Source: a virus
Lineage: Duplodnaviria; Caudoviricetes
Virus record (IMG/VR): IMGVR_UViG_3300005980_000003
Location: 1-54,156 of that record
Length of the DNA stretch: 54,156 nucleotides
Strand: one strand, 5' to 3'
Position numbers and translations under genes: made by a program
The notes under the pieces: generated by a model
Told to the model about the DNA's origin: nothing
The model's input: only the letters and a program-made list of their open reading frames with translations
Database searches by the model: none
Shown here: positions 1 to 54,156 of the stretch, piece by piece
Numbering within the stretch: position 1 is the stretch's first letter
Layout: every line of letters starts with the position of its first letter

Positions 1-25
1 TGAGGTAACGATCCAGATCGCTCAT
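1..25 (-). CDS. tnpS: 5' end (8 codons) of host TnpS-like tyrosine recombinase (Tn4651/Tn4652 cointegrate resolution protein S), truncated by window edge
   Basis: Reverse complement ATGAGCGATCTGGATCGTTACCTC = MSDLDRYL, like the recalled N-terminus of Pseudomonas TnpS-family proteins; GC-rich; divergent from a tnpT-like start at the other end. Only 8 aa visible. Confidence 0.65.
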
Positions 26-79
26 GAAGGCCTTTTCGTACTGCTGAGGGGCGTACTCACGGCTAAAACCGCGCTGACA

Positions 80-94
80 CGGGATAATACGCCA
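80..94. repeat. attL core, 15-bp direct repeat CGGGATAATACGCCA
   Basis: Identical to 53988-54002; lies at the change from GC-rich host-like sequence to phage sequence. Confidence 0.88.
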
Positions 95-337
95 CTACCC
101 AATGTCAGGAAGTTGAGTGCTAAGTTGCCCAAGCCCAAATTCTCCGCTTCTATCTAGGTAACTTTGTACACCAAGTGGCACTACGCCAGTACACACATAC
201 AACAGCTCTATCCTGCACATCCCAACACTTCCGTATGAATAACAGTACACTTAAAATCGTTATTTGATACCAACTAACAAGCCTCTAGTATATGCACCAG
301 CGCGCGTACACTTGACACTTGTTTGCACTATAAAAAA

Positions 338-527
338 TGCACTCTTTAATAACATGTGGCCCACACAGGCACCCTACCTCTCCACGAAGTCCGCTCTAGC
401 TATTATTTAGGTTGGTGATAGATTTAGTCGACATACCCATCCACACTCTAAATGCATTGCACCCTTCCAACTTGTTGCAACAGGCCGGTATAAGTTCTTT
501 GAGCTACACATGTTATTAAAGAGTGCA
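338..527. repeat. Perfect 21-bp inverted repeat enclosing 148 nt; putative structured ncRNA
   Basis: TGCACTCTTTAATAACATGTG (338-358) / CACATGTTATTAAAGAGTGCA (507-527) in a non-coding region. Confidence 0.8.
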
Positions 528-904
528 CTAATTACAGGCTATGCCTGCAACCAATGCCCTCCCAATCCGCTCTATCTCTAGAACTATTGCTCTTCAAATT
601 GTTAAAGATCGTTAAACACAAACAAGTGATTGCAGGCAGTGACTCATGCTTCTGCCGTATCGGTTCCACTATGTACACCCTGCAATCTATCTTTGTATTC
701 ACTCGCAGCTAAGAGGTGCATAGTAAACTATGGCTCACAAAGCTTTGTAGCAGGCATCACACAGACGCCTATCTTTGTTGGAAGTCCTATATGCGACTTA
801 TCTGCGCAGGACTTTGTAGCTATTGGGTTGGCCTATTAAAGCTAAATCCTGACCATGATGTGCATCCTTATCCAATTAGGTGCGCCTGGCTCTTGGCCCG
901 CGCT

Positions 905-941
905 TTTAAAGGAAATCCGAGCTAATCCAACTGATGCACAC
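905..941 (-). promoter_or_regulatory. Conserved motif copy 1 (candidate phage RNAP promoter or operator)
   Basis: TTTAAAGGAAATCCGAGCTAATC...GATGCACAC, near-identical to 6936-6971. Confidence 0.5.
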
Positions 942-1159
942 ATTTGGTCGATGCGCATCCTATCTTGTTTTTTGCTTTGTGCAACAAAAGTTCCGAACAA
1001 ATAAAAACTAAACAAATGGACAGTAAGCCAATGTGTCAAGCACGCGCATCTGCGCAATTATCGGCTATTAAAGCCAACACTTTATGGTCACTTCGTCGCA
1101 TTTACTTCCGAAGAATTAAACCAACTTGAACAGTCAAGTAAAGCAGATCGCTAGCGATG

Positions 1160-1168
1160 TGCTATCAT
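1160..1168 (+). promoter_or_regulatory. Extended -10 sigma70 promoter element
   Basis: TGCTATCAT (TGn-TATAAT-like) ~35 nt upstream of the ATG at 1204; AGGTGG RBS near 1190. Confidence 0.5.
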
Positions 1169-1203
1169 GGCCACTGTGCATTCAAGTTTAGGTGGTAATC
1201 AGA

Positions 1204-1470
1204 ATGAAAAAGTTAATCACAGCAATGTTGCTTCTTGTGCCTTTCACAGCATCCGCTGGTGATGTGTGTAAAGGTCTTATCCCCGACATAACTCGCAATT
1301 ACGAAGTGTACGAACTTGAAGTTATGCGCAATGGCAATCCTCAAGTTTCTCAGTCATTAGTGTCTTGCACATATAAGGCTGTCGTACATGAAATGTGGGG
1401 TAACAGGCCGGTGATGCTTGTAGTGTTGTTGAACACTGCTAACAACCGTTTTACTGTCGAGGTGCGTTAA
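1204..1470 (+). CDS. Small exported protein with Sec signal peptide; only credible plus-strand phage gene
   Basis: MKKLITAMLLLVPFTASA-GD signal peptide with AxA site; two Cys; RBS and promoter upstream; convergent with 1467-2024. Confidence 0.75.
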   Translation: MKKLITAMLLLVPFTASAGDVCKGLIPDITRNYEVYELEVMRNGNPQVSQSLVSCTYKAVVHEMWGNRPVMLVVLLNTANNRFTVEVR

Positions 1471-2024
1471 CGAATCCAATCTGTAGGTACTGGAGTCAAG
1501 GATGAAAACGCTTTATCCAATTCATCCTTGAAGTACTTTTTACCTTCGTACAAGAATGTCTCTCGTGGTGGTGCAACCATTCGACAGTTAACTACCACTT
1601 GAATCACTTCTTGTCGGAATACAAATGTCAACTCTCGCAAACCTGATGCATGAAAAGCTCGTTCACACGTACAGAAGTTAAGTACGCCCGCCTTAGTAAC
1701 AAAAATAGCTTCTGCCGCACCCATTACCCTAGTCCTTGTGGAGCTGTTGTACCAACTAAACCCAAGGTTAAACAAATGGTCTTGAATTGCTTTTGACTGC
1801 GCAGCGTCACCCACAAAGAACTTAGTTCCTAAGAACGTGTCGCTGTTGTTTACTGGTGTTGTTGGTATAGTTACCCCACCCACCCTGCTTTGGCTAGACA
1901 TGCCGTACTGCTCAGCTATTCGATCTAACTCCTTCCCTGTTGCTATGGTTATCTCACCAAACCCTTCTGCTGGAATTCCTACATCCATCTTTCGGCGGCG
2001 TTTTGACAGCTCTCCGCTAATCAA
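1467..2024 (-). CDS. Hypothetical early protein
   Basis: 185-aa ORF overlapping its neighbours in a coupled minus-strand operon. Confidence 0.7.
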   Translation of the reverse strand: MISGELSKRRRKMDVGIPAEGFGEITIATGKELDRIAEQYGMSSQSRVGGVTIPTTPVNNSDTFLGTKFFVGDAAQSKAIQDHLFNLGFSWYNSSTRTRVMGAAEAIFVTKAGVLNFCTCERAFHASGLRELTFVFRQEVIQVVVNCRMVAPPRETFLYEGKKYFKDELDKAFSSLTPVPTDWIR

Positions 2025-2281
2025 TTGTAAATCCCCATAAACTCCCGAGCTTCAACAGTTTTATGAGTAATCTTACGTGGATGTTGATTGGCACGGCGTA
2101 CCTGCTCACGAGTCAGCTTATCGTCGGAGTGGGCAATTGCAGTACTAACCAACATCTGCGCATGGTTGTAGTTCAACCGCTCTTTCAACTTCTTAACCTT
2201 CTTTTCAACTTTATGCAGGTTCGGAATTACATCGCACTCTTGAATGTTGTTCAGGAGTTGGGTGTTGATTGCTACAGTCAT
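2021..2281 (-). CDS. Hypothetical early protein
   Basis: 86-aa ORF with 4-nt overlaps to neighbours. Confidence 0.7.
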   Translation of the reverse strand: MTVAINTQLLNNIQECDVIPNLHKVEKKVKKLKERLNYNHAQMLVSTAIAHSDDKLTREQVRRANQHPRKITHKTVEAREFMGIYN

Positions 2282-2607
2282 TCATTACTCACTTTTAATT
2301 TCAAATAGGTAGGAAACTTACAAACTGACCAATTGACGGTCTTTTTCGGGTTCTGCCATTCCGTATCTCGAATAACAATCCCTTTGAACAACAAAGTGCA
2401 AATACCATGCACCTTCAAATCTGCAATCACACGCTCAATAAGAAGTGGGAGCATGTTGCAATATTCCAACCAAGCACGAAGCTCTGGTTCTGTATCGAAT
2501 TCATCTACGAAGTTTTCAGCGGTCACTTCATAACGACCTTTCATCTTGCAAGCATGTGCCACACTAACCAATTGATTAGGTGGCACCCTTGTGACTTCAA
2601 TGTGCAT
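2278..2607 (-). CDS. Hypothetical early protein
   Basis: 109-aa ORF, translationally coupled. Confidence 0.7.
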   Translation of the reverse strand: MHIEVTRVPPNQLVSVAHACKMKGRYEVTAENFVDEFDTEPELRAWLEYCNMLPLLIERVIADLKVHGICTLLFKGIVIRDTEWQNPKKTVNWSVCKFPTYLKLKVSNE

Positions 2608-2705
2608 TACTTAAACACCTTCACCAACACTGTGGTGGCAAGGGTTGCGAATGTAAGCCAAGTAATGCACTTGGCAACTGGATGTTCCCAAGGTTGCTTT
2701 CTCAT
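2607..2705 (-). CDS. 32-aa single-pass membrane peptide (not in ORF track)
   Basis: MRKQPWEHPVAKCITWLTFATLATTVLVKVFK; TAATG overlaps at both ends. Confidence 0.55.
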   Translation of the reverse strand: MRKQPWEHPVAKCITWLTFATLATTVLVKVFK

Positions 2706-2824
2706 TAGTGCGTTACCCACACTTTGATTGCTGCCAATGCAACGGCTGTAACAGGCAGCAACAACACAGTGACAATGCTGGCCTTGATGAATTTTTCAAG
2801 GTCGAAGTATTTATATCTGTTCAT
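2705..2824 (-). CDS. 39-aa single-pass membrane peptide (not in ORF track)
   Basis: MNRYKYFDLEKFIKASIVTVLLLPVTAVALAAIKVWVTH; GAGG RBS upstream; TAATG overlap with next gene. Confidence 0.55.
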   Translation of the reverse strand: MNRYKYFDLEKFIKASIVTVLLLPVTAVALAAIKVWVTH

Positions 2825-2944
2825 ATCAACCTCTACATTTCTTGAGCCAGATTTTCTCTGCTTTGCTCAAGCGACGTGATTGGATTACATCTTGTTTAGC
2901 AAGTGGGATAACCAAATGCCATGAGCCGCCCCAACGTCTAAGAA

Positions 2945-3217
2945 TCATTTTCCAATCCTGTGGAACCAAAGTTCCGATGAGTTGAACAACATCAACCAAT
3001 GCTCATACAGAGAAGTATTGGTTCTAATTGCCACAATCAGCAGGACGCCAATCAGCAAGTAAATGAAGATACTCGCCACAATATCCTGCACCAATACTTC
3101 TCGGTACGAGAGTTCATCAAGAGAGCTTTGATCAACTGAGTAATGAAAATCCCAGTCAATCATCTTTTGGTGAATCAGGTATGCAACAAGAAGGAGTAAC
3201 AGACTAGATAAGATCAT
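2945..3217 (-). CDS. Hypothetical membrane protein
   Basis: Two hydrophobic segments; coupled to 3214-3441. Confidence 0.65.
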   Translation of the reverse strand: MILSSLLLLLVAYLIHQKMIDWDFHYSVDQSSLDELSYREVLVQDIVASIFIYLLIGVLLIVAIRTNTSLYEHWLMLFNSSELWFHRIGK

Positions 3218-3441
3218 TCTATGTGCCCTGCCCGTCGCATGATGGTGTTTGCAACCTCAGCATTTACATAGCGATGCTTAATGCAACGGCCATTGTCTTT
3301 AACGTAAACCTCTGCTGCATGCTGCATGTAAAATCTGTGGTCTGATTGAGGGTTTTCAAGTATTACATTCAACACTTCCTCTGTGTTGAAGTAGTATTTG
3401 TACCCTTCATTTTCAATCAAGAAGTCTTTATATAAGATCAT
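3214..3441 (-). CDS. Hypothetical protein
   Basis: 75-aa ORF in early operon. Confidence 0.65.
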   Translation of the reverse strand: MILYKDFLIENEGYKYYFNTEEVLNVILENPQSDHRFYMQHAAEVYVKDNGRCIKHRYVNAEVANTIMRRAGHIE

Positions 3442-3616
3442 AAAGTGAACTCACTTTCTTACTGATCCAATTACCCTTTGAAATCTCAATGAGTACATAA
3501 CGATCAGGAGGATTGATTGCATCACGCGCTGCCTTACGTTGTTTGGCAAGATTGCGAGTAATACTCCGAGAGGTGAAACCATCTTTGTCTAAACTCATTT
3601 TGCAAGCCTCACCCAT
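3428..3616 (-). CDS. Hypothetical protein
   Basis: Short ORF in early operon (start may be MSLDK). Confidence 0.5.
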   Translation of the reverse strand: MGEACKMSLDKDGFTSRSITRNLAKQRKAARDAINPPDRYVLIEISKGNWISKKVSSLYDLI

Positions 3617-3807
3617 TGGTTGTTCTTGAAGTCTACGTAGCCGTCATAGATGAAACTACGCAGCCTGTAGACAACACCGGCACCTGGGCAATGAGTTGGT
3701 AACTCCCCTTCACTGCAATGACAAACACTACAAGTGTATAGGTTGCAGATTGGGCAATGGTTGCCGTCGCATTTACTATCAATGCATACAAGCTTTACAT
3801 GCTTCAT
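3595..3807 (-). CDS. Small Cys-rich, putative Zn-binding protein
   Basis: CPIC and CSVC motifs plus EGELPTHCPG. Confidence 0.65.
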   Translation of the reverse strand: MKHVKLVCIDSKCDGNHCPICNLYTCSVCHCSEGELPTHCPGAGVVYRLRSFIYDGYVDFKNNQWVRLAK

Positions 3808-3873
3808 ACCAACACCTTCCAGATGGAATAACTGATAACAGTGGTTGTAACAATCAACGACACAAGGAAGTCT

Positions 3874-4152
3874 TTAAAAGATAACTTCCATATCGCTATG
3901 CACGACCACAGGAGGGATACGGACAGGACTACTACCACGGACATATTTATCACCAATTTTGTTTACAAGACTTTTGGCAAAACCGTAGCTCGCGTGTTTA
4001 GAGCTATTTAGGATTTCGTCTTCCATCCACTTCTGCGAAGACTGAGATTTAAATAGCCACACATCTTCCTCTTGCTTAAGGAAGTAGGTGTTTCCTGACA
4101 ACAGTTGAAAATGAGTTGCACCTTTCGGATGCACAGTAATGCTTTTAATCAT
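3874..4152 (-). CDS. Hypothetical protein (PxGATH-type small phage protein)
   Basis: N-terminal HPKGATHF; 92 aa. Confidence 0.65.
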   Translation of the reverse strand: MIKSITVHPKGATHFQLLSGNTYFLKQEEDVWLFKSQSSQKWMEDEILNSSKHASYGFAKSLVNKIGDKYVRGSSPVRIPPVVVHSDMEVIF

Positions 4153-4213
4153 TTGTTTCGCCCACAGTTATTCCGACCACTATTGGCCAGAGTGTTGTTT
4201 AAGAGTTTCCAGC

Positions 4214-4255
4214 TATATGCACAGGCGGTCAGAGTGCCTCATTCCTGTGCATATA
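4214..4255. repeat. Perfect 12-bp hairpin in intergenic region (candidate RNA processing site)
   Basis: TATATGCACAGG / CCTGTGCATATA. Confidence 0.55.
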
Positions 4256-4870
4256 ACTAAAGCTCTATCTCATTGTATCTCTAGGTGTGAAATTCTTGTC
4301 GGGACATTAGAATTGTAGGGATTCCGTTTGCCCCGTCATTTCAATCGTTCTTCATCTTCGGTGGTACACTGCAACCAACATTCATAACGTCTAGCGATAT
4401 AATCGCAAAATGTACTCCGCCCTACGGAGCATTCAGTCATGAATACCAGTTGAATTAACAATAACGTCATTGTCATTGTTTCCTTCTAGTCTCATTAATT
4501 AGTCGTCTTCTCAAACCCTACACGGGCAATGTTTAACTACGGGCCGTCACGAATCTTAGTCATCTTTGACCTTACTGTAATGTTGTGGGGGCATGTGTTG
4601 CGATACAGGTTCCCGATACGCCTGCATCAAGCCGGCATTGGACCAATAGTGTCCACAATTGCTCACAATCAAATGAGCAATAATTGAGACTATTCAGCTT
4701 CGATTTGTTCCACCGAAATTAGAATACCAACCTGCAAATCCACTGCCTGTTGGTAGAGATACTTTGGTGCGTTTTTATTTTCGCAACCAATGTGGCAATC
4801 TCACATTTGGTGTGGATCAGTTGCAACATTTGTTCAATAATGTCTCGCAGTGAAATCTTATCAATCATCT

Positions 4871-5041
4871 TCATTGCCCAGTACCCAAGCAGATAATTTC
4901 ATGGTCGAATTCAAGGTCTGTAGCTTCTTCAATTACTTCTGACAATTGAATGGCTACATCCTTGGTTTCACAGAAGACACTGATCCATTGTGCAGGCCAT
5001 CCAATGCCAGCACCTTTGAACTTAATTAGCCAATTACACAT
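4871..5041 (-). CDS. Hypothetical protein (likely start MCNWL)
   Basis: Part of ORF 4871-5110; the internal start removes most overlap with the upstream gene. Confidence 0.5.
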   Translation of the reverse strand: MCNWLIKFKGAGIGWPAQWISVFCETKDVAIQLSEVIEEATDLEFDHEIICLGTGQ

Positions 5042-5318
5042 GTTGTTTAGCCCACGCTTCCAATTCAGCATTATTTTCGAAGTAGCGAATACCCATTGTA
5101 GATTTGGCATCCTTTACCACAACTTTGTAAGTACCAGTGCTACGCATGAAATGTGCGTCACTGAACCAATCTTGCATAGAGGCCCACTGGACGTCCATGT
5201 AGTAAATGTTTGGTTTAGCTAACGTACAATCACAAGGGATGAGTATTGCCTCGCCCCAAGGTTGCACACCACCACTATCAGCCATCCCAGTATTCTTACA
5301 CCTTTGGCATTTATTCAC
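5034..5318 (-). CDS. Hypothetical protein with N-terminal Zn-finger-like motif
   Basis: CQRCKNTGMADSGGVQPWGEAILIPCDC. Confidence 0.7.
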   Translation of the reverse strand: MNKCQRCKNTGMADSGGVQPWGEAILIPCDCTLAKPNIYYMDVQWASMQDWFSDAHFMRSTGTYKVVVKDAKSTMGIRYFENNAELEAWAKQHV

Positions 5319-5496
5319 GATCTTTAGCCCACCGTGTAAGTTCTTTGATATTCAGGAAAGGCCAAGGGTGAATCTTTTCACCCTCATTACACCAGATGAG
5401 TATGTTGCCACTGGCGTTGGTTTCCCAGGATCTGAACCAAGCGAATTGCTTGAAGTGCCTAACCGTTGCCATTGTGATGTCAGCTTTGGGTATCAT
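5311..5496 (-). CDS. Hypothetical protein
   Basis: 61-aa coupled ORF. Confidence 0.55.
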   Translation of the reverse strand: MIPKADITMATVRHFKQFAWFRSWETNASGNILIWCNEGEKIHPWPFLNIKELTRWAKDRE

Positions 5497-5913
5497 CGCT
5501 GAAACCTCACAGGAGTGAATGGAGACGCCTTACAAGTGTAAGTGCCAGGTGGAGTGTTTGGTGGCAAGTCAGGCTCCAGTGAAATAACTTGCTGTGTCGC
5601 AATGTGGCTTGGACGCCAGCAAGTGTTGAAACCTTTACCTGTGTAGCAGAGGACTTGTGTCATGGCTTCACCAATGTTAGTCGAGTATTTAGGCTGGTGC
5701 TGTGAACGCCGGATCTGAACCAACCATCTACATCCCAAAAATGCCAGGTTCCATTAATCTTCTTATACCATTTAGGATAGGTAGGGAACTGCATGAAATG
5801 GGTTGCACCTTCTGGAGTAACTTGTGTCATACATCACCTATCTTAAAGAATAACTACAATAGAACAGCCTCTTTCAAAGCTGCTCTCAATAGTTACTACA
5901 TATCTAATTGTTA

Positions 5914-6105
5914 TCAAGGTTGAATCCATTGTGTAAATGTATGGTCAGCCAATGCCTGTGAGGCATCAAAGCTGGAGCGATAAAACTCGGCAGATTCTCT
6001 GGAATTCGTAGTGCCAATGTAGTAACCAACACCACCAGACATAACTTGTAGTTCAAGATTCACGTAGTTCTGTTGTTTCGCTAACAAATCAAACATGTAC
6101 GTCAC
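5914..6105 (-). CDS. Hypothetical early protein
   Basis: GYYIGT...SRESAEFY motif; 63 aa. Confidence 0.6.
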   Translation of the reverse strand: MTYMFDLLAKQQNYVNLELQVMSGGVGYYIGTTNSRESAEFYRSSFDASQALADHTFTQWIQP

Positions 6106-6171
6106 CCTTGTGACAGATTAGTTAATGACATGGGCACCGAGACTGATGCCCACATTGTTTAAACACTACGA

Positions 6172-6465
6172 CTATTTCACGTAGTGAATAACTTCTTCTG
6201 GTGTCAGCTCAGTGAATGCGAGCGACATGAAGGCTTCTGGAGTACCAGTTTTCTTGGTCCAGCTTGCAATCCAATAGTGACGGCCAGCAATCTCGCAACG
6301 GCCTTTGGCGTTCGGGTGTTTATCACTGGTACGCTTGCTGTTACGGAACAGAGAGCCAGTCATGTTGTTGTCGAACTTTTGAGGTTCTTCTTGAAACAGC
6401 ATGTCTTCTGCTGGCAGTTCTGGAGCGTTGTCTTTTACATCGGTGTTGGTGTTTGCAGTAGTCAT
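6172..6465 (-). CDS. DUF736-like putative ssDNA-binding protein
   Basis: GSLFRN..SDKHPNAKG.CEIAG..YWIASW pattern; phage-like codon use. Confidence 0.65.
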   Translation of the reverse strand: MTTANTNTDVKDNAPELPAEDMLFQEEPQKFDNNMTGSLFRNSKRTSDKHPNAKGRCEIAGRHYWIASWTKKTGTPEAFMSLAFTELTPEEVIHYVK

Positions 6466-6513
6466 TTTTGATTCTCACTTTAAGTTAACAAGGCGCTAGA
6501 TGCGCCTCATTGA

Positions 6514-6855
6514 TTAATTAGCATTCTTGCTAATATGGGTTTGATAAGCTTTGTTCAAACACTCAGCAAGCGTGTCAGCATGACAACGCCGAGGTTTGCA
6601 GAAACATTGCAGATTCAATTTCTCACCAGCAACCATACGCTTGAACAAAACAACAAGTTCTTTACGCACAGGACTATCTTTGATTTCTTTCTGTTTGTTG
6701 AAGTACTCAATGAACTTCTCACAAACTTCATCACGCATGGATTCACCCTGCATTGGAAATGGATTACCCAAAGGGCTACCACGACCAACATAGACAGATG
6801 AATAACCAACCTTTGCCTTCTTATTCACACCTGCTACTGCTTGCATGAGTTTCAC
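6514..6855 (-). CDS. DUF4326 domain protein
   Basis: VYVGRGSPLGNPF and LQCFCKPRRCHADTL signatures. Confidence 0.85.
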   Translation of the reverse strand: MKLMQAVAGVNKKAKVGYSSVYVGRGSPLGNPFPMQGESMRDEVCEKFIEYFNKQKEIKDSPVRKELVVLFKRMVAGEKLNLQCFCKPRRCHADTLAECLNKAYQTHISKNAN

Positions 6856-6935
6856 CTAAACATGATATTTAATGGGACATTCAATCTGTTAATGCTTGAT
6901 TGCACGTCATGTAATTCAATGCTTTTAGCTGTTGC

Positions 6936-6971
6936 TTCAAAGCAAATCCGAGCTAATCTTTTGGATGTACA
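6936..6971 (-). promoter_or_regulatory. Conserved motif copy 2 (candidate phage promoter or operator)
   Basis: TTCAAAGCAAATCCGAGCTAATC...GATGTACAC, upstream of the early operon. Confidence 0.5.
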
Positions 6972-7109
6972 CCACTTTTAAGAGCAAAACAGATGTAAAG
7001 AAATCTGTTTAAACATTGTTACAAACAACAATAAATCACAAACTCTTTACTCAACAAAGATTAATGAGTTAGGAAAAACCTACTAGATAAACAGATATAA
7101 CTCATAGAT

Positions 7110-7725
7110 TAGTAGCAGCGAGCGAAGCTCAAAGCCCTGTAAACATTGGGCCGAAGGCAAATATTGATACCGGAAGATTACAGATTAATGATTCAAGGTT
7201 TGATTCAATACACGATTCAAGGATTAAACAACAACGAATCGAAGATTCAATATTAAGAAGAATAGGAAGCGCTGGTCACAAGTAAAGATATAATATTAAA
7301 ACGAACGAAGTGAAAGGGTCCGTCACCTACTCCGCTCTTTGAAATGCTTTAACAGTTATTAATTCAATCTTGTGATGATAATTGTAACCACGTCCTCAAT
7401 GTTGAATCTCCGATTCCATTTGCTAGAACCTCTTAACAACCTGGATTCAAACATCTTGAGTTTAATGTTGCGACTACTTGTTGCACCTTGATTCGATAAT
7501 TTGATTCAAGAGCAATCTGTTTGTGATAGTTAAGTGATGAAGTGTATTGGATAGTAGTCCTGACGTGTTTACACCTTCGAGCTAATCTTGGATCTGTATT
7601 GCTCTTATGGGCAGTAATATCTCTGGTGTCTTGTTCCTATCGTGTGACTCACAGAGTTGTGGCTGCTACTGAACCTATAACATCAGGTTGTGTCTCTATT
7701 CATATTGATTCCTCAATTGATTCAA
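7110..7725. repeat. AT-rich region with GATTCAA repeats; candidate replication origin
   Basis: GATTCAA at 7190, 7202, 7214, 7244, 7444, 7503, 7719, inverted at 7402; CGAGCGAAGC (7119) and CGAACGAAGT (7302). Confidence 0.45.
7578..7587 (-). promoter_or_regulatory. Conserved motif copy 3 (core CGAGCTAATC)
   Basis: Same core, downstream of the RNAP1 gene. Confidence 0.4.
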
Positions 7726-7734
7726 GATCTTCTA

Positions 7735-9624
7735 TTAGCAGAAGAAGTAGGCTTCTTTGTTGTAGATCATGTCGCTTGTCAGTTCACGACTAACCAAAGG
7801 CATGTCAATGTTCAACTGACTGCACAGATGTGCAATTGGATCATTCTCTACAAAGATGATTTCATATGCACGGCAGATCAAGGCTTTCAACTTAGGAGTA
7901 TCTTTCAAAGCTGTACGGAAACAGTCATGAATAGATACATAACCTTCGATGCCAGCATCTTTAGCCAATGCTGCTACAGTACGAGCAATAAGCGCATCAA
8001 TGCCCTGAATGTAGTTAACCATGAATGTACGAGCATATTCCTCAGCAGATGGAGCCTTGTCACTAACAGTCAAGCCAGTATTCTTCAATTGGCTACCAAA
8101 GCTGATGATAGTGTTTTGAGTGTAACGAATGCTGGTGAATGTAGCTGTAAGCTCAACCTTGCCACACACAACCAAGTCAACAATCTGACCATCAATGTGA
8201 GTGTAGACAACATTAGACTTACCATTTGCCTCCATGATTGCTGCAACCTGTTCTGCCATGTACTCTTGAAGACCAATGATCTTCTTACCAAGTACACGCT
8301 TAACAGCTTCGATAGTAATGTTGGCAGCTTCTTCACTGTCTTCAATACCAGCGTCAAACATAACCTTCATGTAATCCTTTTGTTCGGTAAGTGCTTTCTT
8401 GCCACCACCGTATTGGATAGCCATGTAGGGTGTTTTCATTGCGTTACGATCAATACCAGCCATGTCCATCTGAATGGCACAAAGTGCATACGGGTCAAAC
8501 ACCTTCTTCATAGTGAAGCCAGTAGCCTCAAGAAGTTGTTTGTTACCTGCCAAGATAGCCAGGATCTGAGTACCCGAACATTTAGCATCCAAGCCCATTG
8601 GTACACGAACATCACACTCGCCAGTCTCTTCAAAGGTAACGAAGTAACGAGCAAGGCGAACATACATGAAAGGACTATCAACACCAGCACTCTCAAGGAA
8701 TGTCTTCAATGCACGTACAGGCGACTTACCAACACGCATCAGATACTCAGTGGACATGTACTTTGGATCTTTGCCAGCAGCTTCCTCAAGCTCATTCATG
8801 AAGAATGTGTAAGCCTCGCTATCCTTGGTAACAATAGACTCAACATTCAACTTGTAGATGCTGCGGTTGTAGTCATCACCTTGTGGGTTAGTACCAGCAT
8901 GTGCAACGTGATACATACGACCACGCTTGTCAGCTTTCTGCTCACTGTAGTAGTCAACACCAGCTTCCATGTCATTGATGCCATTCATGCTACCTTTCAC
9001 ATCTTTCCAGATAGCCAGCTCTGGAGTCTGTGACTTAACAAGGTTGATGATAGTTGTCATATCCATGTCAGCGCTGAATGGTGTTGCTTCCAAGTAACGC
9101 ATTGCTTTGTCCAACAGCTTGGATGGCTTAACCTTGCCACCTTTAACCTGCGACACACGACGATTGGTATCATCGATCATAGTTGTCAGAGGCGCTGTCT
9201 TCTCACTTACATAGCAAGCATCATAGAACTTCTGACTAACATAGAACACACCACCAAGTTCTTCCATGAAGCCCATTGTTACCAAGCTTTCAAGTGCATC
9301 ATTACATTCAACCATAACACCCAAGTCACGATTGCGAGCAACCATGTAACCAAAGCACCCTTTATACTGAGTGTTAAAAGACTCAACAGTATGTACACCT
9401 TCCTCAAGCATGAACATTGTCTTGAACATAGACGCTGCTATCACTTGCTTGTTGGCGATGGTGCAGGTGCTGTACATGTCACGCAGCATGATGTCTGCAA
9501 ACAGTTGTGGGATAACGGATTCAGCGGTGAGTTGTTCGGACTTACGCATAGTGTGTTTGCTCATGTGGGTAGCGATGGTGTTAGGAGTAGTGTTGTTAGC
9601 AGTTACGTTAGTGATTGCGTTCAT
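7735..9624 (-). CDS. Single-subunit T7-superfamily RNA polymerase 1 (Chaseviridae early type)
   Basis: DKRGRMY, NPQGDD, motif A LDAKCSGTQ, motif B RNAMKTPYMAIQYGG, motif C IHDCF. Confidence 0.92.
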   Translation of the reverse strand: MNAITNVTANNTTPNTIATHMSKHTMRKSEQLTAESVIPQLFADIMLRDMYSTCTIANKQVIAASMFKTMFMLEEGVHTVESFNTQYKGCFGYMVARNRDLGVMVECNDALESLVTMGFMEELGGVFYVSQKFYDACYVSEKTAPLTTMIDDTNRRVSQVKGGKVKPSKLLDKAMRYLEATPFSADMDMTTIINLVKSQTPELAIWKDVKGSMNGINDMEAGVDYYSEQKADKRGRMYHVAHAGTNPQGDDYNRSIYKLNVESIVTKDSEAYTFFMNELEEAAGKDPKYMSTEYLMRVGKSPVRALKTFLESAGVDSPFMYVRLARYFVTFEETGECDVRVPMGLDAKCSGTQILAILAGNKQLLEATGFTMKKVFDPYALCAIQMDMAGIDRNAMKTPYMAIQYGGGKKALTEQKDYMKVMFDAGIEDSEEAANITIEAVKRVLGKKIIGLQEYMAEQVAAIMEANGKSNVVYTHIDGQIVDLVVCGKVELTATFTSIRYTQNTIISFGSQLKNTGLTVSDKAPSAEEYARTFMVNYIQGIDALIARTVAALAKDAGIEGYVSIHDCFRTALKDTPKLKALICRAYEIIFVENDPIAHLCSQLNIDMPLVSRELTSDMIYNKEAYFFC

Positions 9625-10025
9625 AATGTGTTCTCACATTAGGTAGATCATTAAGGTTGTGGTGCTATAGCAACAGTGAAGCGTCACGCTTATGTAATAG
9701 GCATGGTGTTTAGTTCCAAACGGCTAGGTTGAGGAAAAACGGTACTTGGAGCCTCCTTATTGTGCTGATGCCAGGCGCTTGCTCCATTTACAATAAAAAT
9801 TTGAAATCCGGGTTACAGACTTGTCCCGATACTTATTTCAAGGTTGTTAAAAAAAAATATTAAAATGTTGTTTCGAAAAGCTTTTGTATCAATATTGTTA
9901 AAAGCTCTTTTCTCAAAGCTTTTACAAAAATTCGCGACGACATATTCGTGAGGACTTGTCCGAACAATATAATCATCCGTGTCCATTCGTTATATGTTGT
10001 TTTTGTGTATAGGTCGGGGCTAACT

Positions 10026-10048
10026 CTTCACACCATTGCGGTGTGAAG
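10026..10048 (-). terminator. Hairpin at end of late/lysis operon
   Basis: CTTCACACC-GCAAT-GGTGTGAAG, 9-bp stem; no strong U-tract. Confidence 0.45.
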
Positions 10049-10118
10049 TTGTGAGAAAGGCTTTGTGATAATTACCTTTCCCACTTTATTCTGTAACTAG
10101 TTTCGACCTATTACTGTC

Positions 10119-10307
10119 TTATGCCTGTGGAGCATCTGGAGCAGCAACGATATTCACGTCTTTCAGGATTAGGTGAATGGTGTCTGCGCTCAAACCCAGG
10201 GTGTTGTCAGTGCGAGCTTGCAGGGTAGTTACACCTGCTTTAACAATGCCCAGCAGCAGTTGGCTACCTAGTTGCAGAACGATCTTAGTCAAGAGTGATG
10301 CGAACAT
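10119..10307 (-). CDS. Small amphipathic lysis-region protein
   Basis: GGAG RBS; hydrophobic/amphipathic N-terminus; last gene of late operon. Confidence 0.6.
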   Translation of the reverse strand: MFASLLTKIVLQLGSQLLLGIVKAGVTTLQARTDNTLGLSADTIHLILKDVNIVAAPDAPQA

Positions 10308-10327
10308 AATTTGTTCTCCTATTTGTT

Positions 10328-10600
10328 TTAAGGGTGTGCTGCAAGGTATGCAGCGATAAGTGCATCAATAGTTGCAACTGTAACTGGTGCAGCGCCGTTA
10401 ATGGTTTCAACCTCTAAAGTCACTGTAGTTACATCAGTACAGCTCACAGAAGTGACCTCAACAAGCCCATTTGCATCTTCACAAACAGGGTTAATGAGGG
10501 TAGTTCTGACGTTAATACCGCCCTGCAAACCGATTAAATCGACTGGTAAAGCTGGATTTGCAGGTGGAAAATCACTGAATTTGGAGCCTACTGGCGTCAT
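10328..10600 (-). CDS. Hypothetical protein
   Basis: 90 aa, directly downstream of endolysin. Confidence 0.65.
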   Translation of the reverse strand: MTPVGSKFSDFPPANPALPVDLIGLQGGINVRTTLINPVCEDANGLVEVTSVSCTDVTTVTLEVETINGAAPVTVATIDALIAAYLAAHP

Positions 10601-10604
10601 TTAA

Positions 10605-11066
10605 CTATGCTGCTACAGCAACTGGAGCAGACAGATAAAGAGCCTTTTCACGCAAGCGACGGGCATTCAAACCCTCGCTATAAGTCAATTGACCGTTGAT
10701 TGTTACCTTGTTCCACATCTGAAATGCAGCAGCAGCATCACGGAAGTTACCCGCGTTGTGTTGGCGCAGCACTGTAGATGTTTGAAATGCGTAAACACCG
10801 ATGTTGAAAGTTAAACTCATGAAGGCGTCAAACTGGGCCTGTGTAGCAGCCCGCTTGAGGGCGCTGGAGACGGCCTTTTCAACACCCGCTACATGTGTGT
10901 CCCGCGCGGCGTCGGCCTGCTCCTGGGTCCACTCCAGCCCCTCCTTGATGTCCTCCCCCGTCTGGCCCCAGCCGATAGTCCAAACGCCCTTGATATCCTG
11001 GTAAGCCTTCAACTTACAGCCTTCCGACTTCTGAATTGCTTGCAAACCCTCTACAGATGTTTTCAT
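10605..11066 (-). CDS. Endolysin, GH24 phage lysozyme
   Basis: E-x8-D-x5-T triad (SEGCKLKAYQDIKGVWTIGWG); QAQFDAFMSLTFNIG; GLNARRLRE. Confidence 0.95.
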   Translation of the reverse strand: MKTSVEGLQAIQKSEGCKLKAYQDIKGVWTIGWGQTGEDIKEGLEWTQEQADAARDTHVAGVEKAVSSALKRAATQAQFDAFMSLTFNIGVYAFQTSTVLRQHNAGNFRDAAAAFQMWNKVTINGQLTYSEGLNARRLREKALYLSAPVAVAA

Positions 11067-11395
11067 TGTTTGTTCTCCCGCTTGTTAAGTATGCACTGCA
11101 CCTCGGCACAGTTATTCGTAGACTCTTTGATGAAGATTTTGATTGCCAACAAATTCACAGCCACACTTAAGGTTGTGACAATTGCAGCAAGAGGGTGAAT
11201 CACAATGTGATCCCCCTGGAAATACAAGATCATACTTTCAGCCAGATACAGAACACCGATAATAACTATCAGGATGGCTACACAGCGTGGACCTGAGTCA
11301 CAGTTGTCCATAGTTCTAATGGCTTGCACACCGGAGTACACACTGTATGCGAATGCCAGGAATACGAGTACCGCGATAATAGTGTGAGCTATCAC
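11063..11395 (-). CDS. Three-TM membrane protein (holin/antiholin-like)
   Basis: Three hydrophobic helices; adjacent to endolysin. Confidence 0.6.
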   Translation of the reverse strand: MIAHTIIAVLVFLAFAYSVYSGVQAIRTMDNCDSGPRCVAILIVIIGVLYLAESMILYFQGDHIVIHPLAAIVTTLSVAVNLLAIKIFIKESTNNCAEVQCILNKRENKQ

Positions 11396-11685
11396 TTGAT
11401 CACCTCCTGAGTCTTGCTTAAGAATTTACCCTCAAGAATATCCAACAGTGGTTGAGCAGTGAAGCCAACCATAAGAATGATGCCATCACGATATGCGACA
11501 TCAAGGGGAATAAACTTACCTACGGTGATGCCTGCGAACAATGCAATAGCAAGGTGTAGGAGAAAACGACCAAGGGAGAATGGTTCATCCCCTTTAAGTA
11601 ATCTGTGGCACTGCTTTGCAACAGCACCTGCAACAGCAAACAAACCTAACTGTAAAAGCTCTAGGAGTTTGTCATATGGGAACAT
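11392..11685 (-). CDS. Putative holin
   Basis: 97 aa, 2-3 TM segments, charged C-terminus; heads the lysis cassette. Confidence 0.7.
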   Translation of the reverse strand: MFPYDKLLELLQLGLFAVAGAVAKQCHRLLKGDEPFSLGRFLLHLAIALFAGITVGKFIPLDVAYRDGIILMVGFTAQPLLDILEGKFLSKTQEVIK

Positions 11686-11727
11686 AGAACCTCCTAATTT
11701 AACTCCTTACCCAAAGTAATTTAGTAT

Positions 11728-12309
11728 TTAAACAAGACAATTGGGTGTGGTTGGTCTTGAGGCAGCATCTGGAAACTTCGAATCCAATGGCCAACCCCGC
11801 AATGCATTTCGGTAAAGTTGTAGTTCTTTGTAGTCCGCACTTGAGATGGTGAGTGGCATATCCATTTCTATTTCATCCCTATGTCTAGCCACTAAACCAT
11901 CTGTAGCAGACAGTGCGCGATCCCTCCATGTGCGCTCCTTTACCTCTTGCTCATCTTTAGACAATGGTGCAGGTTTAGCTAAAAAAGGCACACCATTATC
12001 ATCGGAACTAATCAGCAGCCCCTGTCCTTGCCCCTCCAGTAACCCTAAGTAGGTTTCCTCACTGATAACCACAAGCTCATCTTCCGGTGGGAGTGTGCAT
12101 TGTGGGTTAGCTACGGATACCTTGTTTGGATATGCCAAGGGGTCGATAACTTTAATTTTTGGTTTTGTTGACACATCTGGGTCAGCACCCGGATCATCAA
12201 CTTCTATAAGTGGGGCAGTCCAAGTGGGGTCATCAACTTCTATAAACCTAGGTCCATGCATTCGGTCCATAAAAAACCCGCCAACCTTCTTGTGGTAGTA
12301 GATGCCCAT
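11728..12309 (-). CDS. Tail fibre assembly chaperone
   Basis: ERTWRDRAL..TDGLVARHRDE...YRNALRGWP..FP pattern typical of Pseudomonas Tfa proteins. Confidence 0.85.
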   Translation of the reverse strand: MGIYYHKKVGGFFMDRMHGPRFIEVDDPTWTAPLIEVDDPGADPDVSTKPKIKVIDPLAYPNKVSVANPQCTLPPEDELVVISEETYLGLLEGQGQGLLISSDDNGVPFLAKPAPLSKDEQEVKERTWRDRALSATDGLVARHRDEIEMDMPLTISSADYKELQLYRNALRGWPLDSKFPDAASRPTTPNCLV

Positions 12310-13119
12310 TTAGTAGCCCTCTGCTTCTATCATGATTGTTAATCCAGATTGCACCCATGCGTTCCACTCGTCAGCCCTAATGCCACACCCACTAACTGTT
12401 GGATTGAAATATGAGGCTGAAAGAGTTGCACTAGAGCCTGAACTCTGCAAAAGTGATATTTTCACTGTGTCAATCCTAGTTGGGAATACCATGGGCCACG
12501 TTACTGAACCAGTATAGTTAGTAGAAATGTCACCAAGGAACAAACTTACCTTCTGTCTAATTAACCCTGTGTCTGCGCACTTCCACCACCCTGGCACCCC
12601 TTGTTGACAGGTATTTCTAGGGAGTGCGGTATTAGACACAAGGAGAACTATGTTATTAGTACTCGACTGTCTGACATACGGCAATGATGGGTTGTTGCTA
12701 ACAAGTCCAACAGTCGAAACCCAATCTGCGTCAGTCTTATATGATAGTTGTGTGGCAGTGGCTAAACGGATAATGGCCGTAGAGTCAGATTGAAAATATG
12801 GGTAGGTAACATCCCCACTGGAAAAGCCTGCGGTAATAATGGCATCCCTGCCAACTCTTTTAGCTAGCTCAATTTGTGTCAAGGTTGAGACTGGTTTATC
12901 CATGTCGCTGGTGTTGTTTACATTTTGCAGGCCGATGGTAGCCCGATTTGCGGTGGCGTCAACATCATCAAGAAGCGACAAACCTTGATTTGTCACAACA
13001 CTGTTAACACCCTTAATTTTTTTGCCAGATGTACCATCGAATAAAACCAAGGCCCCATCTGTGATGGCTGCGGGGCCAACCACATCCCCCGTTGAAAGTA
13101 ATACCACTGGATCTGTCAT
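12310..13119 (-). CDS. Tail fibre protein
   Basis: GLQNVNNTSDMDKPVST repeat motif; GWWKCADTGLIRQ C-terminal fibre motif. Confidence 0.85.
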   Translation of the reverse strand: MTDPVVLLSTGDVVGPAAITDGALVLFDGTSGKKIKGVNSVVTNQGLSLLDDVDATANRATIGLQNVNNTSDMDKPVSTLTQIELAKRVGRDAIITAGFSSGDVTYPYFQSDSTAIIRLATATQLSYKTDADWVSTVGLVSNNPSLPYVRQSSTNNIVLLVSNTALPRNTCQQGVPGWWKCADTGLIRQKVSLFLGDISTNYTGSVTWPMVFPTRIDTVKISLLQSSGSSATLSASYFNPTVSGCGIRADEWNAWVQSGLTIMIEAEGY

Positions 13120-13129
13120 TAATACCCTC

Positions 13130-14551
13130 CTAAATGTTGGAGACTTGTTGGGAAGTCAAAGGTGAAAGCCAAACCCGGAAACTGTTTAAGTACCTGGCTC
13201 CGAATGGGTAGGTGGAATTACTAAACTCATAACTGGTATTTGGTATGGCATCTTGGGCAGAGTTAACTGTTGCCTTTAGTGCTCCATCCAAGTACACAAA
13301 AGTCTTGTTCAAACTTAAGTTTGACACAACAACAAACTTATGATTAATGGTGTGGTCCACTGGGGCTATCAGCACGCTGCTGGGTGTACCAGAAAGTACA
13401 GATCTGAAGTAGTAATTACCCGAGTTCAAAAGTATCGCAGGGGTATTTGTTCCTGGTGTATAGAATAGAGCCACATCAGTTGTGCTAGTTGATTGCACAT
13501 CCAGGCAGTATGTATAGTTTCTAGAGCCAGCCCCATTAAGTGCAGTTGGAAAACTAAGGGACTCTAAATCTACTTGGTTAGTTAAGAGCATGCCTAGTAC
13601 TGTGTATCTTGGGGTATTTAGTGGTGCGGTTTGTGTTGCCCCACTTTTATCCAAATATCCCCGGCTACTTGCTGGACCTATAAAGGTGGCTGAGCCGACA
13701 CCAGATAACAGTACTAAACTATTCCTGAAAGCAATCTCACAATCGGGGGAGGGTGGGACATAGTTAGACTCTGCTGCCTCCCTGGCTGCAATATAACTTG
13801 ACTCAATAAGTAAGTTACTTTTGACGCTGGAGTCGTCCACGTACACAGCTTTGTTGCTGCTATCTAACCCCAACTTCGCATTTGCACCTTGAGCGAGGAA
13901 TGTGCCGGCACTACCTGACAGTAATTGTGCTGCATAACTAGTGGCACCAATACCTGTACTAGCAAATAGGTGCTTAACCAGCCCTGTGTAGCTACCACCA
14001 GTGACAGGTACAGCCCCAGCTTGCATAGCGGTAACGTTGTGTACGTTGCCAGTAATGTTATTGGTGTGTGTATTCAGTGCGGTTTGTACTGTTGCCACTT
14101 TACTGTCTATCACTACTTTGCTGTAAGTGTTTAGAATATCCACAGTAAGTTGGTGGGGGTTTGAAGTGTTGGCAATGTGGTTAGACCAGTTAGCAACCGC
14201 CAAATCGTATTGCGCCCTGGAAATCTGTACAGAGGATTTATCCCACTGGGTAGAATTCAAACTGGGCCGTATAGCTACATTTGGGCTTGCTACCTTGGAT
14301 ACATATACGGAACCATCTGTCTCATCCCATACTATCGCAGCCAGCTTGTAGTCAAGGTCTCCACCCCACTCAAACACACCACGTTCAGCCAGTGACACAA
14401 TATTGGTGTCGTAGCGATTGTTGATGTAGTTAAGCATTTGATATACGGGGATTTCTGGAACCCACCCAAGTTTCCACTTCGCAGCCCCAGGGTCGATATT
14501 AGGACTAACAGGTGCAGCAGCCCACACCCTACCTAATTGCATTGCACTCAT
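13130..14551 (-). CDS. Tail fibre / baseplate-associated protein
   Basis: KWKLGWVPEIP fibre N-terminus; H..NTSNPH repeats; beta-rich C-terminus. Confidence 0.75.
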   Translation of the reverse strand: MSAMQLGRVWAAAPVSPNIDPGAAKWKLGWVPEIPVYQMLNYINNRYDTNIVSLAERGVFEWGGDLDYKLAAIVWDETDGSVYVSKVASPNVAIRPSLNSTQWDKSSVQISRAQYDLAVANWSNHIANTSNPHQLTVDILNTYSKVVIDSKVATVQTALNTHTNNITGNVHNVTAMQAGAVPVTGGSYTGLVKHLFASTGIGATSYAAQLLSGSAGTFLAQGANAKLGLDSSNKAVYVDDSSVKSNLLIESSYIAAREAAESNYVPPSPDCEIAFRNSLVLLSGVGSATFIGPASSRGYLDKSGATQTAPLNTPRYTVLGMLLTNQVDLESLSFPTALNGAGSRNYTYCLDVQSTSTTDVALFYTPGTNTPAILLNSGNYYFRSVLSGTPSSVLIAPVDHTINHKFVVVSNLSLNKTFVYLDGALKATVNSAQDAIPNTSYEFSNSTYPFGARYLNSFRVWLSPLTSQQVSNI

Positions 14552-14560
14552 AATCTCTCC

Positions 14561-15757
14561 TTAACGCGGAATACGAAGTTTCTGTCTTGGTGTAAGTCGT
14601 TGAGACCACACCCTAAAATTCTTTACATTGCCAGTAACACCAAAATAATAAGTAAGGTCGCTATTGGTAAATTGTACATCCGAGACCACTACCGCACCAT
14701 TCAATGTGTAAGATATGCAACCATCCCTGCATCCGAAAACCCCGGGGGCTGCAACTACTAGGGAAGTACCTGTCGCAAGTTTTAGTCCCAAGGTTTCAAA
14801 GGCTGGGGCATTAACAGCAGCAGTTTGTGCGACCAATCCCCTGTCGGTGTACGCCAAAGTTGTTGCCCGGTTTAGCGTCAATGTATTAGCAGTATTGCTT
14901 GCAAGTAGGTTTGTCATCAGTGGAAAATGTAAGTCTGGTTTGGGCATTACAAAGGATGGGTTATACCGCTGATTAACTGCGGGATAGCTAGCAGCAGTTA
15001 AGATGCCCTGCCACCTACCGCCCTTGTAATAATCCGCCACCCCAAGTCCAATTGCCCCAACCTTACTTCTGAATGAGACAAAGGTAGATGCATTGGTCAT
15101 AAGTTCGCAGTCTGTACCAATACTCAGGTTATCCAAGTAGTTTACTTGCCCTAGAAAACTTCCCCCAGTGGTTGGGATTGTGCCTATGCCTATTGCAGTA
15201 TCTAAGTGTGGATTATCCACCCTTGCTGCATGTGCTGACACTGCATCATTGACAAACTTAACCTGTGCATCAATTGTAGCTTTATAACTTCCACCAATAC
15301 TTGCGCTGGTTATGTCGTCATTATGGGAATTCTGCCCAGGGGTTGTATGCGTACCAAGTTTATTTTGCATGTCTGAAATTGTTGCAAGGTAATCCACAGC
15401 AGTGCTGAACTTCACTGGAGACCAGTTTAATGTTTGCGTGGTCGGCAACTTGTTATGATTTGTTGGGTATATAGAGACATAGGTGACACCCCCGTAAGTA
15501 GTGAGTGCCCCCAACTTATAATAAGCGTCTTCATCCCAGGGAAGTTTTCCGTACTGCGCCACACACTTAACTCTTGTCTCTCGTAAGTTAATTATGTAGT
15601 TTTCCCATTCCTCTGGCTCAGTTTCTGACTGCCACCCTCTTGCTGTTTTGCCCGGCCCACCCTCCCCGCTCGGGTGATTTACATCAACCTCTGGATCAAC
15701 CACAAATGCAGCAGGATCAGATGCCCAAACATTAGTGATGTCATTTCTGTTTGTCAT
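14561..15757 (-). CDS. Tail fibre / baseplate-associated protein (paralogous architecture to 13130-14551)
   Basis: VWA...GW..E...EW N-terminus; H...DNPH repeat. Confidence 0.75.
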   Translation of the reverse strand: MTNRNDITNVWASDPAAFVVDPEVDVNHPSGEGGPGKTARGWQSETEPEEWENYIINLRETRVKCVAQYGKLPWDEDAYYKLGALTTYGGVTYVSIYPTNHNKLPTTQTLNWSPVKFSTAVDYLATISDMQNKLGTHTTPGQNSHNDDITSASIGGSYKATIDAQVKFVNDAVSAHAARVDNPHLDTAIGIGTIPTTGGSFLGQVNYLDNLSIGTDCELMTNASTFVSFRSKVGAIGLGVADYYKGGRWQGILTAASYPAVNQRYNPSFVMPKPDLHFPLMTNLLASNTANTLTLNRATTLAYTDRGLVAQTAAVNAPAFETLGLKLATGTSLVVAAPGVFGCRDGCISYTLNGAVVVSDVQFTNSDLTYYFGVTGNVKNFRVWSQRLTPRQKLRIPR

Positions 15758-15773
15758 TTACCACACCCTCAGT

Positions 15774-16454
15774 TTAAGATCTAATAACAATAGCCCCATG
15801 GTTGTCCCTAAGAGTCATTGATGTACAAATAGGCCGAACACCATCGATCATCAACCCGATAGATATACGTTGCAGTTGGGTGAGGTCTTCATGAATAAAA
15901 ATATCAACATGAAGACTGCCCTCCTTAATTTCGGTGTCGCAATTAAAACCAATGATCAAATCAATGTACAACAGAACATCTTCAATGCAGCAGTTGGTCA
16001 TGTTCTTAATGATCTTGGCGTAAATAGCTTTCTTGTAAGTTAAGTCATCCATAACATAGTCAGCAGAATCCCTGTCTGTTACCGACTTGTAGATTCCACC
16101 AATGGTTGGGGAGGAAATATCCCCAATAGATGGGGTTGCAGATTGTGGGTCATCATAGAAACCAAAGTATCCTAGGGATGCGGCACCGTAAAAGATGCGC
16201 CCAATACCTACAATCTCCCCAATCACATCCAACTGTTTACCTTTGGCATCTGACAAGTACCGAAGGTTTATAGAATCCTCAATTGCCTTGTTTACAATAT
16301 CCACTTCCTGCAAAAAGCAATTGATATACGCAGAAAGGTTTGGAGAACTCTTGTATTGCATCAGCAATAAGGATTGCAACTTTTCAGAGGGAATTGCAAA
16401 TTGAACTGTTGGTGCAGGTTGTAGAGGTACATAGTCAGCGCTGCTATACGACAT
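15774..16454 (-). CDS. Baseplate wedge protein, DUF2612
   Basis: AKGKQLDVIGEIVGIGR...YFGF; follows baseplate J. Confidence 0.85.
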   Translation of the reverse strand: MSYSSADYVPLQPAPTVQFAIPSEKLQSLLLMQYKSSPNLSAYINCFLQEVDIVNKAIEDSINLRYLSDAKGKQLDVIGEIVGIGRIFYGAASLGYFGFYDDPQSATPSIGDISSPTIGGIYKSVTDRDSADYVMDDLTYKKAIYAKIIKNMTNCCIEDVLLYIDLIIGFNCDTEIKEGSLHVDIFIHEDLTQLQRISIGLMIDGVRPICTSMTLRDNHGAIVIRS

Positions 16455-17580
16455 TTACCACGACCTTACTCGCATCAGTACGTGCCCGTTGTTGGGCAGT
16501 GATCGGCAAGTTCTGTTGGGCAAATGCCCCACCAATAGTAAACTTTATTTGGATTGAGTTTACTTTGATGTTTGGTACAGTGGCCAAAGTGGCTGTAACC
16601 ATTTCCCCCCAGTCAACTCCTTCGGAGATATTCAACCCATTTGTGTGGTCAACTAACGCACCTTGCGCCAAAGTGGCAGAGTCAATGCTTGCCCCTGGTT
16701 TGTTTGAGATACTCATAAGTATGCTGACATCTACTGGATATGGCCTACTCAAACCAATGTAGTGTGGGTAGCCCTTCGAATCATTGATTGTTGTAACAAT
16801 ACTTCCAAAGGCTTGCGCGCCTTGCGGTTTGTTGTCATAGATGGCTTTAGACACTTCTTGTGGTGTGCCACCCTCAACAACAGTTAGAAAACTCTTGGCT
16901 GGGATGCCATCAACAACAGCATCAGTTCTGTTTTCAACGATTGCAATGTATGGAAGATTTAACGCACGCACTGCTTCGTATATTGCATCAACACTGTTTG
17001 TGCCACGGCTGATGGTAGAACCTTCCCGTCTGGCTCGCAGTGCTGGATCTTCCTCTTTCACAATCCCTGTAATACCTGGCTCAAGGTTAACTGCACTTGT
17101 AAGCCCAGGGATAGTTGTGGACAACACATGAACATCGCCAGCAATAATCTTGATAGCCCCTTGTGTTTTGCATACTGCCGTAACGACTGCTGGAATAGTA
17201 GCCAACGCAACTGTTGCAAATTCAAGTTTGTCATCAGTGCGGATGATGTACCCTGCTGGGATATTGGTACCAGTTGTTCCCGCAAAGGTAACTGCAACAC
17301 TTGTAGGGCGGTTGGTGATCCGTGTTACCCCGTTAAGCTCAACCACCTTATCTAAACCAATACCAAAGGTATCGGATGGACTAAAGGCATTATATGCAGC
17401 CTCAGCTTTCTCCCAAATATCCCCCAATACGTCTGCCATAATGCCAATGCACTGCCCATCAGGACTTGTTGGGGATACGTCAAACTGGGTGCCAAATGCA
17501 GCAGTGAATCGGGAGTTTAGATTAGTTGTAATCTCTGGAACTGTTTTTGTAGTAAAACCTTGCTCTGTTACACCTGCCAC
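16444..17580 (-). CDS. Baseplate J-like protein
   Basis: SPDGQ.IG, GIGLD, EEDPALRAR motifs. Confidence 0.9.
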   Translation of the reverse strand: MAGVTEQGFTTKTVPEITTNLNSRFTAAFGTQFDVSPTSPDGQCIGIMADVLGDIWEKAEAAYNAFSPSDTFGIGLDKVVELNGVTRITNRPTSVAVTFAGTTGTNIPAGYIIRTDDKLEFATVALATIPAVVTAVCKTQGAIKIIAGDVHVLSTTIPGLTSAVNLEPGITGIVKEEDPALRARREGSTISRGTNSVDAIYEAVRALNLPYIAIVENRTDAVVDGIPAKSFLTVVEGGTPQEVSKAIYDNKPQGAQAFGSIVTTINDSKGYPHYIGLSRPYPVDVSILMSISNKPGASIDSATLAQGALVDHTNGLNISEGVDWGEMVTATLATVPNIKVNSIQIKFTIGGAFAQQNLPITAQQRARTDASKVVVNVV

Positions 17581-17945
17581 TATGCACCTCCCGTTACTGC
17601 TACTGTACTGTTAAATGTTCCCCAATCTGATAGAGCCTCAAAAGTAACTGTCAGCACTCGTGTAACTTTATCGAGTACTAAGGAAATGCTTGTCACATCC
17701 AACACATGTGGTGTGCCCTTGATGCAACTAAGAATGAGCCCTTCAACAAGGGATAGATCTGGATTACTTCGCATGATGTCGGAGAACCAAGGGAGACCTA
17801 AGTTTGGGTCTGCACTCCATTCCCCCAACACTGTAAGCAATCGAGTCTTTGTTAACTGCGCCGTGTACTCCAAACCACTAACACGAGCAGTGCCACGGCC
17901 AATAATAATGTCGTGGTTTGAATCCAGTTTTAAATTAAATGCCAT
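17580..17945 (-). CDS. Baseplate wedge / sheath initiator (gp25-like)
   Basis: GEWSADPNLGLPW motif; position. Confidence 0.8.
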   Translation of the reverse strand: MAFNLKLDSNHDIIIGRGTARVSGLEYTAQLTKTRLLTVLGEWSADPNLGLPWFSDIMRSNPDLSLVEGLILSCIKGTPHVLDVTSISLVLDKVTRVLTVTFEALSDWGTFNSTVAVTGGA

Positions 17946-17953
17946 AAGCCTCC

Positions 17954-18646
17954 TTATGCTTTAGGTTTGTTAGACAGGCTTGTAAGCGGGCCTGGGGTTA
18001 CACCAGTGGTTAAGTGGTTGATGAGGGATACAGTTGTTGCCGTAACATCAACCGAACTATAAATAGTGTCGTCACATGTAATCTTACCTGTAACATGTAA
18101 GTTGCCATTCATTGTGGCGTTGCCATTGATAACTGTCTCTGGGGCAGTTATATCTAACTCCGTTGGAGTCACAATTTCCATCTTGCCTGTTGGCAACATA
18201 GTTACCCGCTGTGTTCTGTCACGGTTCCTAAGTTCAGTACTTGTTGCATTGAAGTTAGGGATGGCTTCTGGTATCGGGTTGTACCCAACCATAGCCACAG
18301 CATCGTTGATGTTGTACGCCCGGAAGTAGTCTGCTTTAGGGAGCCCCGAAGCAAACGTACCTATCTTGGCAGCACCAGCATTCTTCCAGTGGTCAATGCC
18401 TTTATCACAAAAGTCCAGCAAGCAATTCTCCCCACCATTAATGGGGAACGTTAAGAAGTAGCCCCCACCTTGGGGGAATTGCACTGGTACATTTTGAAGT
18501 ATTGGAAATGCATACTCTGTGTAGAGGGAGTGCAATTGGTTGTTGAATTGCTCCCGCATTATCTGCACTGTTGCTGTTTGTGAATCCTTGTCGAAACTAA
18601 TAATCTTACCCGGATAGTGGGTAAGAATTGGTACCCAATCCGTCAC
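17954..18646 (-). CDS. Baseplate central spike (Gp138-like)
   Basis: VPVQFPQGGG..LTFPI..G..CL..FCDK.ID.W; C-terminal beta repeats. Confidence 0.85.
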   Translation of the reverse strand: MTDWVPILTHYPGKIISFDKDSQTATVQIMREQFNNQLHSLYTEYAFPILQNVPVQFPQGGGYFLTFPINGGENCLLDFCDKGIDHWKNAGAAKIGTFASGLPKADYFRAYNINDAVAMVGYNPIPEAIPNFNATSTELRNRDRTQRVTMLPTGKMEIVTPTELDITAPETVINGNATMNGNLHVTGKITCDDTIYSSVDVTATTVSLINHLTTGVTPGPLTSLSNKPKA

Positions 18647-18655
18647 ATATACCCC

Positions 18656-18937
18656 CTATGCGTATTCGATTATGTAAGCAGTGATGGATGAAAACTTGCC
18701 TGGGTCTAACTCAGGCGAACCATTGTTAACAACATACAAACTGAATGGTGCGTTAAGTTGTTTGAGCAAATCTGTGCCAGCACGAAGTGCAAGGCTGTTA
18801 ATAACAATGTCTCCACAACTAAAATCGCAAACCCAACAACGCATAATGTTGTTCCAACGAACAGCAGAAAATCTTGTAGATCCGTAGTAGTCAACAAGGA
18901 TGCCACCTTTGTTAGAAAGCGGTACTCGATAACTCAT
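18656..18937 (-). CDS. Small baseplate protein
   Basis: RWN...W.CD...GTDLLKQ; position. Confidence 0.65.
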   Translation of the reverse strand: MSYRVPLSNKGGILVDYYGSTRFSAVRWNNIMRCWVCDFSCGDIVINSLALRAGTDLLKQLNAPFSLYVVNNGSPELDPGKFSSITAYIIEYA

Positions 18938-19704
18938 AAGATACTCCCAAGAATGTTTACACCACTAAGCGCCAACATCTTTAACATCAGCTCTGTGTCG
19001 TTGGGTGTTGTAGTCAACAATGCCTGCTTCTGATCTAGTGGCAGATCAAAACCAATCCTGCCATCAGGTTGAATAATTCGCTGCTGTTCAAATACCAAGG
19101 TAACTGGCAGTACCGTTGCAGTCTTGCCATCTTGGTTGATTCGAACTTCATGCAGTACACAACCTTCATAAGTACCTAAGATTGTCGCTACGTGAACAAT
19201 CGTTCCATCACGAACCAGATTCTGTAGTTGCAAGAAGGTTTCTTTAACTGGATCACCAGTAAGGCCAGCGTTGTCGATGGCATGAGCTGCGCTACCAATC
19301 AAGCTGCCAAGCACAGGGCCAACTACCCTACTCACCATTGCGCCTGCAACCTTGCCCACAGTACTGATAAGGCTCAGCTCTCCAGGCATACTCACGTTGG
19401 TTACTAGCCCCGTAAGGCTAAACCTAAAGTTCTTTTTAATGATGTGCTCACTAATCAGAAACCCACTAGAGATTGGGTATTGAGTGACTTCGTTTCGAAA
19501 GTTGTGGGACTCGCTCATCACACAGTCAAGGGCCAAGGAGTTATAACTAACCTGCTTTTCTTCTTGCGGTCGGTCTTCATCCCCGTAGTAAATAGTCTCT
19601 ACTGGTGTGCCTTGGTTGTCTGGTGTAAATGTCTTTGCTACAACTTCCTTTTCAATTACCGCCTGCTCTTTGGCCCATATAATCATTGACTTTGTAAAGG
19701 CCAT
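18934..19704 (-). CDS. Baseplate / tail-tube initiator (Dit-like)
   Basis: LDCVMSESH...VTQYPISSGFLISEHI motif. Confidence 0.75.
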   Translation of the reverse strand: MAFTKSMIIWAKEQAVIEKEVVAKTFTPDNQGTPVETIYYGDEDRPQEEKQVSYNSLALDCVMSESHNFRNEVTQYPISSGFLISEHIIKKNFRFSLTGLVTNVSMPGELSLISTVGKVAGAMVSRVVGPVLGSLIGSAAHAIDNAGLTGDPVKETFLQLQNLVRDGTIVHVATILGTYEGCVLHEVRINQDGKTATVLPVTLVFEQQRIIQPDGRIGFDLPLDQKQALLTTTPNDTELMLKMLALSGVNILGSIL

Positions 19705-21248
19705 TAACTTTCCCTCCCTTTCTCATCGAGGGCATGCGCAAACCTTAGATAGTCACGTGTCTCTCTGGCTGGAGCTTGTCTTCCATTCATGACCTCATCG
19801 GCTGCATAGTTGCCTCCGTTATAGTTAGCATTCATTGCATCGGTGTTGCCTTCATACCTTTCATTGAGTTGGTCATATAACTTACCAGCCGCATAAGAGG
19901 ACTTAGCAAAATCGTTTCTGTCGTCATGTCCCTTCTCCACAGTCAGCCCTAAGTTTCTAGCTGTCTCTGGCATTAGTTGATACGGGCCAGCCGCACCAGC
20001 ACTAGAAGTAGCATTCCTTACAGAATTGTTGCCGCGATTCTCAATGATGAGTTTGTTGCGAAGGAATTTAGCTTTGGCTTCATCGCCACCAGATGCATCA
20101 GCAATTGCTTTATTCTGTTCATCAGTGAACTTAACCGCTTCAAGTTGTGTTGCCTCTTTAGCGGTAATGCCAACAGTTTGATCCAGCCTTGGCACACCTT
20201 TAGTCCTGTGCACTTCTGCACCAACGTCAATATCCCATGTGCCAGTACCTCTACCATTGCCACTTACATCCTTGTCCCCTGCTAAGCCATCGTTAAATTG
20301 TATTCCAACGATTCTTGTTTCCCATGCTGGGGCATAGTTACTACCCACATGCTGCGTGGAAAGAACTAAGTATTGTTCAAATATTGTTTGTGCCCACAAG
20401 CTGTCACTTCGGAAAAGTACAGAGTCAGCATTGTCCACAGAGATAACCCCATCAGCTTGTGGCCTATTTGGGTCACTAGTTCGGGCACCCAGGAAGGCAG
20501 TTACATCAACCACATCCCCGCAATCAATAGCAGCATTAAGGTTCATCACAAAGTTAAGTTTGGCAACCGTTGCTTCTGGAGTTCCTTTCAACTTGTCCAT
20601 GCTCATCTTGTGAAAGGAAGCCTCCCCAGTTTTGATCTTCTCTACGACATTCGAAGAGTTAGCCATACTAATAATTTGGACATTACTATTAGTGCCTCGG
20701 ACGTAGAAACGATACTGCTCCCCAAGCTCTGATAGGGAGTGACTAACAGTTCCCCTCAAGATGTAACTCAAGATTGGAGAGCTTAGTACCTCCGCATCAA
20801 TTCCAAAGAATTTGGGTGGAGCTTTGTATCCCGCAAACTTGCAGATAGCTGTTATCAGACCTTGTAGTGTTCCACCCTCGTACACCAAGGTGTTCAAGCT
20901 GGAGTTACTGCTCAAGGTTTCAGCGGAGTGTGGTACACACCAGATGGATGTAATATGTTCTGGAATAGACTTACGTCCGTACACGTTTACAACATACCCA
21001 TCCATAAGCATTGACATATTAGCCAATTCATCTTCATAGCCAACACTCACTTGTATCGTTCTATTCTTGGTGTCCAGCAACATTTTCAGTTGATCTGGAC
21101 CAAGGTTATAGACTTCCAACTTTAGTGTGTCAGCCATCCAACTCAAGTTACCTTGGTATACAAAGTCAATCCTGTGTTCAGTAGTAGCTAGAAGAATATC
21201 GCCTGTGTCTTTGTTGAGTATCTTTAAATCAATCCTGCGCTGCCACAA
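19704..21248 (-). CDS. Baseplate hub with C-terminal lytic transglycosylase (SLT) domain
   Basis: Hub N-terminus (LEVYNL, VGYED); IEN...SSAGAAGPYQLMPETA...ANYNGG...ETRDY. Confidence 0.88.
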   Translation of the reverse strand: MWQRRIDLKILNKDTGDILLATTEHRIDFVYQGNLSWMADTLKLEVYNLGPDQLKMLLDTKNRTIQVSVGYEDELANMSMLMDGYVVNVYGRKSIPEHITSIWCVPHSAETLSSNSSLNTLVYEGGTLQGLITAICKFAGYKAPPKFFGIDAEVLSSPILSYILRGTVSHSLSELGEQYRFYVRGTNSNVQIISMANSSNVVEKIKTGEASFHKMSMDKLKGTPEATVAKLNFVMNLNAAIDCGDVVDVTAFLGARTSDPNRPQADGVISVDNADSVLFRSDSLWAQTIFEQYLVLSTQHVGSNYAPAWETRIVGIQFNDGLAGDKDVSGNGRGTGTWDIDVGAEVHRTKGVPRLDQTVGITAKEATQLEAVKFTDEQNKAIADASGGDEAKAKFLRNKLIIENRGNNSVRNATSSAGAAGPYQLMPETARNLGLTVEKGHDDRNDFAKSSYAAGKLYDQLNERYEGNTDAMNANYNGGNYAADEVMNGRQAPARETRDYLRFAHALDEKGRES

Positions 21249-21267
21249 TTAGTACCTCCTAGCCCTG

Positions 21268-24200
21268 CTATTCATTAGTGGATTGTTTGTACGCCTTTTG
21301 AGAGGTTGCAGATGAGTTACCAGCCTTAGCTTCAACTGTTGCGACATTACCTTGCAGAGTTACAGTTACATTCACATCTACAGGTGCTGGAGCTACTGCA
21401 CCGCTTCGGTCAACCTTGCCGGTATATACTTCCCCACCTTCTGCCGAAGCATGGCTACCATCTAGCCCGGTGAGGGAGTTACCAATCTCGTTAATAGCGG
21501 AGCCAATAGTCTCAGGGATGTTTTTCAACTTATCCATCTGGCTCTTTGCAAAACCTGCATCCTTGGAGATACCTGCGTTAACACCTACAGCAGCCATACT
21601 TCTACGGTGCGCTGCCTCTGCTCCAGTGTTAACCACCATGTTGGCTTGTGCGTATGCACCTGGGGTTGCTTGGGGTTGTTCCTTTGTCTTGGCGCTCACG
21701 CTCGCTTGTTCGTCGCTAGTCAAGTTTGCCAAAGTCCCAAACCCTTCCAACCCGGATCTACGCAAAGCCTCGGCAGTTGCCATATGGCTCATGTTTCGAT
21801 CCTTCGCATTCTTCGCTATACGCAAAGCACGTTCTGTTGGGTTGTCTGCAAGTTCCCGCTTAGTGGCAAGGTCTTCAAGTCCTAGTGTCCCTACTACCTG
21901 ATTAACTGCACCGCTATAGTCTCCCAACTCCATTGCACCAGCAATAGATGCGCCAGACAGTGTTGCACTTCGTGCGTCACGGTCGGATACACCAGCACCA
22001 CGCAAAGCAATGTTGTTGGCAAGGTACTGCCCAGGGTTAACGCCATAATCTAATGGCTTGCCAATATCTTCACGGAAGTCTGCTGCAAGTTCTTGGGCAT
22101 TCTTATCAACGAATTGTGTAACTTCCTTGACAGTGTTGTAAGCCTGGCTCAACCACCCGCGCTTATTACCCCCGGCATCATCCCGCTTGGCATTCTCTTT
22201 ATGAGCAGCATTCCAATCACGGGCAAATGCCATTCCTTCTCTCTGTGTGTTATCTGGCGGTTTGTTACCTTTGCCACCGCCCACAGCTTCTTCTACATCT
22301 TCCTTGTTAGCACTAACCAAGAAACCATACTTACCGGATTTATCAGCAGCCATAGTTGCTTGTGCTGCAAGAAACTCTTCCTGAGTCATCGCAGCATTAC
22401 GTTGAATGCTTTCTTGAGCTTGCTCAATCTTGGCCCTGTTGCGCCGTTGCCATTGCAAATCTTTATTTACAGTTTGCGTTTGAGTGCGAAGCTTTCCATC
22501 AACTTCCACACCCTGCATAATGTCAACAGAATCCAAGTTACCAACAGCCATCTGCATTTGAACTTGGTCATGGTACTTGGCGAAGTCTCTAAACTCACGA
22601 GGGGCTTTAAACTCCACCCCCTTCCTAGTAGGTAAGCCATCCTTAGTAACCAAGCCATCAAGAGACGCACCCCCTGGGAAACCTTTGCTTTGCAGCAACC
22701 CCATTTCAAGTACTTCTGTTTCAGTTTGCTTCTCATACTGCTGGCGGATTTTGTCTTCTAGCCTGTGCCCTCGTTCAATATCTTCGCTTGGGTAGGGTTG
22801 TGTAGAAGTCATCCCCCAATTTTCCATAGACTTTTCGCCTACGAACGTGTTGCGGGATCTATCACTGCCAGTTACACGGGTAGCATCAGATGCAGTTACA
22901 AGCAGCTTCCTTTCGTCCAACCATTGCTGACTACCTTGAGGTGCATTGCTAATGGATAAGTTAGGGTTGGCAGCTTGATACGCACTTCTCGCCCCGGCCA
23001 ACCTTTCGACACGGCTGTCACGAGTGGCTACCGAAGCCCCCAATCTACTGCCTGACGTTGCCCCTGTGGTCGATACAGACTCGCCAAGGTTGTTGCCTGA
23101 TGTTGCCCGCTGGTTGGTATTTGCGCCTTCCCTGACGCCCTCCACGGCCTGCATATCTACGCTCGGCGCCGCTGTGGCAAAGGAGTCATCAACCTGCAAG
23201 GGGCCATCGCGTGTAAGCGCCTCAAGCCCCGTTTGGGGTGTGTACTCCTTACCGCTACCATCGCCTGGACCACCGGGCGGAGCACCCCCACCGTCATCAG
23301 GGGCACCCAGGTCATCGTTAAAATCAACGTCAGCCGCCCTCATGCCCAAGTACTCATCAACTTGAGACATGTTGTTATCAACGTAATCTGCTGCAAGGTC
23401 GCCCGCAGGTTGGAAGAAAACATCTACTGTGCGTGCAAGTTCATCCCGAGCGTACTTGTCAAGTTGTGAGGGCTTAAACTCAACCCCTCTATCCAACTGA
23501 TGCTTGATGGTGTCTTGTTCCCCGAACAGTTGTTCATCAAGGGATTGCTCAAGTACGTCGTAGTTAAGCTGTAACCCACCACCCCAAGACTTGCGACTAA
23601 CTGCCGTATCACTGATGCCATAGATACGGCCTAATTGTTTAGGTAGTTCCGTGAGTGCAGCACGAGCTACTGTTGCCCGCTGATACTCATCATCCTGCTT
23701 GTCGAAGTTGTTGTATGACAGATTGCGTGTACCGTATGTAAGCAAGGTAGACATGGTGTCCACTTGGCTTTCATCATCAGTCCACAAACCTTTTGAAGTC
23801 ATGCCACGCTTAACAACGCCCGCTGCGAATTCACGGAGCTTGCTGCTGTTAATGGAGCCAACCAACTCATGTGGGCTTGGGTACGCAGTGTACGCAGCAG
23901 TAGGTGGAATAAACTCACCACTACCTTTGCCAACCATTCTTACCGCTTCATCAACACCATACTGTTCAACGAGTTCATTAAACTTATCGTCATTAGCCTG
24001 AATGGATGTAGCGTTCTGTACAGACACAGCCTTGAGCCGGCTAGGAAGCATCTTGCTAATCTGCATAGAGATAAGACGAATAGCCTTACCCTTTTCAGCA
24101 GGTGACATATGCTCCAGCTTACTTGGGTCAATGTACTGTTCAGCTAAATTATCAAAGTACTCTTGCACGTTCGCATTGTCTGGTAAGCCCAGGGCTTCCG

Positions 24201-25176
24201 ACTGTTGCTGTTGTACAGTAATACCTTTCATGCCGCGCGCAGGTTGCATGTAGTCTGGATATTTTGCTGGTGCTTGCAGGGAGAACTCAGATGCTAGCAA
24301 ATCCCCGGACACTTCCTTCTTGTTGATGGGAAGTACGTCATAAGTTGCACCAGATAATGACTCACGGTACGAGCCAAAGATTGCTGCCAAGGATGCATTG
24401 GGCGTCTTGACATCTGTTGCATAGTCGTCAACCACAGGTGCCAACATTTCATTGCCATCTGTAGCCTCGTCAAATGAGCCACCTTCATTACCAAAATCAA
24501 GGACAGACTTTTTGCTGGTAAGTTTAGAAGGAGTTAAACCAGTGTTAGAAATAGTTGTGAAAATAGAAAGCTCTTCTTTCGAAAAAGATTTCTGCCGTTC
24601 GCCAGAAGACATGGACAAATATGAATCATATTTATTAATAACCCCGGCCAATTCGTTTTCCAAACCTGCTGCTTTGATCTTCCCAGCCACAACTGTTTCT
24701 GGTGTTAGGAGGTTTGAGTTTTCTTCGTAGTTGCTAGAGATTGCTCCAGTCTGTTTACCCAAGAACTCACGATCACTTTGAATCTTTTCCAGCTTTCTTG
24801 TTGTTGCATTTTTATTCGTTTGATAAACTTTTGCTCGAACTTCTTCACTCGTATTGATGAGTGTGGTTTCCCGGAACTTCGCAAAGCGATCTTCCAAGAG
24901 CATTTCTTGAACGTCTAAGTCATCCCAGTCTTCACTATTTATAACCTTTTCAAACTGGGCAGCAGTACCGCCAGTGGTCTTTGCCATGAAGTACGCAAGT
25001 TCTTTCCGTCTGGCGGCTTTCTCACGTTTACGTTGTGCAGCAATACTTGCATCTGTGGCTTCTCGTGAAATCACATCCTTAGCTTGGGATGGGGCTACAT
25101 ACTTAGAAGTGCCAGACGCCACCGATACAACTGGTTTTTGGCGTTTGCCAAGTTTAAGTATCTTCTTTTCATCCAT
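21268..25176 (-). CDS. Tape-measure-position protein (1302 aa) with embedded YqaJ/lambda-exonuclease-like domain
   Basis: Follows tail chaperones; QGSQQWLDERK..TASD, GHRLED, GASLDG, VEFKAP, YHDQVQMQM. Confidence 0.75.
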   Translation of the reverse strand: MDEKKILKLGKRQKPVVSVASGTSKYVAPSQAKDVISREATDASIAAQRKREKAARRKELAYFMAKTTGGTAAQFEKVINSEDWDDLDVQEMLLEDRFAKFRETTLINTSEEVRAKVYQTNKNATTRKLEKIQSDREFLGKQTGAISSNYEENSNLLTPETVVAGKIKAAGLENELAGVINKYDSYLSMSSGERQKSFSKEELSIFTTISNTGLTPSKLTSKKSVLDFGNEGGSFDEATDGNEMLAPVVDDYATDVKTPNASLAAIFGSYRESLSGATYDVLPINKKEVSGDLLASEFSLQAPAKYPDYMQPARGMKGITVQQQQSEALGLPDNANVQEYFDNLAEQYIDPSKLEHMSPAEKGKAIRLISMQISKMLPSRLKAVSVQNATSIQANDDKFNELVEQYGVDEAVRMVGKGSGEFIPPTAAYTAYPSPHELVGSINSSKLREFAAGVVKRGMTSKGLWTDDESQVDTMSTLLTYGTRNLSYNNFDKQDDEYQRATVARAALTELPKQLGRIYGISDTAVSRKSWGGGLQLNYDVLEQSLDEQLFGEQDTIKHQLDRGVEFKPSQLDKYARDELARTVDVFFQPAGDLAADYVDNNMSQVDEYLGMRAADVDFNDDLGAPDDGGGAPPGGPGDGSGKEYTPQTGLEALTRDGPLQVDDSFATAAPSVDMQAVEGVREGANTNQRATSGNNLGESVSTTGATSGSRLGASVATRDSRVERLAGARSAYQAANPNLSISNAPQGSQQWLDERKLLVTASDATRVTGSDRSRNTFVGEKSMENWGMTSTQPYPSEDIERGHRLEDKIRQQYEKQTETEVLEMGLLQSKGFPGGASLDGLVTKDGLPTRKGVEFKAPREFRDFAKYHDQVQMQMAVGNLDSVDIMQGVEVDGKLRTQTQTVNKDLQWQRRNRAKIEQAQESIQRNAAMTQEEFLAAQATMAADKSGKYGFLVSANKEDVEEAVGGGKGNKPPDNTQREGMAFARDWNAAHKENAKRDDAGGNKRGWLSQAYNTVKEVTQFVDKNAQELAADFREDIGKPLDYGVNPGQYLANNIALRGAGVSDRDARSATLSGASIAGAMELGDYSGAVNQVVGTLGLEDLATKRELADNPTERALRIAKNAKDRNMSHMATAEALRRSGLEGFGTLANLTSDEQASVSAKTKEQPQATPGAYAQANMVVNTGAEAAHRRSMAAVGVNAGISKDAGFAKSQMDKLKNIPETIGSAINEIGNSLTGLDGSHASAEGGEVYTGKVDRSGAVAPAPVDVNVTVTLQGNVATVEAKAGNSSATSQKAYKQSTNE

Positions 25177-25188
25177 TAGATTAGTCCC

Positions 25189-25380
25189 TCATTTAGTTGG
25201 AGCAATGTGTTCTTTAAGGTCTAGTAGCACATGCATCAGATAAATATCATCAATGCTATATGTTGAGTCATCGAGTTCCCTTAAGGCGCACATTGGAGGT
25301 TCAGCAATCAATGGACGATGTAGGAAGTAGTTCACGTCAGGAAACATTTCAGAAATGGTCGGCCCCCTATGGGCATCCAA
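25189..25380 (-). CDS. C-terminal part of frameshifted tail assembly chaperone (gpGT-like)
   Basis: In the -1 frame of 25395-25850 and open back to the slippery site. Confidence 0.75.
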   Translation of the reverse strand: MDAHRGPTISEMFPDVNYFLHRPLIAEPPMCALRELDDSTYSIDDIYLMHVLLDLKEHIAPTK

Positions 25381-25394
25381 CTCATTGTTTATTG

Positions 25395-25850
25395 TTATTG
25401 TTCCGTCTGCGTTGTTTGTGATGGAAGCAAGTTCTGCTTCTTCAACTTCTCGATTTCGTCCATCGCTGCTAGACCTTCTACGAAAAAATCCTTGAAGTTA
25501 ACCTCAACTACAAAGGAGAACAGGTCATAAATAAACTTCAACTCGCCGCTCAATTCAACATCAAAGTTAGCGGCATTGATTTCTTTGCCATCAATGCGAG
25601 CATAAGAAATACATTCTTTAACGAATGGCAGGAACACATGCTTCTCTACACGCTGCAACACGTACATAAGGTTGCCGAAGTTCCAGTCACCCATTACAAA
25701 TGCAAGACTTTCATCCCCCATTGCAGTGAGCAAACCAATTTGCATGTCCATTGCTTTGTTAGCAGGCCATTGACGAACAAATACTTGCTTGCCACCAATC
25801 TCCCGTGTTTCTGATTTACAAGCCATATAGTTCTCCCAAGCTGGAGACAC
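25395..25850 (-). CDS. Tail assembly chaperone (gpG-like)
   Basis: Between tube and TMP; contains EVNFKDFF. Confidence 0.8.
   Translation of the reverse strand: MSPAWENYMACKSETREIGGKQVFVRQWPANKAMDMQIGLLTAMGDESLAFVMGDWNFGNLMYVLQRVEKHVFLPFVKECISYARIDGKEINAANFDVELSGELKFIYDLFSFVVEVNFKDFFVEGLAAMDEIEKLKKQNLLPSQTTQTEQ
25482..25491 (-). other. Programmed -1 frameshift slippery site GGATTTTTTC
   Basis: The -1 frame from T TTT TTC stays open into MDAHRG... (checked by hand). Confidence 0.75.
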
Positions 25851-25876
25851 AATGTATCTCCAGCTAAATATTCTTA

Positions 25877-26332
25877 TTACAGGCCTACGTAATCGTACTT
25901 ACCGTTGGTGAACCAAATCTGCTCAAACTCAACAGTCCAACTCAGGGAGACGATGCCAGTACCACGAACGATGGCAGGCATAACAGGAATGAACCCATTA
26001 ACACCAGACACAAGTGCAAGGCCCATCTTGTCGTTCATCAAACCTTGGATTGGATCAAAGGTTTGACGGTTGCCACTCAAGCCGGTGTTCTGAGAAAGAA
26101 TTGCACGGCTGTTCAGGGTGGCGTTGTAGTCACTGGTTTGGAGCAGGGTAAACACAATGCGGCCAGACCGATCCGCAATAGTTGCCACAGACATTTCACC
26201 ACGAGCACCAATTACTTTGGTGTGCTGTACGTTAGTACGGCCTGCTGAAATGATGCTGTTGTTATCAGTGAAGCCAGTAACTGGAATACCATCCAGCAAA
26301 AGGTCAACGTTATAAAAGCTATACTGCTTCAT
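25877..26332 (-). CDS. Tail tube protein (DUF3277-like)
   Basis: IGARGE...DRSG.I.FTLLQTS..N; follows sheath. Confidence 0.85.
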   Translation of the reverse strand: MKQYSFYNVDLLLDGIPVTGFTDNNSIISAGRTNVQHTKVIGARGEMSVATIADRSGRIVFTLLQTSDYNATLNSRAILSQNTGLSGNRQTFDPIQGLMNDKMGLALVSGVNGFIPVMPAIVRGTGIVSLSWTVEFEQIWFTNGKYDYVGL

Positions 26333-26342
26333 TTACTTCTCC

Positions 26343-27788
26343 TTATTCCGAGAACGAGCCGGTGATAGTTACTTTATGAATTGCACCAGCGCCGACTGCA
26401 ATGAAGGAGATACCTTTGTAAATACGAGTACCTTTGTCAGCAGAGCTAACATCACCAACAGGGATGTAATCAATGCGATAGCCAAGTTCCAGGTACTCGC
26501 CATCAGTGGTATAGCCAGGAGCAATCAGGCCGTTAGTAACGCCTTGACGCAAACCTTGCTCAACCTTTTGAATGATCATGCTCACACCAGTATCAGTGTA
26601 AGGAACCTTGGTATTGGAACGGTACATCAGATTGAACACATCAGTTTCAATGCGGTTCTGCAACCAATCCAAACCATGCTTGGTGTCAAACCAACTGCCA
26701 TCACCCATTTTGGATTCAGCGAAGAACGAGTTGCCACCTACATCCAAGAACACGTTGCAGTTGATCTTGTTCAGGTTGGCGTTCTGGCCCGTAGTAATGC
26801 GAGCAACAGGGATGGTTGGCAGCTTTTTGTACATCAGGGTGATGGTGGTGTTAGTGCCTTCAAAGTTAACAGTGAATGCACGACCAGCAACCGAAGCACC
26901 AGCATAACTACCAGCAACAGGTGCATAGGTAGACAAGGTGTTACCCAGCGAGGAACTTGAAATCAAACCAGCAATGGTCATGCCATTAGTGTTGGTAAGT
27001 GCCACTGGATCGTTGGTGGTGTTGAAGAACTTCTTGGTACGAGCTTGTGCCCATACCGCCGCATCGTATGCAGCCTGAGTATCATCAAACTCTTTATCAA
27101 GGACAATGCCGTAGAAAGAGTTGTCTACCTGTTCACATGCAGTGAGGGCTTGTGCAGGAGTCTCAGATGCCTGACCTTGTGTCAGTACAGCAGTGAGTAC
27201 GCCCAGTGCAGCAGCCAAGCCACCAACATCCGAAGATGCAACAGTGATGGTAGAAGTTACACCAGTGGTAGGACTGGTGATTACAAAATGGGTGCCGTCA
27301 TAGGTACAAGTAGTACCCGGCTTTTGTACGGCGAGCTTGCCTTGTACGATAAGTGCAGCAGCAGCAAACGAAACTGCGCCAGACAAATCTACGGCGGTAA
27401 TTACAACCAAGGCGCCATCAATGGTGATAGTGAAGCCACCAGCAGTTACGGCTTGCACTGCCACCAAGTTAGGTGCAGTACTGCCAGTTGCATGTGCAGC
27501 AGTGTTGGTGCCATCAATCAGGCCAACCATGAAGTAGATTGGTCGCGGTACTTGGGCATAGTAAGCAGTGGCTGCTTTGTTAATCTCTGTGCCGTCAGTG
27601 TAATCGGCTGCTACAGAAGTCATGCTGCTGTACTTTCGAATTCGCTCATCTTTATTGATGGGGGTTGTGCCCGTGTTGGCGCTCTTACTCATCATTACAA
27701 GTTGGCCAAACCCTGCCAAACCCTCTGGCGTTGGTGCGAGTGCAATGCCTACATTGATATACTCGGAAATTGGTACGGATGCCGACAT
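26343..27788 (-). CDS. Tail sheath protein, DUF3383
   Basis: GLDWLQNRIE, KVPYTDTG, GAIHKV motifs. Confidence 0.92.
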   Translation of the reverse strand: MSASVPISEYINVGIALAPTPEGLAGFGQLVMMSKSANTGTTPINKDERIRKYSSMTSVAADYTDGTEINKAATAYYAQVPRPIYFMVGLIDGTNTAAHATGSTAPNLVAVQAVTAGGFTITIDGALVVITAVDLSGAVSFAAAALIVQGKLAVQKPGTTCTYDGTHFVITSPTTGVTSTITVASSDVGGLAAALGVLTAVLTQGQASETPAQALTACEQVDNSFYGIVLDKEFDDTQAAYDAAVWAQARTKKFFNTTNDPVALTNTNGMTIAGLISSSSLGNTLSTYAPVAGSYAGASVAGRAFTVNFEGTNTTITLMYKKLPTIPVARITTGQNANLNKINCNVFLDVGGNSFFAESKMGDGSWFDTKHGLDWLQNRIETDVFNLMYRSNTKVPYTDTGVSMIIQKVEQGLRQGVTNGLIAPGYTTDGEYLELGYRIDYIPVGDVSSADKGTRIYKGISFIAVGAGAIHKVTITGSFSE

Positions 27789-27806
27789 ATGGTAATGTCT
27801 CCTTTG

Positions 27807-28358
27807 TTAGTTTATTGGTTTGGTTTCTCCATCAATTTCGATAACCATATTTACGGAAGCTGCTTCTAGTTGAGCTTCACCGTTAATGACAGCACTAATA
27901 ATGCGGGGAATACGTGTGGTCTGTGTTCTGATCACATTAAAGTCGAGACGAATTGCAGTTCGAACTTCCCATTGAGATTCCAATGTCAAGGTCTTTACAT
28001 TGATTGGCCCCTTACTTAAAAGAACCATCCCCAGCTTCTTCATCAAATCCAAAACATCTGGACGAAAGAAACTGTTGTTCAAGAAATCAACATCCACATC
28101 ATCACGAGAAAACAAAACATCGAATGAGAGAATGCGAAAGCCTTTAGTAGTGAATACAAATTCATCAGCAACTTCGTCGAAGGTGTTATAAATCTGGTCA
28201 TACCCTGGGCTGTAAGTACCCATCATCCTTACTGCTGCATATGCATCAACAGGTGGACGTGGGGCATTCTTAAACATTGGGTATGAGTAGCGAGGTTTGA
28301 GTACACACTGATCAATTACTTTCTGAACCTTTTGAACGTCTATATCCATTAGCCCCAC
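27807..28358 (-). CDS. Tail completion / neck terminator protein
   Basis: NAPRP..YA, WEVR motifs; upstream of sheath. Confidence 0.7.
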   Translation of the reverse strand: MGLMDIDVQKVQKVIDQCVLKPRYSYPMFKNAPRPPVDAYAAVRMMGTYSPGYDQIYNTFDEVADEFVFTTKGFRILSFDVLFSRDDVDVDFLNNSFFRPDVLDLMKKLGMVLLSKGPINVKTLTLESQWEVRTAIRLDFNVIRTQTTRIPRIISAVINGEAQLEAASVNMVIEIDGETKPIN

Positions 28359-28837
28359 CCATTCACTTGAAGTGTATTTTGTGGTGGTGTCTCTAGGATC
28401 ATTAACGCGCCAAGCTCAGTAAGAAGTGCTGTGCCATCCTCGGTGAAAATCTCTGTAACCAACCCTTCGGTAAGCACAAGGTTTTGCACCTTGCTTGCAA
28501 TGGTCATGTAGAAACCAGCGGCACTATAGTTGGCATACTGTGTAACGAAGTAAGTAACTCCATATACACACAGCAGACTATTAATAGGCATGTCCACAAG
28601 GGAATGGAACTTCATGAAGCCAGGTTGACGTTCAAGCTCAGGGTTTGCTTTCAGTTGTTCACCGAACACACCCTCATCCCTATCACCGTGTGGGATAGGT
28701 GTTGCATAGATTGCAATCGCTGGCCCAGTGGCATTCTTTACCCACTGATTGTCTGCATCCCAATATCCACCAACTGGGCTGCACATTAAGACTTTGGTTG
28801 TTGTATTTCGATTGAATGCTCTGCGAACACTAATCAT
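28349..28837 (-). CDS. Head closure / neck protein
   Basis: Position; GYW...QWV motif. Confidence 0.65.
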   Translation of the reverse strand: MISVRRAFNRNTTTKVLMCSPVGGYWDADNQWVKNATGPAIAIYATPIPHGDRDEGVFGEQLKANPELERQPGFMKFHSLVDMPINSLLCVYGVTYFVTQYANYSAAGFYMTIASKVQNLVLTEGLVTEIFTEDGTALLTELGALMILETPPQNTLQVNGWG

Positions 28838-29208
28838 GGGCAGATAATTCTGGAACCAGCAAACGCTTGGTTACGCCAATGAACATATTGCTGTCCGTAG
28901 ATAGATGCTGCAAAGTTATCTACCGCTGTGCCTGGTGCAACTGTCGCAACTGCATACTCCACCAACACATCATCAACATCTGTACTTCTGATGGGCATCA
29001 AAGCCATCGTATCGCCTATTGCACTTCCTTGAGCCACAGTTAGAAAGTGGGCAACGAGGTTCGCTTGAGCAACGTCATAGACATTCTCCCAGCGATATTC
29101 CTCAGTGCCCATTTCAATTTGAGAGTCCCCAAGGAAGATGCTAAACCTTGCTTGGGAAGTACTTGTAAACTCAGGGAATCTGGCAACAAACATTTCATAA
29201 GTCACCAT
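28834..29208 (-). CDS. Head-tail adaptor, DUF4054
   Basis: FVARFPEF, LVAHFL, SIYGQQY. Confidence 0.85.
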   Translation of the reverse strand: MVTYEMFVARFPEFTSTSQARFSIFLGDSQIEMGTEEYRWENVYDVAQANLVAHFLTVAQGSAIGDTMALMPIRSTDVDDVLVEYAVATVAPGTAVDNFAASIYGQQYVHWRNQAFAGSRIICP

Positions 29209-29223
29209 TTATGATCCTCCTAC

Positions 29224-29706
29224 TTATTCACACAGGGACATATGCAGCGCATCAATCTCTTCTTCTGTGTGGGTCTCAGCAGTAACAACAACCTTCTTAA
29301 CAGCAAGGTTCTTGAGTTTGTCTGCCATCGACAGTTTGCTGGCAACCTTCATGGTAATTTCCAAGTCACCTTTCTTTACGCGCTCTTGGATCAAGTTGAC
29401 GTCACGGAACTTGCCAGTAGGAACAAGCACAGTCTGATATACAGGCTTGCCATCAATCTTCGCTTCTGGAATAACTTCACGTTCTTCGTCGAAGATCTGC
29501 ACACGGGTTTTACCCGAGGTGGCTTGCTCCCACAGTTCGTCCTCAATCTCTACTTCTGCGCTTGCAGGAATACAAATCAACGTATATTGCGGAGCTTCTG
29601 CTTTAACAATCTTGTTGCCATGAACATCTTGGTGCGTAGTCTTCTTACCAGCGTTAATGTAAGCATTAAGCATGATAGGAGCTTCGGAATGATTTCGAAC
29701 GCGCAT
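29224..29706 (-). CDS. Hypothetical virion-region protein (start MRVRN)
   Basis: AGGAG RBS before the ATG at 29706. Confidence 0.7.
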   Translation of the reverse strand: MRVRNHSEAPIMLNAYINAGKKTTHQDVHGNKIVKAEAPQYTLICIPASAEVEIEDELWEQATSGKTRVQIFDEEREVIPEAKIDGKPVYQTVLVPTGKFRDVNLIQERVKKGDLEITMKVASKLSMADKLKNLAVKKVVVTAETHTEEEIDALHMSLCE

Positions 29707-29733
29707 GTTGGTTCTCCTTAAAATTTGGGCAAT

Positions 29734-29758
29734 AAAAAGCCCCACATATAGTGAGGCT
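29734..29758 (-). terminator. Rho-independent terminator after major capsid gene
   Basis: GCCTCAC-TATAT-GTGGGGC followed by TTTTT on minus strand. Confidence 0.8.
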
Positions 29759-29776
29759 CTTAAGTAACGCTATTTG

Positions 29777-30787
29777 TTAGATGCCGTACCACAGGTCAAT
29801 TGCACGAGGGTAGGTGATTTCCAAACCAGCGAAACGGCCACGACCTGGAACTTCATAGACCAGACCATGCAATTGCACTGGCAGGAATTGAAGTGGCAGT
29901 GGTTCACGAATACGAACAGTTTGAGTACCTTCTGGAGTTTTCTTGGCAAGTACAACAAAGCCATCAGCGCCACCATCGAACTTGTTGTCGATAGCATTCA
30001 GCGCTTTCACTTTATCTTTGGTAATGCCGAAAGGGTTGTTATCGCAGAAGTATTGCAGGATGGTGGTATCGCTCAGAGCGCTACGTGGAGTAGACGCAAT
30101 GTAGTTGTGTTGCAGAACTGGCAACCAAACTTCTTCTGGTTTGTGAATTTTCTTGGTGGCTGCGTACATAGCGCTGCAAGCCGAGTTCAAGTCTTTCAGA
30201 ATTTCATCTGGAGTCTTGGTGGTCCACAGGGTAGTGCTTGCTGCACCGGCAACAACTGGGTTGTGTGCAACATACGGGTTGCCGAACAGACCAACGAAAC
30301 CAGCAGTAGTATCGCCAGACCATACAGCATCGTTCACGTACTGCTCATAACCACGGCGCGAAGCCATAGCTTTACGAGCTTCAAGAGGCATGCCGCTCAT
30401 GTTGGCAGATGCAACTTCATCAATGTCGAAGTCGTAAGCGCAACCAACGGATTTCACGTTGATCGAATACTCACGGCCCGAGATATCGGATTTTGGCAGG
30501 TCGGTTGCACGAGCGTTGATAACTTGTGCTTTACCAACACGGTCATACGAACGATAGGTCAAGCTTGTTGCACCTGCACCGCCAAGGGTCAGGGTTGGGA
30601 AGCATTCACGAGCTTCCAAATCTGGATACAGTACGTCGTAAGTGGTTTGTTCGATTACTTCCAGTTGACGTTGGAAGAACACACCGTCACCATCAGAAAG
30701 TTTTACATCGGAGGAATCAGCCAGACGTTCAAAGTGATCGTTCAGGGTTGCGGTAGAGCCATCAGCCAATTTTACTTCACGAGCCAT
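29777..30787 (-). CDS. Major capsid protein (DUF2184 family)
   Basis: FFQRQLEVIE..YDVLYP, TTILQYF, GLEITYP; strong codon bias. Confidence 0.92.
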   Translation of the reverse strand: MAREVKLADGSTATLNDHFERLADSSDVKLSDGDGVFFQRQLEVIEQTTYDVLYPDLEARECFPTLTLGGAGATSLTYRSYDRVGKAQVINARATDLPKSDISGREYSINVKSVGCAYDFDIDEVASANMSGMPLEARKAMASRRGYEQYVNDAVWSGDTTAGFVGLFGNPYVAHNPVVAGAASTTLWTTKTPDEILKDLNSACSAMYAATKKIHKPEEVWLPVLQHNYIASTPRSALSDTTILQYFCDNNPFGITKDKVKALNAIDNKFDGGADGFVVLAKKTPEGTQTVRIREPLPLQFLPVQLHGLVYEVPGRGRFAGLEITYPRAIDLWYGI

Positions 30788-30814
30788 AATTCAAATCTCC
30801 TTTATTAATTATAA

Positions 30815-31303
30815 TTAAACAGCGGTGCCATTGATCATTGCTACGGTGATATCCACCCCAACAACTTCACCAGCGGCCGCAGAAGCTTTGAACTTCATGT
30901 TCGACGCTTTGACATAACCAGCAGTGGCAGCAGAAGTAACCTGGCCAGTAGTGGTATTAACGTATACAGCGCCATCAAACAGGCACGAGGCAACCGTAAC
31001 AACGTTGATTGGACCTTCCAACAGGACTGGAAGCATTGCACCCAGTGCATAAGGAGCTGCGCCAGTGTTTGGACGGAAGTCACTTTCAGTGGTCATTTGA
31101 CGGATAACAACACCGAACTGTTGACCGGCACCGGCACTACCCAAATCAACTTCACGGTCGCCAGTGTGCTTTACAATTTTGCCAGCAGTAATGCCTGCAA
31201 CTTTTGCACGGAAGCTTTCACGCTTGGCGTTGGTGTAGTTCAGGCCGATGATAGTGCCTTCCTGGGCGCCTGGGATGTTGATGCTGTAGTTTTGAACTGG
31301 CAT
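30815..31303 (-). CDS. Head decoration / cement protein
   Basis: Between protease and MCP; AGGAG RBS before MPVQNY. Confidence 0.75.
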   Translation of the reverse strand: MPVQNYSINIPGAQEGTIIGLNYTNAKRESFRAKVAGITAGKIVKHTGDREVDLGSAGAGQQFGVVIRQMTTESDFRPNTGAAPYALGAMLPVLLEGPINVVTVASCLFDGAVYVNTTTGQVTSAATAGYVKASNMKFKASAAAGEVVGVDITVAMINGTAV

Positions 31304-31304
31304 A

Positions 31305-32444
31305 TTAAATAGCTCCTTCATTTCGTTTGATCATTGCTTCCCGAGCGGATTCATTCTTTGCTGGGGTTGCTGCTGGTTTCACATCCTTACCTGCAACGTC
31401 TCGCAAGACTTGCGTTAGGTCTGTGGATTCATCTTTCACAAAATCCTTATCTTCAAGGAGAATGCCGTATCGGACTTCAACATATTGGTCGGACATAGAA
31501 GTAGGGGCAGACGGGCATACCTTAGTAACCACTGCGCGCATTACTTCCAATTTAGTCAAACCTTTTACATCAACATCTGCAAGCTTGAGTGCCTGGCTAA
31601 CAAACTCCATGCGTTCTTCAACAAGTGCATCAATGTCTTTAAGCTTCTCGCCAATTGCTACAGCGTCGGCAAGTTTTGCAGTGACATCATCCAACTTCGC
31701 TTTCAGTGTTTCCACTTCTGCAACCAAAGCAGCGTCTGCTACTTTAATCTCGACAACAGCATCAGCGACCTTGGCCACTTCAATTACTGGTGCGATAACT
31801 GGGACATCATCAATTACTTCTTCTTCCACATCTGCACTGTCAGCAATAGCTGCTGTACCAGCTCGGCCCTTAGGCACGATTGCAAAGTGGTTAATACGGA
31901 TGTTGGTCTTTTTGGCGTGGTAGCCAACAGTAGCTTCGTCGCACAGAACCAAAGTGGCATTGTGACCGCTGGACAGTTGGTTAACATTAGCTCTAACCAA
32001 TGCAATAGCATCTGCATCATTAAGCACCATAGTGCCGATTAGTTCTTCGCCTGCCTCATCCTTGCAAGGCACACCTTCAAGCATACCTTTTACCAACTCT
32101 TTGGCATTTTCAGTATCAACATCATCTTTTGGATGGCCGATAGTGAAAGGTGCCGAACGGGCAGAGTTAATAGCTGCCTCATCAAACAAGTCTTCTGGCA
32201 AAGTCATTACCTTGATAATGGCTTCTGGATCATGGTCTTTAAACTGTGCACCCAAATCCTTTGCCTTGTACTCCATGATGCCAGTACGTGCGAGAGTACA
32301 AGGAGCAATCATTTGACCACTCGTCTTGAACTTGCGCTTTGTAGGCATGTGCAACTTGTCTTGCAGGTTTACAACTGTGTCTTCATCGTGGAACCGAACA
32401 GCCAATGCTGCCACTGCCAGGCCCAACGTATTTTTCAAACGCAT
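31305..32444 (-). CDS. Prohead protease/scaffold, DUF2213
   Basis: ARTGIMEY, PFTIGHP, QLSSG, NHFAIVPKGRAG; coiled-coil C-terminus. Confidence 0.9.
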   Translation of the reverse strand: MRLKNTLGLAVAALAVRFHDEDTVVNLQDKLHMPTKRKFKTSGQMIAPCTLARTGIMEYKAKDLGAQFKDHDPEAIIKVMTLPEDLFDEAAINSARSAPFTIGHPKDDVDTENAKELVKGMLEGVPCKDEAGEELIGTMVLNDADAIALVRANVNQLSSGHNATLVLCDEATVGYHAKKTNIRINHFAIVPKGRAGTAAIADSADVEEEVIDDVPVIAPVIEVAKVADAVVEIKVADAALVAEVETLKAKLDDVTAKLADAVAIGEKLKDIDALVEERMEFVSQALKLADVDVKGLTKLEVMRAVVTKVCPSAPTSMSDQYVEVRYGILLEDKDFVKDESTDLTQVLRDVAGKDVKPAATPAKNESAREAMIKRNEGAI

Positions 32445-33806
32445 TTATTTCTCCTTCTTATCGTCAGGCCCATCTGATGGACGTGAAATCTTGGCTGCTC
32501 CAGGTGGTGGTGCTATGGGAACTTCACCCATGTCTTCTTTCGAATAAACATTTTTGGTGTACAGAATCCGTTGTGCAGCCTCGGCAGTTAGAACACCTAC
32601 TGCAACTAGAGCCACGACATTCGCAACAGTGTCCTTGTCTTTAGCTTCTTTCTGTGCAGCAGATTCAGGGAAGATGCATCGCCACTTATACTTACACTCT
32701 GGCAAACCAAAGTGAGCTTGGATAATGGCGTCAAGGATTTTGAGTTTTGGCTCGTACTCCATCTTTTGAATAGCAGCAAGCAAGTCAACGTAGTTAACAA
32801 GGTCACTCTCACCTGTAGCATTCATGCCGCTTGGTGATGCAGACAAGAAGCGAGTGGCTGGAATACCTACACCAGCAGCAACTACTTCCAAGTACTCCCA
32901 AATCAAATCCTTTACACCAGACAGTTGAACTTTCTTGGTGGAGTAGACTTCATTGGCATCAAGCAGAATTACGTTGTAAATCGACTTCATCTGTTTCATC
33001 AGACGGAATCGTTTCATAACAGCCTTCTCCCCCGCAGGGTTGGTAAGCATGTTCTGCAAACCATTGATCGTAATTACATCAGTGTTAGCCTCTACAACAA
33101 GATGTGCAGCAGCCTGAACAGCAGTATGGAAATTATCAATCAACTTATTCAGTGGCAGTAACACACTGTCTGAATACCATTGGTTATGCCAGTTCTCATA
33201 CATAGGAAGGCGTGTACCTTCAAACCTAATCAAACGGGAGTAGTGAATCTTGGCAGTGCTGCCAGCAATCATGTAATGCTCAGGTTGCCCATAGCATGGT
33301 GACAGTGGGTCCATGTTGATCATGCCACTGCCCATCAACCTTGTACGGTCAATAACTTGAAGACTGTTGATGCAATTCACCTTCAACCGTTTAAGGTCTA
33401 GTGGTGTATCCATCTTGCCGGAACTTTTGATGTCCAGCAGAATTGCAGAAGTGCCAAACACCCTCGCCCACTTGTATGCTTCATTAAACAAGCCTGAAAC
33501 ATTGAAGTAGTCGTCCGCATCTTGTGCATCCTCTGTTTCCAACTCTCGCCATTGACGGGTTGTATCCAGTGGGATGATGGTGCAAATCTTTTGTGCAATC
33601 CAATCTTCACGGAAGCGGGTAATCAAACCATCTTGGTCGCTATTGCCACCACTACGATTCCACTGGTTGTAGGTGGTCTTATCACCAGCACCACCCATAC
33701 CTGAAACTACGTTTTCCAAACCATCTTGTGCCTTAATCGCTGTTGCAGCATCTACGATTAATTTTTCAGCGAGTTGTTCTAAAGTCAGGTTTTCTTCTTC
33801 ATTCAT
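32445..33806 (-). CDS. Portal protein, DUF1073
   Basis: DGLENVVSGMG, IHYSRLIRF, IPATRFL..SPSGMNATGESDL.NY. Confidence 0.9.
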   Translation of the reverse strand: MNEEENLTLEQLAEKLIVDAATAIKAQDGLENVVSGMGGAGDKTTYNQWNRSGGNSDQDGLITRFREDWIAQKICTIIPLDTTRQWRELETEDAQDADDYFNVSGLFNEAYKWARVFGTSAILLDIKSSGKMDTPLDLKRLKVNCINSLQVIDRTRLMGSGMINMDPLSPCYGQPEHYMIAGSTAKIHYSRLIRFEGTRLPMYENWHNQWYSDSVLLPLNKLIDNFHTAVQAAAHLVVEANTDVITINGLQNMLTNPAGEKAVMKRFRLMKQMKSIYNVILLDANEVYSTKKVQLSGVKDLIWEYLEVVAAGVGIPATRFLSASPSGMNATGESDLVNYVDLLAAIQKMEYEPKLKILDAIIQAHFGLPECKYKWRCIFPESAAQKEAKDKDTVANVVALVAVGVLTAEAAQRILYTKNVYSKEDMGEVPIAPPPGAAKISRPSDGPDDKKEK

Positions 33807-33988
33807 AGATCATCCTTCTTGCTAGAGTAGCCATTGGGTTTTTCCAAGTGGTACTCAGGCAGTGTGGATACTTGTAGCTCTACTCGATCACTCACAGTTT
33901 CAATTGTGGCGATGATGTTGCCAGCGCTATCTTTGATATGAAAAAGGTTATTGCCCGATGCTTTCTTGCACAGACGTGTGCTGATCAT
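33803..33988 (-). CDS. Hypothetical protein
   Basis: GGAG RBS; between terminase and portal. Confidence 0.65.
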   Translation of the reverse strand: MISTRLCKKASGNNLFHIKDSAGNIIATIETVSDRVELQVSTLPEYHLEKPNGYSSKKDDL

Positions 33989-33999
33989 GACAGTACTCC

Positions 34000-36006
34000 T
34001 TAATTAACCCAGTTTTCATAGTTGGCCGAACTTCCACTGTATTCGATGGCAACTGCATCACTCACGTTATCAACAACGTCATCATGTCCAGTTGAACTAC
34101 CTAAGCCAGTCATGCCCAAGACTTCACGCATAACGTGTGCCTTATGTACATGCTCACTTGGAAACCATAATCTACCTTGTGCAAAGTAAGGGATTGTGTT
34201 GAGGAAGCGAGCCACCTTGTCCCCGGAAGTTTTATCCTTCGGCACAGGCAACACTCTTACATCCCCATCACGTGTAAATTGTTGGTTCAAGAATTGACCA
34301 GAACTCTTGTCCTCCATATACAAGGCCGTAGGCAGCATGCATGGATAAGACAGGTCCAACTTGTTGTGCTTATTCCAGAACTTAATAAGCTCTATCTTAA
34401 GCTCAGGTGTTTCCCATTTACCCAGCACAACATCTGCTAGGTACATATCTCTATTCCTCATCACTGCCCACAAACAAACCACAGAGTAATCTGAGTAGGT
34501 CTGCGCAGTAGATGCTGTATCCGCTGTCATGAATGAGCGAACAACCTGGGACTTATCAAGTTCTAAGTATTCCTGCCACCATGCTTCTTGAACAAGTCCT
34601 GTACCTTGTGCAGTTGGATCACCCATGTACTGACTGTTGAATGTATATGGGGAGGCTTTCTTCATTGCATCCAGTGACTCCAAACTCTTACGAGACGGCC
34701 ACAATGCAGTGCGAGCTTCTTTACGATGCAACTTAAACAGCACAGGCTTGGCGTGTGTATACGCTTGTTTCTCAATGAGTTTGTCGTACCACTCTTTAGA
34801 GCCCACACCTTCTTCAATCACTGCTGGGATGTTCAACCAGTCGTAACTGTCACTTGAGTTACCCCGTAGCAGATAGCCAACGAGGTCTTCGTCATGCACA
34901 CGTTGCATAATGATAGCCATAGGTGTACGAGAACATTTAACCTCGTTACCATCGTCATCATTAACTACACCGTCATTTGCAAGACGTGACATAAATGTAT
35001 TGTCGTATCGGTCATTAATCTCGGAGCGAACTGTATTAGAGTAAGCATCCTTTGGCTTAATGATGTCGTCTACAACAAAGCAACCTGAATAAGCGGTAGT
35101 CAAACTACCAGCACCCTTCCCGGTCAACTTACCACCAGATGGAACTGCGTGAAGCACGCCACCTTTAGTAGTACCCCAACGTTCAAGCGAGCGCTTACTT
35201 GCATCAATCTTCAATGCAGGAAACACTTTCATGAATAGTTCGTTGAGCATGATGGTACGGATGTAACCACTACTTTCTGATACAACGTCATCGGCATAAG
35301 AAGTAATGATGTTATGTGAACCTGGGTTGTGGCAGAAGCTATACAGCGGTAGAAAGATACTGAGAATCTGTGTTTTGGAATGGCGGGGAGGGATCGTTAC
35401 AATTACCCGATCCCTCTTACCATCCACAATATCCTGACACACTTCGAAAATAACATTATGAAAGTCCTGCATCTGGAATTTGAATCCCATCTGCAACTCA
35501 AATGCCCACTTACTGAATGTAGCAAAGCTAGCGACAAGTATCTCCCTTGCCTCGGTACAATCTTCGTTAGTAAGTTCTTCAAGATTTACTTCCAGCGGAT
35601 TGTTAATAATGGCCATCGCCAAAGAAAGTTTCTTCTTGGCTTTGTTAACAACAGTTACCTCACCATTACTATCTAACTCAACTTTACCCTCTGTAATTAA
35701 TTTCTTAATCTCAGAGCTATATACAGTGTTGTTTTTATGGTCAGCATTTCTAAACGCTTCCAATTGAGCATCTTGCAAAGCTTTGATTACAGCATTGTTC
35801 TCTAAGCCCTGACCTTCAATCTCACTTGTAATAGACTTTTGGTATTGCTCAATAATAAAGTCATTTTCTGAAATGTATAAGCGTAGTTGCGGGAGTGTCT
35901 GTGTAATGCCCCTTGATCTACTAACCTTCAACAAATCACCGTAATGTTGAGTCAGTTGGTTAACAATGTAGTTATCAACCTGCTCATCAATCGGTAATGC
36001 AGCCAT
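34000..36006 (-). CDS. terL: Terminase large subunit with ~150-aa N-terminal extension
   Basis: Walker A IPPRHSKT, Walker B VVDD, QRVH, nuclease ADTA...HDDVVD. Confidence 0.93.
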   Translation of the reverse strand: MAALPIDEQVDNYIVNQLTQHYGDLLKVSRSRGITQTLPQLRLYISENDFIIEQYQKSITSEIEGQGLENNAVIKALQDAQLEAFRNADHKNNTVYSSEIKKLITEGKVELDSNGEVTVVNKAKKKLSLAMAIINNPLEVNLEELTNEDCTEAREILVASFATFSKWAFELQMGFKFQMQDFHNVIFEVCQDIVDGKRDRVIVTIPPRHSKTQILSIFLPLYSFCHNPGSHNIITSYADDVVSESSGYIRTIMLNELFMKVFPALKIDASKRSLERWGTTKGGVLHAVPSGGKLTGKGAGSLTTAYSGCFVVDDIIKPKDAYSNTVRSEINDRYDNTFMSRLANDGVVNDDDGNEVKCSRTPMAIIMQRVHDEDLVGYLLRGNSSDSYDWLNIPAVIEEGVGSKEWYDKLIEKQAYTHAKPVLFKLHRKEARTALWPSRKSLESLDAMKKASPYTFNSQYMGDPTAQGTGLVQEAWWQEYLELDKSQVVRSFMTADTASTAQTYSDYSVVCLWAVMRNRDMYLADVVLGKWETPELKIELIKFWNKHNKLDLSYPCMLPTALYMEDKSSGQFLNQQFTRDGDVRVLPVPKDKTSGDKVARFLNTIPYFAQGRLWFPSEHVHKAHVMREVLGMTGLGSSTGHDDVVDNVSDAVAIEYSGSSANYENWVN

Positions 36007-36284
36007 TAAAACTTATCCTCATCCGCTACAGGTTGCAGCATATAAAGGAAGTTAAATCGCTCGGTAGTCATTCTTTGTGGAATGAGGTCTTGCAACTCCT
36101 TACAAATTGCCATCCATTCACCTTCTGTTGGTGCAGCGAAAGAAATACTGATGTTGATTTTCTTATCTACAACTTCATCTTCATCAACCTCGTAATACAC
36201 TTCGTCACACAGAGGGCAAGCCCCTGCAACTAGATCAACGTAGTGATCACAACTTCTGCATTTGGTTCTGCAATCATTGCTCAT
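36006..36284 (-). CDS. Hypothetical Zn-ribbon protein
   Basis: CRSC and CPLC motifs; AGGAG RBS. Confidence 0.65.
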   Translation of the reverse strand: MSNDCRTKCRSCDHYVDLVAGACPLCDEVYYEVDEDEVVDKKINISISFAAPTEGEWMAICKELQDLIPQRMTTERFNFLYMLQPVADEDKF

Positions 36285-36537
36285 GTGGTTTCTCCTAACT
36301 CATTAGTTGTTACCTCTCAGGGAGGTAGTTATGTGGTGGAACATTTTAGTTAACAAGAATTGTCAAACCTTTTAGTAAAAGAGAAAGCATCCCCCAGCCC
36401 CTTAGAGGCCAGTGGAAATTTCTTTATATTTAAATTGAGTGCGTTCTTATTCTTCTATGGTGGGTAGCTGGAGGCCACGGTTTATATGGCCTGTAGCCAA
36501 ACCGCTTTTGCCAATATGCCCAAAAGTTTGCAAACTT

Positions 36538-38322
36538 TTACAGGAAAAATCTGTCGCACTTGTGAATGATGTTCAAATCCCAATCACCCATTGCAGGTTC
36601 ATCAGGCAAATCCACCTTGTACTTGTACTCCCATTGACGCTTTAGATCTAACAGGTAGTTACCAAAGTACAACTTTACGAATTCTTCTCGGATTACTTTG
36701 TCGAGAAATGGGATGTAGTTTGCATGAACAGCAAAGCTATCGTGTACCCACACAGCAGGAAGCCCGACTTCCTTCAAACGAATAGCCACCATCCGAAGAT
36801 GTGTTGCATCTAGCGAGTGAATTACATTAGGACCAATTGCAGATTTGTGCTTTGAAAGCTTGGGGATGAATGCACCTTCTTCATCCAAGACATCCTTTTT
36901 GATAGTGATCGTGTGCTTGCGCCGCTTAATCACCACTGTAACGTCTTCTTCCTCAGTTACTCGGTAATCCTGACTGGCTACAAATCCGTCTGGAGTCTCC
37001 CATGAAACTTGGTGAACACCAGTAGCACAGATAATTGCCATGCACGCCTTCAACCAATCCACACCTGCAACGATGGGTTGTAGAACCTCGTTCGTGGTGT
37101 TGAACAATTGAGAGCCAAGCTGGCAAGCAACCTTTCTATCAAGCTCAGGATGCATGTCACAGACATTATCCATTGCCGATATGCGAGTTGCAGAATACGC
37201 AAAAGTCATTACTGGCTTCTTTGCACCCTTACGTGTAGCAATGTATTTGTATTCTTCTGGTAAGTAGTAGTCCCACTTGAAGGCCACAAACTCGTAAATA
37301 TCCATGCCGTCAGCGGACTCGCACAACTCCATCCCTAAGCGGTCTGTGATCGCACTGGACCCCATCAGGGCGCTCCAATGCTGTAGGCCGGAACATCGCC
37401 CATCCCTGGGAACGAACGCTGCCAGGGGCTGCTCAGGGGCTTTCAGGTGTTCGGCTATCAGCCTGGCATTTGCCATTCCGCAGTAGGGTTTATCCCACTG
37501 TAGCCACTCCAAATTCTCCCAATCTAGAGCCTGTGCCGCATACAGGCAGGCTTTAGCCTCAGTGTCTGCACCGTCATAGCGGGTGTCCTCTGCGTAGTCG
37601 TCAGTAGCCGCCACAAGGGCAGCCAGCCCAGCCGGTGACAGGGCTTCGCTGAAAATAGGAAGACACATTGCTTTCTCATGGTCAGCACCTTGCGGGCTAA
37701 TACCAATAGTTGTGTCTGCGTAAATCCTCCCACGACTATCCAAGAAGCAACCAAACTTGAAGCTGTTTTCATCAACAAGTTGTTCCGCACATTTCACAGC
37801 CCTGCTAGCCATGATGCTGTCATTATAAGGAGCGGTTTCTTTATACAGGTTAAGTACAAACGGATTCACACGAAACTTTGTATCAGCTATCCCACTGGTT
37901 GCTTCTAAATGTGAACACTGCTCGATGCCGTAGCGTACTTTTGCATCAGGCACGTCAAAGCCTTCCCTGACAACATGCGTTAAAATAGGCGGCAAGCCAC
38001 CCTTAACCATCATGCTAACAAGGTCGTAAGTTGGTTCAACGATCACATGTGTTTCTGTTCTACTTACACGTATGTGCTCAAGGGTAAGTAATTTTGCACC
38101 CACCATCGCCATTATAAAGCACAAGCCTATGTACGGATCAGTGTGTAGATACTGGGCGAGATAGTTACGTTTATTGTACTTACTCCCCGGATTGCACAAT
38201 GCAACATAAAGCTTGGGGATGCAGTCAACGTATACTTGTGCAGATTGGCGGTATGGTGGTGCCAGTTTTGGTATTAACCTTCTTGTGACAGAAAGTTCAA
38301 ACGATTCTTCTTGGGCCACCAA
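36538..38322 (-). CDS. Single-subunit T7-superfamily RNA polymerase 2
   Basis: LDSRGRIY, SPQGAD, motif A DGRCSGLQH, motif B RKGAKKPVMTFAY, PNVIHSLDATHL, motif C VHDSF. Confidence 0.92.
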   Translation of the reverse strand: MVAQEESFELSVTRRLIPKLAPPYRQSAQVYVDCIPKLYVALCNPGSKYNKRNYLAQYLHTDPYIGLCFIMAMVGAKLLTLEHIRVSRTETHVIVEPTYDLVSMMVKGGLPPILTHVVREGFDVPDAKVRYGIEQCSHLEATSGIADTKFRVNPFVLNLYKETAPYNDSIMASRAVKCAEQLVDENSFKFGCFLDSRGRIYADTTIGISPQGADHEKAMCLPIFSEALSPAGLAALVAATDDYAEDTRYDGADTEAKACLYAAQALDWENLEWLQWDKPYCGMANARLIAEHLKAPEQPLAAFVPRDGRCSGLQHWSALMGSSAITDRLGMELCESADGMDIYEFVAFKWDYYLPEEYKYIATRKGAKKPVMTFAYSATRISAMDNVCDMHPELDRKVACQLGSQLFNTTNEVLQPIVAGVDWLKACMAIICATGVHQVSWETPDGFVASQDYRVTEEEDVTVVIKRRKHTITIKKDVLDEEGAFIPKLSKHKSAIGPNVIHSLDATHLRMVAIRLKEVGLPAVWVHDSFAVHANYIPFLDKVIREEFVKLYFGNYLLDLKRQWEYKYKVDLPDEPAMGDWDLNIIHKCDRFFL

Positions 38323-38508
38323 TCACCTCTTAGGTTGTGCGTAAACAATCTCCTGCAATGTGTAAGAGAGTTTGCTAACACGGACTATCAACCACTGACG
38401 GTTTTCCATGTGCAATACAGTTCCCTTCTCTAAACACTCAATTGCCCACCTGAAATGCGAAGGGTGTGCTAGCTGAAACTCAACTGTATTTTCATGCATA
38501 TGTATACC

Positions 38509-38712
38509 TCAGTTGTTAGGTTTGCCAGTAAGGCAACCAGTGCACAAACACTTCCCTCCCCAATCAACTTCCTTCTCTTGACGCTTCACATGGAAACACC
38601 AGCACGTTGTTTTGCCTTGTTCAATCTCGCATTTAACTGGAGTTTCACAGCTTGGGCAGGAGTGTGTAATCAATGTTGGCAACGATGCGGACACTTCCAT
38701 GTAATTACACAT
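38509..38712 (-). CDS. Cysteine-rich CWC family protein
   Basis: CPSC...C...CWCF...CLCTGCL. Confidence 0.75.
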   Translation of the reverse strand: MCNYMEVSASLPTLITHSCPSCETPVKCEIEQGKTTCWCFHVKRQEKEVDWGGKCLCTGCLTGKPNN

Positions 38713-38726
38713 CTGGCATTTCGTCT

Positions 38727-40607
38727 TTACTTAATTTCGCAGAACCCACCAGCACATGCCAGTTCGGCAGTGAGGTTGACTGCACTGCCATCAACTTCGA
38801 AAACTTCATCAATATTAATAGCCTCCAGATGGACAAGCAGGGATTCGTAGACTTCTTTGGAGCAGTCTTCGAAAGGAAGTTGTGGGTATGCTTCTGCACC
38901 AAAGAAAGGAAGTACACTGATGCCGTTGTAATGCTCACGGTTGATCCACATCCAATTGGTGAGTTCTTCCCACTCGTTGTCTTTAACACTAATAGTGCAA
39001 GATACGTTGTGTTTGTTGTCGCCAGTGGTGTGACCAGCAGCTACCCACTCAGTACTAACCAGCTTCACACGCTCAAGAAGTTGGAACATGCTTTCAGTAC
39101 GAACACATGCACCTTCTGGAGCAGACTGTGGAAATGACAGTACAACTTGATGTGGAACCTTTACATCTTGTTCAACAAGTGCAGGTGCAACACGCATCAT
39201 GTATTGAGCAAGTTCTTCATCTTTACCAGCTCGCATACGACGAATGTAATACTCGGCGTGCCAAGCATGGATGCCACTAGAAGTGCCCAATGCCAATGAA
39301 GTGGTGCCAGCAGGTTTAACACAGGTACTGCGCTCAGCTTCATTGATGCCAATGATGTTTGCGATAGACTTGTTGGTAAGGACCGCAACCTGTGCAGCTT
39401 GTGCCATGTCCAGTTTAGTAACTGTGTTGCTGGCAATGCCTGTCATCGAGACGCCGAGTAATGCCCCTCGTTCACAGGTCTCACGCCATTTAGGATTGAG
39501 GTAGTGGAAGTCTGTGTAACCCGCTTGCAAAGTACCAATAAAAGCAGCAGCCGAACTAACATCGTTGAAATCCTCCTGATCAGTAATGAGCGAAGCATTA
39601 ATCTCAGTGAGGTTGCACATTTGATATGGTTCAAGTGCAATCTCACAGCATGGATTAGTGCCCCAGTCTTTGTTGTTGTTCCAGTAAACACCTGGCTCAC
39701 CACAACCACTCGCTTCAACACGAGCCATCAACTTAACAAACTGATCCGAGGTTACTTCACCACGAACGAGTACTGCGCTGTTGTTGGCACGGGCACGGTA
39801 TGGGTGTGTTTCCCACCAGTTACCAGATTTACAGGTGATCAGTTCTTCATCATCAAGATCGAAAAGGCTAATCATTGCTGCACGACGAATGCCACCAGCC
39901 AATACTGCATCAGCAATAATACAGGCAGCATCATGAACTTCCACAGGACGCATCTGGCGACCTACAGCATTGCTAAACAGTGCAGACAATGCATCTACAC
40001 ATACTTTCAATGGTGCTGGACCTGGGGCTTGACCACCAGTAGTTACCAGCTCAGAACCTTTCTCACGAATGTCGCGGTAGTCGAACATTGGAAGTGCACC
40101 ACCACACAAGAATGCTTTAGCAACAACCTTGATAGCATCAGCCCAACCTACAATGGAGTCTTGGATCTGGAACTTATGGAAGTCACGGCTCTTTGGTTCT
40201 GCTACTGGGGGCAGCTTATTGACGTGGTGTCGTTGAACGCTGTACCCCATACCAGTGCCGCCAAGAAGCAGAAACATAAGTTCAGGGAAGAAATGATAGT
40301 CTTCTGCCGGCATGTAAGCACAGTTGAAAATACGGTTGTGAGCGAGTTCAATCGGGCGTCCACCAAACTGAAGACTGCGCATAGAAGGAAGCACCCGCTT
40401 AGGAAAAACAAACTGCTCGTAAACATTGCCAATGGCCTCTGCAATTAGTGGATACTTACGCTGATGCATTTCCATATTGCGAGTTACAATCTCTTTGTAA
40501 TTCTCACGACGGCCAACTTCTGGAAGGAACTTTGCGTACTTGTTGAAAACTACGATGTCACTAAGTGCTTGTTTATCAGCACCAATACCATTAACACTCA
40601 ATTGCAT
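38727..40607 (-). CDS. nrdJ: Class II (AdoCbl-dependent) ribonucleotide reductase, monomeric RTPR-like
   Basis: FNCAY, GGIRRAA, TNPCCEI, CNLTE, VKPAGT, C-terminal CAGGFC; no beta subunit gene. Confidence 0.9.
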   Translation of the reverse strand: MQLSVNGIGADKQALSDIVVFNKYAKFLPEVGRRENYKEIVTRNMEMHQRKYPLIAEAIGNVYEQFVFPKRVLPSMRSLQFGGRPIELAHNRIFNCAYMPAEDYHFFPELMFLLLGGTGMGYSVQRHHVNKLPPVAEPKSRDFHKFQIQDSIVGWADAIKVVAKAFLCGGALPMFDYRDIREKGSELVTTGGQAPGPAPLKVCVDALSALFSNAVGRQMRPVEVHDAACIIADAVLAGGIRRAAMISLFDLDDEELITCKSGNWWETHPYRARANNSAVLVRGEVTSDQFVKLMARVEASGCGEPGVYWNNNKDWGTNPCCEIALEPYQMCNLTEINASLITDQEDFNDVSSAAAFIGTLQAGYTDFHYLNPKWRETCERGALLGVSMTGIASNTVTKLDMAQAAQVAVLTNKSIANIIGINEAERSTCVKPAGTTSLALGTSSGIHAWHAEYYIRRMRAGKDEELAQYMMRVAPALVEQDVKVPHQVVLSFPQSAPEGACVRTESMFQLLERVKLVSTEWVAAGHTTGDNKHNVSCTISVKDNEWEELTNWMWINREHYNGISVLPFFGAEAYPQLPFEDCSKEVYESLLVHLEAINIDEVFEVDGSAVNLTAELACAGGFCEIK

Positions 40608-40628
40608 TGCTCACCTCTTTCAAATTTA

Positions 40629-40883
40629 TTAAAGGGATACCAACCCCATTGGTAGCAGCACACGTGCTACATCGGGAGAAACCCCGAGATCAATCATTCG
40701 TTTGTAGTGATGGCGAGCAACTGCAATTACTTCCTGCTGCGCTTCGGTCCAATCTTCTAGGAGGTCCAATTGCTCAGACTTGCTCAATCCACTTTGACTC
40801 AGCTTGATACTGCTACCAAGTTTCTTGGGGTCTTGCAAACGACATTCACTGGTAATGAATACTACTTCTTTAACTTGGCTCAA
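40629..40883 (-). pseudogene. Truncated ThyX-like (flavin-dependent thymidylate synthase) remnant
   Basis: RLQD.K and YKRMIDLGVSPDVARVLLP resemble the ThyX C-terminal half; lacks RHR motif; only 84 aa. Confidence 0.5.
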
Positions 40884-40907
40884 GTGGTTCTCCTATTTGA
40901 TTAATAG

Positions 40908-41327
40908 TTACTTACGCGCTGCTACAAGTTCTGCATAGCGTGTGTCTGTGGATTTGATGAAAACACCTTCGAACATAATGCCTTCACGATCTTTGATGTC
41001 GTTCCATGCTTGGTCTAGGCAGGAGAGGAAAGAGATCCGATTGCGAGCACACAAGTTAACAAGCACAACGACAATATCTCCAACATCATCCCGGATGTCT
41101 TTACCTTTGCAGAGGTTGTCACTGAGTTCTCCCACTTCTTGAATGAGCTTTGCAAATTGTGTTTTGTCATCGCTACCTTCAATCAAGTTACGATCATGAT
41201 GCCAAGTAACCATGTCACGAAGGCGACGGCCAATTGGCATGTATTCTTCAATGTCCACCAGTTCGGTACGAATGGTTTTTGCTGGACGGTCAGCGCGTGC
41301 TACAAATTTCTCTACAACTGCATTCAT
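40908..41327 (-). CDS. MazG-like NTP pyrophosphatase
   Basis: QFAKLIQEVGEL...DDVGDIVVVL...AWNDIKDR. Confidence 0.85.
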   Translation of the reverse strand: MNAVVEKFVARADRPAKTIRTELVDIEEYMPIGRRLRDMVTWHHDRNLIEGSDDKTQFAKLIQEVGELSDNLCKGKDIRDDVGDIVVVLVNLCARNRISFLSCLDQAWNDIKDREGIMFEGVFIKSTDTRYAELVAARK

Positions 41328-41881
41328 TAAATCTTCTCCAAAATATTCATGAAGCTAACCAAGTCCAATCCTGGCTTACCCATTGTCGTATTAATGATGT
41401 GTGCCATTGCCCCAGGCACTACTACGTAATCCCTACTGTCTTGCTTGAAGTCGAAGTCTTTGTTGTGCAGTTGAATGATGTGAACTTCATAACCATGCTC
41501 AACAAGGCACTCAGTTTCTTCACAGAAGCCACCATCTGAAAAGACTACAGTTCCCGTTTGCCCATCCAATTCAGTAATTGCTTCAACAGCTTTCAAACCA
41601 AAGAACTTCTTGCCGTTCTTTGGCTTAATGATGTTTTCACTTACATGGATCAGTGCGTCACGTGGGGTCATGCCATCAAGTAGCATGTCTGGAGCATCCT
41701 TCGTATGTCGCAGGGTTGCCACATTAATGAAGTACTCCAGGTCAACGCCCATGTATGCAGCAGTTTCCTTATACAAGGCATCTTTAAATGCCATTGATGG
41801 AAATCCACACAATTCCTTTATGTTTGCTGCCAATGTATCTTTGCCAATCCCTGGCGGACCATTAAGAATGAATACTCGCAT
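41327..41881 (-). CDS. Deoxynucleoside monophosphate kinase
   Basis: P-loop NGPPGIGKDT; TPRDALI; VFSDGGF. Confidence 0.85.
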   Translation of the reverse strand: MRVFILNGPPGIGKDTLAANIKELCGFPSMAFKDALYKETAAYMGVDLEYFINVATLRHTKDAPDMLLDGMTPRDALIHVSENIIKPKNGKKFFGLKAVEAITELDGQTGTVVFSDGGFCEETECLVEHGYEVHIIQLHNKDFDFKQDSRDYVVVPGAMAHIINTTMGKPGLDLVSFMNILEKI

Positions 41882-42597
41882 CAGATGCTTTCCTCATTCT
41901 TATCGAAGCGTTGATGTACAAATGCAGGGAAGCGCAATTTGCCAGCCTCGGTAACTTCGCGGTATTCAACCTGAATGATTGTGCCCATCAGGTTGCTACG
42001 ATCTACCCACAGTTTGTCTCGCAGTGCATCATCAAAGCCACTGCCAACAGAGCCGTGCTTTGTTTGAATACTGCCGAGCGTACCTTTCAAACGTCCGGCA
42101 CCCTCTTTGAAACCAGTAATCCGAACGTCGGCCTGCTTTTTTGGAACCACCTTCAACCACACGTAGAACTTGCCGGACTTGTGAAGTTGGCGAAGAATCA
42201 AACCTTCGTCACCTGCATCGAGGCGCAGTTGCATCAAGCCCTTAAGCTTCAAGTCGTCTGGATGCAGCACAGTACCCATCAGCAAACGAGGATCAATGTT
42301 TCCGTCAGTCAGCTCATAGATCATGTCCTGAGTAACAACTTGTGGTGTCTGTGAGCGCACCAATGAAACAGATGTGTTCCAGTTGACGTTGTAAACCTCA
42401 GCATCCTTAAACTCAAGGTGGTTGACGTTGTACAGTGGCTTACCAGCACGACTAACAGGTTCATTGGCAGCGTTACGCATTACACGAACACCATCAACCT
42501 TGCGATAAACCTTCCAGTAACCTTTAAGGGTTTCCCCTTCGTAGTACTTTGCTTTGACGTACTCAGTGCCGTCATCAAGCTCTTTCAAAATAGCCAT
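41881..42597 (-). CDS. ATP-dependent DNA ligase (minimal)
   Basis: KVDGVR, EGLILR, VGSGF, LRFPAF. Confidence 0.92.
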   Translation of the reverse strand: MAILKELDDGTEYVKAKYYEGETLKGYWKVYRKVDGVRVMRNAANEPVSRAGKPLYNVNHLEFKDAEVYNVNWNTSVSLVRSQTPQVVTQDMIYELTDGNIDPRLLMGTVLHPDDLKLKGLMQLRLDAGDEGLILRQLHKSGKFYVWLKVVPKKQADVRITGFKEGAGRLKGTLGSIQTKHGSVGSGFDDALRDKLWVDRSNLMGTIIQVEYREVTEAGKLRFPAFVHQRFDKNEESI

Positions 42598-43115
42598 CAG
42601 GATTCTCCTTTAAGTATCGACGATATGTAGGTTCTGGCCTGACTTCTTCTAATGCCAGCGGTAGCTCCAGGTTCAATCCCCTTGCTACGCAACTTCTCTT
42701 TCTGCACTGCTGCACTGTTCTTTGTAAAGTTGATGACCATCTTCTCAATCTTGGCATCCTCCATAGACATCCCACTCCTTTCGGAATAGGTAACAATCGA
42801 GTGGCAGGGCTTACATAAGATTTCTAAATCAGTTTCTTTAACGTGGAACAGGTTCTCGACAAACTCCCCAAGGTTTTCCCACGTAAGGGCACCAACGGTT
42901 TTAATGTGATTAACTTCCACATCACCGGGCCTGAACCACTTCTTACAATGCTTGCACTCATGATGAATAACCAGACGTGTTGAAACCTTGCTAGGTAGCA
43001 ACTTCTGATTGTTCTGCAACATGACAAGTTTTGTAGGATGTTTAGTCCAAGCCTTACGGAGAGCTGACCTAAGCCAATTGAGTAATTGTGCTTCGGTCTT
43101 TAGGTAGCCATACAA
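42597..43115 (-). CDS. HNH endonuclease
   Basis: CKHC...VEVNH...LEILCKPCH; WLRSALRKAW. Confidence 0.8.
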   Translation of the reverse strand: MYGYLKTEAQLLNWLRSALRKAWTKHPTKLVMLQNNQKLLPSKVSTRLVIHHECKHCKKWFRPGDVEVNHIKTVGALTWENLGEFVENLFHVKETDLEILCKPCHSIVTYSERSGMSMEDAKIEKMVINFTKNSAAVQKEKLRSKGIEPGATAGIRRSQARTYISSILKGES

Positions 43116-44057
43116 CTACGCAGCCTTTGCGACTGGAGTATTGAATTCTTGGGTACGCATGTCGTAAACGGATTCATTGAAGCGCGCTGTGTCGTGGTGC
43201 CATAATTGAATATGATGCTCACCAACATAGCGTGTCACCATATATAGGCAGCGGCCTTGTTTAAGCAAAGCTGCCTCCCAGTCATCACCGAATATTTTCC
43301 GGTATTCGCCACGAACAACATGCATGCCTTGTCCATAGGACTCACAATTTGCAAGCAGTTCATAAGCTGTAACTGCGCCAACGCCAACACGTGTTTCATA
43401 TGACTCCCCTGCATTCTTGCCAGTTTTACGGATTTTGGTTTCTTTAACACCACAACCCATAATCCCATCAGTAGGATCACCAGTAAGCAATTGCCAACAT
43501 AGGAACAAAGGACCATTACCTTTAACAGCTTTGGTAATTTTCCCATTGGTTGCGCTCACCTTGTGCACAATCTCCAACTTGCCGTTGCCAGTTACATGAG
43601 TGAATTTCTCGCCTTGGTGAACTGTTTCCCAACGGTAGTGATGCCCACGACACTGCATCATATCTTTGTCAATAGTTGCAATGATGGTTGTGAAGTCTTT
43701 GGTGTCTTGATGAATACACATCAGGTCGTCTGCTTCCATGCAGTCAACCATTTCAGCATCCCACTTGTATGTGGCATACGCCTTAGCAGCAGGCAGATAA
43801 TAAGGCCGCTCAACGAATTCTCGATTGGCCTTATACTCTGGCATAACTACAAAGCGGAAGTTGTTGCTACCGCTAAAGAACACACGAACCTTCTCAGCAT
43901 TGACTCGATTCTTGATGTACACGATTTTGGAATCAATGGACTCAAGAATCTTATCAAGGTGGACATCAACAAGTTCGTTACCGTATTCAGCAGCGGAGCA
44001 GCACGCATACACAAGAAGGTCGCCGTCAATCAGAACCTCTTTGAAGTCAAATGACAT
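43116..44057 (-). CDS. 5'-3' exonuclease (T7 gp6-like)
   Basis: LIDGD, NFR...YKANR, EADD, IDKD, GDPTDGIMG. Confidence 0.9.
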   Translation of the reverse strand: MSFDFKEVLIDGDLLVYACCSAAEYGNELVDVHLDKILESIDSKIVYIKNRVNAEKVRVFFSGSNNFRFVVMPEYKANREFVERPYYLPAAKAYATYKWDAEMVDCMEADDLMCIHQDTKDFTTIIATIDKDMMQCRGHHYRWETVHQGEKFTHVTGNGKLEIVHKVSATNGKITKAVKGNGPLFLCWQLLTGDPTDGIMGCGVKETKIRKTGKNAGESYETRVGVGAVTAYELLANCESYGQGMHVVRGEYRKIFGDDWEAALLKQGRCLYMVTRYVGEHHIQLWHHDTARFNESVYDMRTQEFNTPVAKAA

Positions 44058-44068
44058 AGGCTTACTCC

Positions 44069-44833
44069 TTAGTAGGGGCTATCGTCGTTATCAGCAGTTT
44101 CTTCAACTACTTCTGGAGTGGAGTCAACTGGTTGAGCATCCTGATCAGCATCGTTTGCAGGGAAGCCATCATCGTTATCTTGATCGCTGTCATCTGCTGG
44201 AGCATTAGGTTCAATGCCCAACATCTTCTGCAACAGACTGCCAGCGAACGAGCTGGAAGCCATGATGCGATCTTGGTGCGCATAAGGATTGCCCTTATAC
44301 AGTTTGCCCCATACAGCCAGATCAGGTTCACCCAGGTCGAAGAACAGTGGTTTGTTGATCAGCGGACCAGCGGTAGCAATACTTTTTGCTTTCATTGGCA
44401 GAACGGCAGTGATTTTGTTGTCTTCTTTACCCGCATTCTTGCCGGATTTCTTCATGTACTTCTGAATCATGATAGTGACCGGAAGGCCAACCATTTCAGA
44501 AAGCTCCAATTCAAAACCATTTGGAATGGCGGAAATGAGTTTGTAGATGTTGGCTTTCTCATCCATATAGCCATCTTCGTTGTAGGTGACTTCGTAGTTG
44601 AATACGCGAGGTGCGGTTTCATCTACAGTGCCATCTTCACCAACCATGAACTCATCTAGGCACTCCATGCGGAATTCAAGTTTAGGTTTAGGTTCAGGAT
44701 ATTGTGGACTACCCGGCTGCATGCCAAGGTCAACAATAGACAGGACGCGAGCATCGTAAGTACCAGCATCCAACAAAGGAGTCACACCGTACTTTTTCGA
44801 TTCGCCAGCTTTTACTGCTTTTTTAAACGCCAT
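44069..44833 (-). CDS. Putative ssDNA-binding / replication protein
   Basis: GTYDARVLSIVDLGMQ; acidic C-terminal tail ending in an aromatic residue (DNDDSPY); start MAFKK. Confidence 0.7.
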   Translation of the reverse strand: MAFKKAVKAGESKKYGVTPLLDAGTYDARVLSIVDLGMQPGSPQYPEPKPKLEFRMECLDEFMVGEDGTVDETAPRVFNYEVTYNEDGYMDEKANIYKLISAIPNGFELELSEMVGLPVTIMIQKYMKKSGKNAGKEDNKITAVLPMKAKSIATAGPLINKPLFFDLGEPDLAVWGKLYKGNPYAHQDRIMASSSFAGSLLQKMLGIEPNAPADDSDQDNDDGFPANDADQDAQPVDSTPEVVEETADNDDSPY

Positions 44834-45110
44834 GGTAATTCTCCGATACTTTAGAAATTTCTGGTTTGATGGTGTTGGCAACAATAAGTGCGTTGATGCC
44901 ATTACTCATTTCCGACTCGTAGTATTTACGAGCAGCCGTTAGTGCTTTGTCGCGAACGCAGCGTGCCGTCTGTAAAACTACTTCATTGTGGCTTTGTCCA
45001 TCTTTACCAAACGCTTGTGCAATCTCGCCATACACAACATGTGCTGCATTTTGTTGGCTTTGCATATTCAGAAACAGTTGGTTCAGGGCATTGAATGTAG
45101 AAACTTTCAA
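44823..45110 (-). CDS. Hypothetical protein
   Basis: 95 aa between polymerase and SSB. Confidence 0.55.
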   Translation of the reverse strand: MKVSTFNALNQLFLNMQSQQNAAHVVYGEIAQAFGKDGQSHNEVVLQTARCVRDKALTAARKYYESEMSNGINALIVANTIKPEISKVSENYHGV

Positions 45111-45119
45111 GAATAATCC

Positions 45120-47120
45120 TCAGTGAATTTCGCTGTAGTTGTTGCCAAATTGAACTTCACAGTCCAAGGTTGTATTCAATTTCAAGAGTTCGTTTACACG
45201 TACAATTGATTCTTTAACAATCCCACCCATCAACAATCTGGCGGCTGGTTTGTCTTTCAATCTCAAGATACCTTCGTCATGAAACTCGCCAATTACTGGT
45301 GCATTGCTACCATGACGTTCCCGACAAATGATGTGCATGTTCTCAATCCAAATGTCACAGATATAAGAACCACTACCTTGGCAGAGTGTAGAGAAACGGT
45401 CTTTTTCAGATTTAAGCCAGTACCAGATACTGTTGATTGGGTTCCACTGCCACGAATAACCACAGCACTTCATGACTGTTGTTGACTGGGCAATTGCATC
45501 AATGGACCAGTTGAGGTCCAAGTAAGCTGTACGGATGGCCTCACCTTGTTTAAAAGGAACGCCTGCTGCACGAGCTACCGTTGCTGCACCTGCACCGTAT
45601 TGAAGTGCGTACCCTGCTGTTTTAGCAATCGAGCGCATCAAGCTGATGTGTTTAACTTTTACTGACTCTGCATCAGTAAGGTCTTCACGATCCTTGTTAG
45701 TTTTGTACCACTCCATTTCCGCTTCGGTGATCAGCCCTGCTACTACAGCTAGCTGCAAGTGAGGGTCATAACCTGGAGTCTGCTGTGTTACTACATACTC
45801 AGGATCAAGCGGCCATTGGAAGTGGTTCTTGCATTTGTTCTCAAGTGAGCTTAAGTCACTGCCCAACAGAACTTGACCTTCCTCTGCAATAAGCAGCCCA
45901 CGAATATCTTCACCATAAGGCACACGGCTTGAAGGTAGGTTTACCAACTCCCGGTGTTTAAGCCGCAGTGTGTTAGTGAAGCCTTGTGCTCGTGCGATCA
46001 GATAACCATCAATGTGGTTTTCTAAGAATCCTTTCACCATGCCTGCACGGTGTTTAAGAATGCCCAAACCTTTGATGTGTTCGAAACCCGCTGTCGGATG
46101 CTTCTTAATAAGTTCGATAATGCCTGGATCGACTTTACCGCCGCTATTAGGAACGTTCACTTGTGCAGATTTCTTTTCTTCGCCAGTGTCTTTATCACGA
46201 GTGAATTTAAAGGTTTGTGGAACCCAACCATAACTATCCAACCAGTCTTTAACCTGTATTGGGCTGTTAGGATTTGGTTCTTCAAGCTTCAACACTACTT
46301 TTACAAACGTAGTATCAATAGGAAGGTGGTTCTGTAGCAGCAACGTAATCCATTTGATGCCATGTGCAGACAATTCACCATTAGCCTTGTACGGTTTAGC
46401 TGGTGGCTCCTTGATCCCGAACTTCTGAACCTTCGGCATAACCTTAACAAGCTCATCCACTTGCAATGCCAGCTTAACGTCAAGCTCACCTTTCAACACT
46501 TCTGTCTTGGGCACGTCAAGTTTCCACTTGTTCCGTTGTTGCGTCTGCATGTGGCGGGCTTTCATATCAAAGTATTCCAAAACATGCCCAAACCCTTGCG
46601 GGTACATCTTCTTCAATTGGGCCATCTGATCTTTGACTAGACGATATTGAATCCTTACGTCTTGCATTACACGATGGTTGTATTCGTCCTGGGTTTGATT
46701 CTCCCAGTTCTCAATCAACGGCTTTGGAATACCATAATCTTCCCCATACTCCCCCAAACCATGACGCTGACGTTTAGGGTCCAAGTACCAAGAAAGGTAA
46801 AGGGTGTCTTTAATGTCGCACTGTTCAACCTCGATAACCCCAAGGAAAATCAAAGCCTCGTTATCGAACAGCTTGCCGTTGTGCATGTACAACTTGTGAC
46901 CAGCAGACAAGAATTTCTTCAAGTCATGAATAGGTCGAACAGAGATGTTTTTGTACTGCACACTATCAATCAGGTCTAGGTCGAAGTAGTTATTACTAAA
47001 GAGGATTTCCTCTCCAGTGTTCATGTCCTTGAAACCCATGTTGTGCAACACTGGCCGTTCTTGCAGCTTCATCTGCTCAAGTAGACCGCTTGTTTCGATG
47101 TCAGCCGCATAGCTAGCCAT
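45120..47120 (-). CDS. DNA polymerase, family A (T7 gp5-like) with 3'-5' exonuclease
   Basis: DIETSG, HNG..FD, DLSSLE, RSIAKTAGYALQYGAG, FHDE. Confidence 0.95.
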   Translation of the reverse strand: MASYAADIETSGLLEQMKLQERPVLHNMGFKDMNTGEEILFSNNYFDLDLIDSVQYKNISVRPIHDLKKFLSAGHKLYMHNGKLFDNEALIFLGVIEVEQCDIKDTLYLSWYLDPKRQRHGLGEYGEDYGIPKPLIENWENQTQDEYNHRVMQDVRIQYRLVKDQMAQLKKMYPQGFGHVLEYFDMKARHMQTQQRNKWKLDVPKTEVLKGELDVKLALQVDELVKVMPKVQKFGIKEPPAKPYKANGELSAHGIKWITLLLQNHLPIDTTFVKVVLKLEEPNPNSPIQVKDWLDSYGWVPQTFKFTRDKDTGEEKKSAQVNVPNSGGKVDPGIIELIKKHPTAGFEHIKGLGILKHRAGMVKGFLENHIDGYLIARAQGFTNTLRLKHRELVNLPSSRVPYGEDIRGLLIAEEGQVLLGSDLSSLENKCKNHFQWPLDPEYVVTQQTPGYDPHLQLAVVAGLITEAEMEWYKTNKDREDLTDAESVKVKHISLMRSIAKTAGYALQYGAGAATVARAAGVPFKQGEAIRTAYLDLNWSIDAIAQSTTVMKCCGYSWQWNPINSIWYWLKSEKDRFSTLCQGSGSYICDIWIENMHIICRERHGSNAPVIGEFHDEGILRLKDKPAARLLMGGIVKESIVRVNELLKLNTTLDCEVQFGNNYSEIH

Positions 47121-47131
47121 GTTTAAATCTC

Positions 47132-47398
47132 CTAGTGAATAACCATGTGATGGTTTATTTTCATTAACAGTTGCGTTAAGTAGTCTTTGTACTCATCAAC
47201 TGTCATGCAGTGTGCGTATGCACCATGGTCATATACCAACCTCACAACGGATGGATATCGTCTTGGGTGTCCATGTATGTATCGCCTGTGCGGTAGCTGG
47301 TATTCATTGAAGTGACTTTTCAACGCACTTTTAAATCCAGCTTGTGTGAAGCACAGGTATAGGTTCCCACCCAAGTGTTCAACATTTGTCTTGGCCAT
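47132..47398 (-). CDS. Hypothetical protein
   Basis: 88-aa ORF. Confidence 0.65.
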   Translation of the reverse strand: MAKTNVEHLGGNLYLCFTQAGFKSALKSHFNEYQLPHRRYIHGHPRRYPSVVRLVYDHGAYAHCMTVDEYKDYLTQLLMKINHHMVIH

Positions 47399-47401
47399 AT
47401 A

Positions 47402-47866
47402 TCACCCAGTAATTTTGTAAGCGGTCTTATACAGAGTCACTTCATATGGCGTCATGTACTCCCATGCGAAGTCTTCCAGTTTTGGTCCACCCTTGCATGC
47501 GTCATAACGACTACTGCCGAACATACGGACAGCGGAGTAAATCAATTCTTCCCGGGTTGAGTCACATCCAACAACATCCAGCATTTCACCCAACAAGAAG
47601 TCGCACTCAGATTTCAGCTCACGGTTCATGCAATACAAACCATCATGCATAATGCCGGGAATGCGTGTATCAATAGAGTTGAAGACGGGTTGAACAACCC
47701 AAGGGATCGACGCTAAGTCAGTTATGAAATACTTCGGTGTAACGTATTGCTTGCCTGCTTTGCTTGTATAGATCAAGTCTTGTAGCAGCATCCACTCCCC
47801 CGCCTTATAGGGAAGGAGTGGTGGAACTACCGAGAATTGCCCAAGCCCGTTGCCAACATAATTCAA
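47402..47866 (-). CDS. DUF1353 domain protein
   Basis: FITDLASIP...HDGLY...YSAVRMFG. Confidence 0.85.
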   Translation of the reverse strand: MNYVGNGLGQFSVVPPLLPYKAGEWMLLQDLIYTSKAGKQYVTPKYFITDLASIPWVVQPVFNSIDTRIPGIMHDGLYCMNRELKSECDFLLGEMLDVVGCDSTREELIYSAVRMFGSSRYDACKGGPKLEDFAWEYMTPYEVTLYKTAYKITG

Positions 47867-47882
47867 ATGACCTCCAATGTAG

Positions 47883-48311
47883 TTAGAGCCCCCAAATAAG
47901 ATCTTGATAACCTGGGAGCTTAGGTATCAACCGTTCCCGGTAGTTACACAGCAGTTTGTATGCCTCGGAATCCTTGTAGTCATCGTTCTCGCATGATTGG
48001 TATTGCAGGTTGTCAATCAGCTTGAGAACAATGAGCGGATGCAAAGGTTTGGCATCACGAGATACCTTCACCTTCCATTCAGGGGTGTTCGGCTTGCGCT
48101 TAAGATCCTCGTAACGCTTGTGAACAGATCGTAAGTTCTCAGCCATCAACACATCAGCTTCTTGTTGGTGCATTGCCTCAGCACCCATCACAAAGTAATA
48201 GGAGTTCTGGTCAACTTGGGCTTTCCACACATCAGTTCCAACGTGTAGACAACCATATACACCTTGCAAAATCGCTGATATTTGCTCATCTGAAACTTGA
48301 TATGCGGACAT
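47883..48311 (-). CDS. Hypothetical protein
   Basis: ENLRSV.KRY and YQSCE motifs seen in phage proteins. Confidence 0.7.
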   Translation of the reverse strand: MSAYQVSDEQISAILQGVYGCLHVGTDVWKAQVDQNSYYFVMGAEAMHQQEADVLMAENLRSVHKRYEDLKRKPNTPEWKVKVSRDAKPLHPLIVLKLIDNLQYQSCENDDYKDSEAYKLLCNYRERLIPKLPGYQDLIWGL

Positions 48312-48473
48312 GCTTAAATCCTCACAGGTTTATGGATTTCACCAAGCGCCCAGCAATAATAATTTGCTCCGCCGTGCTGACAGTGATTGCGTAGTGGTGT
48401 GCGAACGCCTCCACAGAAAGGAAGTTGTTCACATAGTCGAGATACATTATTACGAATGAGTCAAGCGACATAA

Positions 48474-49143
48474 TCAAATCCTCTGGAATGTATAACCCTT
48501 CATGTTGCAGGCTTCACCATCAACAAGCTCACCTGCCTTAATCTGATCACACGTTTCAAACAATGCCATAACTTTCTTGGCACTGTTGTTACGTTCAATC
48601 AATACATCAAGGAGTTTGTGGTACTTGTGTGTCACTTCTTCGCCATTTGGCTTCAAACACTTGACGGAGAAGTTTAATTCCTCATCAGTTTTCTTACTCA
48701 TTTCTTCTTCCTCGTTCTCGTTGGTGCCACTGTATTCTAGGTAGGCCTTGTTCGCTTCTATTGCACTTGTATAAGTTCCTAGAAATGTCCTTGATCCATT
48801 CACGTAAGCGTAAGCCTCGTACTTACCACTCTTGGTTGCAGATATGCCCTTATAGCCACTTGTATTGTTTCTATTTAAACCGGTGTTGTACCGATTCTTA
48901 GACTTGTTGGAGTCCAACAGATTATAAATCCTGTTGTTGCCTCTATCTGTGTCGTCATGATCTATAAGTTTCGGCATACAAAGGTGGTGCATCAAGTAGA
49001 TCAACCTATGTTCTAGGTAAGCCTTATCAAGTACACGAACTCTTCTGTAGCCAGCGTGATAAGAGCCAACCCTTGAACCTTTTACTGCCCTGCCTCCAGT
49101 TGTGAATCGCCTGTACAGTGTGCCGTCAACATACTCAAACATA
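48474..49143 (-). CDS. HNH homing endonuclease (HNH plus AP2-like) read through into a 75-aa hypothetical protein
   Basis: YLEHRLIY, IDHDDTDRGNNRIYNL, NTSGYKGI, FLGTY; internal RBS plus ATG at MSKKTDEE. Confidence 0.75.
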
Positions 49144-49164
49144 AGCTTGCAGTAGACGTACAAC

Positions 49165-50844
49165 TTATCCAACTTTGCGATTCTCGTACAACTCATCTTG
49201 CCAGTTGCGCTGTGTAAGCCTTCCTGTTGAGGCTTCGTAGTAGGTCTTACAAGTACCTGTCTTGCCATACTTGCGATTCTTCAAAAGACGAATGATGCTA
49301 CAGTTTGGATCTTGCGCTTGTTTATTTCTTTCGAAGCCGAAAATCATATGGGAATATCGCATCAATGCACGAGAGCCAGTAAACTGAGACTCCAATACCC
49401 GACCACCATTCTCGTGACTTTTAGAACTTTTTTCAGGTGAGTTCAAGTGACTAAGTACAACAGCCTCGAAGTCAAACTTCATTGCTAGATCAGCAAACTC
49501 TTTTGCCACCAGACCAATGAATTCATTCTTCTCAGAGGTATTCAAACCTTCAGAGAGGGTTGTCATGTTGTCGACAATTACGCAATCAATGTCATTACCA
49601 TGGGTACGGATGGCTTGCTTGATGGATGCCCAAGTAGTTTCAGGATCACTGTTCTCATCTGGATTCCATATGATTAAGTACTCATTGATTTCATTGGCAG
49701 TAGCTCGCAATACATCTTTATCAAACTGAGTGCCTGGCACATGGTAAGGTATATCATCCAGCTTCCCGCACACGTTACGTACTGTCTCAGCCGGACTTTC
49801 TTCCATCATGATTACAAGGGATTTCCACTTGTAATGACGGAAGTTGTGGGCAGCCAATTCATGAGCAATAAGGGATTTACCAACACCAACACCAGCACCA
49901 ATGGCAATTAACTCTTTCTTACGTTGACCATAAGTCAGGTCAGTTACACCGGGCCAAGGGTAGTCATTGCCGTATACAACTTCCTCACATGCTTCATCAA
50001 TGAGGCTGTTAACTGTGAGCATAGAGGTAGGCATTGGCTTTTCAGCGTGGTAAACAAGGGCATCCCGTGTAGCTCGCATCAATCCATTGCGGAGACATGC
50101 GTTTGCATCTTTGGCTGGTAGTGCAGCAATTTGACAGTCAGGCAGCAGCCGGGACTTAACAGCTTTAGCCGCCTTCTTCCCAGGACCATCATTATCAAAC
50201 GCCAGAACAACCTTTTTCCAAGTCTTGTTAATCTCATCCAAATGGCGAGAAATATCCTCAATAGCGCTATCAGATCCGTGATTGAGGGAAACCACGGCCA
50301 CACCTTGTTCAGCATATGCCGTACCCCTATTCATCTGGATAAGAATGTTGCGAAGTGCAATGGCGTCTTCCTCACCTTCTGTAATGTACAGAGGGAGTCC
50401 ACCAACCTTCTTAGCGCCTATCCACCCGTAAAGATCACAATTCTTGGTATCACCAATAGACCACATGATCTTCTTGTTAAGCAGTTTTACCTTGTAACCA
50501 ACAACCTTGCCGTCACGTGTATAAGGATGCATCACAGTGTCAGGAGTTACCCCATCACGTTCTGACATGCCTAAACGAACGCCAAAGTATTTCCAATCTG
50601 CTGGGGGAATTGCACGGTGTGTGAAATTAACAAACCCACACTTCCGTGCATCCGCCACTTCTTGTTCAATCTCTGCTTCTGTCTTAACAACAATCTCAGG
50701 TTCATTGCCGCCGTATGGATCAGGAACATATGTAGCGCATACGTGGCAATAACCTGTGTACTTACCGTTGTCAAAATACGTTTGCAGCCCATCACTACTG
50801 CCACAAGAATGCGGTAGCTTTTCGATGCATTGTCCAGCCACCAA
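49165..50844 (-). CDS. DNA primase/helicase (T7 gp4-like)
   Basis: Zn finger CGSSD..CHVC; TOPRIM ITEGEEDA and FDNDGPG; Walker A AGVGVGKS; LSHL; KNRKYG. Confidence 0.95.
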   Translation of the reverse strand: MVAGQCIEKLPHSCGSSDGLQTYFDNGKYTGYCHVCATYVPDPYGGNEPEIVVKTEAEIEQEVADARKCGFVNFTHRAIPPADWKYFGVRLGMSERDGVTPDTVMHPYTRDGKVVGYKVKLLNKKIMWSIGDTKNCDLYGWIGAKKVGGLPLYITEGEEDAIALRNILIQMNRGTAYAEQGVAVVSLNHGSDSAIEDISRHLDEINKTWKKVVLAFDNDGPGKKAAKAVKSRLLPDCQIAALPAKDANACLRNGLMRATRDALVYHAEKPMPTSMLTVNSLIDEACEEVVYGNDYPWPGVTDLTYGQRKKELIAIGAGVGVGKSLIAHELAAHNFRHYKWKSLVIMMEESPAETVRNVCGKLDDIPYHVPGTQFDKDVLRATANEINEYLIIWNPDENSDPETTWASIKQAIRTHGNDIDCVIVDNMTTLSEGLNTSEKNEFIGLVAKEFADLAMKFDFEAVVLSHLNSPEKSSKSHENGGRVLESQFTGSRALMRYSHMIFGFERNKQAQDPNCSIIRLLKNRKYGKTGTCKTYYEASTGRLTQRNWQDELYENRKVG

Positions 50845-50854
50845 TCACCTCCTG

Positions 50855-51202
50855 TTACATGAATTTTTGAGCGAGTACACTTGCAAGGCGAACGTGGCAG
50901 GCATTCTCGGTGTAGTTATCTTCCTTCTTACGGGACATAACACCGGGGATCACATCGAGGATGTCTTGCAGGTTGTTGATTTGTTCTTGCAAGCGGGTTA
51001 CATCTGCTTGACGACGTTGATACTGATCGTCCTTCTCTTTGAATTTCTTCTCAGAAGCCGCAGTCAACTCAGCAATTGCTTGTTCTTGGGTTTGCTGCCA
51101 ATCTTCCAAGGTTGCTTCATGCTCACCAATAATCCGAGCAGTGTAAGTATCCAGCTCAACAACACGAGCTTTGTACAATTCCAGTTCGTCACGCATTTTC
51201 AT
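50855..51202 (-). CDS. Hypothetical coiled-coil protein
   Basis: Heptad-rich, 115 aa; GGAG RBS. Confidence 0.7.
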   Translation of the reverse strand: MKMRDELELYKARVVELDTYTARIIGEHEATLEDWQQTQEQAIAELTAASEKKFKEKDDQYQRRQADVTRLQEQINNLQDILDVIPGVMSRKKEDNYTENACHVRLASVLAQKFM

Positions 51203-51216
51203 AATTAGTTCTCCAA

Positions 51217-51483
51217 TCAGGATTTGTGGGCTTTAGCGCCATCAATGTAGGTGAGCATGCTTTCGTACAATTTACGCTTAGTGCCATACCCGTTAATAAC
51301 TGTGTAGCAACTGCCACCCGTTGAGGTTAAGCGTTGCAACTGCACGCCACCATATGCCCAATCTAAGTGGTAATGACCGACATTCATTTTCCCATCGGTC
51401 ATAAATTCAGTTGGGCTGTTAGTGATGGTGTTTAACTTCAATAGAAGTCTTTCAAGATCAGCTTTGTTGATGCGAGGTTTCAT
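51217..51483 (-). CDS. Hypothetical protein
   Basis: GHYHLDWAYGGVQL motif. Confidence 0.7.
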   Translation of the reverse strand: MKPRINKADLERLLLKLNTITNSPTEFMTDGKMNVGHYHLDWAYGGVQLQRLTSTGGSCYTVINGYGTKRKLYESMLTYIDGAKAHKS

Positions 51484-51486
51484 ACG

Positions 51487-51885
51487 TTAACCATCCATAT
51501 GGAAAATATGATTATCCCACTTGCCAATTACGACAATGGTTCCGTCTGCATAAAAATAAATAGCTTCGTATTCGCCACCAACATTACGACTAATCACACC
51601 AATTGCGTACACGATGTGCTTAATGCTGGAGCCAATAACCACATTAGATAATGTCGTCACCTTCTCCCATGTACCGTCCTTATCAATCTCTGATAAGAAC
51701 AAATGGTTGCGTGGATCTACGATGTTGCACACAGCTACAACTTGGTGAATAAGGCTTTTAGGGTTATTCAAATCAATGCAGCTAGGCAGTTTCCCCATTG
51801 CAATAACCATGTCTCTCAGTTCGCAATGTAGGTACTGCTTGCATGGATCAAGTTGTATACGAATACCGCTAATAGTTTTCCCCAT
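51487..51885 (-). CDS. Hypothetical protein (start MGKTI)
   Basis: GAGG RBS; downstream of terminator. Confidence 0.6.
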   Translation of the reverse strand: MGKTISGIRIQLDPCKQYLHCELRDMVIAMGKLPSCIDLNNPKSLIHQVVAVCNIVDPRNHLFLSEIDKDGTWEKVTTLSNVVIGSSIKHIVYAIGVISRNVGGEYEAIYFYADGTIVVIGKWDNHIFHMDG

Positions 51886-51906
51886 GTTCCTCACCAGTTT
51901 TGAAAC

Positions 51907-51945
51907 AAAAAAAAAAAGCCCTATCACCACGATGGCAATAGGGCT
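51907..51945 (-). terminator. Rho-independent terminator
   Basis: AGCCCTAT...ATAGGGCT stem followed by 11 T on minus strand. Confidence 0.85.
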
Positions 51946-51982
51946 GGGAGGTGCTGGGCTGCGTTGTGGGCAACCCTAGCTG

Positions 51983-52387
51983 TTACAGCAGGTCAGCGGA
52001 TGCCTCGCCTTCTTCCTGGGCTTCACCGGCTTCCTGTTCGGCACCGGCTACAGGCGCCTGAGCGGCACCTTTCAGCTTGGCAGCGCGTGCAGCCTTGGCA
52101 CTGGCCTTCTCTGCGTTCAGCTCGACTGGCTCGGTGTCCCAGGTGCTCAGGAAGGCACGGAACTCAGCAATGGCGTTAGCCCGCATGGTGCGGCCACGGC
52201 CGGTTTCGCCTTCGCTGTTCAGGAATGCTTCAACATCAGCAGGGACAACAACTACGAAGTCCAGTTTTGCTTGGTGCTTCTCCGCTTGTTCCAGGGTTTT
52301 GAATTGTTTGCCGTCTTCGGTGGTGAACACTTCAACTTGTACGGCCTGGGATTTGATCTTCGATACAACAGCTTGTGCTTCGGACAT
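51983..52387 (-). CDS. Likely highly expressed hypothetical protein
   Basis: GC-rich host-like codons, AGGAG RBS, own terminator; FTTEDGKQF motif. Confidence 0.8.
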   Translation of the reverse strand: MSEAQAVVSKIKSQAVQVEVFTTEDGKQFKTLEQAEKHQAKLDFVVVVPADVEAFLNSEGETGRGRTMRANAIAEFRAFLSTWDTEPVELNAEKASAKAARAAKLKGAAQAPVAGAEQEAGEAQEEGEASADLL

Positions 52388-52474
52388 AATTTGTTTCTCC
52401 TAGGATGTTTAGTTACTCGCATGATTGCAAGAAATCTAAGTTGGCATATCTGCCAGTGTTTGAGGTCGGGTTTA

Positions 52475-53182
52475 CTAACGGCCCAACGCTACATTTAACA
52501 ACTCTCTTTTAAAACCAGTTGCAAACTTTTTAGCAGCTTGTGTGTTTGTCAGAATGCCGATAACGATTAGCTCGATGTCGTCTTCTTTAACTGCACACAA
52601 CCCACTTGACTTTCCATACCTGATAACAGCATGCATCCGTCCATCCCATAGATACCTGCTGTTATAGTTGCGTTCTTTGTATTGCGTTCCCACAATCGCT
52701 TTGCGAATAAGATCATTGCGCTCTTGCGACGACAACTTTGGTTGTTCCAAGTACCTCATAGCAAAATCTAAAATACGACCAAGGTCCGTCAAGAGAATGT
52801 TTACACGCCTCGACTCACAGTGACTAATCAGATTCCTTACGACTTCCTCTTTGTAGCACCCAAAATCATTACCAAGCTTTACCGCATTACGATGGAAGTT
52901 AAAGTACTGTGGTTGAATCACAGTTGGGGAGTTAACACCAGCAATGTAGGATCGGTTTAATTCAAGCGCCGCGATCCTGACAGCATTGTCGTCACAAATC
53001 TTCATCAGACCAAAAGGAATTAAAGTGGCTTTGAAAATGTTGACGGCTTCCTTCATGGTCCACACTACCCAAGCTTCATTTTCCCAAAAAACAATTTGGT
53101 TCTCTTTAGCTAGCAAGGCAATGTCATGTTTCTCCATCCACGTCTTAATCAGTTCAACAACTACTTCTTGATCATTTGTCAT
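52475..53182 (-). CDS. Hypothetical protein (~235 aa, start MTNDQ)
   Basis: Long ORF coupled by ATGA to the upstream gene; no recombinase motifs seen. Confidence 0.7.
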   Translation of the reverse strand: MTNDQEVVVELIKTWMEKHDIALLAKENQIVFWENEAWVVWTMKEAVNIFKATLIPFGLMKICDDNAVRIAALELNRSYIAGVNSPTVIQPQYFNFHRNAVKLGNDFGCYKEEVVRNLISHCESRRVNILLTDLGRILDFAMRYLEQPKLSSQERNDLIRKAIVGTQYKERNYNSRYLWDGRMHAVIRYGKSSGLCAVKEDDIELIVIGILTNTQAAKKFATGFKRELLNVALGR

Positions 53183-53394
53183 GGCCTGTTGCATACCTTT
53201 GTCAGTTTCTCTACAAGCCAAACAAACAAGGCGCATGTCCAAGCCAATGGCCAAATTACCCCCAAGAGTATGAATAGTACGATGGGGCCTTCTTCAACTG
53301 GCCCAGTCTTCTTCTCTATCTTGACCGACAATACAAAGGTGTAAATGCCACACACCAAGTACAACAAACAAACTGCAACTGATAGTGAAAACAT
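53179..53394 (-). CDS. Two-TM membrane protein
   Basis: AGGAGG RBS; two hydrophobic helices, WP motif. Confidence 0.7.
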   Translation of the reverse strand: MFSLSVAVCLLYLVCGIYTFVLSVKIEKKTGPVEEGPIVLFILLGVIWPLAWTCALFVWLVEKLTKVCNRP

Positions 53395-53411
53395 TTAACC
53401 TCCTTACTTAA

Positions 53412-53518
53412 TGGGTGCAGATGGTCGGTGTGTCTTTTCGTTGGAGTCCCAAATGTTCTTCCGCCTCGACCAAGCCGTTATGTTCAACCAGGTTCCAGGC
53501 GCTCGTTTTCATCTGCAT
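53412..53518 (-). ncRNA. Putative structured RNA unit C
   Basis: Terminal stem TGCAGATG/CATCTGCA; 3' end ...GCACCCA. Confidence 0.45.
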
Positions 53519-53522
53519 AAGA

Positions 53523-53640
53523 GGTGCAAAACCATTCACCAGCTCTCCACCCTGTCTTTCACCAAGGCTGGCTGCCGCCGCTACTTGTGCTACTAGATTG
53601 GATCAGGATTGCTTTTACCTAAGGTTGAATGGTTCTGCAT
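53523..53640 (-). ncRNA. Putative structured RNA unit B
   Basis: 14-bp terminal stem TGCAGAACCATTCA/TGAATGGTTTTGCA (one G-U on minus strand); 3' end ...GCACC. Confidence 0.5.
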
Positions 53641-53646
53641 AAAAGA

Positions 53647-53737
53647 TGGTGCCCTTGGGAGTCGAACCCAACCACACAGCTATGCGCTGGTCATAAGAAG
53701 CCCACTCAGGGTTATCGTATCTATCAGGAGTTGCACC
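53647..53737 (-). tRNA. tRNA-like element (non-canonical or pseudo-tRNA), unit A
   Basis: Perfect T-arm TTGGG-TTCGACT-CCCAA then GGGCACCA; 5' GGTGC pairs with 3' GCACC; no clear D or anticodon arm. Confidence 0.55.
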
Positions 53738-53912
53738 CGACATTCTTACTCAGTGTGGTTAACCTCTACAGGCACCGAAACAGTATGTACAAAAGGCATA
53801 CGTAGTACGATACGAAAAGCCTGAAATTAGCTTATGCAAATTCCATTCCTTTGTGTGCAATCAAATTGCGTGCAACAGATATTGCATCTTATGTCTTGGT
53901 TTATGTGCTTTG

Positions 53913-53925
53913 TAAGTCATTGATT
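53913..53925 (-). promoter_or_regulatory. IHF consensus site in the attP arm
   Basis: AATCAATGACTTA matches WATCAANNNNTTR; ~62 bp from att core. Confidence 0.55.
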
Positions 53926-53987
53926 ATAAAGGCTGTACACTTCGAAGTTGCCTTAAGTCCATAAAAGCCCTCAAGCCCTTCCTCATG

Positions 53988-54002
53988 CGGGATAATACGC
54001 CA
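53988..54002. repeat. attR core, 15-bp direct repeat CGGGATAATACGCCA
   Basis: Identical to 80-94. Confidence 0.88.
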
Positions 54003-54102
54003 ATATCCCATCTGTTAGATCATGATTTTTAACCGAAGCTTATTGATGATATAGTACGTATATACATACCATGTACCACAGTACTAAATCGACGGAGACC
54101 TC

Positions 54103-54156
54103 ATGGCTCGTGGCGGCATAAACAAAGCAGTCGTTCAGACGGCACGCCTGGCGATC
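54103..54156 (+). CDS. tnpT: 5' end of host TnpT-like (KfrA_N DNA-binding) cointegrate resolution protein T, truncated by window edge
   Basis: GGAG RBS; MARGGINKAVVQTARLAI resembles the recalled N-terminus of Pseudomonas TnpT-family proteins; GC-rich. Confidence 0.75.
   Translation, partial: MARGGINKAVVQTARLAI

Follow-up and report, generated by a model that had tools for sequence, protein, structure and literature searches.

Two single-subunit RNA polymerases in a chasevirus-like genome

The window, meaning the whole 54,156-b stretch of viral DNA analysed here (IMGVR_UViG_3300005980_000003), encodes two single-subunit RNA polymerases, RNAP1 and RNAP2, and conserved non-coding elements of two different kinds lie after their genes, one kind after each. 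This two-RNAP arrangement is common to an uncultured phage lineage and absent from every cultured relative examined. The best reading of the gene layout and of the two sets of conserved elements is that both polymerases are active, have different promoter specificities and are used in succession, from the host enzyme to RNAP1 and then to RNAP2; we give this proposal an even chance of being right.

The window is a complete phage genome (CheckV completeness of 100) and comes from an uncultured Chaseviridae-related phage with a contractile tail, whose host is probably Pseudomonas. The ICTV Chaseviridae profile describes the family by a dsDNA genome of 52–56 kb with a myovirus structural module, by the location of the genes on a single strand and by a single-subunit RNAP. 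The genome size, the myovirus module, the one-strand gene arrangement (all called genes lie on the minus strand) and the single-subunit RNAP were all found in the window. Contractile-tail genes annotated with PHROG comprised those for the sheath, tube, baseplate and tape measure. The large terminase was 63–66% identical to those of pAh6-C and Erwinia phages, the major head protein was 60% identical to that of GJ1 and the gene order was the same as in chaseviruses. In trees built from the RNAP gene alone, the window clade was sister to or beside the classical Chaseviridae, with supports of 93–95.

The RNAP1 gene occupies positions 7735..9624 (minus strand) and codes for 629 aa from an ATG start. 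The record is circularly arbitrary. The status of RNAP1 as the first early gene rests on synteny, its homologue being gp01 in GJ1, Y2 and PM1. The RNAP2 gene (36538..38322, minus strand) codes for 594 aa from TTG, or for 593 aa, the length of the database representatives, should translation begin at the GTG codon that comes next. It lies between the genes for ribonucleotide reductase (38727-40607) and large terminase (34000-36006), at the end of the middle block (38323..50844, minus strand), in which PHROG annotation identified primase/helicase, DNA polymerase, exonuclease, HNH and ligase genes, followed by dNMP kinase, MazG, ribonucleotide reductase and two small ORFs. From the last three genes of this block up to RNAP2, the gaps measure 14, 9 and 0 nt. 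The late block (10119..36284, minus strand) encodes a Cys-rich small ORF, large terminase, portal, protease, major head protein, sheath, tube, tape measure, baseplate, fibres and lysis functions (PHROG), and over its approximately 26 kb there are only four gaps of at least 25 nt, the largest of 42 nt. A PHROG scan of the other 72 ORFs of at least 50 aa, including one of 1302 aa, revealed no third polymerase.

The first-pass annotation had described two RNAP ORFs of these sizes at these positions, and both were located on the minus strand with matches to family profiles. Its further statements, i.e., the motif strings DAKCSGTQ and HDCF in RNAP1 and DGRCSGLQH and HDSF in RNAP2, the strong divergence of the two proteins, the early position of RNAP1 and the phiKMV-like position of RNAP2 at the middle/late boundary, agreed with the data. 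The same was true of the reference points it had used, since the respective records give 883 aa for T7 RNAP and place the phiKMV RNAP gene just before the structural genes.

Features of RNAP1 and RNAP2

RNAP1 is an ordinary Chaseviridae-type compact polymerase. It matched phrog_414 ('RNA polymerase') with an E-value of 1.6e-52 (180 bits) and Pfam PF00940 with 26.1 bits (cut-off of 22), a low score that is also common to working-family chasevirus RNAPs. Its identity to the RNAPs of GJ1, Y2 and PM1 was 37–40% over 80–85% of the length. The enzymes of phiEcoM-GJ1 (gp01, 648 aa) and Y2 (gp01, 631 aa) are of similar size and share with RNAP1 the trimmed N-terminal domain and thumb, a Q in place of T7 H784 and a gene location in front of the early genes. 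The AF2 model of RNAP1 had a pLDDT of 87.8, and this predicted model aligned with T7 RNAP (8dh5_M) over 489 residues with Z of 37.1 and rmsd of 5.5.

RNAP2 gave a much higher score with PF00940 (163.9 bits, cut-off of 22) and matched phrog_414 with an E-value of 1.5e-71; the profile of its family alignment (A1) matched T7 RNAP chains with an E-value of 3e-41. The AF2 model (pLDDT of 91.3) aligned, as a predicted model, with 8dh5_M over 458 residues (Z of 38.2, rmsd of 2.7) and with the T7 promoter complex 1cez_A over 578 residues (Z of 30.8, rmsd of 3.6). Members of the RNAP2 family (~600 aa) have been seen in metagenomes only, and the gene was found with contiguous flanks on independent contigs from several studies. 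In an assembly of Pseudomonas brenneri, RNAP2 was present only as a 223-aa fragment.

The T/DxxGR motif, the motif A Asp, the motif B Arg, Lys and Tyr and the motif C His-Asp pair have catalytic roles in T7 RNAP. The corresponding residues (D421/R423/R425, D537, R627/K631/Y639 and H811/D812 in T7 numbering) were kept in 16 of 16 aligned sequences, RNAP1 and RNAP2 among them, and catalytic residues were invariant in both 36-sequence family alignments (A1 and A2): D346, R393, K397, Y405, H566 and D567 in the RNAP1 family and D307, R364, K368, Y376, H527 and D528 in the RNAP2 family. Because these residues are kept and the models are confident and T7-RNAP-like (Z of 37–38), both proteins are intact enzymes of the T7 family and look active. 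Comparison of AlphaFold models with T7 RNAP and N4 RNAPII, which the first-pass annotation had suggested as a check, and with N4 mini-vRNAP placed both window proteins nearer to T7 RNAP, the Z values for N4 RNAPII and mini-vRNAP being 19–21.

Both models align to T7 RNAP from approximately residue 34–47 through the C-terminus, and their shortening relative to it concerns the N-terminal domain and the thumb, as it does in classical single-RNAP chaseviruses. According to the alignment alone, the specificity-loop segment has 36 and 41 residues in the window proteins versus 32 in T7 RNAP, with differing sequences, the AT-rich recognition loop of T7 RNAP has no aligned residues in RNAP1 or RNAP2, and the intercalating-hairpin segment is longer in RNAP2 (15 residues) than in RNAP1 (7 residues). 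The earlier suggestion of minimal enzymes that may need cofactors found no support in this near-full alignment with a specificity-loop segment present, and no cofactor gene was identified in the window.

Relationship of the two polymerases and distribution of the pair

RNAP1 and RNAP2 showed 22% identity over 438 aligned columns (E-value of 1e-8). In trees obtained with FastTree and IQ-TREE (LG+G4), quick or FastTree runs with long branches, RNAP2 grouped with Autographiviridae-type RNAPs and RNAP1 with classical chasevirus RNAPs, with a support of 99 on both sides; RNAP2 formed its own family on a long stem branch (1.49). The AU test disfavoured holding RNAP1 and RNAP2 together (p = 0.025, for a group named after the tree was seen). 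On these groupings and the AU result, RNAP2 did not arise by a recent duplication of RNAP1.

Two polymerases are not the norm in Chaseviridae, a possibility that had been left open in the first-pass annotation. One polymerase type was present in all 10 cultured chaseviruses examined and in 13 of 13 near-complete classical-type IMG/VR records, and it is the additional RNAP2 that sets the window apart from them; the ICTV profile speaks of 'a' virus-encoded RNA polymerase. Among RNAP2-carrying records at least 96% complete, an RNAP1-type ORF was also found in 8 of 8. A 67%-complete RNAP2 record carried the RNAP1-type ORF too, and a 60%-complete fragment had RNAP2 only. Across the paired genomes, RNAP2 identity falls to 36–41%, and the RNAP1 and RNAP2 subtrees contain the same two genome groupings; since the two gene trees match, the pairing is old.

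Comparison with other phages

In both trees RNAP2 groups with the Autographiviridae enzymes (T7 gp1, 883 aa; phiKMV gp26, 816 aa), and it keeps H784. It shares with phiKMV the location of the gene just before the structural genes, and where LIMEzero and T7 have an annotated phage promoter right after the RNAP gene, RNAP2 is followed by a conserved non-coding element. The differences from the Autographiviridae RNAPs are substantial. The identity is just 23–31%, RNAP2 is ~290 aa shorter than T7 RNAP, with an N-terminal domain of ~147 residues versus 325 and a thumb of ~38 versus 86, and it resides in a myophage genome which already has another RNAP.

Two T7-family polymerases in one phage are also encountered in the N4-like phages (Schitoviridae), which have a virion RNAP and RNAPII (gp15+gp16). 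These enzymes are used in succession, and the N4 late genes are transcribed by host RNAP. Unlike N4, the window has neither a giant virion polymerase nor a split two-subunit enzyme, and neither RNAP1 nor RNAP2 resembles the N4 enzymes more closely than it does T7 RNAP. An N4-like two-polymerase system was rejected, the only RNAP matches being two single ORFs of 594 and 629 aa.

A second precedent is provided by the marine uncultured Autographiviridae AG-10.1 and AG-14, which are described as having two RNAP genes, with an extra compact RNAP of ~650 aa beside the typical one of ~800 aa (Commun Biol 2025, PMC12361551). The extra gene of AG-14, like that of RNAP2, is found where the DNA-metabolism module gives way to the structural one, and the authors suggested that the different RNAPs transcribe different genes (PMC12361551). 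These phages are podovirus-type, whereas the window is a chasevirus-like myophage in which both enzymes are compact; the assignment of the window to the AG-10.1/AG-14 type was rejected on its contractile-tail module and the lack of a ~800-aa RNAP. The existence of N4-like phages and, as described there, marine Autographiviridae with two RNAPs lowers the novelty of the pairing.

Conserved non-coding elements downstream of each polymerase gene

Three boxes with the core GATTAGCTCG were found downstream of RNAP1, all on the minus strand. Box 1 (7572..7593), a candidate RNAP1 promoter, is located ~150 nt downstream of the RNAP1 stop codon, Box 2 (6942..6966) in the ORF-poor region downstream of RNAP1 and Box 3 (911..935) in the early small-gene region. 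The extended box pattern occurs in three sense-strand copies and no antisense copy, in the early region only. The number of boxes is small, and with a 10-nt core and one mismatch allowed the observed count was matched in 8 of 100 shuffles. The Box 1 core also occurs ~135 nt after RNAP1 in two relatives (L081 and L082, RNAP1 74–75% identical), and the boxes resemble those that the GJ1 annotation lists as 'putative phage promoters', nine in number. A search of the window for multi-copy promoter motifs gave none.

RNAP2 is separated from the late block by a non-coding junction of 253 nt (36285..36537, minus strand), the only gap above 42 nt between 38712 and 10119 and a candidate terminator and late control region. 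The junction is kept only among closer relatives, being conserved in L003 and L004 and partly in G001, and its overall fold is unexceptional (z of -1.44). A block just 3' of the RNAP2 stop codon (36505..36538, minus strand) stood out in the comparison with L003 and G001: it is almost unchanged in the former (RNAP2 83% identical) and recognisable in the latter (RNAP2 49% identical). A terminator-like element (36377..36415, minus strand) consists of a hairpin, whose stem is predicted in both MFE and centroid structures, and then a G-tract and a U-rich run. The window has one copy of the G-tract/TTTC motif, and 7 of 35 junctions contain it after RNAP2.

In the more distant two-RNAP lineage, one conserved core was detected in 17 of 35 post-RNAP2 junctions, single-copy in each genome checked save for one extra loose match in G008. 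This core lies inside a strongly covarying hairpin with 81.7% of cells paired versus 63.9% in shuffles and 44 double changes versus 17, neither value being reached in any of 500 shuffles. It ends with an AT-rich stretch and then GGGAGAG, which we take to resemble the T7 class III start (T7 consensus). The covarying hairpin core was not found in the window itself. In every genome looked at, the terminase and late genes began directly downstream of the post-RNAP2 element, and no element of this kind was seen in the early region.

Putative roles of the two polymerases

In the proposed cascade, the host RNA polymerase would make RNAP1, the family's usual first gene, and RNAP1 would transcribe the early and DNA-metabolism genes from GJ1-like promoters. 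RNAP2, made as the last gene of the DNA-metabolism block, would initiate at a control element within the 253-nt junction that directly follows its gene, and would go on to transcribe the packaging, virion and lysis genes of the 26-kb late block. The assignment of each element to one polymerase, and the timing, are the part of the scheme that we infer. In classical chaseviruses one RNAP suffices for late gene expression, and the late genes of the window could therefore still be served by RNAP1 or by the host enzyme; the late region of GJ1 has one annotated promoter box.

A wider version of the cascade holds that two RNAPs were ancestral in the chasevirus-like assemblage, that the classical Chaseviridae lost RNAP2 secondarily and that RNAP2 is a dedicated late enzyme with one promoter per genome, borne on a covarying hairpin. 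We consider it possible and on the whole doubtful. If true, a hairpin-borne single promoter would mean that DNA structure assists promoter recognition, much as with N4 vRNAP. The entire 26-kb late block would be turned on by a single compact enzyme acting at a single site, and the two would form a naturally minimal, orthogonal polymerase/promoter pair.

RNAP2 might function mainly in DNA replication instead of late mRNA synthesis, priming or opening an origin at the element beside its own gene. T7 RNAP does so at the primary origin, which lies shortly after gene 1, as does mitochondrial RNAP at its origins. Such a role would fit the position of RNAP2 at the end of the DNA-metabolism block, the essentially single-copy element with its hairpin and AT-rich stretch, and a match to mitochondrial RNAPs as strong as that to T7 RNAP. 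The location of the element just before the terminase and late genes fits a late promoter at least as well, however, and classical chaseviruses replicate without RNAP2. We regard a mainly replicative role as distinctly unlikely, and it could coexist with late transcription. The same low probability is assigned to redundant or alternative polymerases with shared targets, the second being retained as a safeguard against host defences or inhibitors that knock out one of them, or for different hosts or conditions. The classical relatives manage with RNAP1 alone and the promoter assignments are ones that we infer, which would suit redundancy, but both genes occur in all eight near-complete genomes with matching trees in spite of RNAP2 identity down to 36–41%, the specificity-loop sequences differ and different conserved elements follow each gene.

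The reverse of the cascade, with RNAP2 made late, packaged and injected for the first genes and RNAP1 acting afterwards, has a precedent in the injected T7-family polymerase of N4 (vRNAP) and would agree with the proximity of RNAP2 to the packaging/structural module. It seems very improbable, as RNAP2 lies upstream of the junction and adjoins not the late block but the DNA-metabolism genes, no elements like those after RNAP2 were seen in the early region, and RNAP2 is a bare 594-aa polymerase whose model aligns end to end with T7 RNAP and which therefore has no extra packaging or ejection domains. That one polymerase is a relic devoid of catalytic activity or arose through mis-assembly, as the Pfam score of RNAP1 (26 bits) or the lone P. 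brenneri fragment might hint, is scarcely credible given the catalytic residues kept in both families, the same low score in working-family chasevirus RNAPs alongside 180 bits with phrog_414, and the independent contigs carrying RNAP2 with its flanks.

The sole RNA-library run with the phage consisted of assembled contigs, one of them a single 35-kb contig that is more likely carried-over DNA.

Genomic Context of the Two RNA Polymerase Genes

The window constitutes an entire IMG/VR record (54,156 bases, CheckV completeness 100, class 'linear'), in which all long ORFs are encoded on the minus strand. Both single-subunit RNA polymerase ORFs reported in the first-pass annotation, RNAP1 (629 aa, 7735–9624) and RNAP2 (594 aa, 36538–38322), were found at these coordinates together with the motifs quoted for them. 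The PHROG annotation of 72 ORFs, taken along the minus strand, placed RNAP1 (9624–7735) first, followed by an ORF-poor stretch and many small ORFs (7734–1, then 54156–51000), genes for primase/helicase, DNA polymerase, exonuclease, HNH, ligase, dNMP kinase, MazG and ribonucleotide reductase (50844–38727), two small ORFs, RNAP2 (38322–36538), a gap of 253 nt (36285–36537) and a late block (36284–10119). The latter comprises a 92-aa Cys-rich ORF, the large terminase, portal, protease, major head protein, sheath and tube, as well as the tape measure, baseplate, fibres and lysis genes. The order of genes is the same as in the cultured chasevirus phiEcoM-GJ1 (GJ1), and the large terminases of Chaseviridae (pAh6-C, VPs20 and Erwinia Y2-like phages) are 63–66% identical to that of the window.

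The gaps upstream of RNAP2, from ribonucleotide reductase through the two small ORFs, are only 14, 9 and 0 nt, and therefore RNAP2 is most likely expressed together with the DNA-metabolism genes. The 253-nt junction downstream of RNAP2 (36285–36537) is the only sizeable gap in that half of the genome, and the 26-kb late block contains four gaps of at least 25 nt, the largest being 42 nt.

The segment immediately upstream of RNAP2 (38332–38528) is a variable spot, with its small ORFs swapped for other sequence in near-relative contigs that are 95–97% identical elsewhere. The first ORF of the late block (36006–36284, minus strand, 92 aa) overlaps the terminase start and contains two zinc-ribbon-like Cys pairs (CxxxC...CxxC, again CxxC); no PHROG match was found for it. 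The same place is occupied by a different Cys-rich ORF of 64 aa in the related record G001 and by a 147–164-aa protein in a more distant lineage with two polymerases.

Compact Polymerases of the T7 Type

Both proteins passed the Pfam PF00940 cut-off of 22 bits (26.1 for RNAP1 and 163.9 for RNAP2) and matched phrog_414, the 'RNA polymerase' PHROG (E = 1.6e-52 and 1.5e-71, respectively). They are indeed strongly divergent, showing 22% identity across 438 columns. In a 16-sequence alignment including T7, phiKMV and relatives, the catalytic motifs were kept in both, as had been claimed (D421/R423/R425, D537, R627/K631/Y639 and H811/D812 in T7 numbering), and the same residues were invariant in the 36-sequence alignment of each RNAP family. 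The position of T7 His784 is occupied by H502 in RNAP2 and by His in all Autographiviridae rows of the alignment; it is Gln in RNAP1 (Q540) and in all seven Chaseviridae-type rows, which is an active-site difference across the Chaseviridae-type family.

The AlphaFold models were confident (pLDDT 87.8 and pTM 0.82 for RNAP1, pLDDT 91.3 and pTM 0.88 for RNAP2) and agreed with the T7 RNAP structure 8dh5_M, with Z = 37.1 over 489 aligned residues for RNAP1 and Z = 38.2 for RNAP2. A Foldseek comparison of the RNAP1 model with T7 RNAP gave E = 5.6e-19, and the RNAP2 model could be superimposed on the T7 promoter complex 1cez_A over 578 residues (2–594 versus 47–883, rmsd 3.6). The compactness of both enzymes was corroborated, the N-terminal domain consisting of about 147 residues in RNAP2 and about 180 in RNAP1 versus 325 in T7, and the thumb of about 38–42 residues versus 86. 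The alignment contained a specificity-loop segment in both proteins, and no residues of either aligned to the AT-rich recognition loop of T7. The suggestion that such minimal enzymes may need cofactors was not supported, because the polymerases of classical chaseviruses, which have a single RNAP, are equally trimmed in the same places, and hence compactness does not by itself imply cofactors.

The possibility that a missing N-terminal part of RNAP2 is encoded by a separate gene, as in the Pelagibacter phage HTVC025P, was rejected. The alignment of the model with T7 RNAP already begins at residue 2, and the neighboring ORFs are only 58 and 67 aa long and differ between near relatives. In HTVC025P (MH598799, Autographiviridae) the RNAP is of a split T7 type, annotated as gp09 and gp12 (558 aa), which are separated by two small ORFs.

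Separate Affiliations of RNAP1 and RNAP2

A tblastn search of 50,697 phage records with RNAP1 gave matches in 222 records, the best being Chaseviridae RNAPs with 36–40% identity. The same search with RNAP2 revealed no close relative, as all 2559 matching records were below 60%, and its best 40 rows were Autographiviridae RNAPs of 23.5–31.1% identity. No match to either polymerase gene region was detected by megablast against the phage collection. In a metagenome protein collection, 57 RNAP2 clusters of 35–100% identity were found, nearly all of about 600 aa and many on contigs of 51–58 kb, none of which bears a phage name; below them stood a further 16 proteins, T7-like and about 800 aa long except for two shorter ones. 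A total of 38 RNAP2 loci (35–99% identity) was present in IMG/VR. A profile and pattern scan of representative bacterial genomes did not find RNAP2, yielding one weak partial match in Sphingobium (62 residues).

Trees were built with FastTree (76 rows) and IQ-TREE (LG+G4, quick, 38 rows), and both contained a single split supported by 99 on each side. RNAP1-type proteins clustered with classical chasevirus RNAPs, and the RNAP2 family was monophyletic (100) on a stem of 1.49 and clustered with Autographiviridae-type RNAPs. Constraining RNAP1, chasevirus RNAPs and RNAP2 to group together cost 21.8 log-likelihood units (AU p = 0.025); these were quick searches with long branches, and the tested group was named after the tree had been inspected. 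Judged by its sequence relationships, RNAP1 is the family (Chaseviridae) polymerase.

Number of Polymerases per Genome and Age of the Pairing

Whole records were searched with phrog_414, a strong detector of both types. One RNAP type was found in 10/10 cultured chaseviruses (GJ1, Y2, PM1, phiA050, Farigoule, pAh6-C, VPs20, LA93P1, ZPAH14 and BUCT696), in which double matches represented two parts of one ORF or a gene repeated in the terminal repeat. A second polymerase is thus not standard in Chaseviridae, a point on which the novelty of the first-pass observation depended. All 13 near-complete classical-type IMG/VR records, several of which may be the same genomes as cultured phages, contained one RNAP ORF. 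An RNAP1-type ORF accompanied RNAP2 in 8/8 RNAP2-bearing records that were at least 96% complete (52.5–59 kb) and in one record of 67% completeness; RNAP2 alone was present in a fragment of 60% completeness.

The available text of the ICTV profile describes Chaseviridae with one T7-like polymerase and promoters still unidentified, and a single polymerase is also given in the accessible parts of the 4HA13 paper and a 2026 Carltongylesvirus paper. The literature search found no paper describing two polymerases in chaseviruses. According to the portions available of a 2025 paper (PMC12361551), an extra RNAP of about 650 aa is encoded in 23 AG-10.1 and 17 AG-14 genomes of uncultured marine Autographiviridae. 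In the AG-14 group its gene separates the DNA-metabolism module from the structural one, and the authors suggest a division of labour between the RNAPs. The 'extra RNAP' of marine podoviruses is accordingly not confined to Autographiviridae.

Genomes with two polymerases form at least two lineages, one including the window, the related records G006 and G001 and metagenome proteins, and a more distant one including seven records (G002–G005 and G007–G009). The RNAP1 and RNAP2 subtrees sorted the genomes identically in both FastTree and IQ-TREE. In tblastn with window proteins, GJ1 was nearer to the window than the distant lineage was (62% versus 40–46% identity for TerL, 60% versus 41–43% for the major head protein and 47% versus 34–40% for DNA polymerase), yet the distant lineage carries RNAP2 at the same position (39–41% identity) and GJ1 does not. 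RNAP2 has diverged about as far as TerL and the head protein have. This distribution would be explained most simply by an old two-polymerase state and a loss of RNAP2 en route to classical Chaseviridae, to which an old transfer between lineages is a possible alternative. Whether cultured Chaseviridae lost a late polymerase is a testable evolutionary question.

Conserved Non-Coding Elements Downstream of the Polymerase Genes

A different type of conserved non-coding element lies after each of the two polymerase genes. Right after the RNAP2 stop, a block on the minus strand (36505–36538) was near-unchanged in the related locus L003 and recognisable in G001, the RNAP2 proteins of which are 83% and 49% identical to that of the window, respectively. 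Further along the same strand, a hairpin was predicted at 36467–36498 and a second, terminator-like one with a G-tract and a U-rich tail at 36377–36415. The window contains a single copy of the G-tract/TTTC motif, which was seen again downstream of RNAP2 in 7/35 junctions. The fold of the whole window junction was unexceptional (z = -1.44).

In the distant lineage, a conserved core was present in 17/35 junctions, 41–124 nt past the RNAP2 stop. It consists of G(T/C)TAC(T/C)ACC(C/T)CG, about eight AT-rich bases ending in TTA and a purine run, e.g. GGGAGAG, with the motif GCTAATGGTAAG located upstream in most junctions carrying it. The core was single-copy in G002, G003 and G005, with one extra loose match in G008. 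Its AT-rich stretch and GGGAGA resemble the start of a T7 class III promoter. The core is enclosed in a hairpin, the outer stem of which differs in sequence between junctions but retains its pairing (13 sequences, 15 pairs): 81.7% of cells were in standard pairs (63.9% in shuffles) and 44 double changes were counted (17.2 in shuffles), neither being reached in any of 500 shuffles, and the covariation score was 0.58 (at most 0.33 for slid partners). If not part of a promoter, this hairpin could terminate transcription, mark a processing site or belong to an origin. No Rfam family was found for it, nor any in the window at gathering thresholds or in the junction of the related locus L012 at E up to 1.

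Downstream of RNAP1, three boxes with the core GATTAGCTCG were identified on the sense (minus) strand, at 7572–7593, about 150 nt after the RNAP1 stop, and at 6942–6966 and 911–935. They occur in the early region only, with none in the middle and late regions of the window. Their number is small (n = 3), and the count for the bare 10-mer with one mismatch was equalled in 8/100 shuffles. The related loci L081 and L082, with RNAP1 proteins 74–75% identical to that of the window, carry the core about 135 nt after RNAP1 in otherwise diverged surroundings. The boxes look like the nine annotated 'putative phage promoters' of GJ1 (consensus approximately AACATTAGTTGGATGTGA). Directly downstream of RNAP1 lies an 879-nt ORF-poor stretch (6856–7734, minus strand), in which two of the three promoter-like boxes are located along with several TTGAATC repeats; the RNAP gene of GJ1 is likewise followed by an ORF-poor stretch that includes two annotated promoter boxes. 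The 720-nt RNA from 7575 to 6856 folded better than 20/20 shuffles (z = -3.3).

No multi-copy promoter motif was detected in the window by exact and near-exact repeat search, nor in its intergenic regions by an 18-mer search with up to four mismatches; brute-force searches of G003 and G002 were swamped by terminal and tandem repeats. In a sigma-70/terminator consensus scan of positions 1–11000, promoter-like matches were fewer than in shuffles (7 versus 21) and none lay upstream of RNAP1, the host promoter of which was not located. The repeat family D6, with three early-region copies on the minus strand (450–470, 4109–4129 and 5796–5816), was set aside as a promoter candidate. Inspected by eye, it resembles a protein motif (P-E/K-G-A-T-H-F) repeated close to the beginnings of small ORFs, which suggests paralogous early proteins and not a DNA signal. 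The 14-mer GGGATAATACGCCA has two exact plus-strand copies near both record ends (81–94 and 53989–54002), which on a circular record would be separated by about 260 nt; alone, the two are within chance for three-mismatch matches.

Proposed Division of Labour

The element following each polymerase gene and the location of RNAP2 where the DNA-metabolism genes give way to the late block support a temporal division of labour, in which the host polymerase would be succeeded by RNAP1 and RNAP1 by RNAP2. A role of RNAP2 in replication priming or origin opening was ranked lower than this cascade, as were redundancy of the two divergent enzymes and a reversed order with a packaged RNAP2. The death of one enzyme was also ranked lower; the catalytic residues are kept in both. 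A precedent for two phage polymerases is provided by the virion RNAP and RNAPII of N4. Genes for both are present in the N4 genome annotation.

The four public runs examined consist of assembled contigs, which are uninformative on transcript ends or levels; one of them, an RNA-library run containing the phage, yielded a 35-kb contig that is probably DNA. A lineage with two compact RNAPs is a natural experiment in the sharing of temporal gene classes between single-subunit polymerases, and with their candidate cognate sites, RNAP2 (594 aa) and RNAP1 (629 aa) could become orthogonal expression tools.

Putative Host and Occurrence

Assemblies of Pseudomonas brenneri and P. laurylsulfatiphila contain annotated proteins with 95% and 86% identity to RNAP1, respectively. 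On a chromosome-sized contig of P. brenneri (6.26 Mb), an RNAP1 homologue of 632 aa is accompanied by an RNAP2 fragment of 223 aa (proteins P0078 and P0206), the locus tag of the fragment (QDY63_14690) being 150 below that of the RNAP1 gene (QDY63_14840). These matches point to Pseudomonas as the likely host. DNA nearly identical to the phage was present in metagenome runs of 15 studies, sampled from soil, peat, wastewater, plants, aquatic sites and oil fields, a habitat list that carries little weight with four runs examined. Chaseviridae are described as lytic. One classical-type IMG/VR record (G011) is classed as a provirus.

Follow-up and report, generated by a model that had tools for sequence, protein, structure and literature searches.

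A tRNA-derived module in tandem with two 4.5S-like hairpin modules in the early leader of an integrated Chaseviridae-like phage

Phage tRNA islands often hold tRNA-like and other stable RNAs of unassigned role, and the RNAC and RNAD species of T4 have been known for decades and are still without an assigned function. Two other small RNAs of phage origin, P4 CI and P1/P7 C4, are cut from phage leader transcripts. In T4, a tRNA-Arg, RNAD (119 nt, ending in GCACC) and RNAC (139 nt, with a T-arm) follow one another at intervals of 1 and 6 nt. RNAC and RNAD lie at the end of the tRNA cluster, and the available text of PMC3014915 and PMC9697503 leaves their roles without assignment. As far as the accessible part of PMC5499578 goes, the hairpin-like substrates of bacterial RNase P include 4.5S RNA, phi80 M3 RNA, P4 CI RNA and P1/P7 C4 RNA, and the RCCA rule for bacterial RNase P appears both there and in the accessible part of PMC11143913. 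The latter describes a hairpin substrate in which G(+1) is paired to position 72, U(-1) is preferred, and the 3' RCC pairs with the GGU of the P15 loop. When the E. coli ffs gene was read from the genome, the pre-4.5S RNA showed the frame CAAU/GGGGGC...GCCCCC-ACCC-AUUU (slash between positions -1 and +1).

The window analysed here, the whole 54,156-nt stretch of DNA, is an IMG/VR virus record that was rated complete by CheckV. Its genes lie nearly all on the minus strand; they specify a virion with a contractile tail and replication proteins like those of T7, and single-subunit RNA polymerase ORFs are among them. The primase/helicase shares 50-54% identity with its counterparts in members of the Chaseviridae such as Aeromonas phage pAh6-C, Vibrio phage VPs20 and Shewanella phage Spp001. 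The host of the array is a Chaseviridae-like myovirus, present as an integrated copy. An earlier note on this DNA had placed the array next to attR, and it was right. A 15-bp direct repeat stands on the attR and attL sides (Table 1), the 53.5-kb contig of a relative, L002, links both phage arms across the 15-bp core as attP, and a contig from a public sequencing run links the outer flanks across the core as an empty attB, with loose-end breakpoints at 53988 and 54002. The loose ends of attP were also found in run contigs at the same two breakpoints. Since the record is an integrated copy, the array is the first item downstream of attR and of approximately 210 nt of conserved leader. It is part of the early leader, not of the attachment site, and the att core does not lie within a tRNA gene. 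Neither a repressor nor an integrase was recognised in the window by ORF annotation and six-frame searches. The interior of the first module bears a loose likeness to the att core; a role as an att-site guide was rejected because the segment concerned is deleted in L002, in which the att core is identical.

Three tandem structured units were confirmed on the minus strand at approximately 53412-53776 (Table 1). The array is real and non-random: in a phage early leader, a module derived from a tRNA (ext-A) is followed by two hairpin modules of 4.5S-like form (B and C). The spacers are short, as had been proposed, but the 4-6 nt given for them holds for one spacer and falls short of the other. 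The GGAGG ribosome-binding site of the first early ORF begins 10 nt past module C.

Table 1. Coordinates of the array, its parts and its surroundings in the window
Feature	Position	Strand	Remarks
att core, attR side	53988..54002	.	TGGCGTATTATCCCG read on the minus strand; same 15 bp at 80-94 (attL side)
Untranslated leader/promoter region, conserved	53777..53987	-	between att and first module; ~96% identical to L002
Module ext-A	53647..53776	-	130 nt, tRNA-derived element
ext-A acceptor 5' strand	53770-53776	-	GGTGCCT
ext-A D-region remnant		-	10 nt, single-stranded, between acceptor stem and helix P2
ext-A helix P2	53753-53759 with 53671-53677	-	6-7 bp, runs straight into the T-arm
ext-A variable interior	53678-53752	-	insert of 66-75 nt in place of D-arm and anticodon arm
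ext-A T-arm	53655-53671	-	TTGGG-TTCGACT-CCCAA
ext-A acceptor 3' strand	53648-53654	-	GGGCACC
ext-A discriminator	53647	-	A
Spacer ext-A/B, U-rich	53639..53646	-	TCTTTTAT, 8 nt
Module B	53523..53638	-	116-nt rod-like hairpin; starts GCAGAACCATTCA, closes with TGAATGGTTTTGC, then ACC
Spacer B/C	53517..53522	-	TCTTAT, 6 nt
Module C	53413..53516	-	104 nt; starts GCAGATG, closes with CATCTGC, then ACCC
First early ORF	53179..53394	-	71 aa, hydrophobic, without family match

Of the systems compared, the layout comes closest to that of T4 RNAC (species 1) and RNAD (species 2), in that a tRNA or tRNA-like unit is accompanied by two RNAs with spacers of 1-8 nt, a likeness at the level of layout and not of compared sequences. 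The T-arm is carried by RNAC in T4 (CCGGGTTCGAATCCCGG) and by ext-A here, and the ...GCACC end by RNAD and by module B, respectively. However, the order of the units differs, and RNAC and RNAD are classed as late and lie in a real cluster of 8 tRNAs, whereas the window array lies in an early leader and includes no functional tRNA. Moreover, cassette swapping was seen in the lineage of the window, and none is described for T4 in the literature examined. The array would be a further variety of the known, unexplained stable RNAs of phage tRNA islands.

The bounds previously drawn for the first unit (53737-53646) did not hold. The fold within them was no better than chance (z -0.20; 78/200 shuffles as good), only 5/7 positions of the 5' end at GGTGC paired, and this motif reads GATGC in L002. 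The true start was found 39 nt upstream, at 53776, from which GGTGCCT and GGGCACC pair at 7/7 positions (0.01 expected by chance), and the homology in three other variants breaks exactly at this start, at 53777/53778. That a T-arm is present in this unit alone was borne out, with GGTTCGACTCC the sole match to GGTTCRANTCC in the window (0.17 expected by chance). In a degenerate-pattern search, the T-arm and acceptor 3' strand proved near-identical to those of phage tRNA-Lys(UUU) and tRNA-Phe, which is consistent, at the level of sequence, with descent of ext-A from a phage tRNA of the Lys(UUU)/Phe type.

Compared with a canonical tRNA, ext-A has the T-arm (5-bp stem, GTTCRANYC loop motif) and the 7-bp acceptor with discriminator, but it lacks a D-arm, an anticodon arm with its 7-nt loop and an encoded CCA, and neither ARAGORN nor RF00005 calls it as a cloverleaf. 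The CCA-like tail that had been ascribed to this unit was not found: its end reads acceptor-A-UCU. ARAGORN returned 0 genes, and none with the intron option at the default score; relaxed thresholds gave overlapping, mutually inconsistent calls only. The Rfam search of 53000-54156 gave no match at the gathering score or at E<=10, with tRNA, tmRNA, SRP and C4 included; for C4/CI, it covers whichever C4-type models Rfam 15 holds. The earlier note had also named decoys for anticodon nucleases. An anticodon-like stem with a 7-nt loop is kept in no module, and the sole hairpin of the anticodon type in ext-A is lost through a 9-nt deletion in L002, which tells neither for nor against such decoys. Between the window and L002, ext-A shows 13 differences (9 substitutions and 4 indels), all in the interior, and 0 in the 56-nt frame, a count that weighs little because a leader at ~4% divergence would give 0 differences in approximately 1/10 cases. 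The MFE of ext-A is unexceptional (z -1.78); this and the lack of CC after the discriminator weigh against the reading preferred below. A 42-aa ORF over the module was rejected as coding since its ATG is AAG in L002.

The tRNA-like domain of tmRNA has an architecture similar to that of ext-A, in that the acceptor stem is followed by a short single-stranded analogue of the D-loop, a helix leads directly into the T-arm, and a large insert takes the place of the anticodon arm. The identity of ext-A as a tmRNA was rejected, since there was no default ARAGORN or Rfam call, the 3:70 pair is U-A and not G-U, and no tag frame is conserved. A 'tmRNA' call obtained with relaxed ARAGORN lay elsewhere and was unconvincing.

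Modules B and C do share the start TATGCAG and the end ...TGCACC, as had been noticed, and both fold far better than shuffles when the MFE was compared with those of dinucleotide shuffles (n=200). Module B has a 14-bp perfect closing stem and an MFE of -43.7 kcal/mol (z -3.68; 0/200 shuffles as good), and module C has a closing stem of 7-8 bp (z -3.14; 0/200 shuffles as good) with two internal hairpins predicted. The pattern TATGCAG-N85-115-TGCACC occurs 2 times in the 54-kb window, both here, with 0.12 expected, and 1/100 shuffles reached 2. GAAA(A)GACA is found inside both modules, perhaps by chance. The ATGCAG starts were also considered as ORFs; these run for 15 codons in B and 36 in C without a ribosome-binding site, read ATG-TAG in B', the corresponding module of L002 described below, and were judged to be chance. 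A CsrA/RsmA sponge was set aside as well: the loop ACAGGAC occurs in B', but neither B nor C stands out in its number of GGA motifs.

The contigs of four public runs were compared with the window over 52900-54156, with joints read at 80% likeness. Such contigs show presence, and not abundance, transcription or RNA ends, and the one RNA library may contain DNA; a coverage gap at 53446-53571 in the four runs was counted only where a contig bridges it. In 4/4 runs, both flanks (~95% identical) were kept and the locus was bridged by differing content (554, 388 or 107 nt). Run X3 is L002-like, with 554 other letters. Run X4 has 388 letters and retains no more than 35 nt that comprise the T-arm, acceptor 3' strand and spacer, and run X5 (and X2) has 107 letters only, without ext-A. 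The unit of X5 begins AU/GCGG, has a 34-nt piece in common with B and ends CUGC-ACCC; the 3' end of C (CTGCACCC) is kept in this run, where homology reaches 53420. In L002, the flanks and the ext-A frame are kept, but unrelated sequence stands where the window has B, C and the first ORF, and this replacement opens with the 64-nt module B' (UAU/GUAGGA, two hairpins, UCCUAC-ACCC; z -3.50). The homology ends at 53638-53640 in three variants, and the recurrent breakpoints (53777/8, 53638-40 and 53409-20) are the module boundaries, with a like pattern in L002. The modules behave as swappable cassettes among near-identical phages. Since one variant holds a single 107-nt module without ext-A, no module is essential.

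Further relatives were sought in sequence collections. A 20-mer taken from the T-arm and acceptor gave 0 exact matches in genome contigs, and in metagenome contigs it matched only an identical copy (L007) and, by chance, a GC-rich gene (L008). The contig of L002 was the only match to a 29-mer of the leader in viral contigs. For the adjacent 240-aa protein, viral contigs yielded 1 relative and genome contigs none, and the Protein Atlas gave no usable match. A primase search gave 3 loci, with the array present at L004 only, and blastn against a phage collection gave no match.

The modules of the lineage follow one frame, which reads UAU/GCAG...UUGC-ACC(U) in B, UAU/GCAG...CUGC-ACCC in C and UAU/GUAG...CUAC-ACCC in B'. 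In all four units (B, C, B' and that of X5), the pairing of the closing helix is preserved despite changes in both strands at positions 2, 5, 6 and 7, and neither G(+1) and U(-1) nor the ACC tail changes. Across B, C and B', position 2 is C-G, C-G and U-A, position 5 is A-U, A-U and G-C, and position 6 is A-U, U-A and A-U, respectively; position 7 is C-G in B and G-C in C. This covariation is drawn from 3-4 non-homologous modules and from two full lineage sequences (window/L007 and L002). B, C and B' thus have the paired ends, the unpaired 3' RCC, G(+1) and U(-1) of a hairpin-type RNase P substrate, and the ffs frame is the same as that of C and B'. Modules B and C resemble the 4.5S, M3, CI and C4 RNAs in being rods or hairpins with paired ends, then ACC(C), and a U before G(+1), and B is close in size to E. 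coli 4.5S RNA (116 vs 114 nt). They differ from 4.5S and C4 RNAs in that there is no SRP or C4 match in Rfam and no antisense target in 54002-52400.

The earlier note had suggested maturation of the units by tRNA-processing enzymes. The part of this suggestion that stands is the anatomy, in that U(-1)/G(+1), the closing helix and ACC(C) in B, C and B' would suit such enzymes as far as the letters tell. We infer transcription, RNase P cleavage, stability and function of the modules, the cleavage because the module frame matches the requirements of a hairpin substrate and the pre-4.5S RNA, and a trans-acting accessory role because the modules swap between phages with near-identical flanks. The reading that we tentatively prefer, at somewhat less than an even chance, is that the modules are co-transcribed accessory small RNAs in the early-operon leader that are released by RNase P. 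The modules would be transcribed together with the early genes as one untranslated leader, and the host RNase P would cut 5' of each G(+1) (53776, 53638 and 53516), guided by the helix and by pairing of ACC with the GGU of the P15 loop. Exonucleases would then trim the U-rich trailers of 6-8 nt, and three stable RNAs of ~100-130 nt would be released; module C would end up either as a free RNA or as a stem at the 5' end of the early mRNA. The role of the modules would be that of trans-acting accessory RNAs, for taking over the host, for counter-defence or for immunity, rather than that of essential cis elements. A bolder version, which we regard as speculative and rather improbable, takes the leader as a cassette site in which each cassette would bring its own RNase P frame, be exchanged at the frame boundaries and encode a trans RNA for anti-defence or superinfection immunity.

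At the syntenic locus of Aeromonas Chaseviridae, stem-closed units were found in 7/7 phages examined, and a tRNA was also present in 6/7. The intergenic region of pAh6-C holds an odd tRNA-Pro, a good tRNA-Thr, a unit with a 19-bp closing stem and a unit with a 22-bp stem, the last of which encloses a marginal tRNA (29.3 bits vs a cut-off of 29). The six others follow a common plan: the upstream motif is conserved, a tRNA may or may not come after it, and stem-closed units come next. These units start with (G)GTTA and end with TAAC(CC) just ahead of a conserved TCCCATCAACGCAA and the first gene, and their inner stems vary from phage to phage; only 27-49% of the pAh6-C locus is common to the Aeromonas relatives. 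At a detection threshold of at least 9 contiguous pairs, uninterrupted closing stems of 9-22 bp were found in 4/7 phages (ZPAH140, 9; ZPAH14, 14; LA93P2, 18; pAh6-C, 22), and an 8-bp GGGTTATG/CATAACCC stem was read by eye in the remaining 3/7. L005, a more distant IMG/VR relative, has no such leader units and carries a tRNA-Arg upstream of the primase, and no such units were found in the 6 kb of VPs20 examined. The locus is thus a hot spot for tRNA-type and stem-closed RNA elements across the family.

The Aeromonas island (pAh6-C, ZPAH140, BUCT696 and others) is like that of the window in lying upstream of the first early gene, in mixing tRNA-type and stem-closed elements and in being hypervariable. 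Unlike the window, it has a bona fide tRNA-Thr, the termini GGGTTA...TAACCC without an ACC tail and, in 2/7 phages (pAh6-C and ZPAH140), a tRNA-Glu-like body inside a stem-closed unit. The U/G...ACC frame is particular to the lineage of the window. Since the Aeromonas units lack the ACC frame, processing by RNase P may hold for the window lineage only, and for the long perfect stems of the Aeromonas phages, RNase III may fit better than RNase P.

By analogy with the T7 early region, a precedent for RNase III-type processing in leader and early mRNA, the hairpins might be cis structures of the leader, acting as RNase III-type sites or as 5' stabilisers of the mRNA, with the tRNA-like piece incidental. 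The array lies directly upstream of the ribosome-binding site of the first early gene, and B forms a long rod whose stem is perfect over 14 bp. The genes for replication and RNA polymerase in the window phage are T7-like, and in Aeromonas Chaseviridae a stem-closed unit abuts the conserved motif ahead of the first gene. However, a conserved U/G...ACC(C) frame is not characteristic of RNase III sites, the closing stems of C and B' are only 7-8 bp, and the T-arm module would be left unexplained. Wholesale swapping between ~95% identical flanks would also be unusual, if conceivable, for a purely structural element. We consider cis structures an unlikely explanation.

A tRNA island in decay would leave pseudo-tRNAs and spacer debris, functionless and tolerated at a non-essential locus. 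The lack of a tRNA call by ARAGORN or Rfam, the 9 substitutions and 4 indels in the ext-A interior against a relative of 96-98% identity, the absence of ext-A from one variant and the real tRNAs at the same locus in relatives are all in keeping with such remnants. Debris should not, however, fold well beyond shuffles as B, C and B' do, nor keep one frame with compensatory helix changes across these three modules, and the unchanged ext-A frame points, if weakly, in the same direction. Decay thus appears quite unlikely.

The modules could also be immunity RNAs of the P4 CI or P1/P7 C4 type, antisense RNAs that RNase P releases from the leader of the very operon under their control; a module swap would then alter the immunity specificity of a temperate phage without a recognisable protein repressor. 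The phage is integrated with no repressor or integrase recognised, the modules are leader-embedded, hairpin-type and hypervariable, and CI and C4 are RNase P substrates according to the accessible part of PMC5499578. The accessible part of PMC3632133 describes antisense-RNA regulation with seqA and CI RNA in P4-like prophages. In the transcript 54002-52400, however, the longest complementary run outside the modules was 8 nt, and shuffled modules commonly reached 8-10 nt; duplexfold energies of the modules against the same transcript were within ~1.6 sd of those of shuffles. Nor was there a match to an Rfam family at E<=10, and the modules vary independently of the first gene, all of which makes immunity RNAs of this type very doubtful. 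A pairing of the leader (53809-53824) with the ext-A interior (53706-53721), 16 nt at 88% complementarity, was rejected since it is not kept in L002.

That the modules are DNA-level elements, either hairpin-ended mobile cassettes or recombination or replication signals acting as inverted repeats, is highly improbable: the breakpoints are the module boundaries, the closing stems resemble terminal inverted repeats and the locus lies 225 nt from attP, but target-site duplications and a shared core are both missing at the three boundaries, the inverted repeats have only 4 nt in common between modules, six-frame searches found no transposase or recombinase, and only in RNA would an unpaired ACC tail and a T-arm have a meaning. 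Integron attC-like cassettes, whose terminal consensus is RYYYAAC/GTTRRRY, were rejected because the termini misfit this consensus in the required order.

Two other RNA classes were considered. The Y-RNA-like scaffold put forward in the earlier note found no backing, as no TROVE/Ro60 gene (PF05731) was detected in six frames of the window (the control was positive in D. radiodurans), the GNCGAAN0-1G motif expected near the 5' end of YrlA is absent from 51800-54156, and there was no Rfam match. YrlA also has conserved T-like and D-like stem-loops; here a T-like loop is present in ext-A only, and a D-like loop in none of the modules. In the accessible part of PMC4201824, YrlA-type Y RNA is encoded within ~4 kb of the Ro60/Rsr (TROVE) gene and on the same strand. 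A retron msr-msd was rejected since a PF00078 reverse transcriptase is absent from the six frames, with a positive control in E. coli.

The locus is tractable in two respects. The modules share an explicit processing frame that is open to mutation, and the natural module swaps in near-identical phages are ready-made isogenic comparisons. If the modules are only processing stems, they would make a tidy but ordinary phage leader anatomy. If released accessory RNAs do act in trans, the locus would be a modular RNA-based accessory locus in Chaseviridae. If the leader is moreover a cassette site, it would parallel, in RNA, the protein anti-defence islands at early-operon starts and would suggest a function for the T4 RNAC/RNAD class. 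To our knowledge, the early regulation and promoters of Chaseviridae are still undescribed. The leader at 53777-53987 is covered by contigs in 4/4 public runs; a consensus sigma-70 scan of the region gave no full promoter, a point against the preferred reading, and a perfect TATAAT was read by eye within the leader at 53923-53928.

The Chaseviridae-like phage is integrated site-specifically, between the two att copies and their flanks listed in the table, and both the attP and the empty attB were observed for it, in a relative's contig and a run contig. The Chaseviridae are described as a lytic family in the ICTV profile (PMC12842549). Six-frame searches gave no match to a tyrosine integrase, a serine recombinase, or a transposase of the IS110 or rve type, and PHROGs and Pfam scans of the phage likewise returned no integrase, recombinase or transposase. 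The attB core carries the inverted arms GGGATAAT/ATATCCC and looks like a tyrosine-recombinase site. The responsible recombinase may act in trans.

The gene in the right flank, for a KfrA_N DNA-binding protein, shares 74-80% DNA identity with "DNA-binding protein" genes of Pseudomonas plasmids. Since the flank gene resembles these plasmid genes, the phage may have integrated into a plasmid, or else an integrative element, in a host resembling Pseudomonas.

Coordinates of the features discussed (window positions unless a contig is named)
Feature	Position	Strand	Remark
att copies	80-94; 53988-54002		
Flanks	1-79; 54003-54156		
KfrA_N gene	54003-54156 and L007 1-163		L007, identical copy of the window locus
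Non-coding region, ~1.1 kb	95-1190, especially 325-540	minus (325-540)	~95% conserved in L002, the closest relative's contig
RNA polymerase ORFs	7735-9624; 36538-38322	minus	
GTAGGCRCTACAACGRGCT motif	L009 985-1030; L014 2570-2625; L013 2325-2370		also L017, L018, L019
Extra hairpins	L002 2506-2590		
Split tRNA-like genes	L021, L024, L032, about 250-422		IMG/VR contigs
86-nt element	L030, about 330-422		

In the free phage, the non-coding region beside attL adjoins the leader, the conserved untranslated region before the first module, on its upstream side. Within it lies a 210-nt element closed by a 31-bp inverted repeat (fold z -4.63), which may be another stem-closed module. In the closest relative, two more hairpins (GTCAGAG...CTCTGAC and GTTGAG...CTCAAC) were seen downstream of B', its 64-nt hairpin module, and the first gene beyond them differs from that of the window.

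Two separate ORFs of the window match a single-subunit RNA polymerase (PHROG 414, Pfam RNA_pol). According to the ICTV profile, no promoter of the Chaseviridae phage RNA polymerase has been identified (PMC12842549). Upstream of the tRNA locus in six of the seven Aeromonas Chaseviridae examined, GTAGGCRCTACAACGRGCT is followed by a hairpin and CTACAA; the LA93P2 copy differs at two positions, and the motif was not seen in ZPAH140 within the stretch examined. We regard GTAGGCRCTACAACGRGCT as a candidate promoter of the phage RNA polymerase.

tRNA-like elements bearing inserts were also observed elsewhere. In three contigs, an insert splits a tRNA-like gene into a 5' half beginning GGTGCTCTGGCAG and a 3' half made of a T-arm and GGGCACCA, and this outer gene received no ARAGORN call in any of them. 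A complete tRNA-Leu was called by ARAGORN inside the insert in L021 and L032, and tRNA-like sequence is visible in that of L024, though ARAGORN calls no tRNA there. L030, an unrelated provirus in whose record no primase relative was found, carries an 86-nt element with a perfect 7-bp acceptor stem (GGTGCCC/GGGCACC), followed by ATTCTGGA, a 32-nt insert enclosed by a 6-bp helix, and finally a T-arm; it has the same outline as ext-A, the 130-nt tRNA-derived module of the window.
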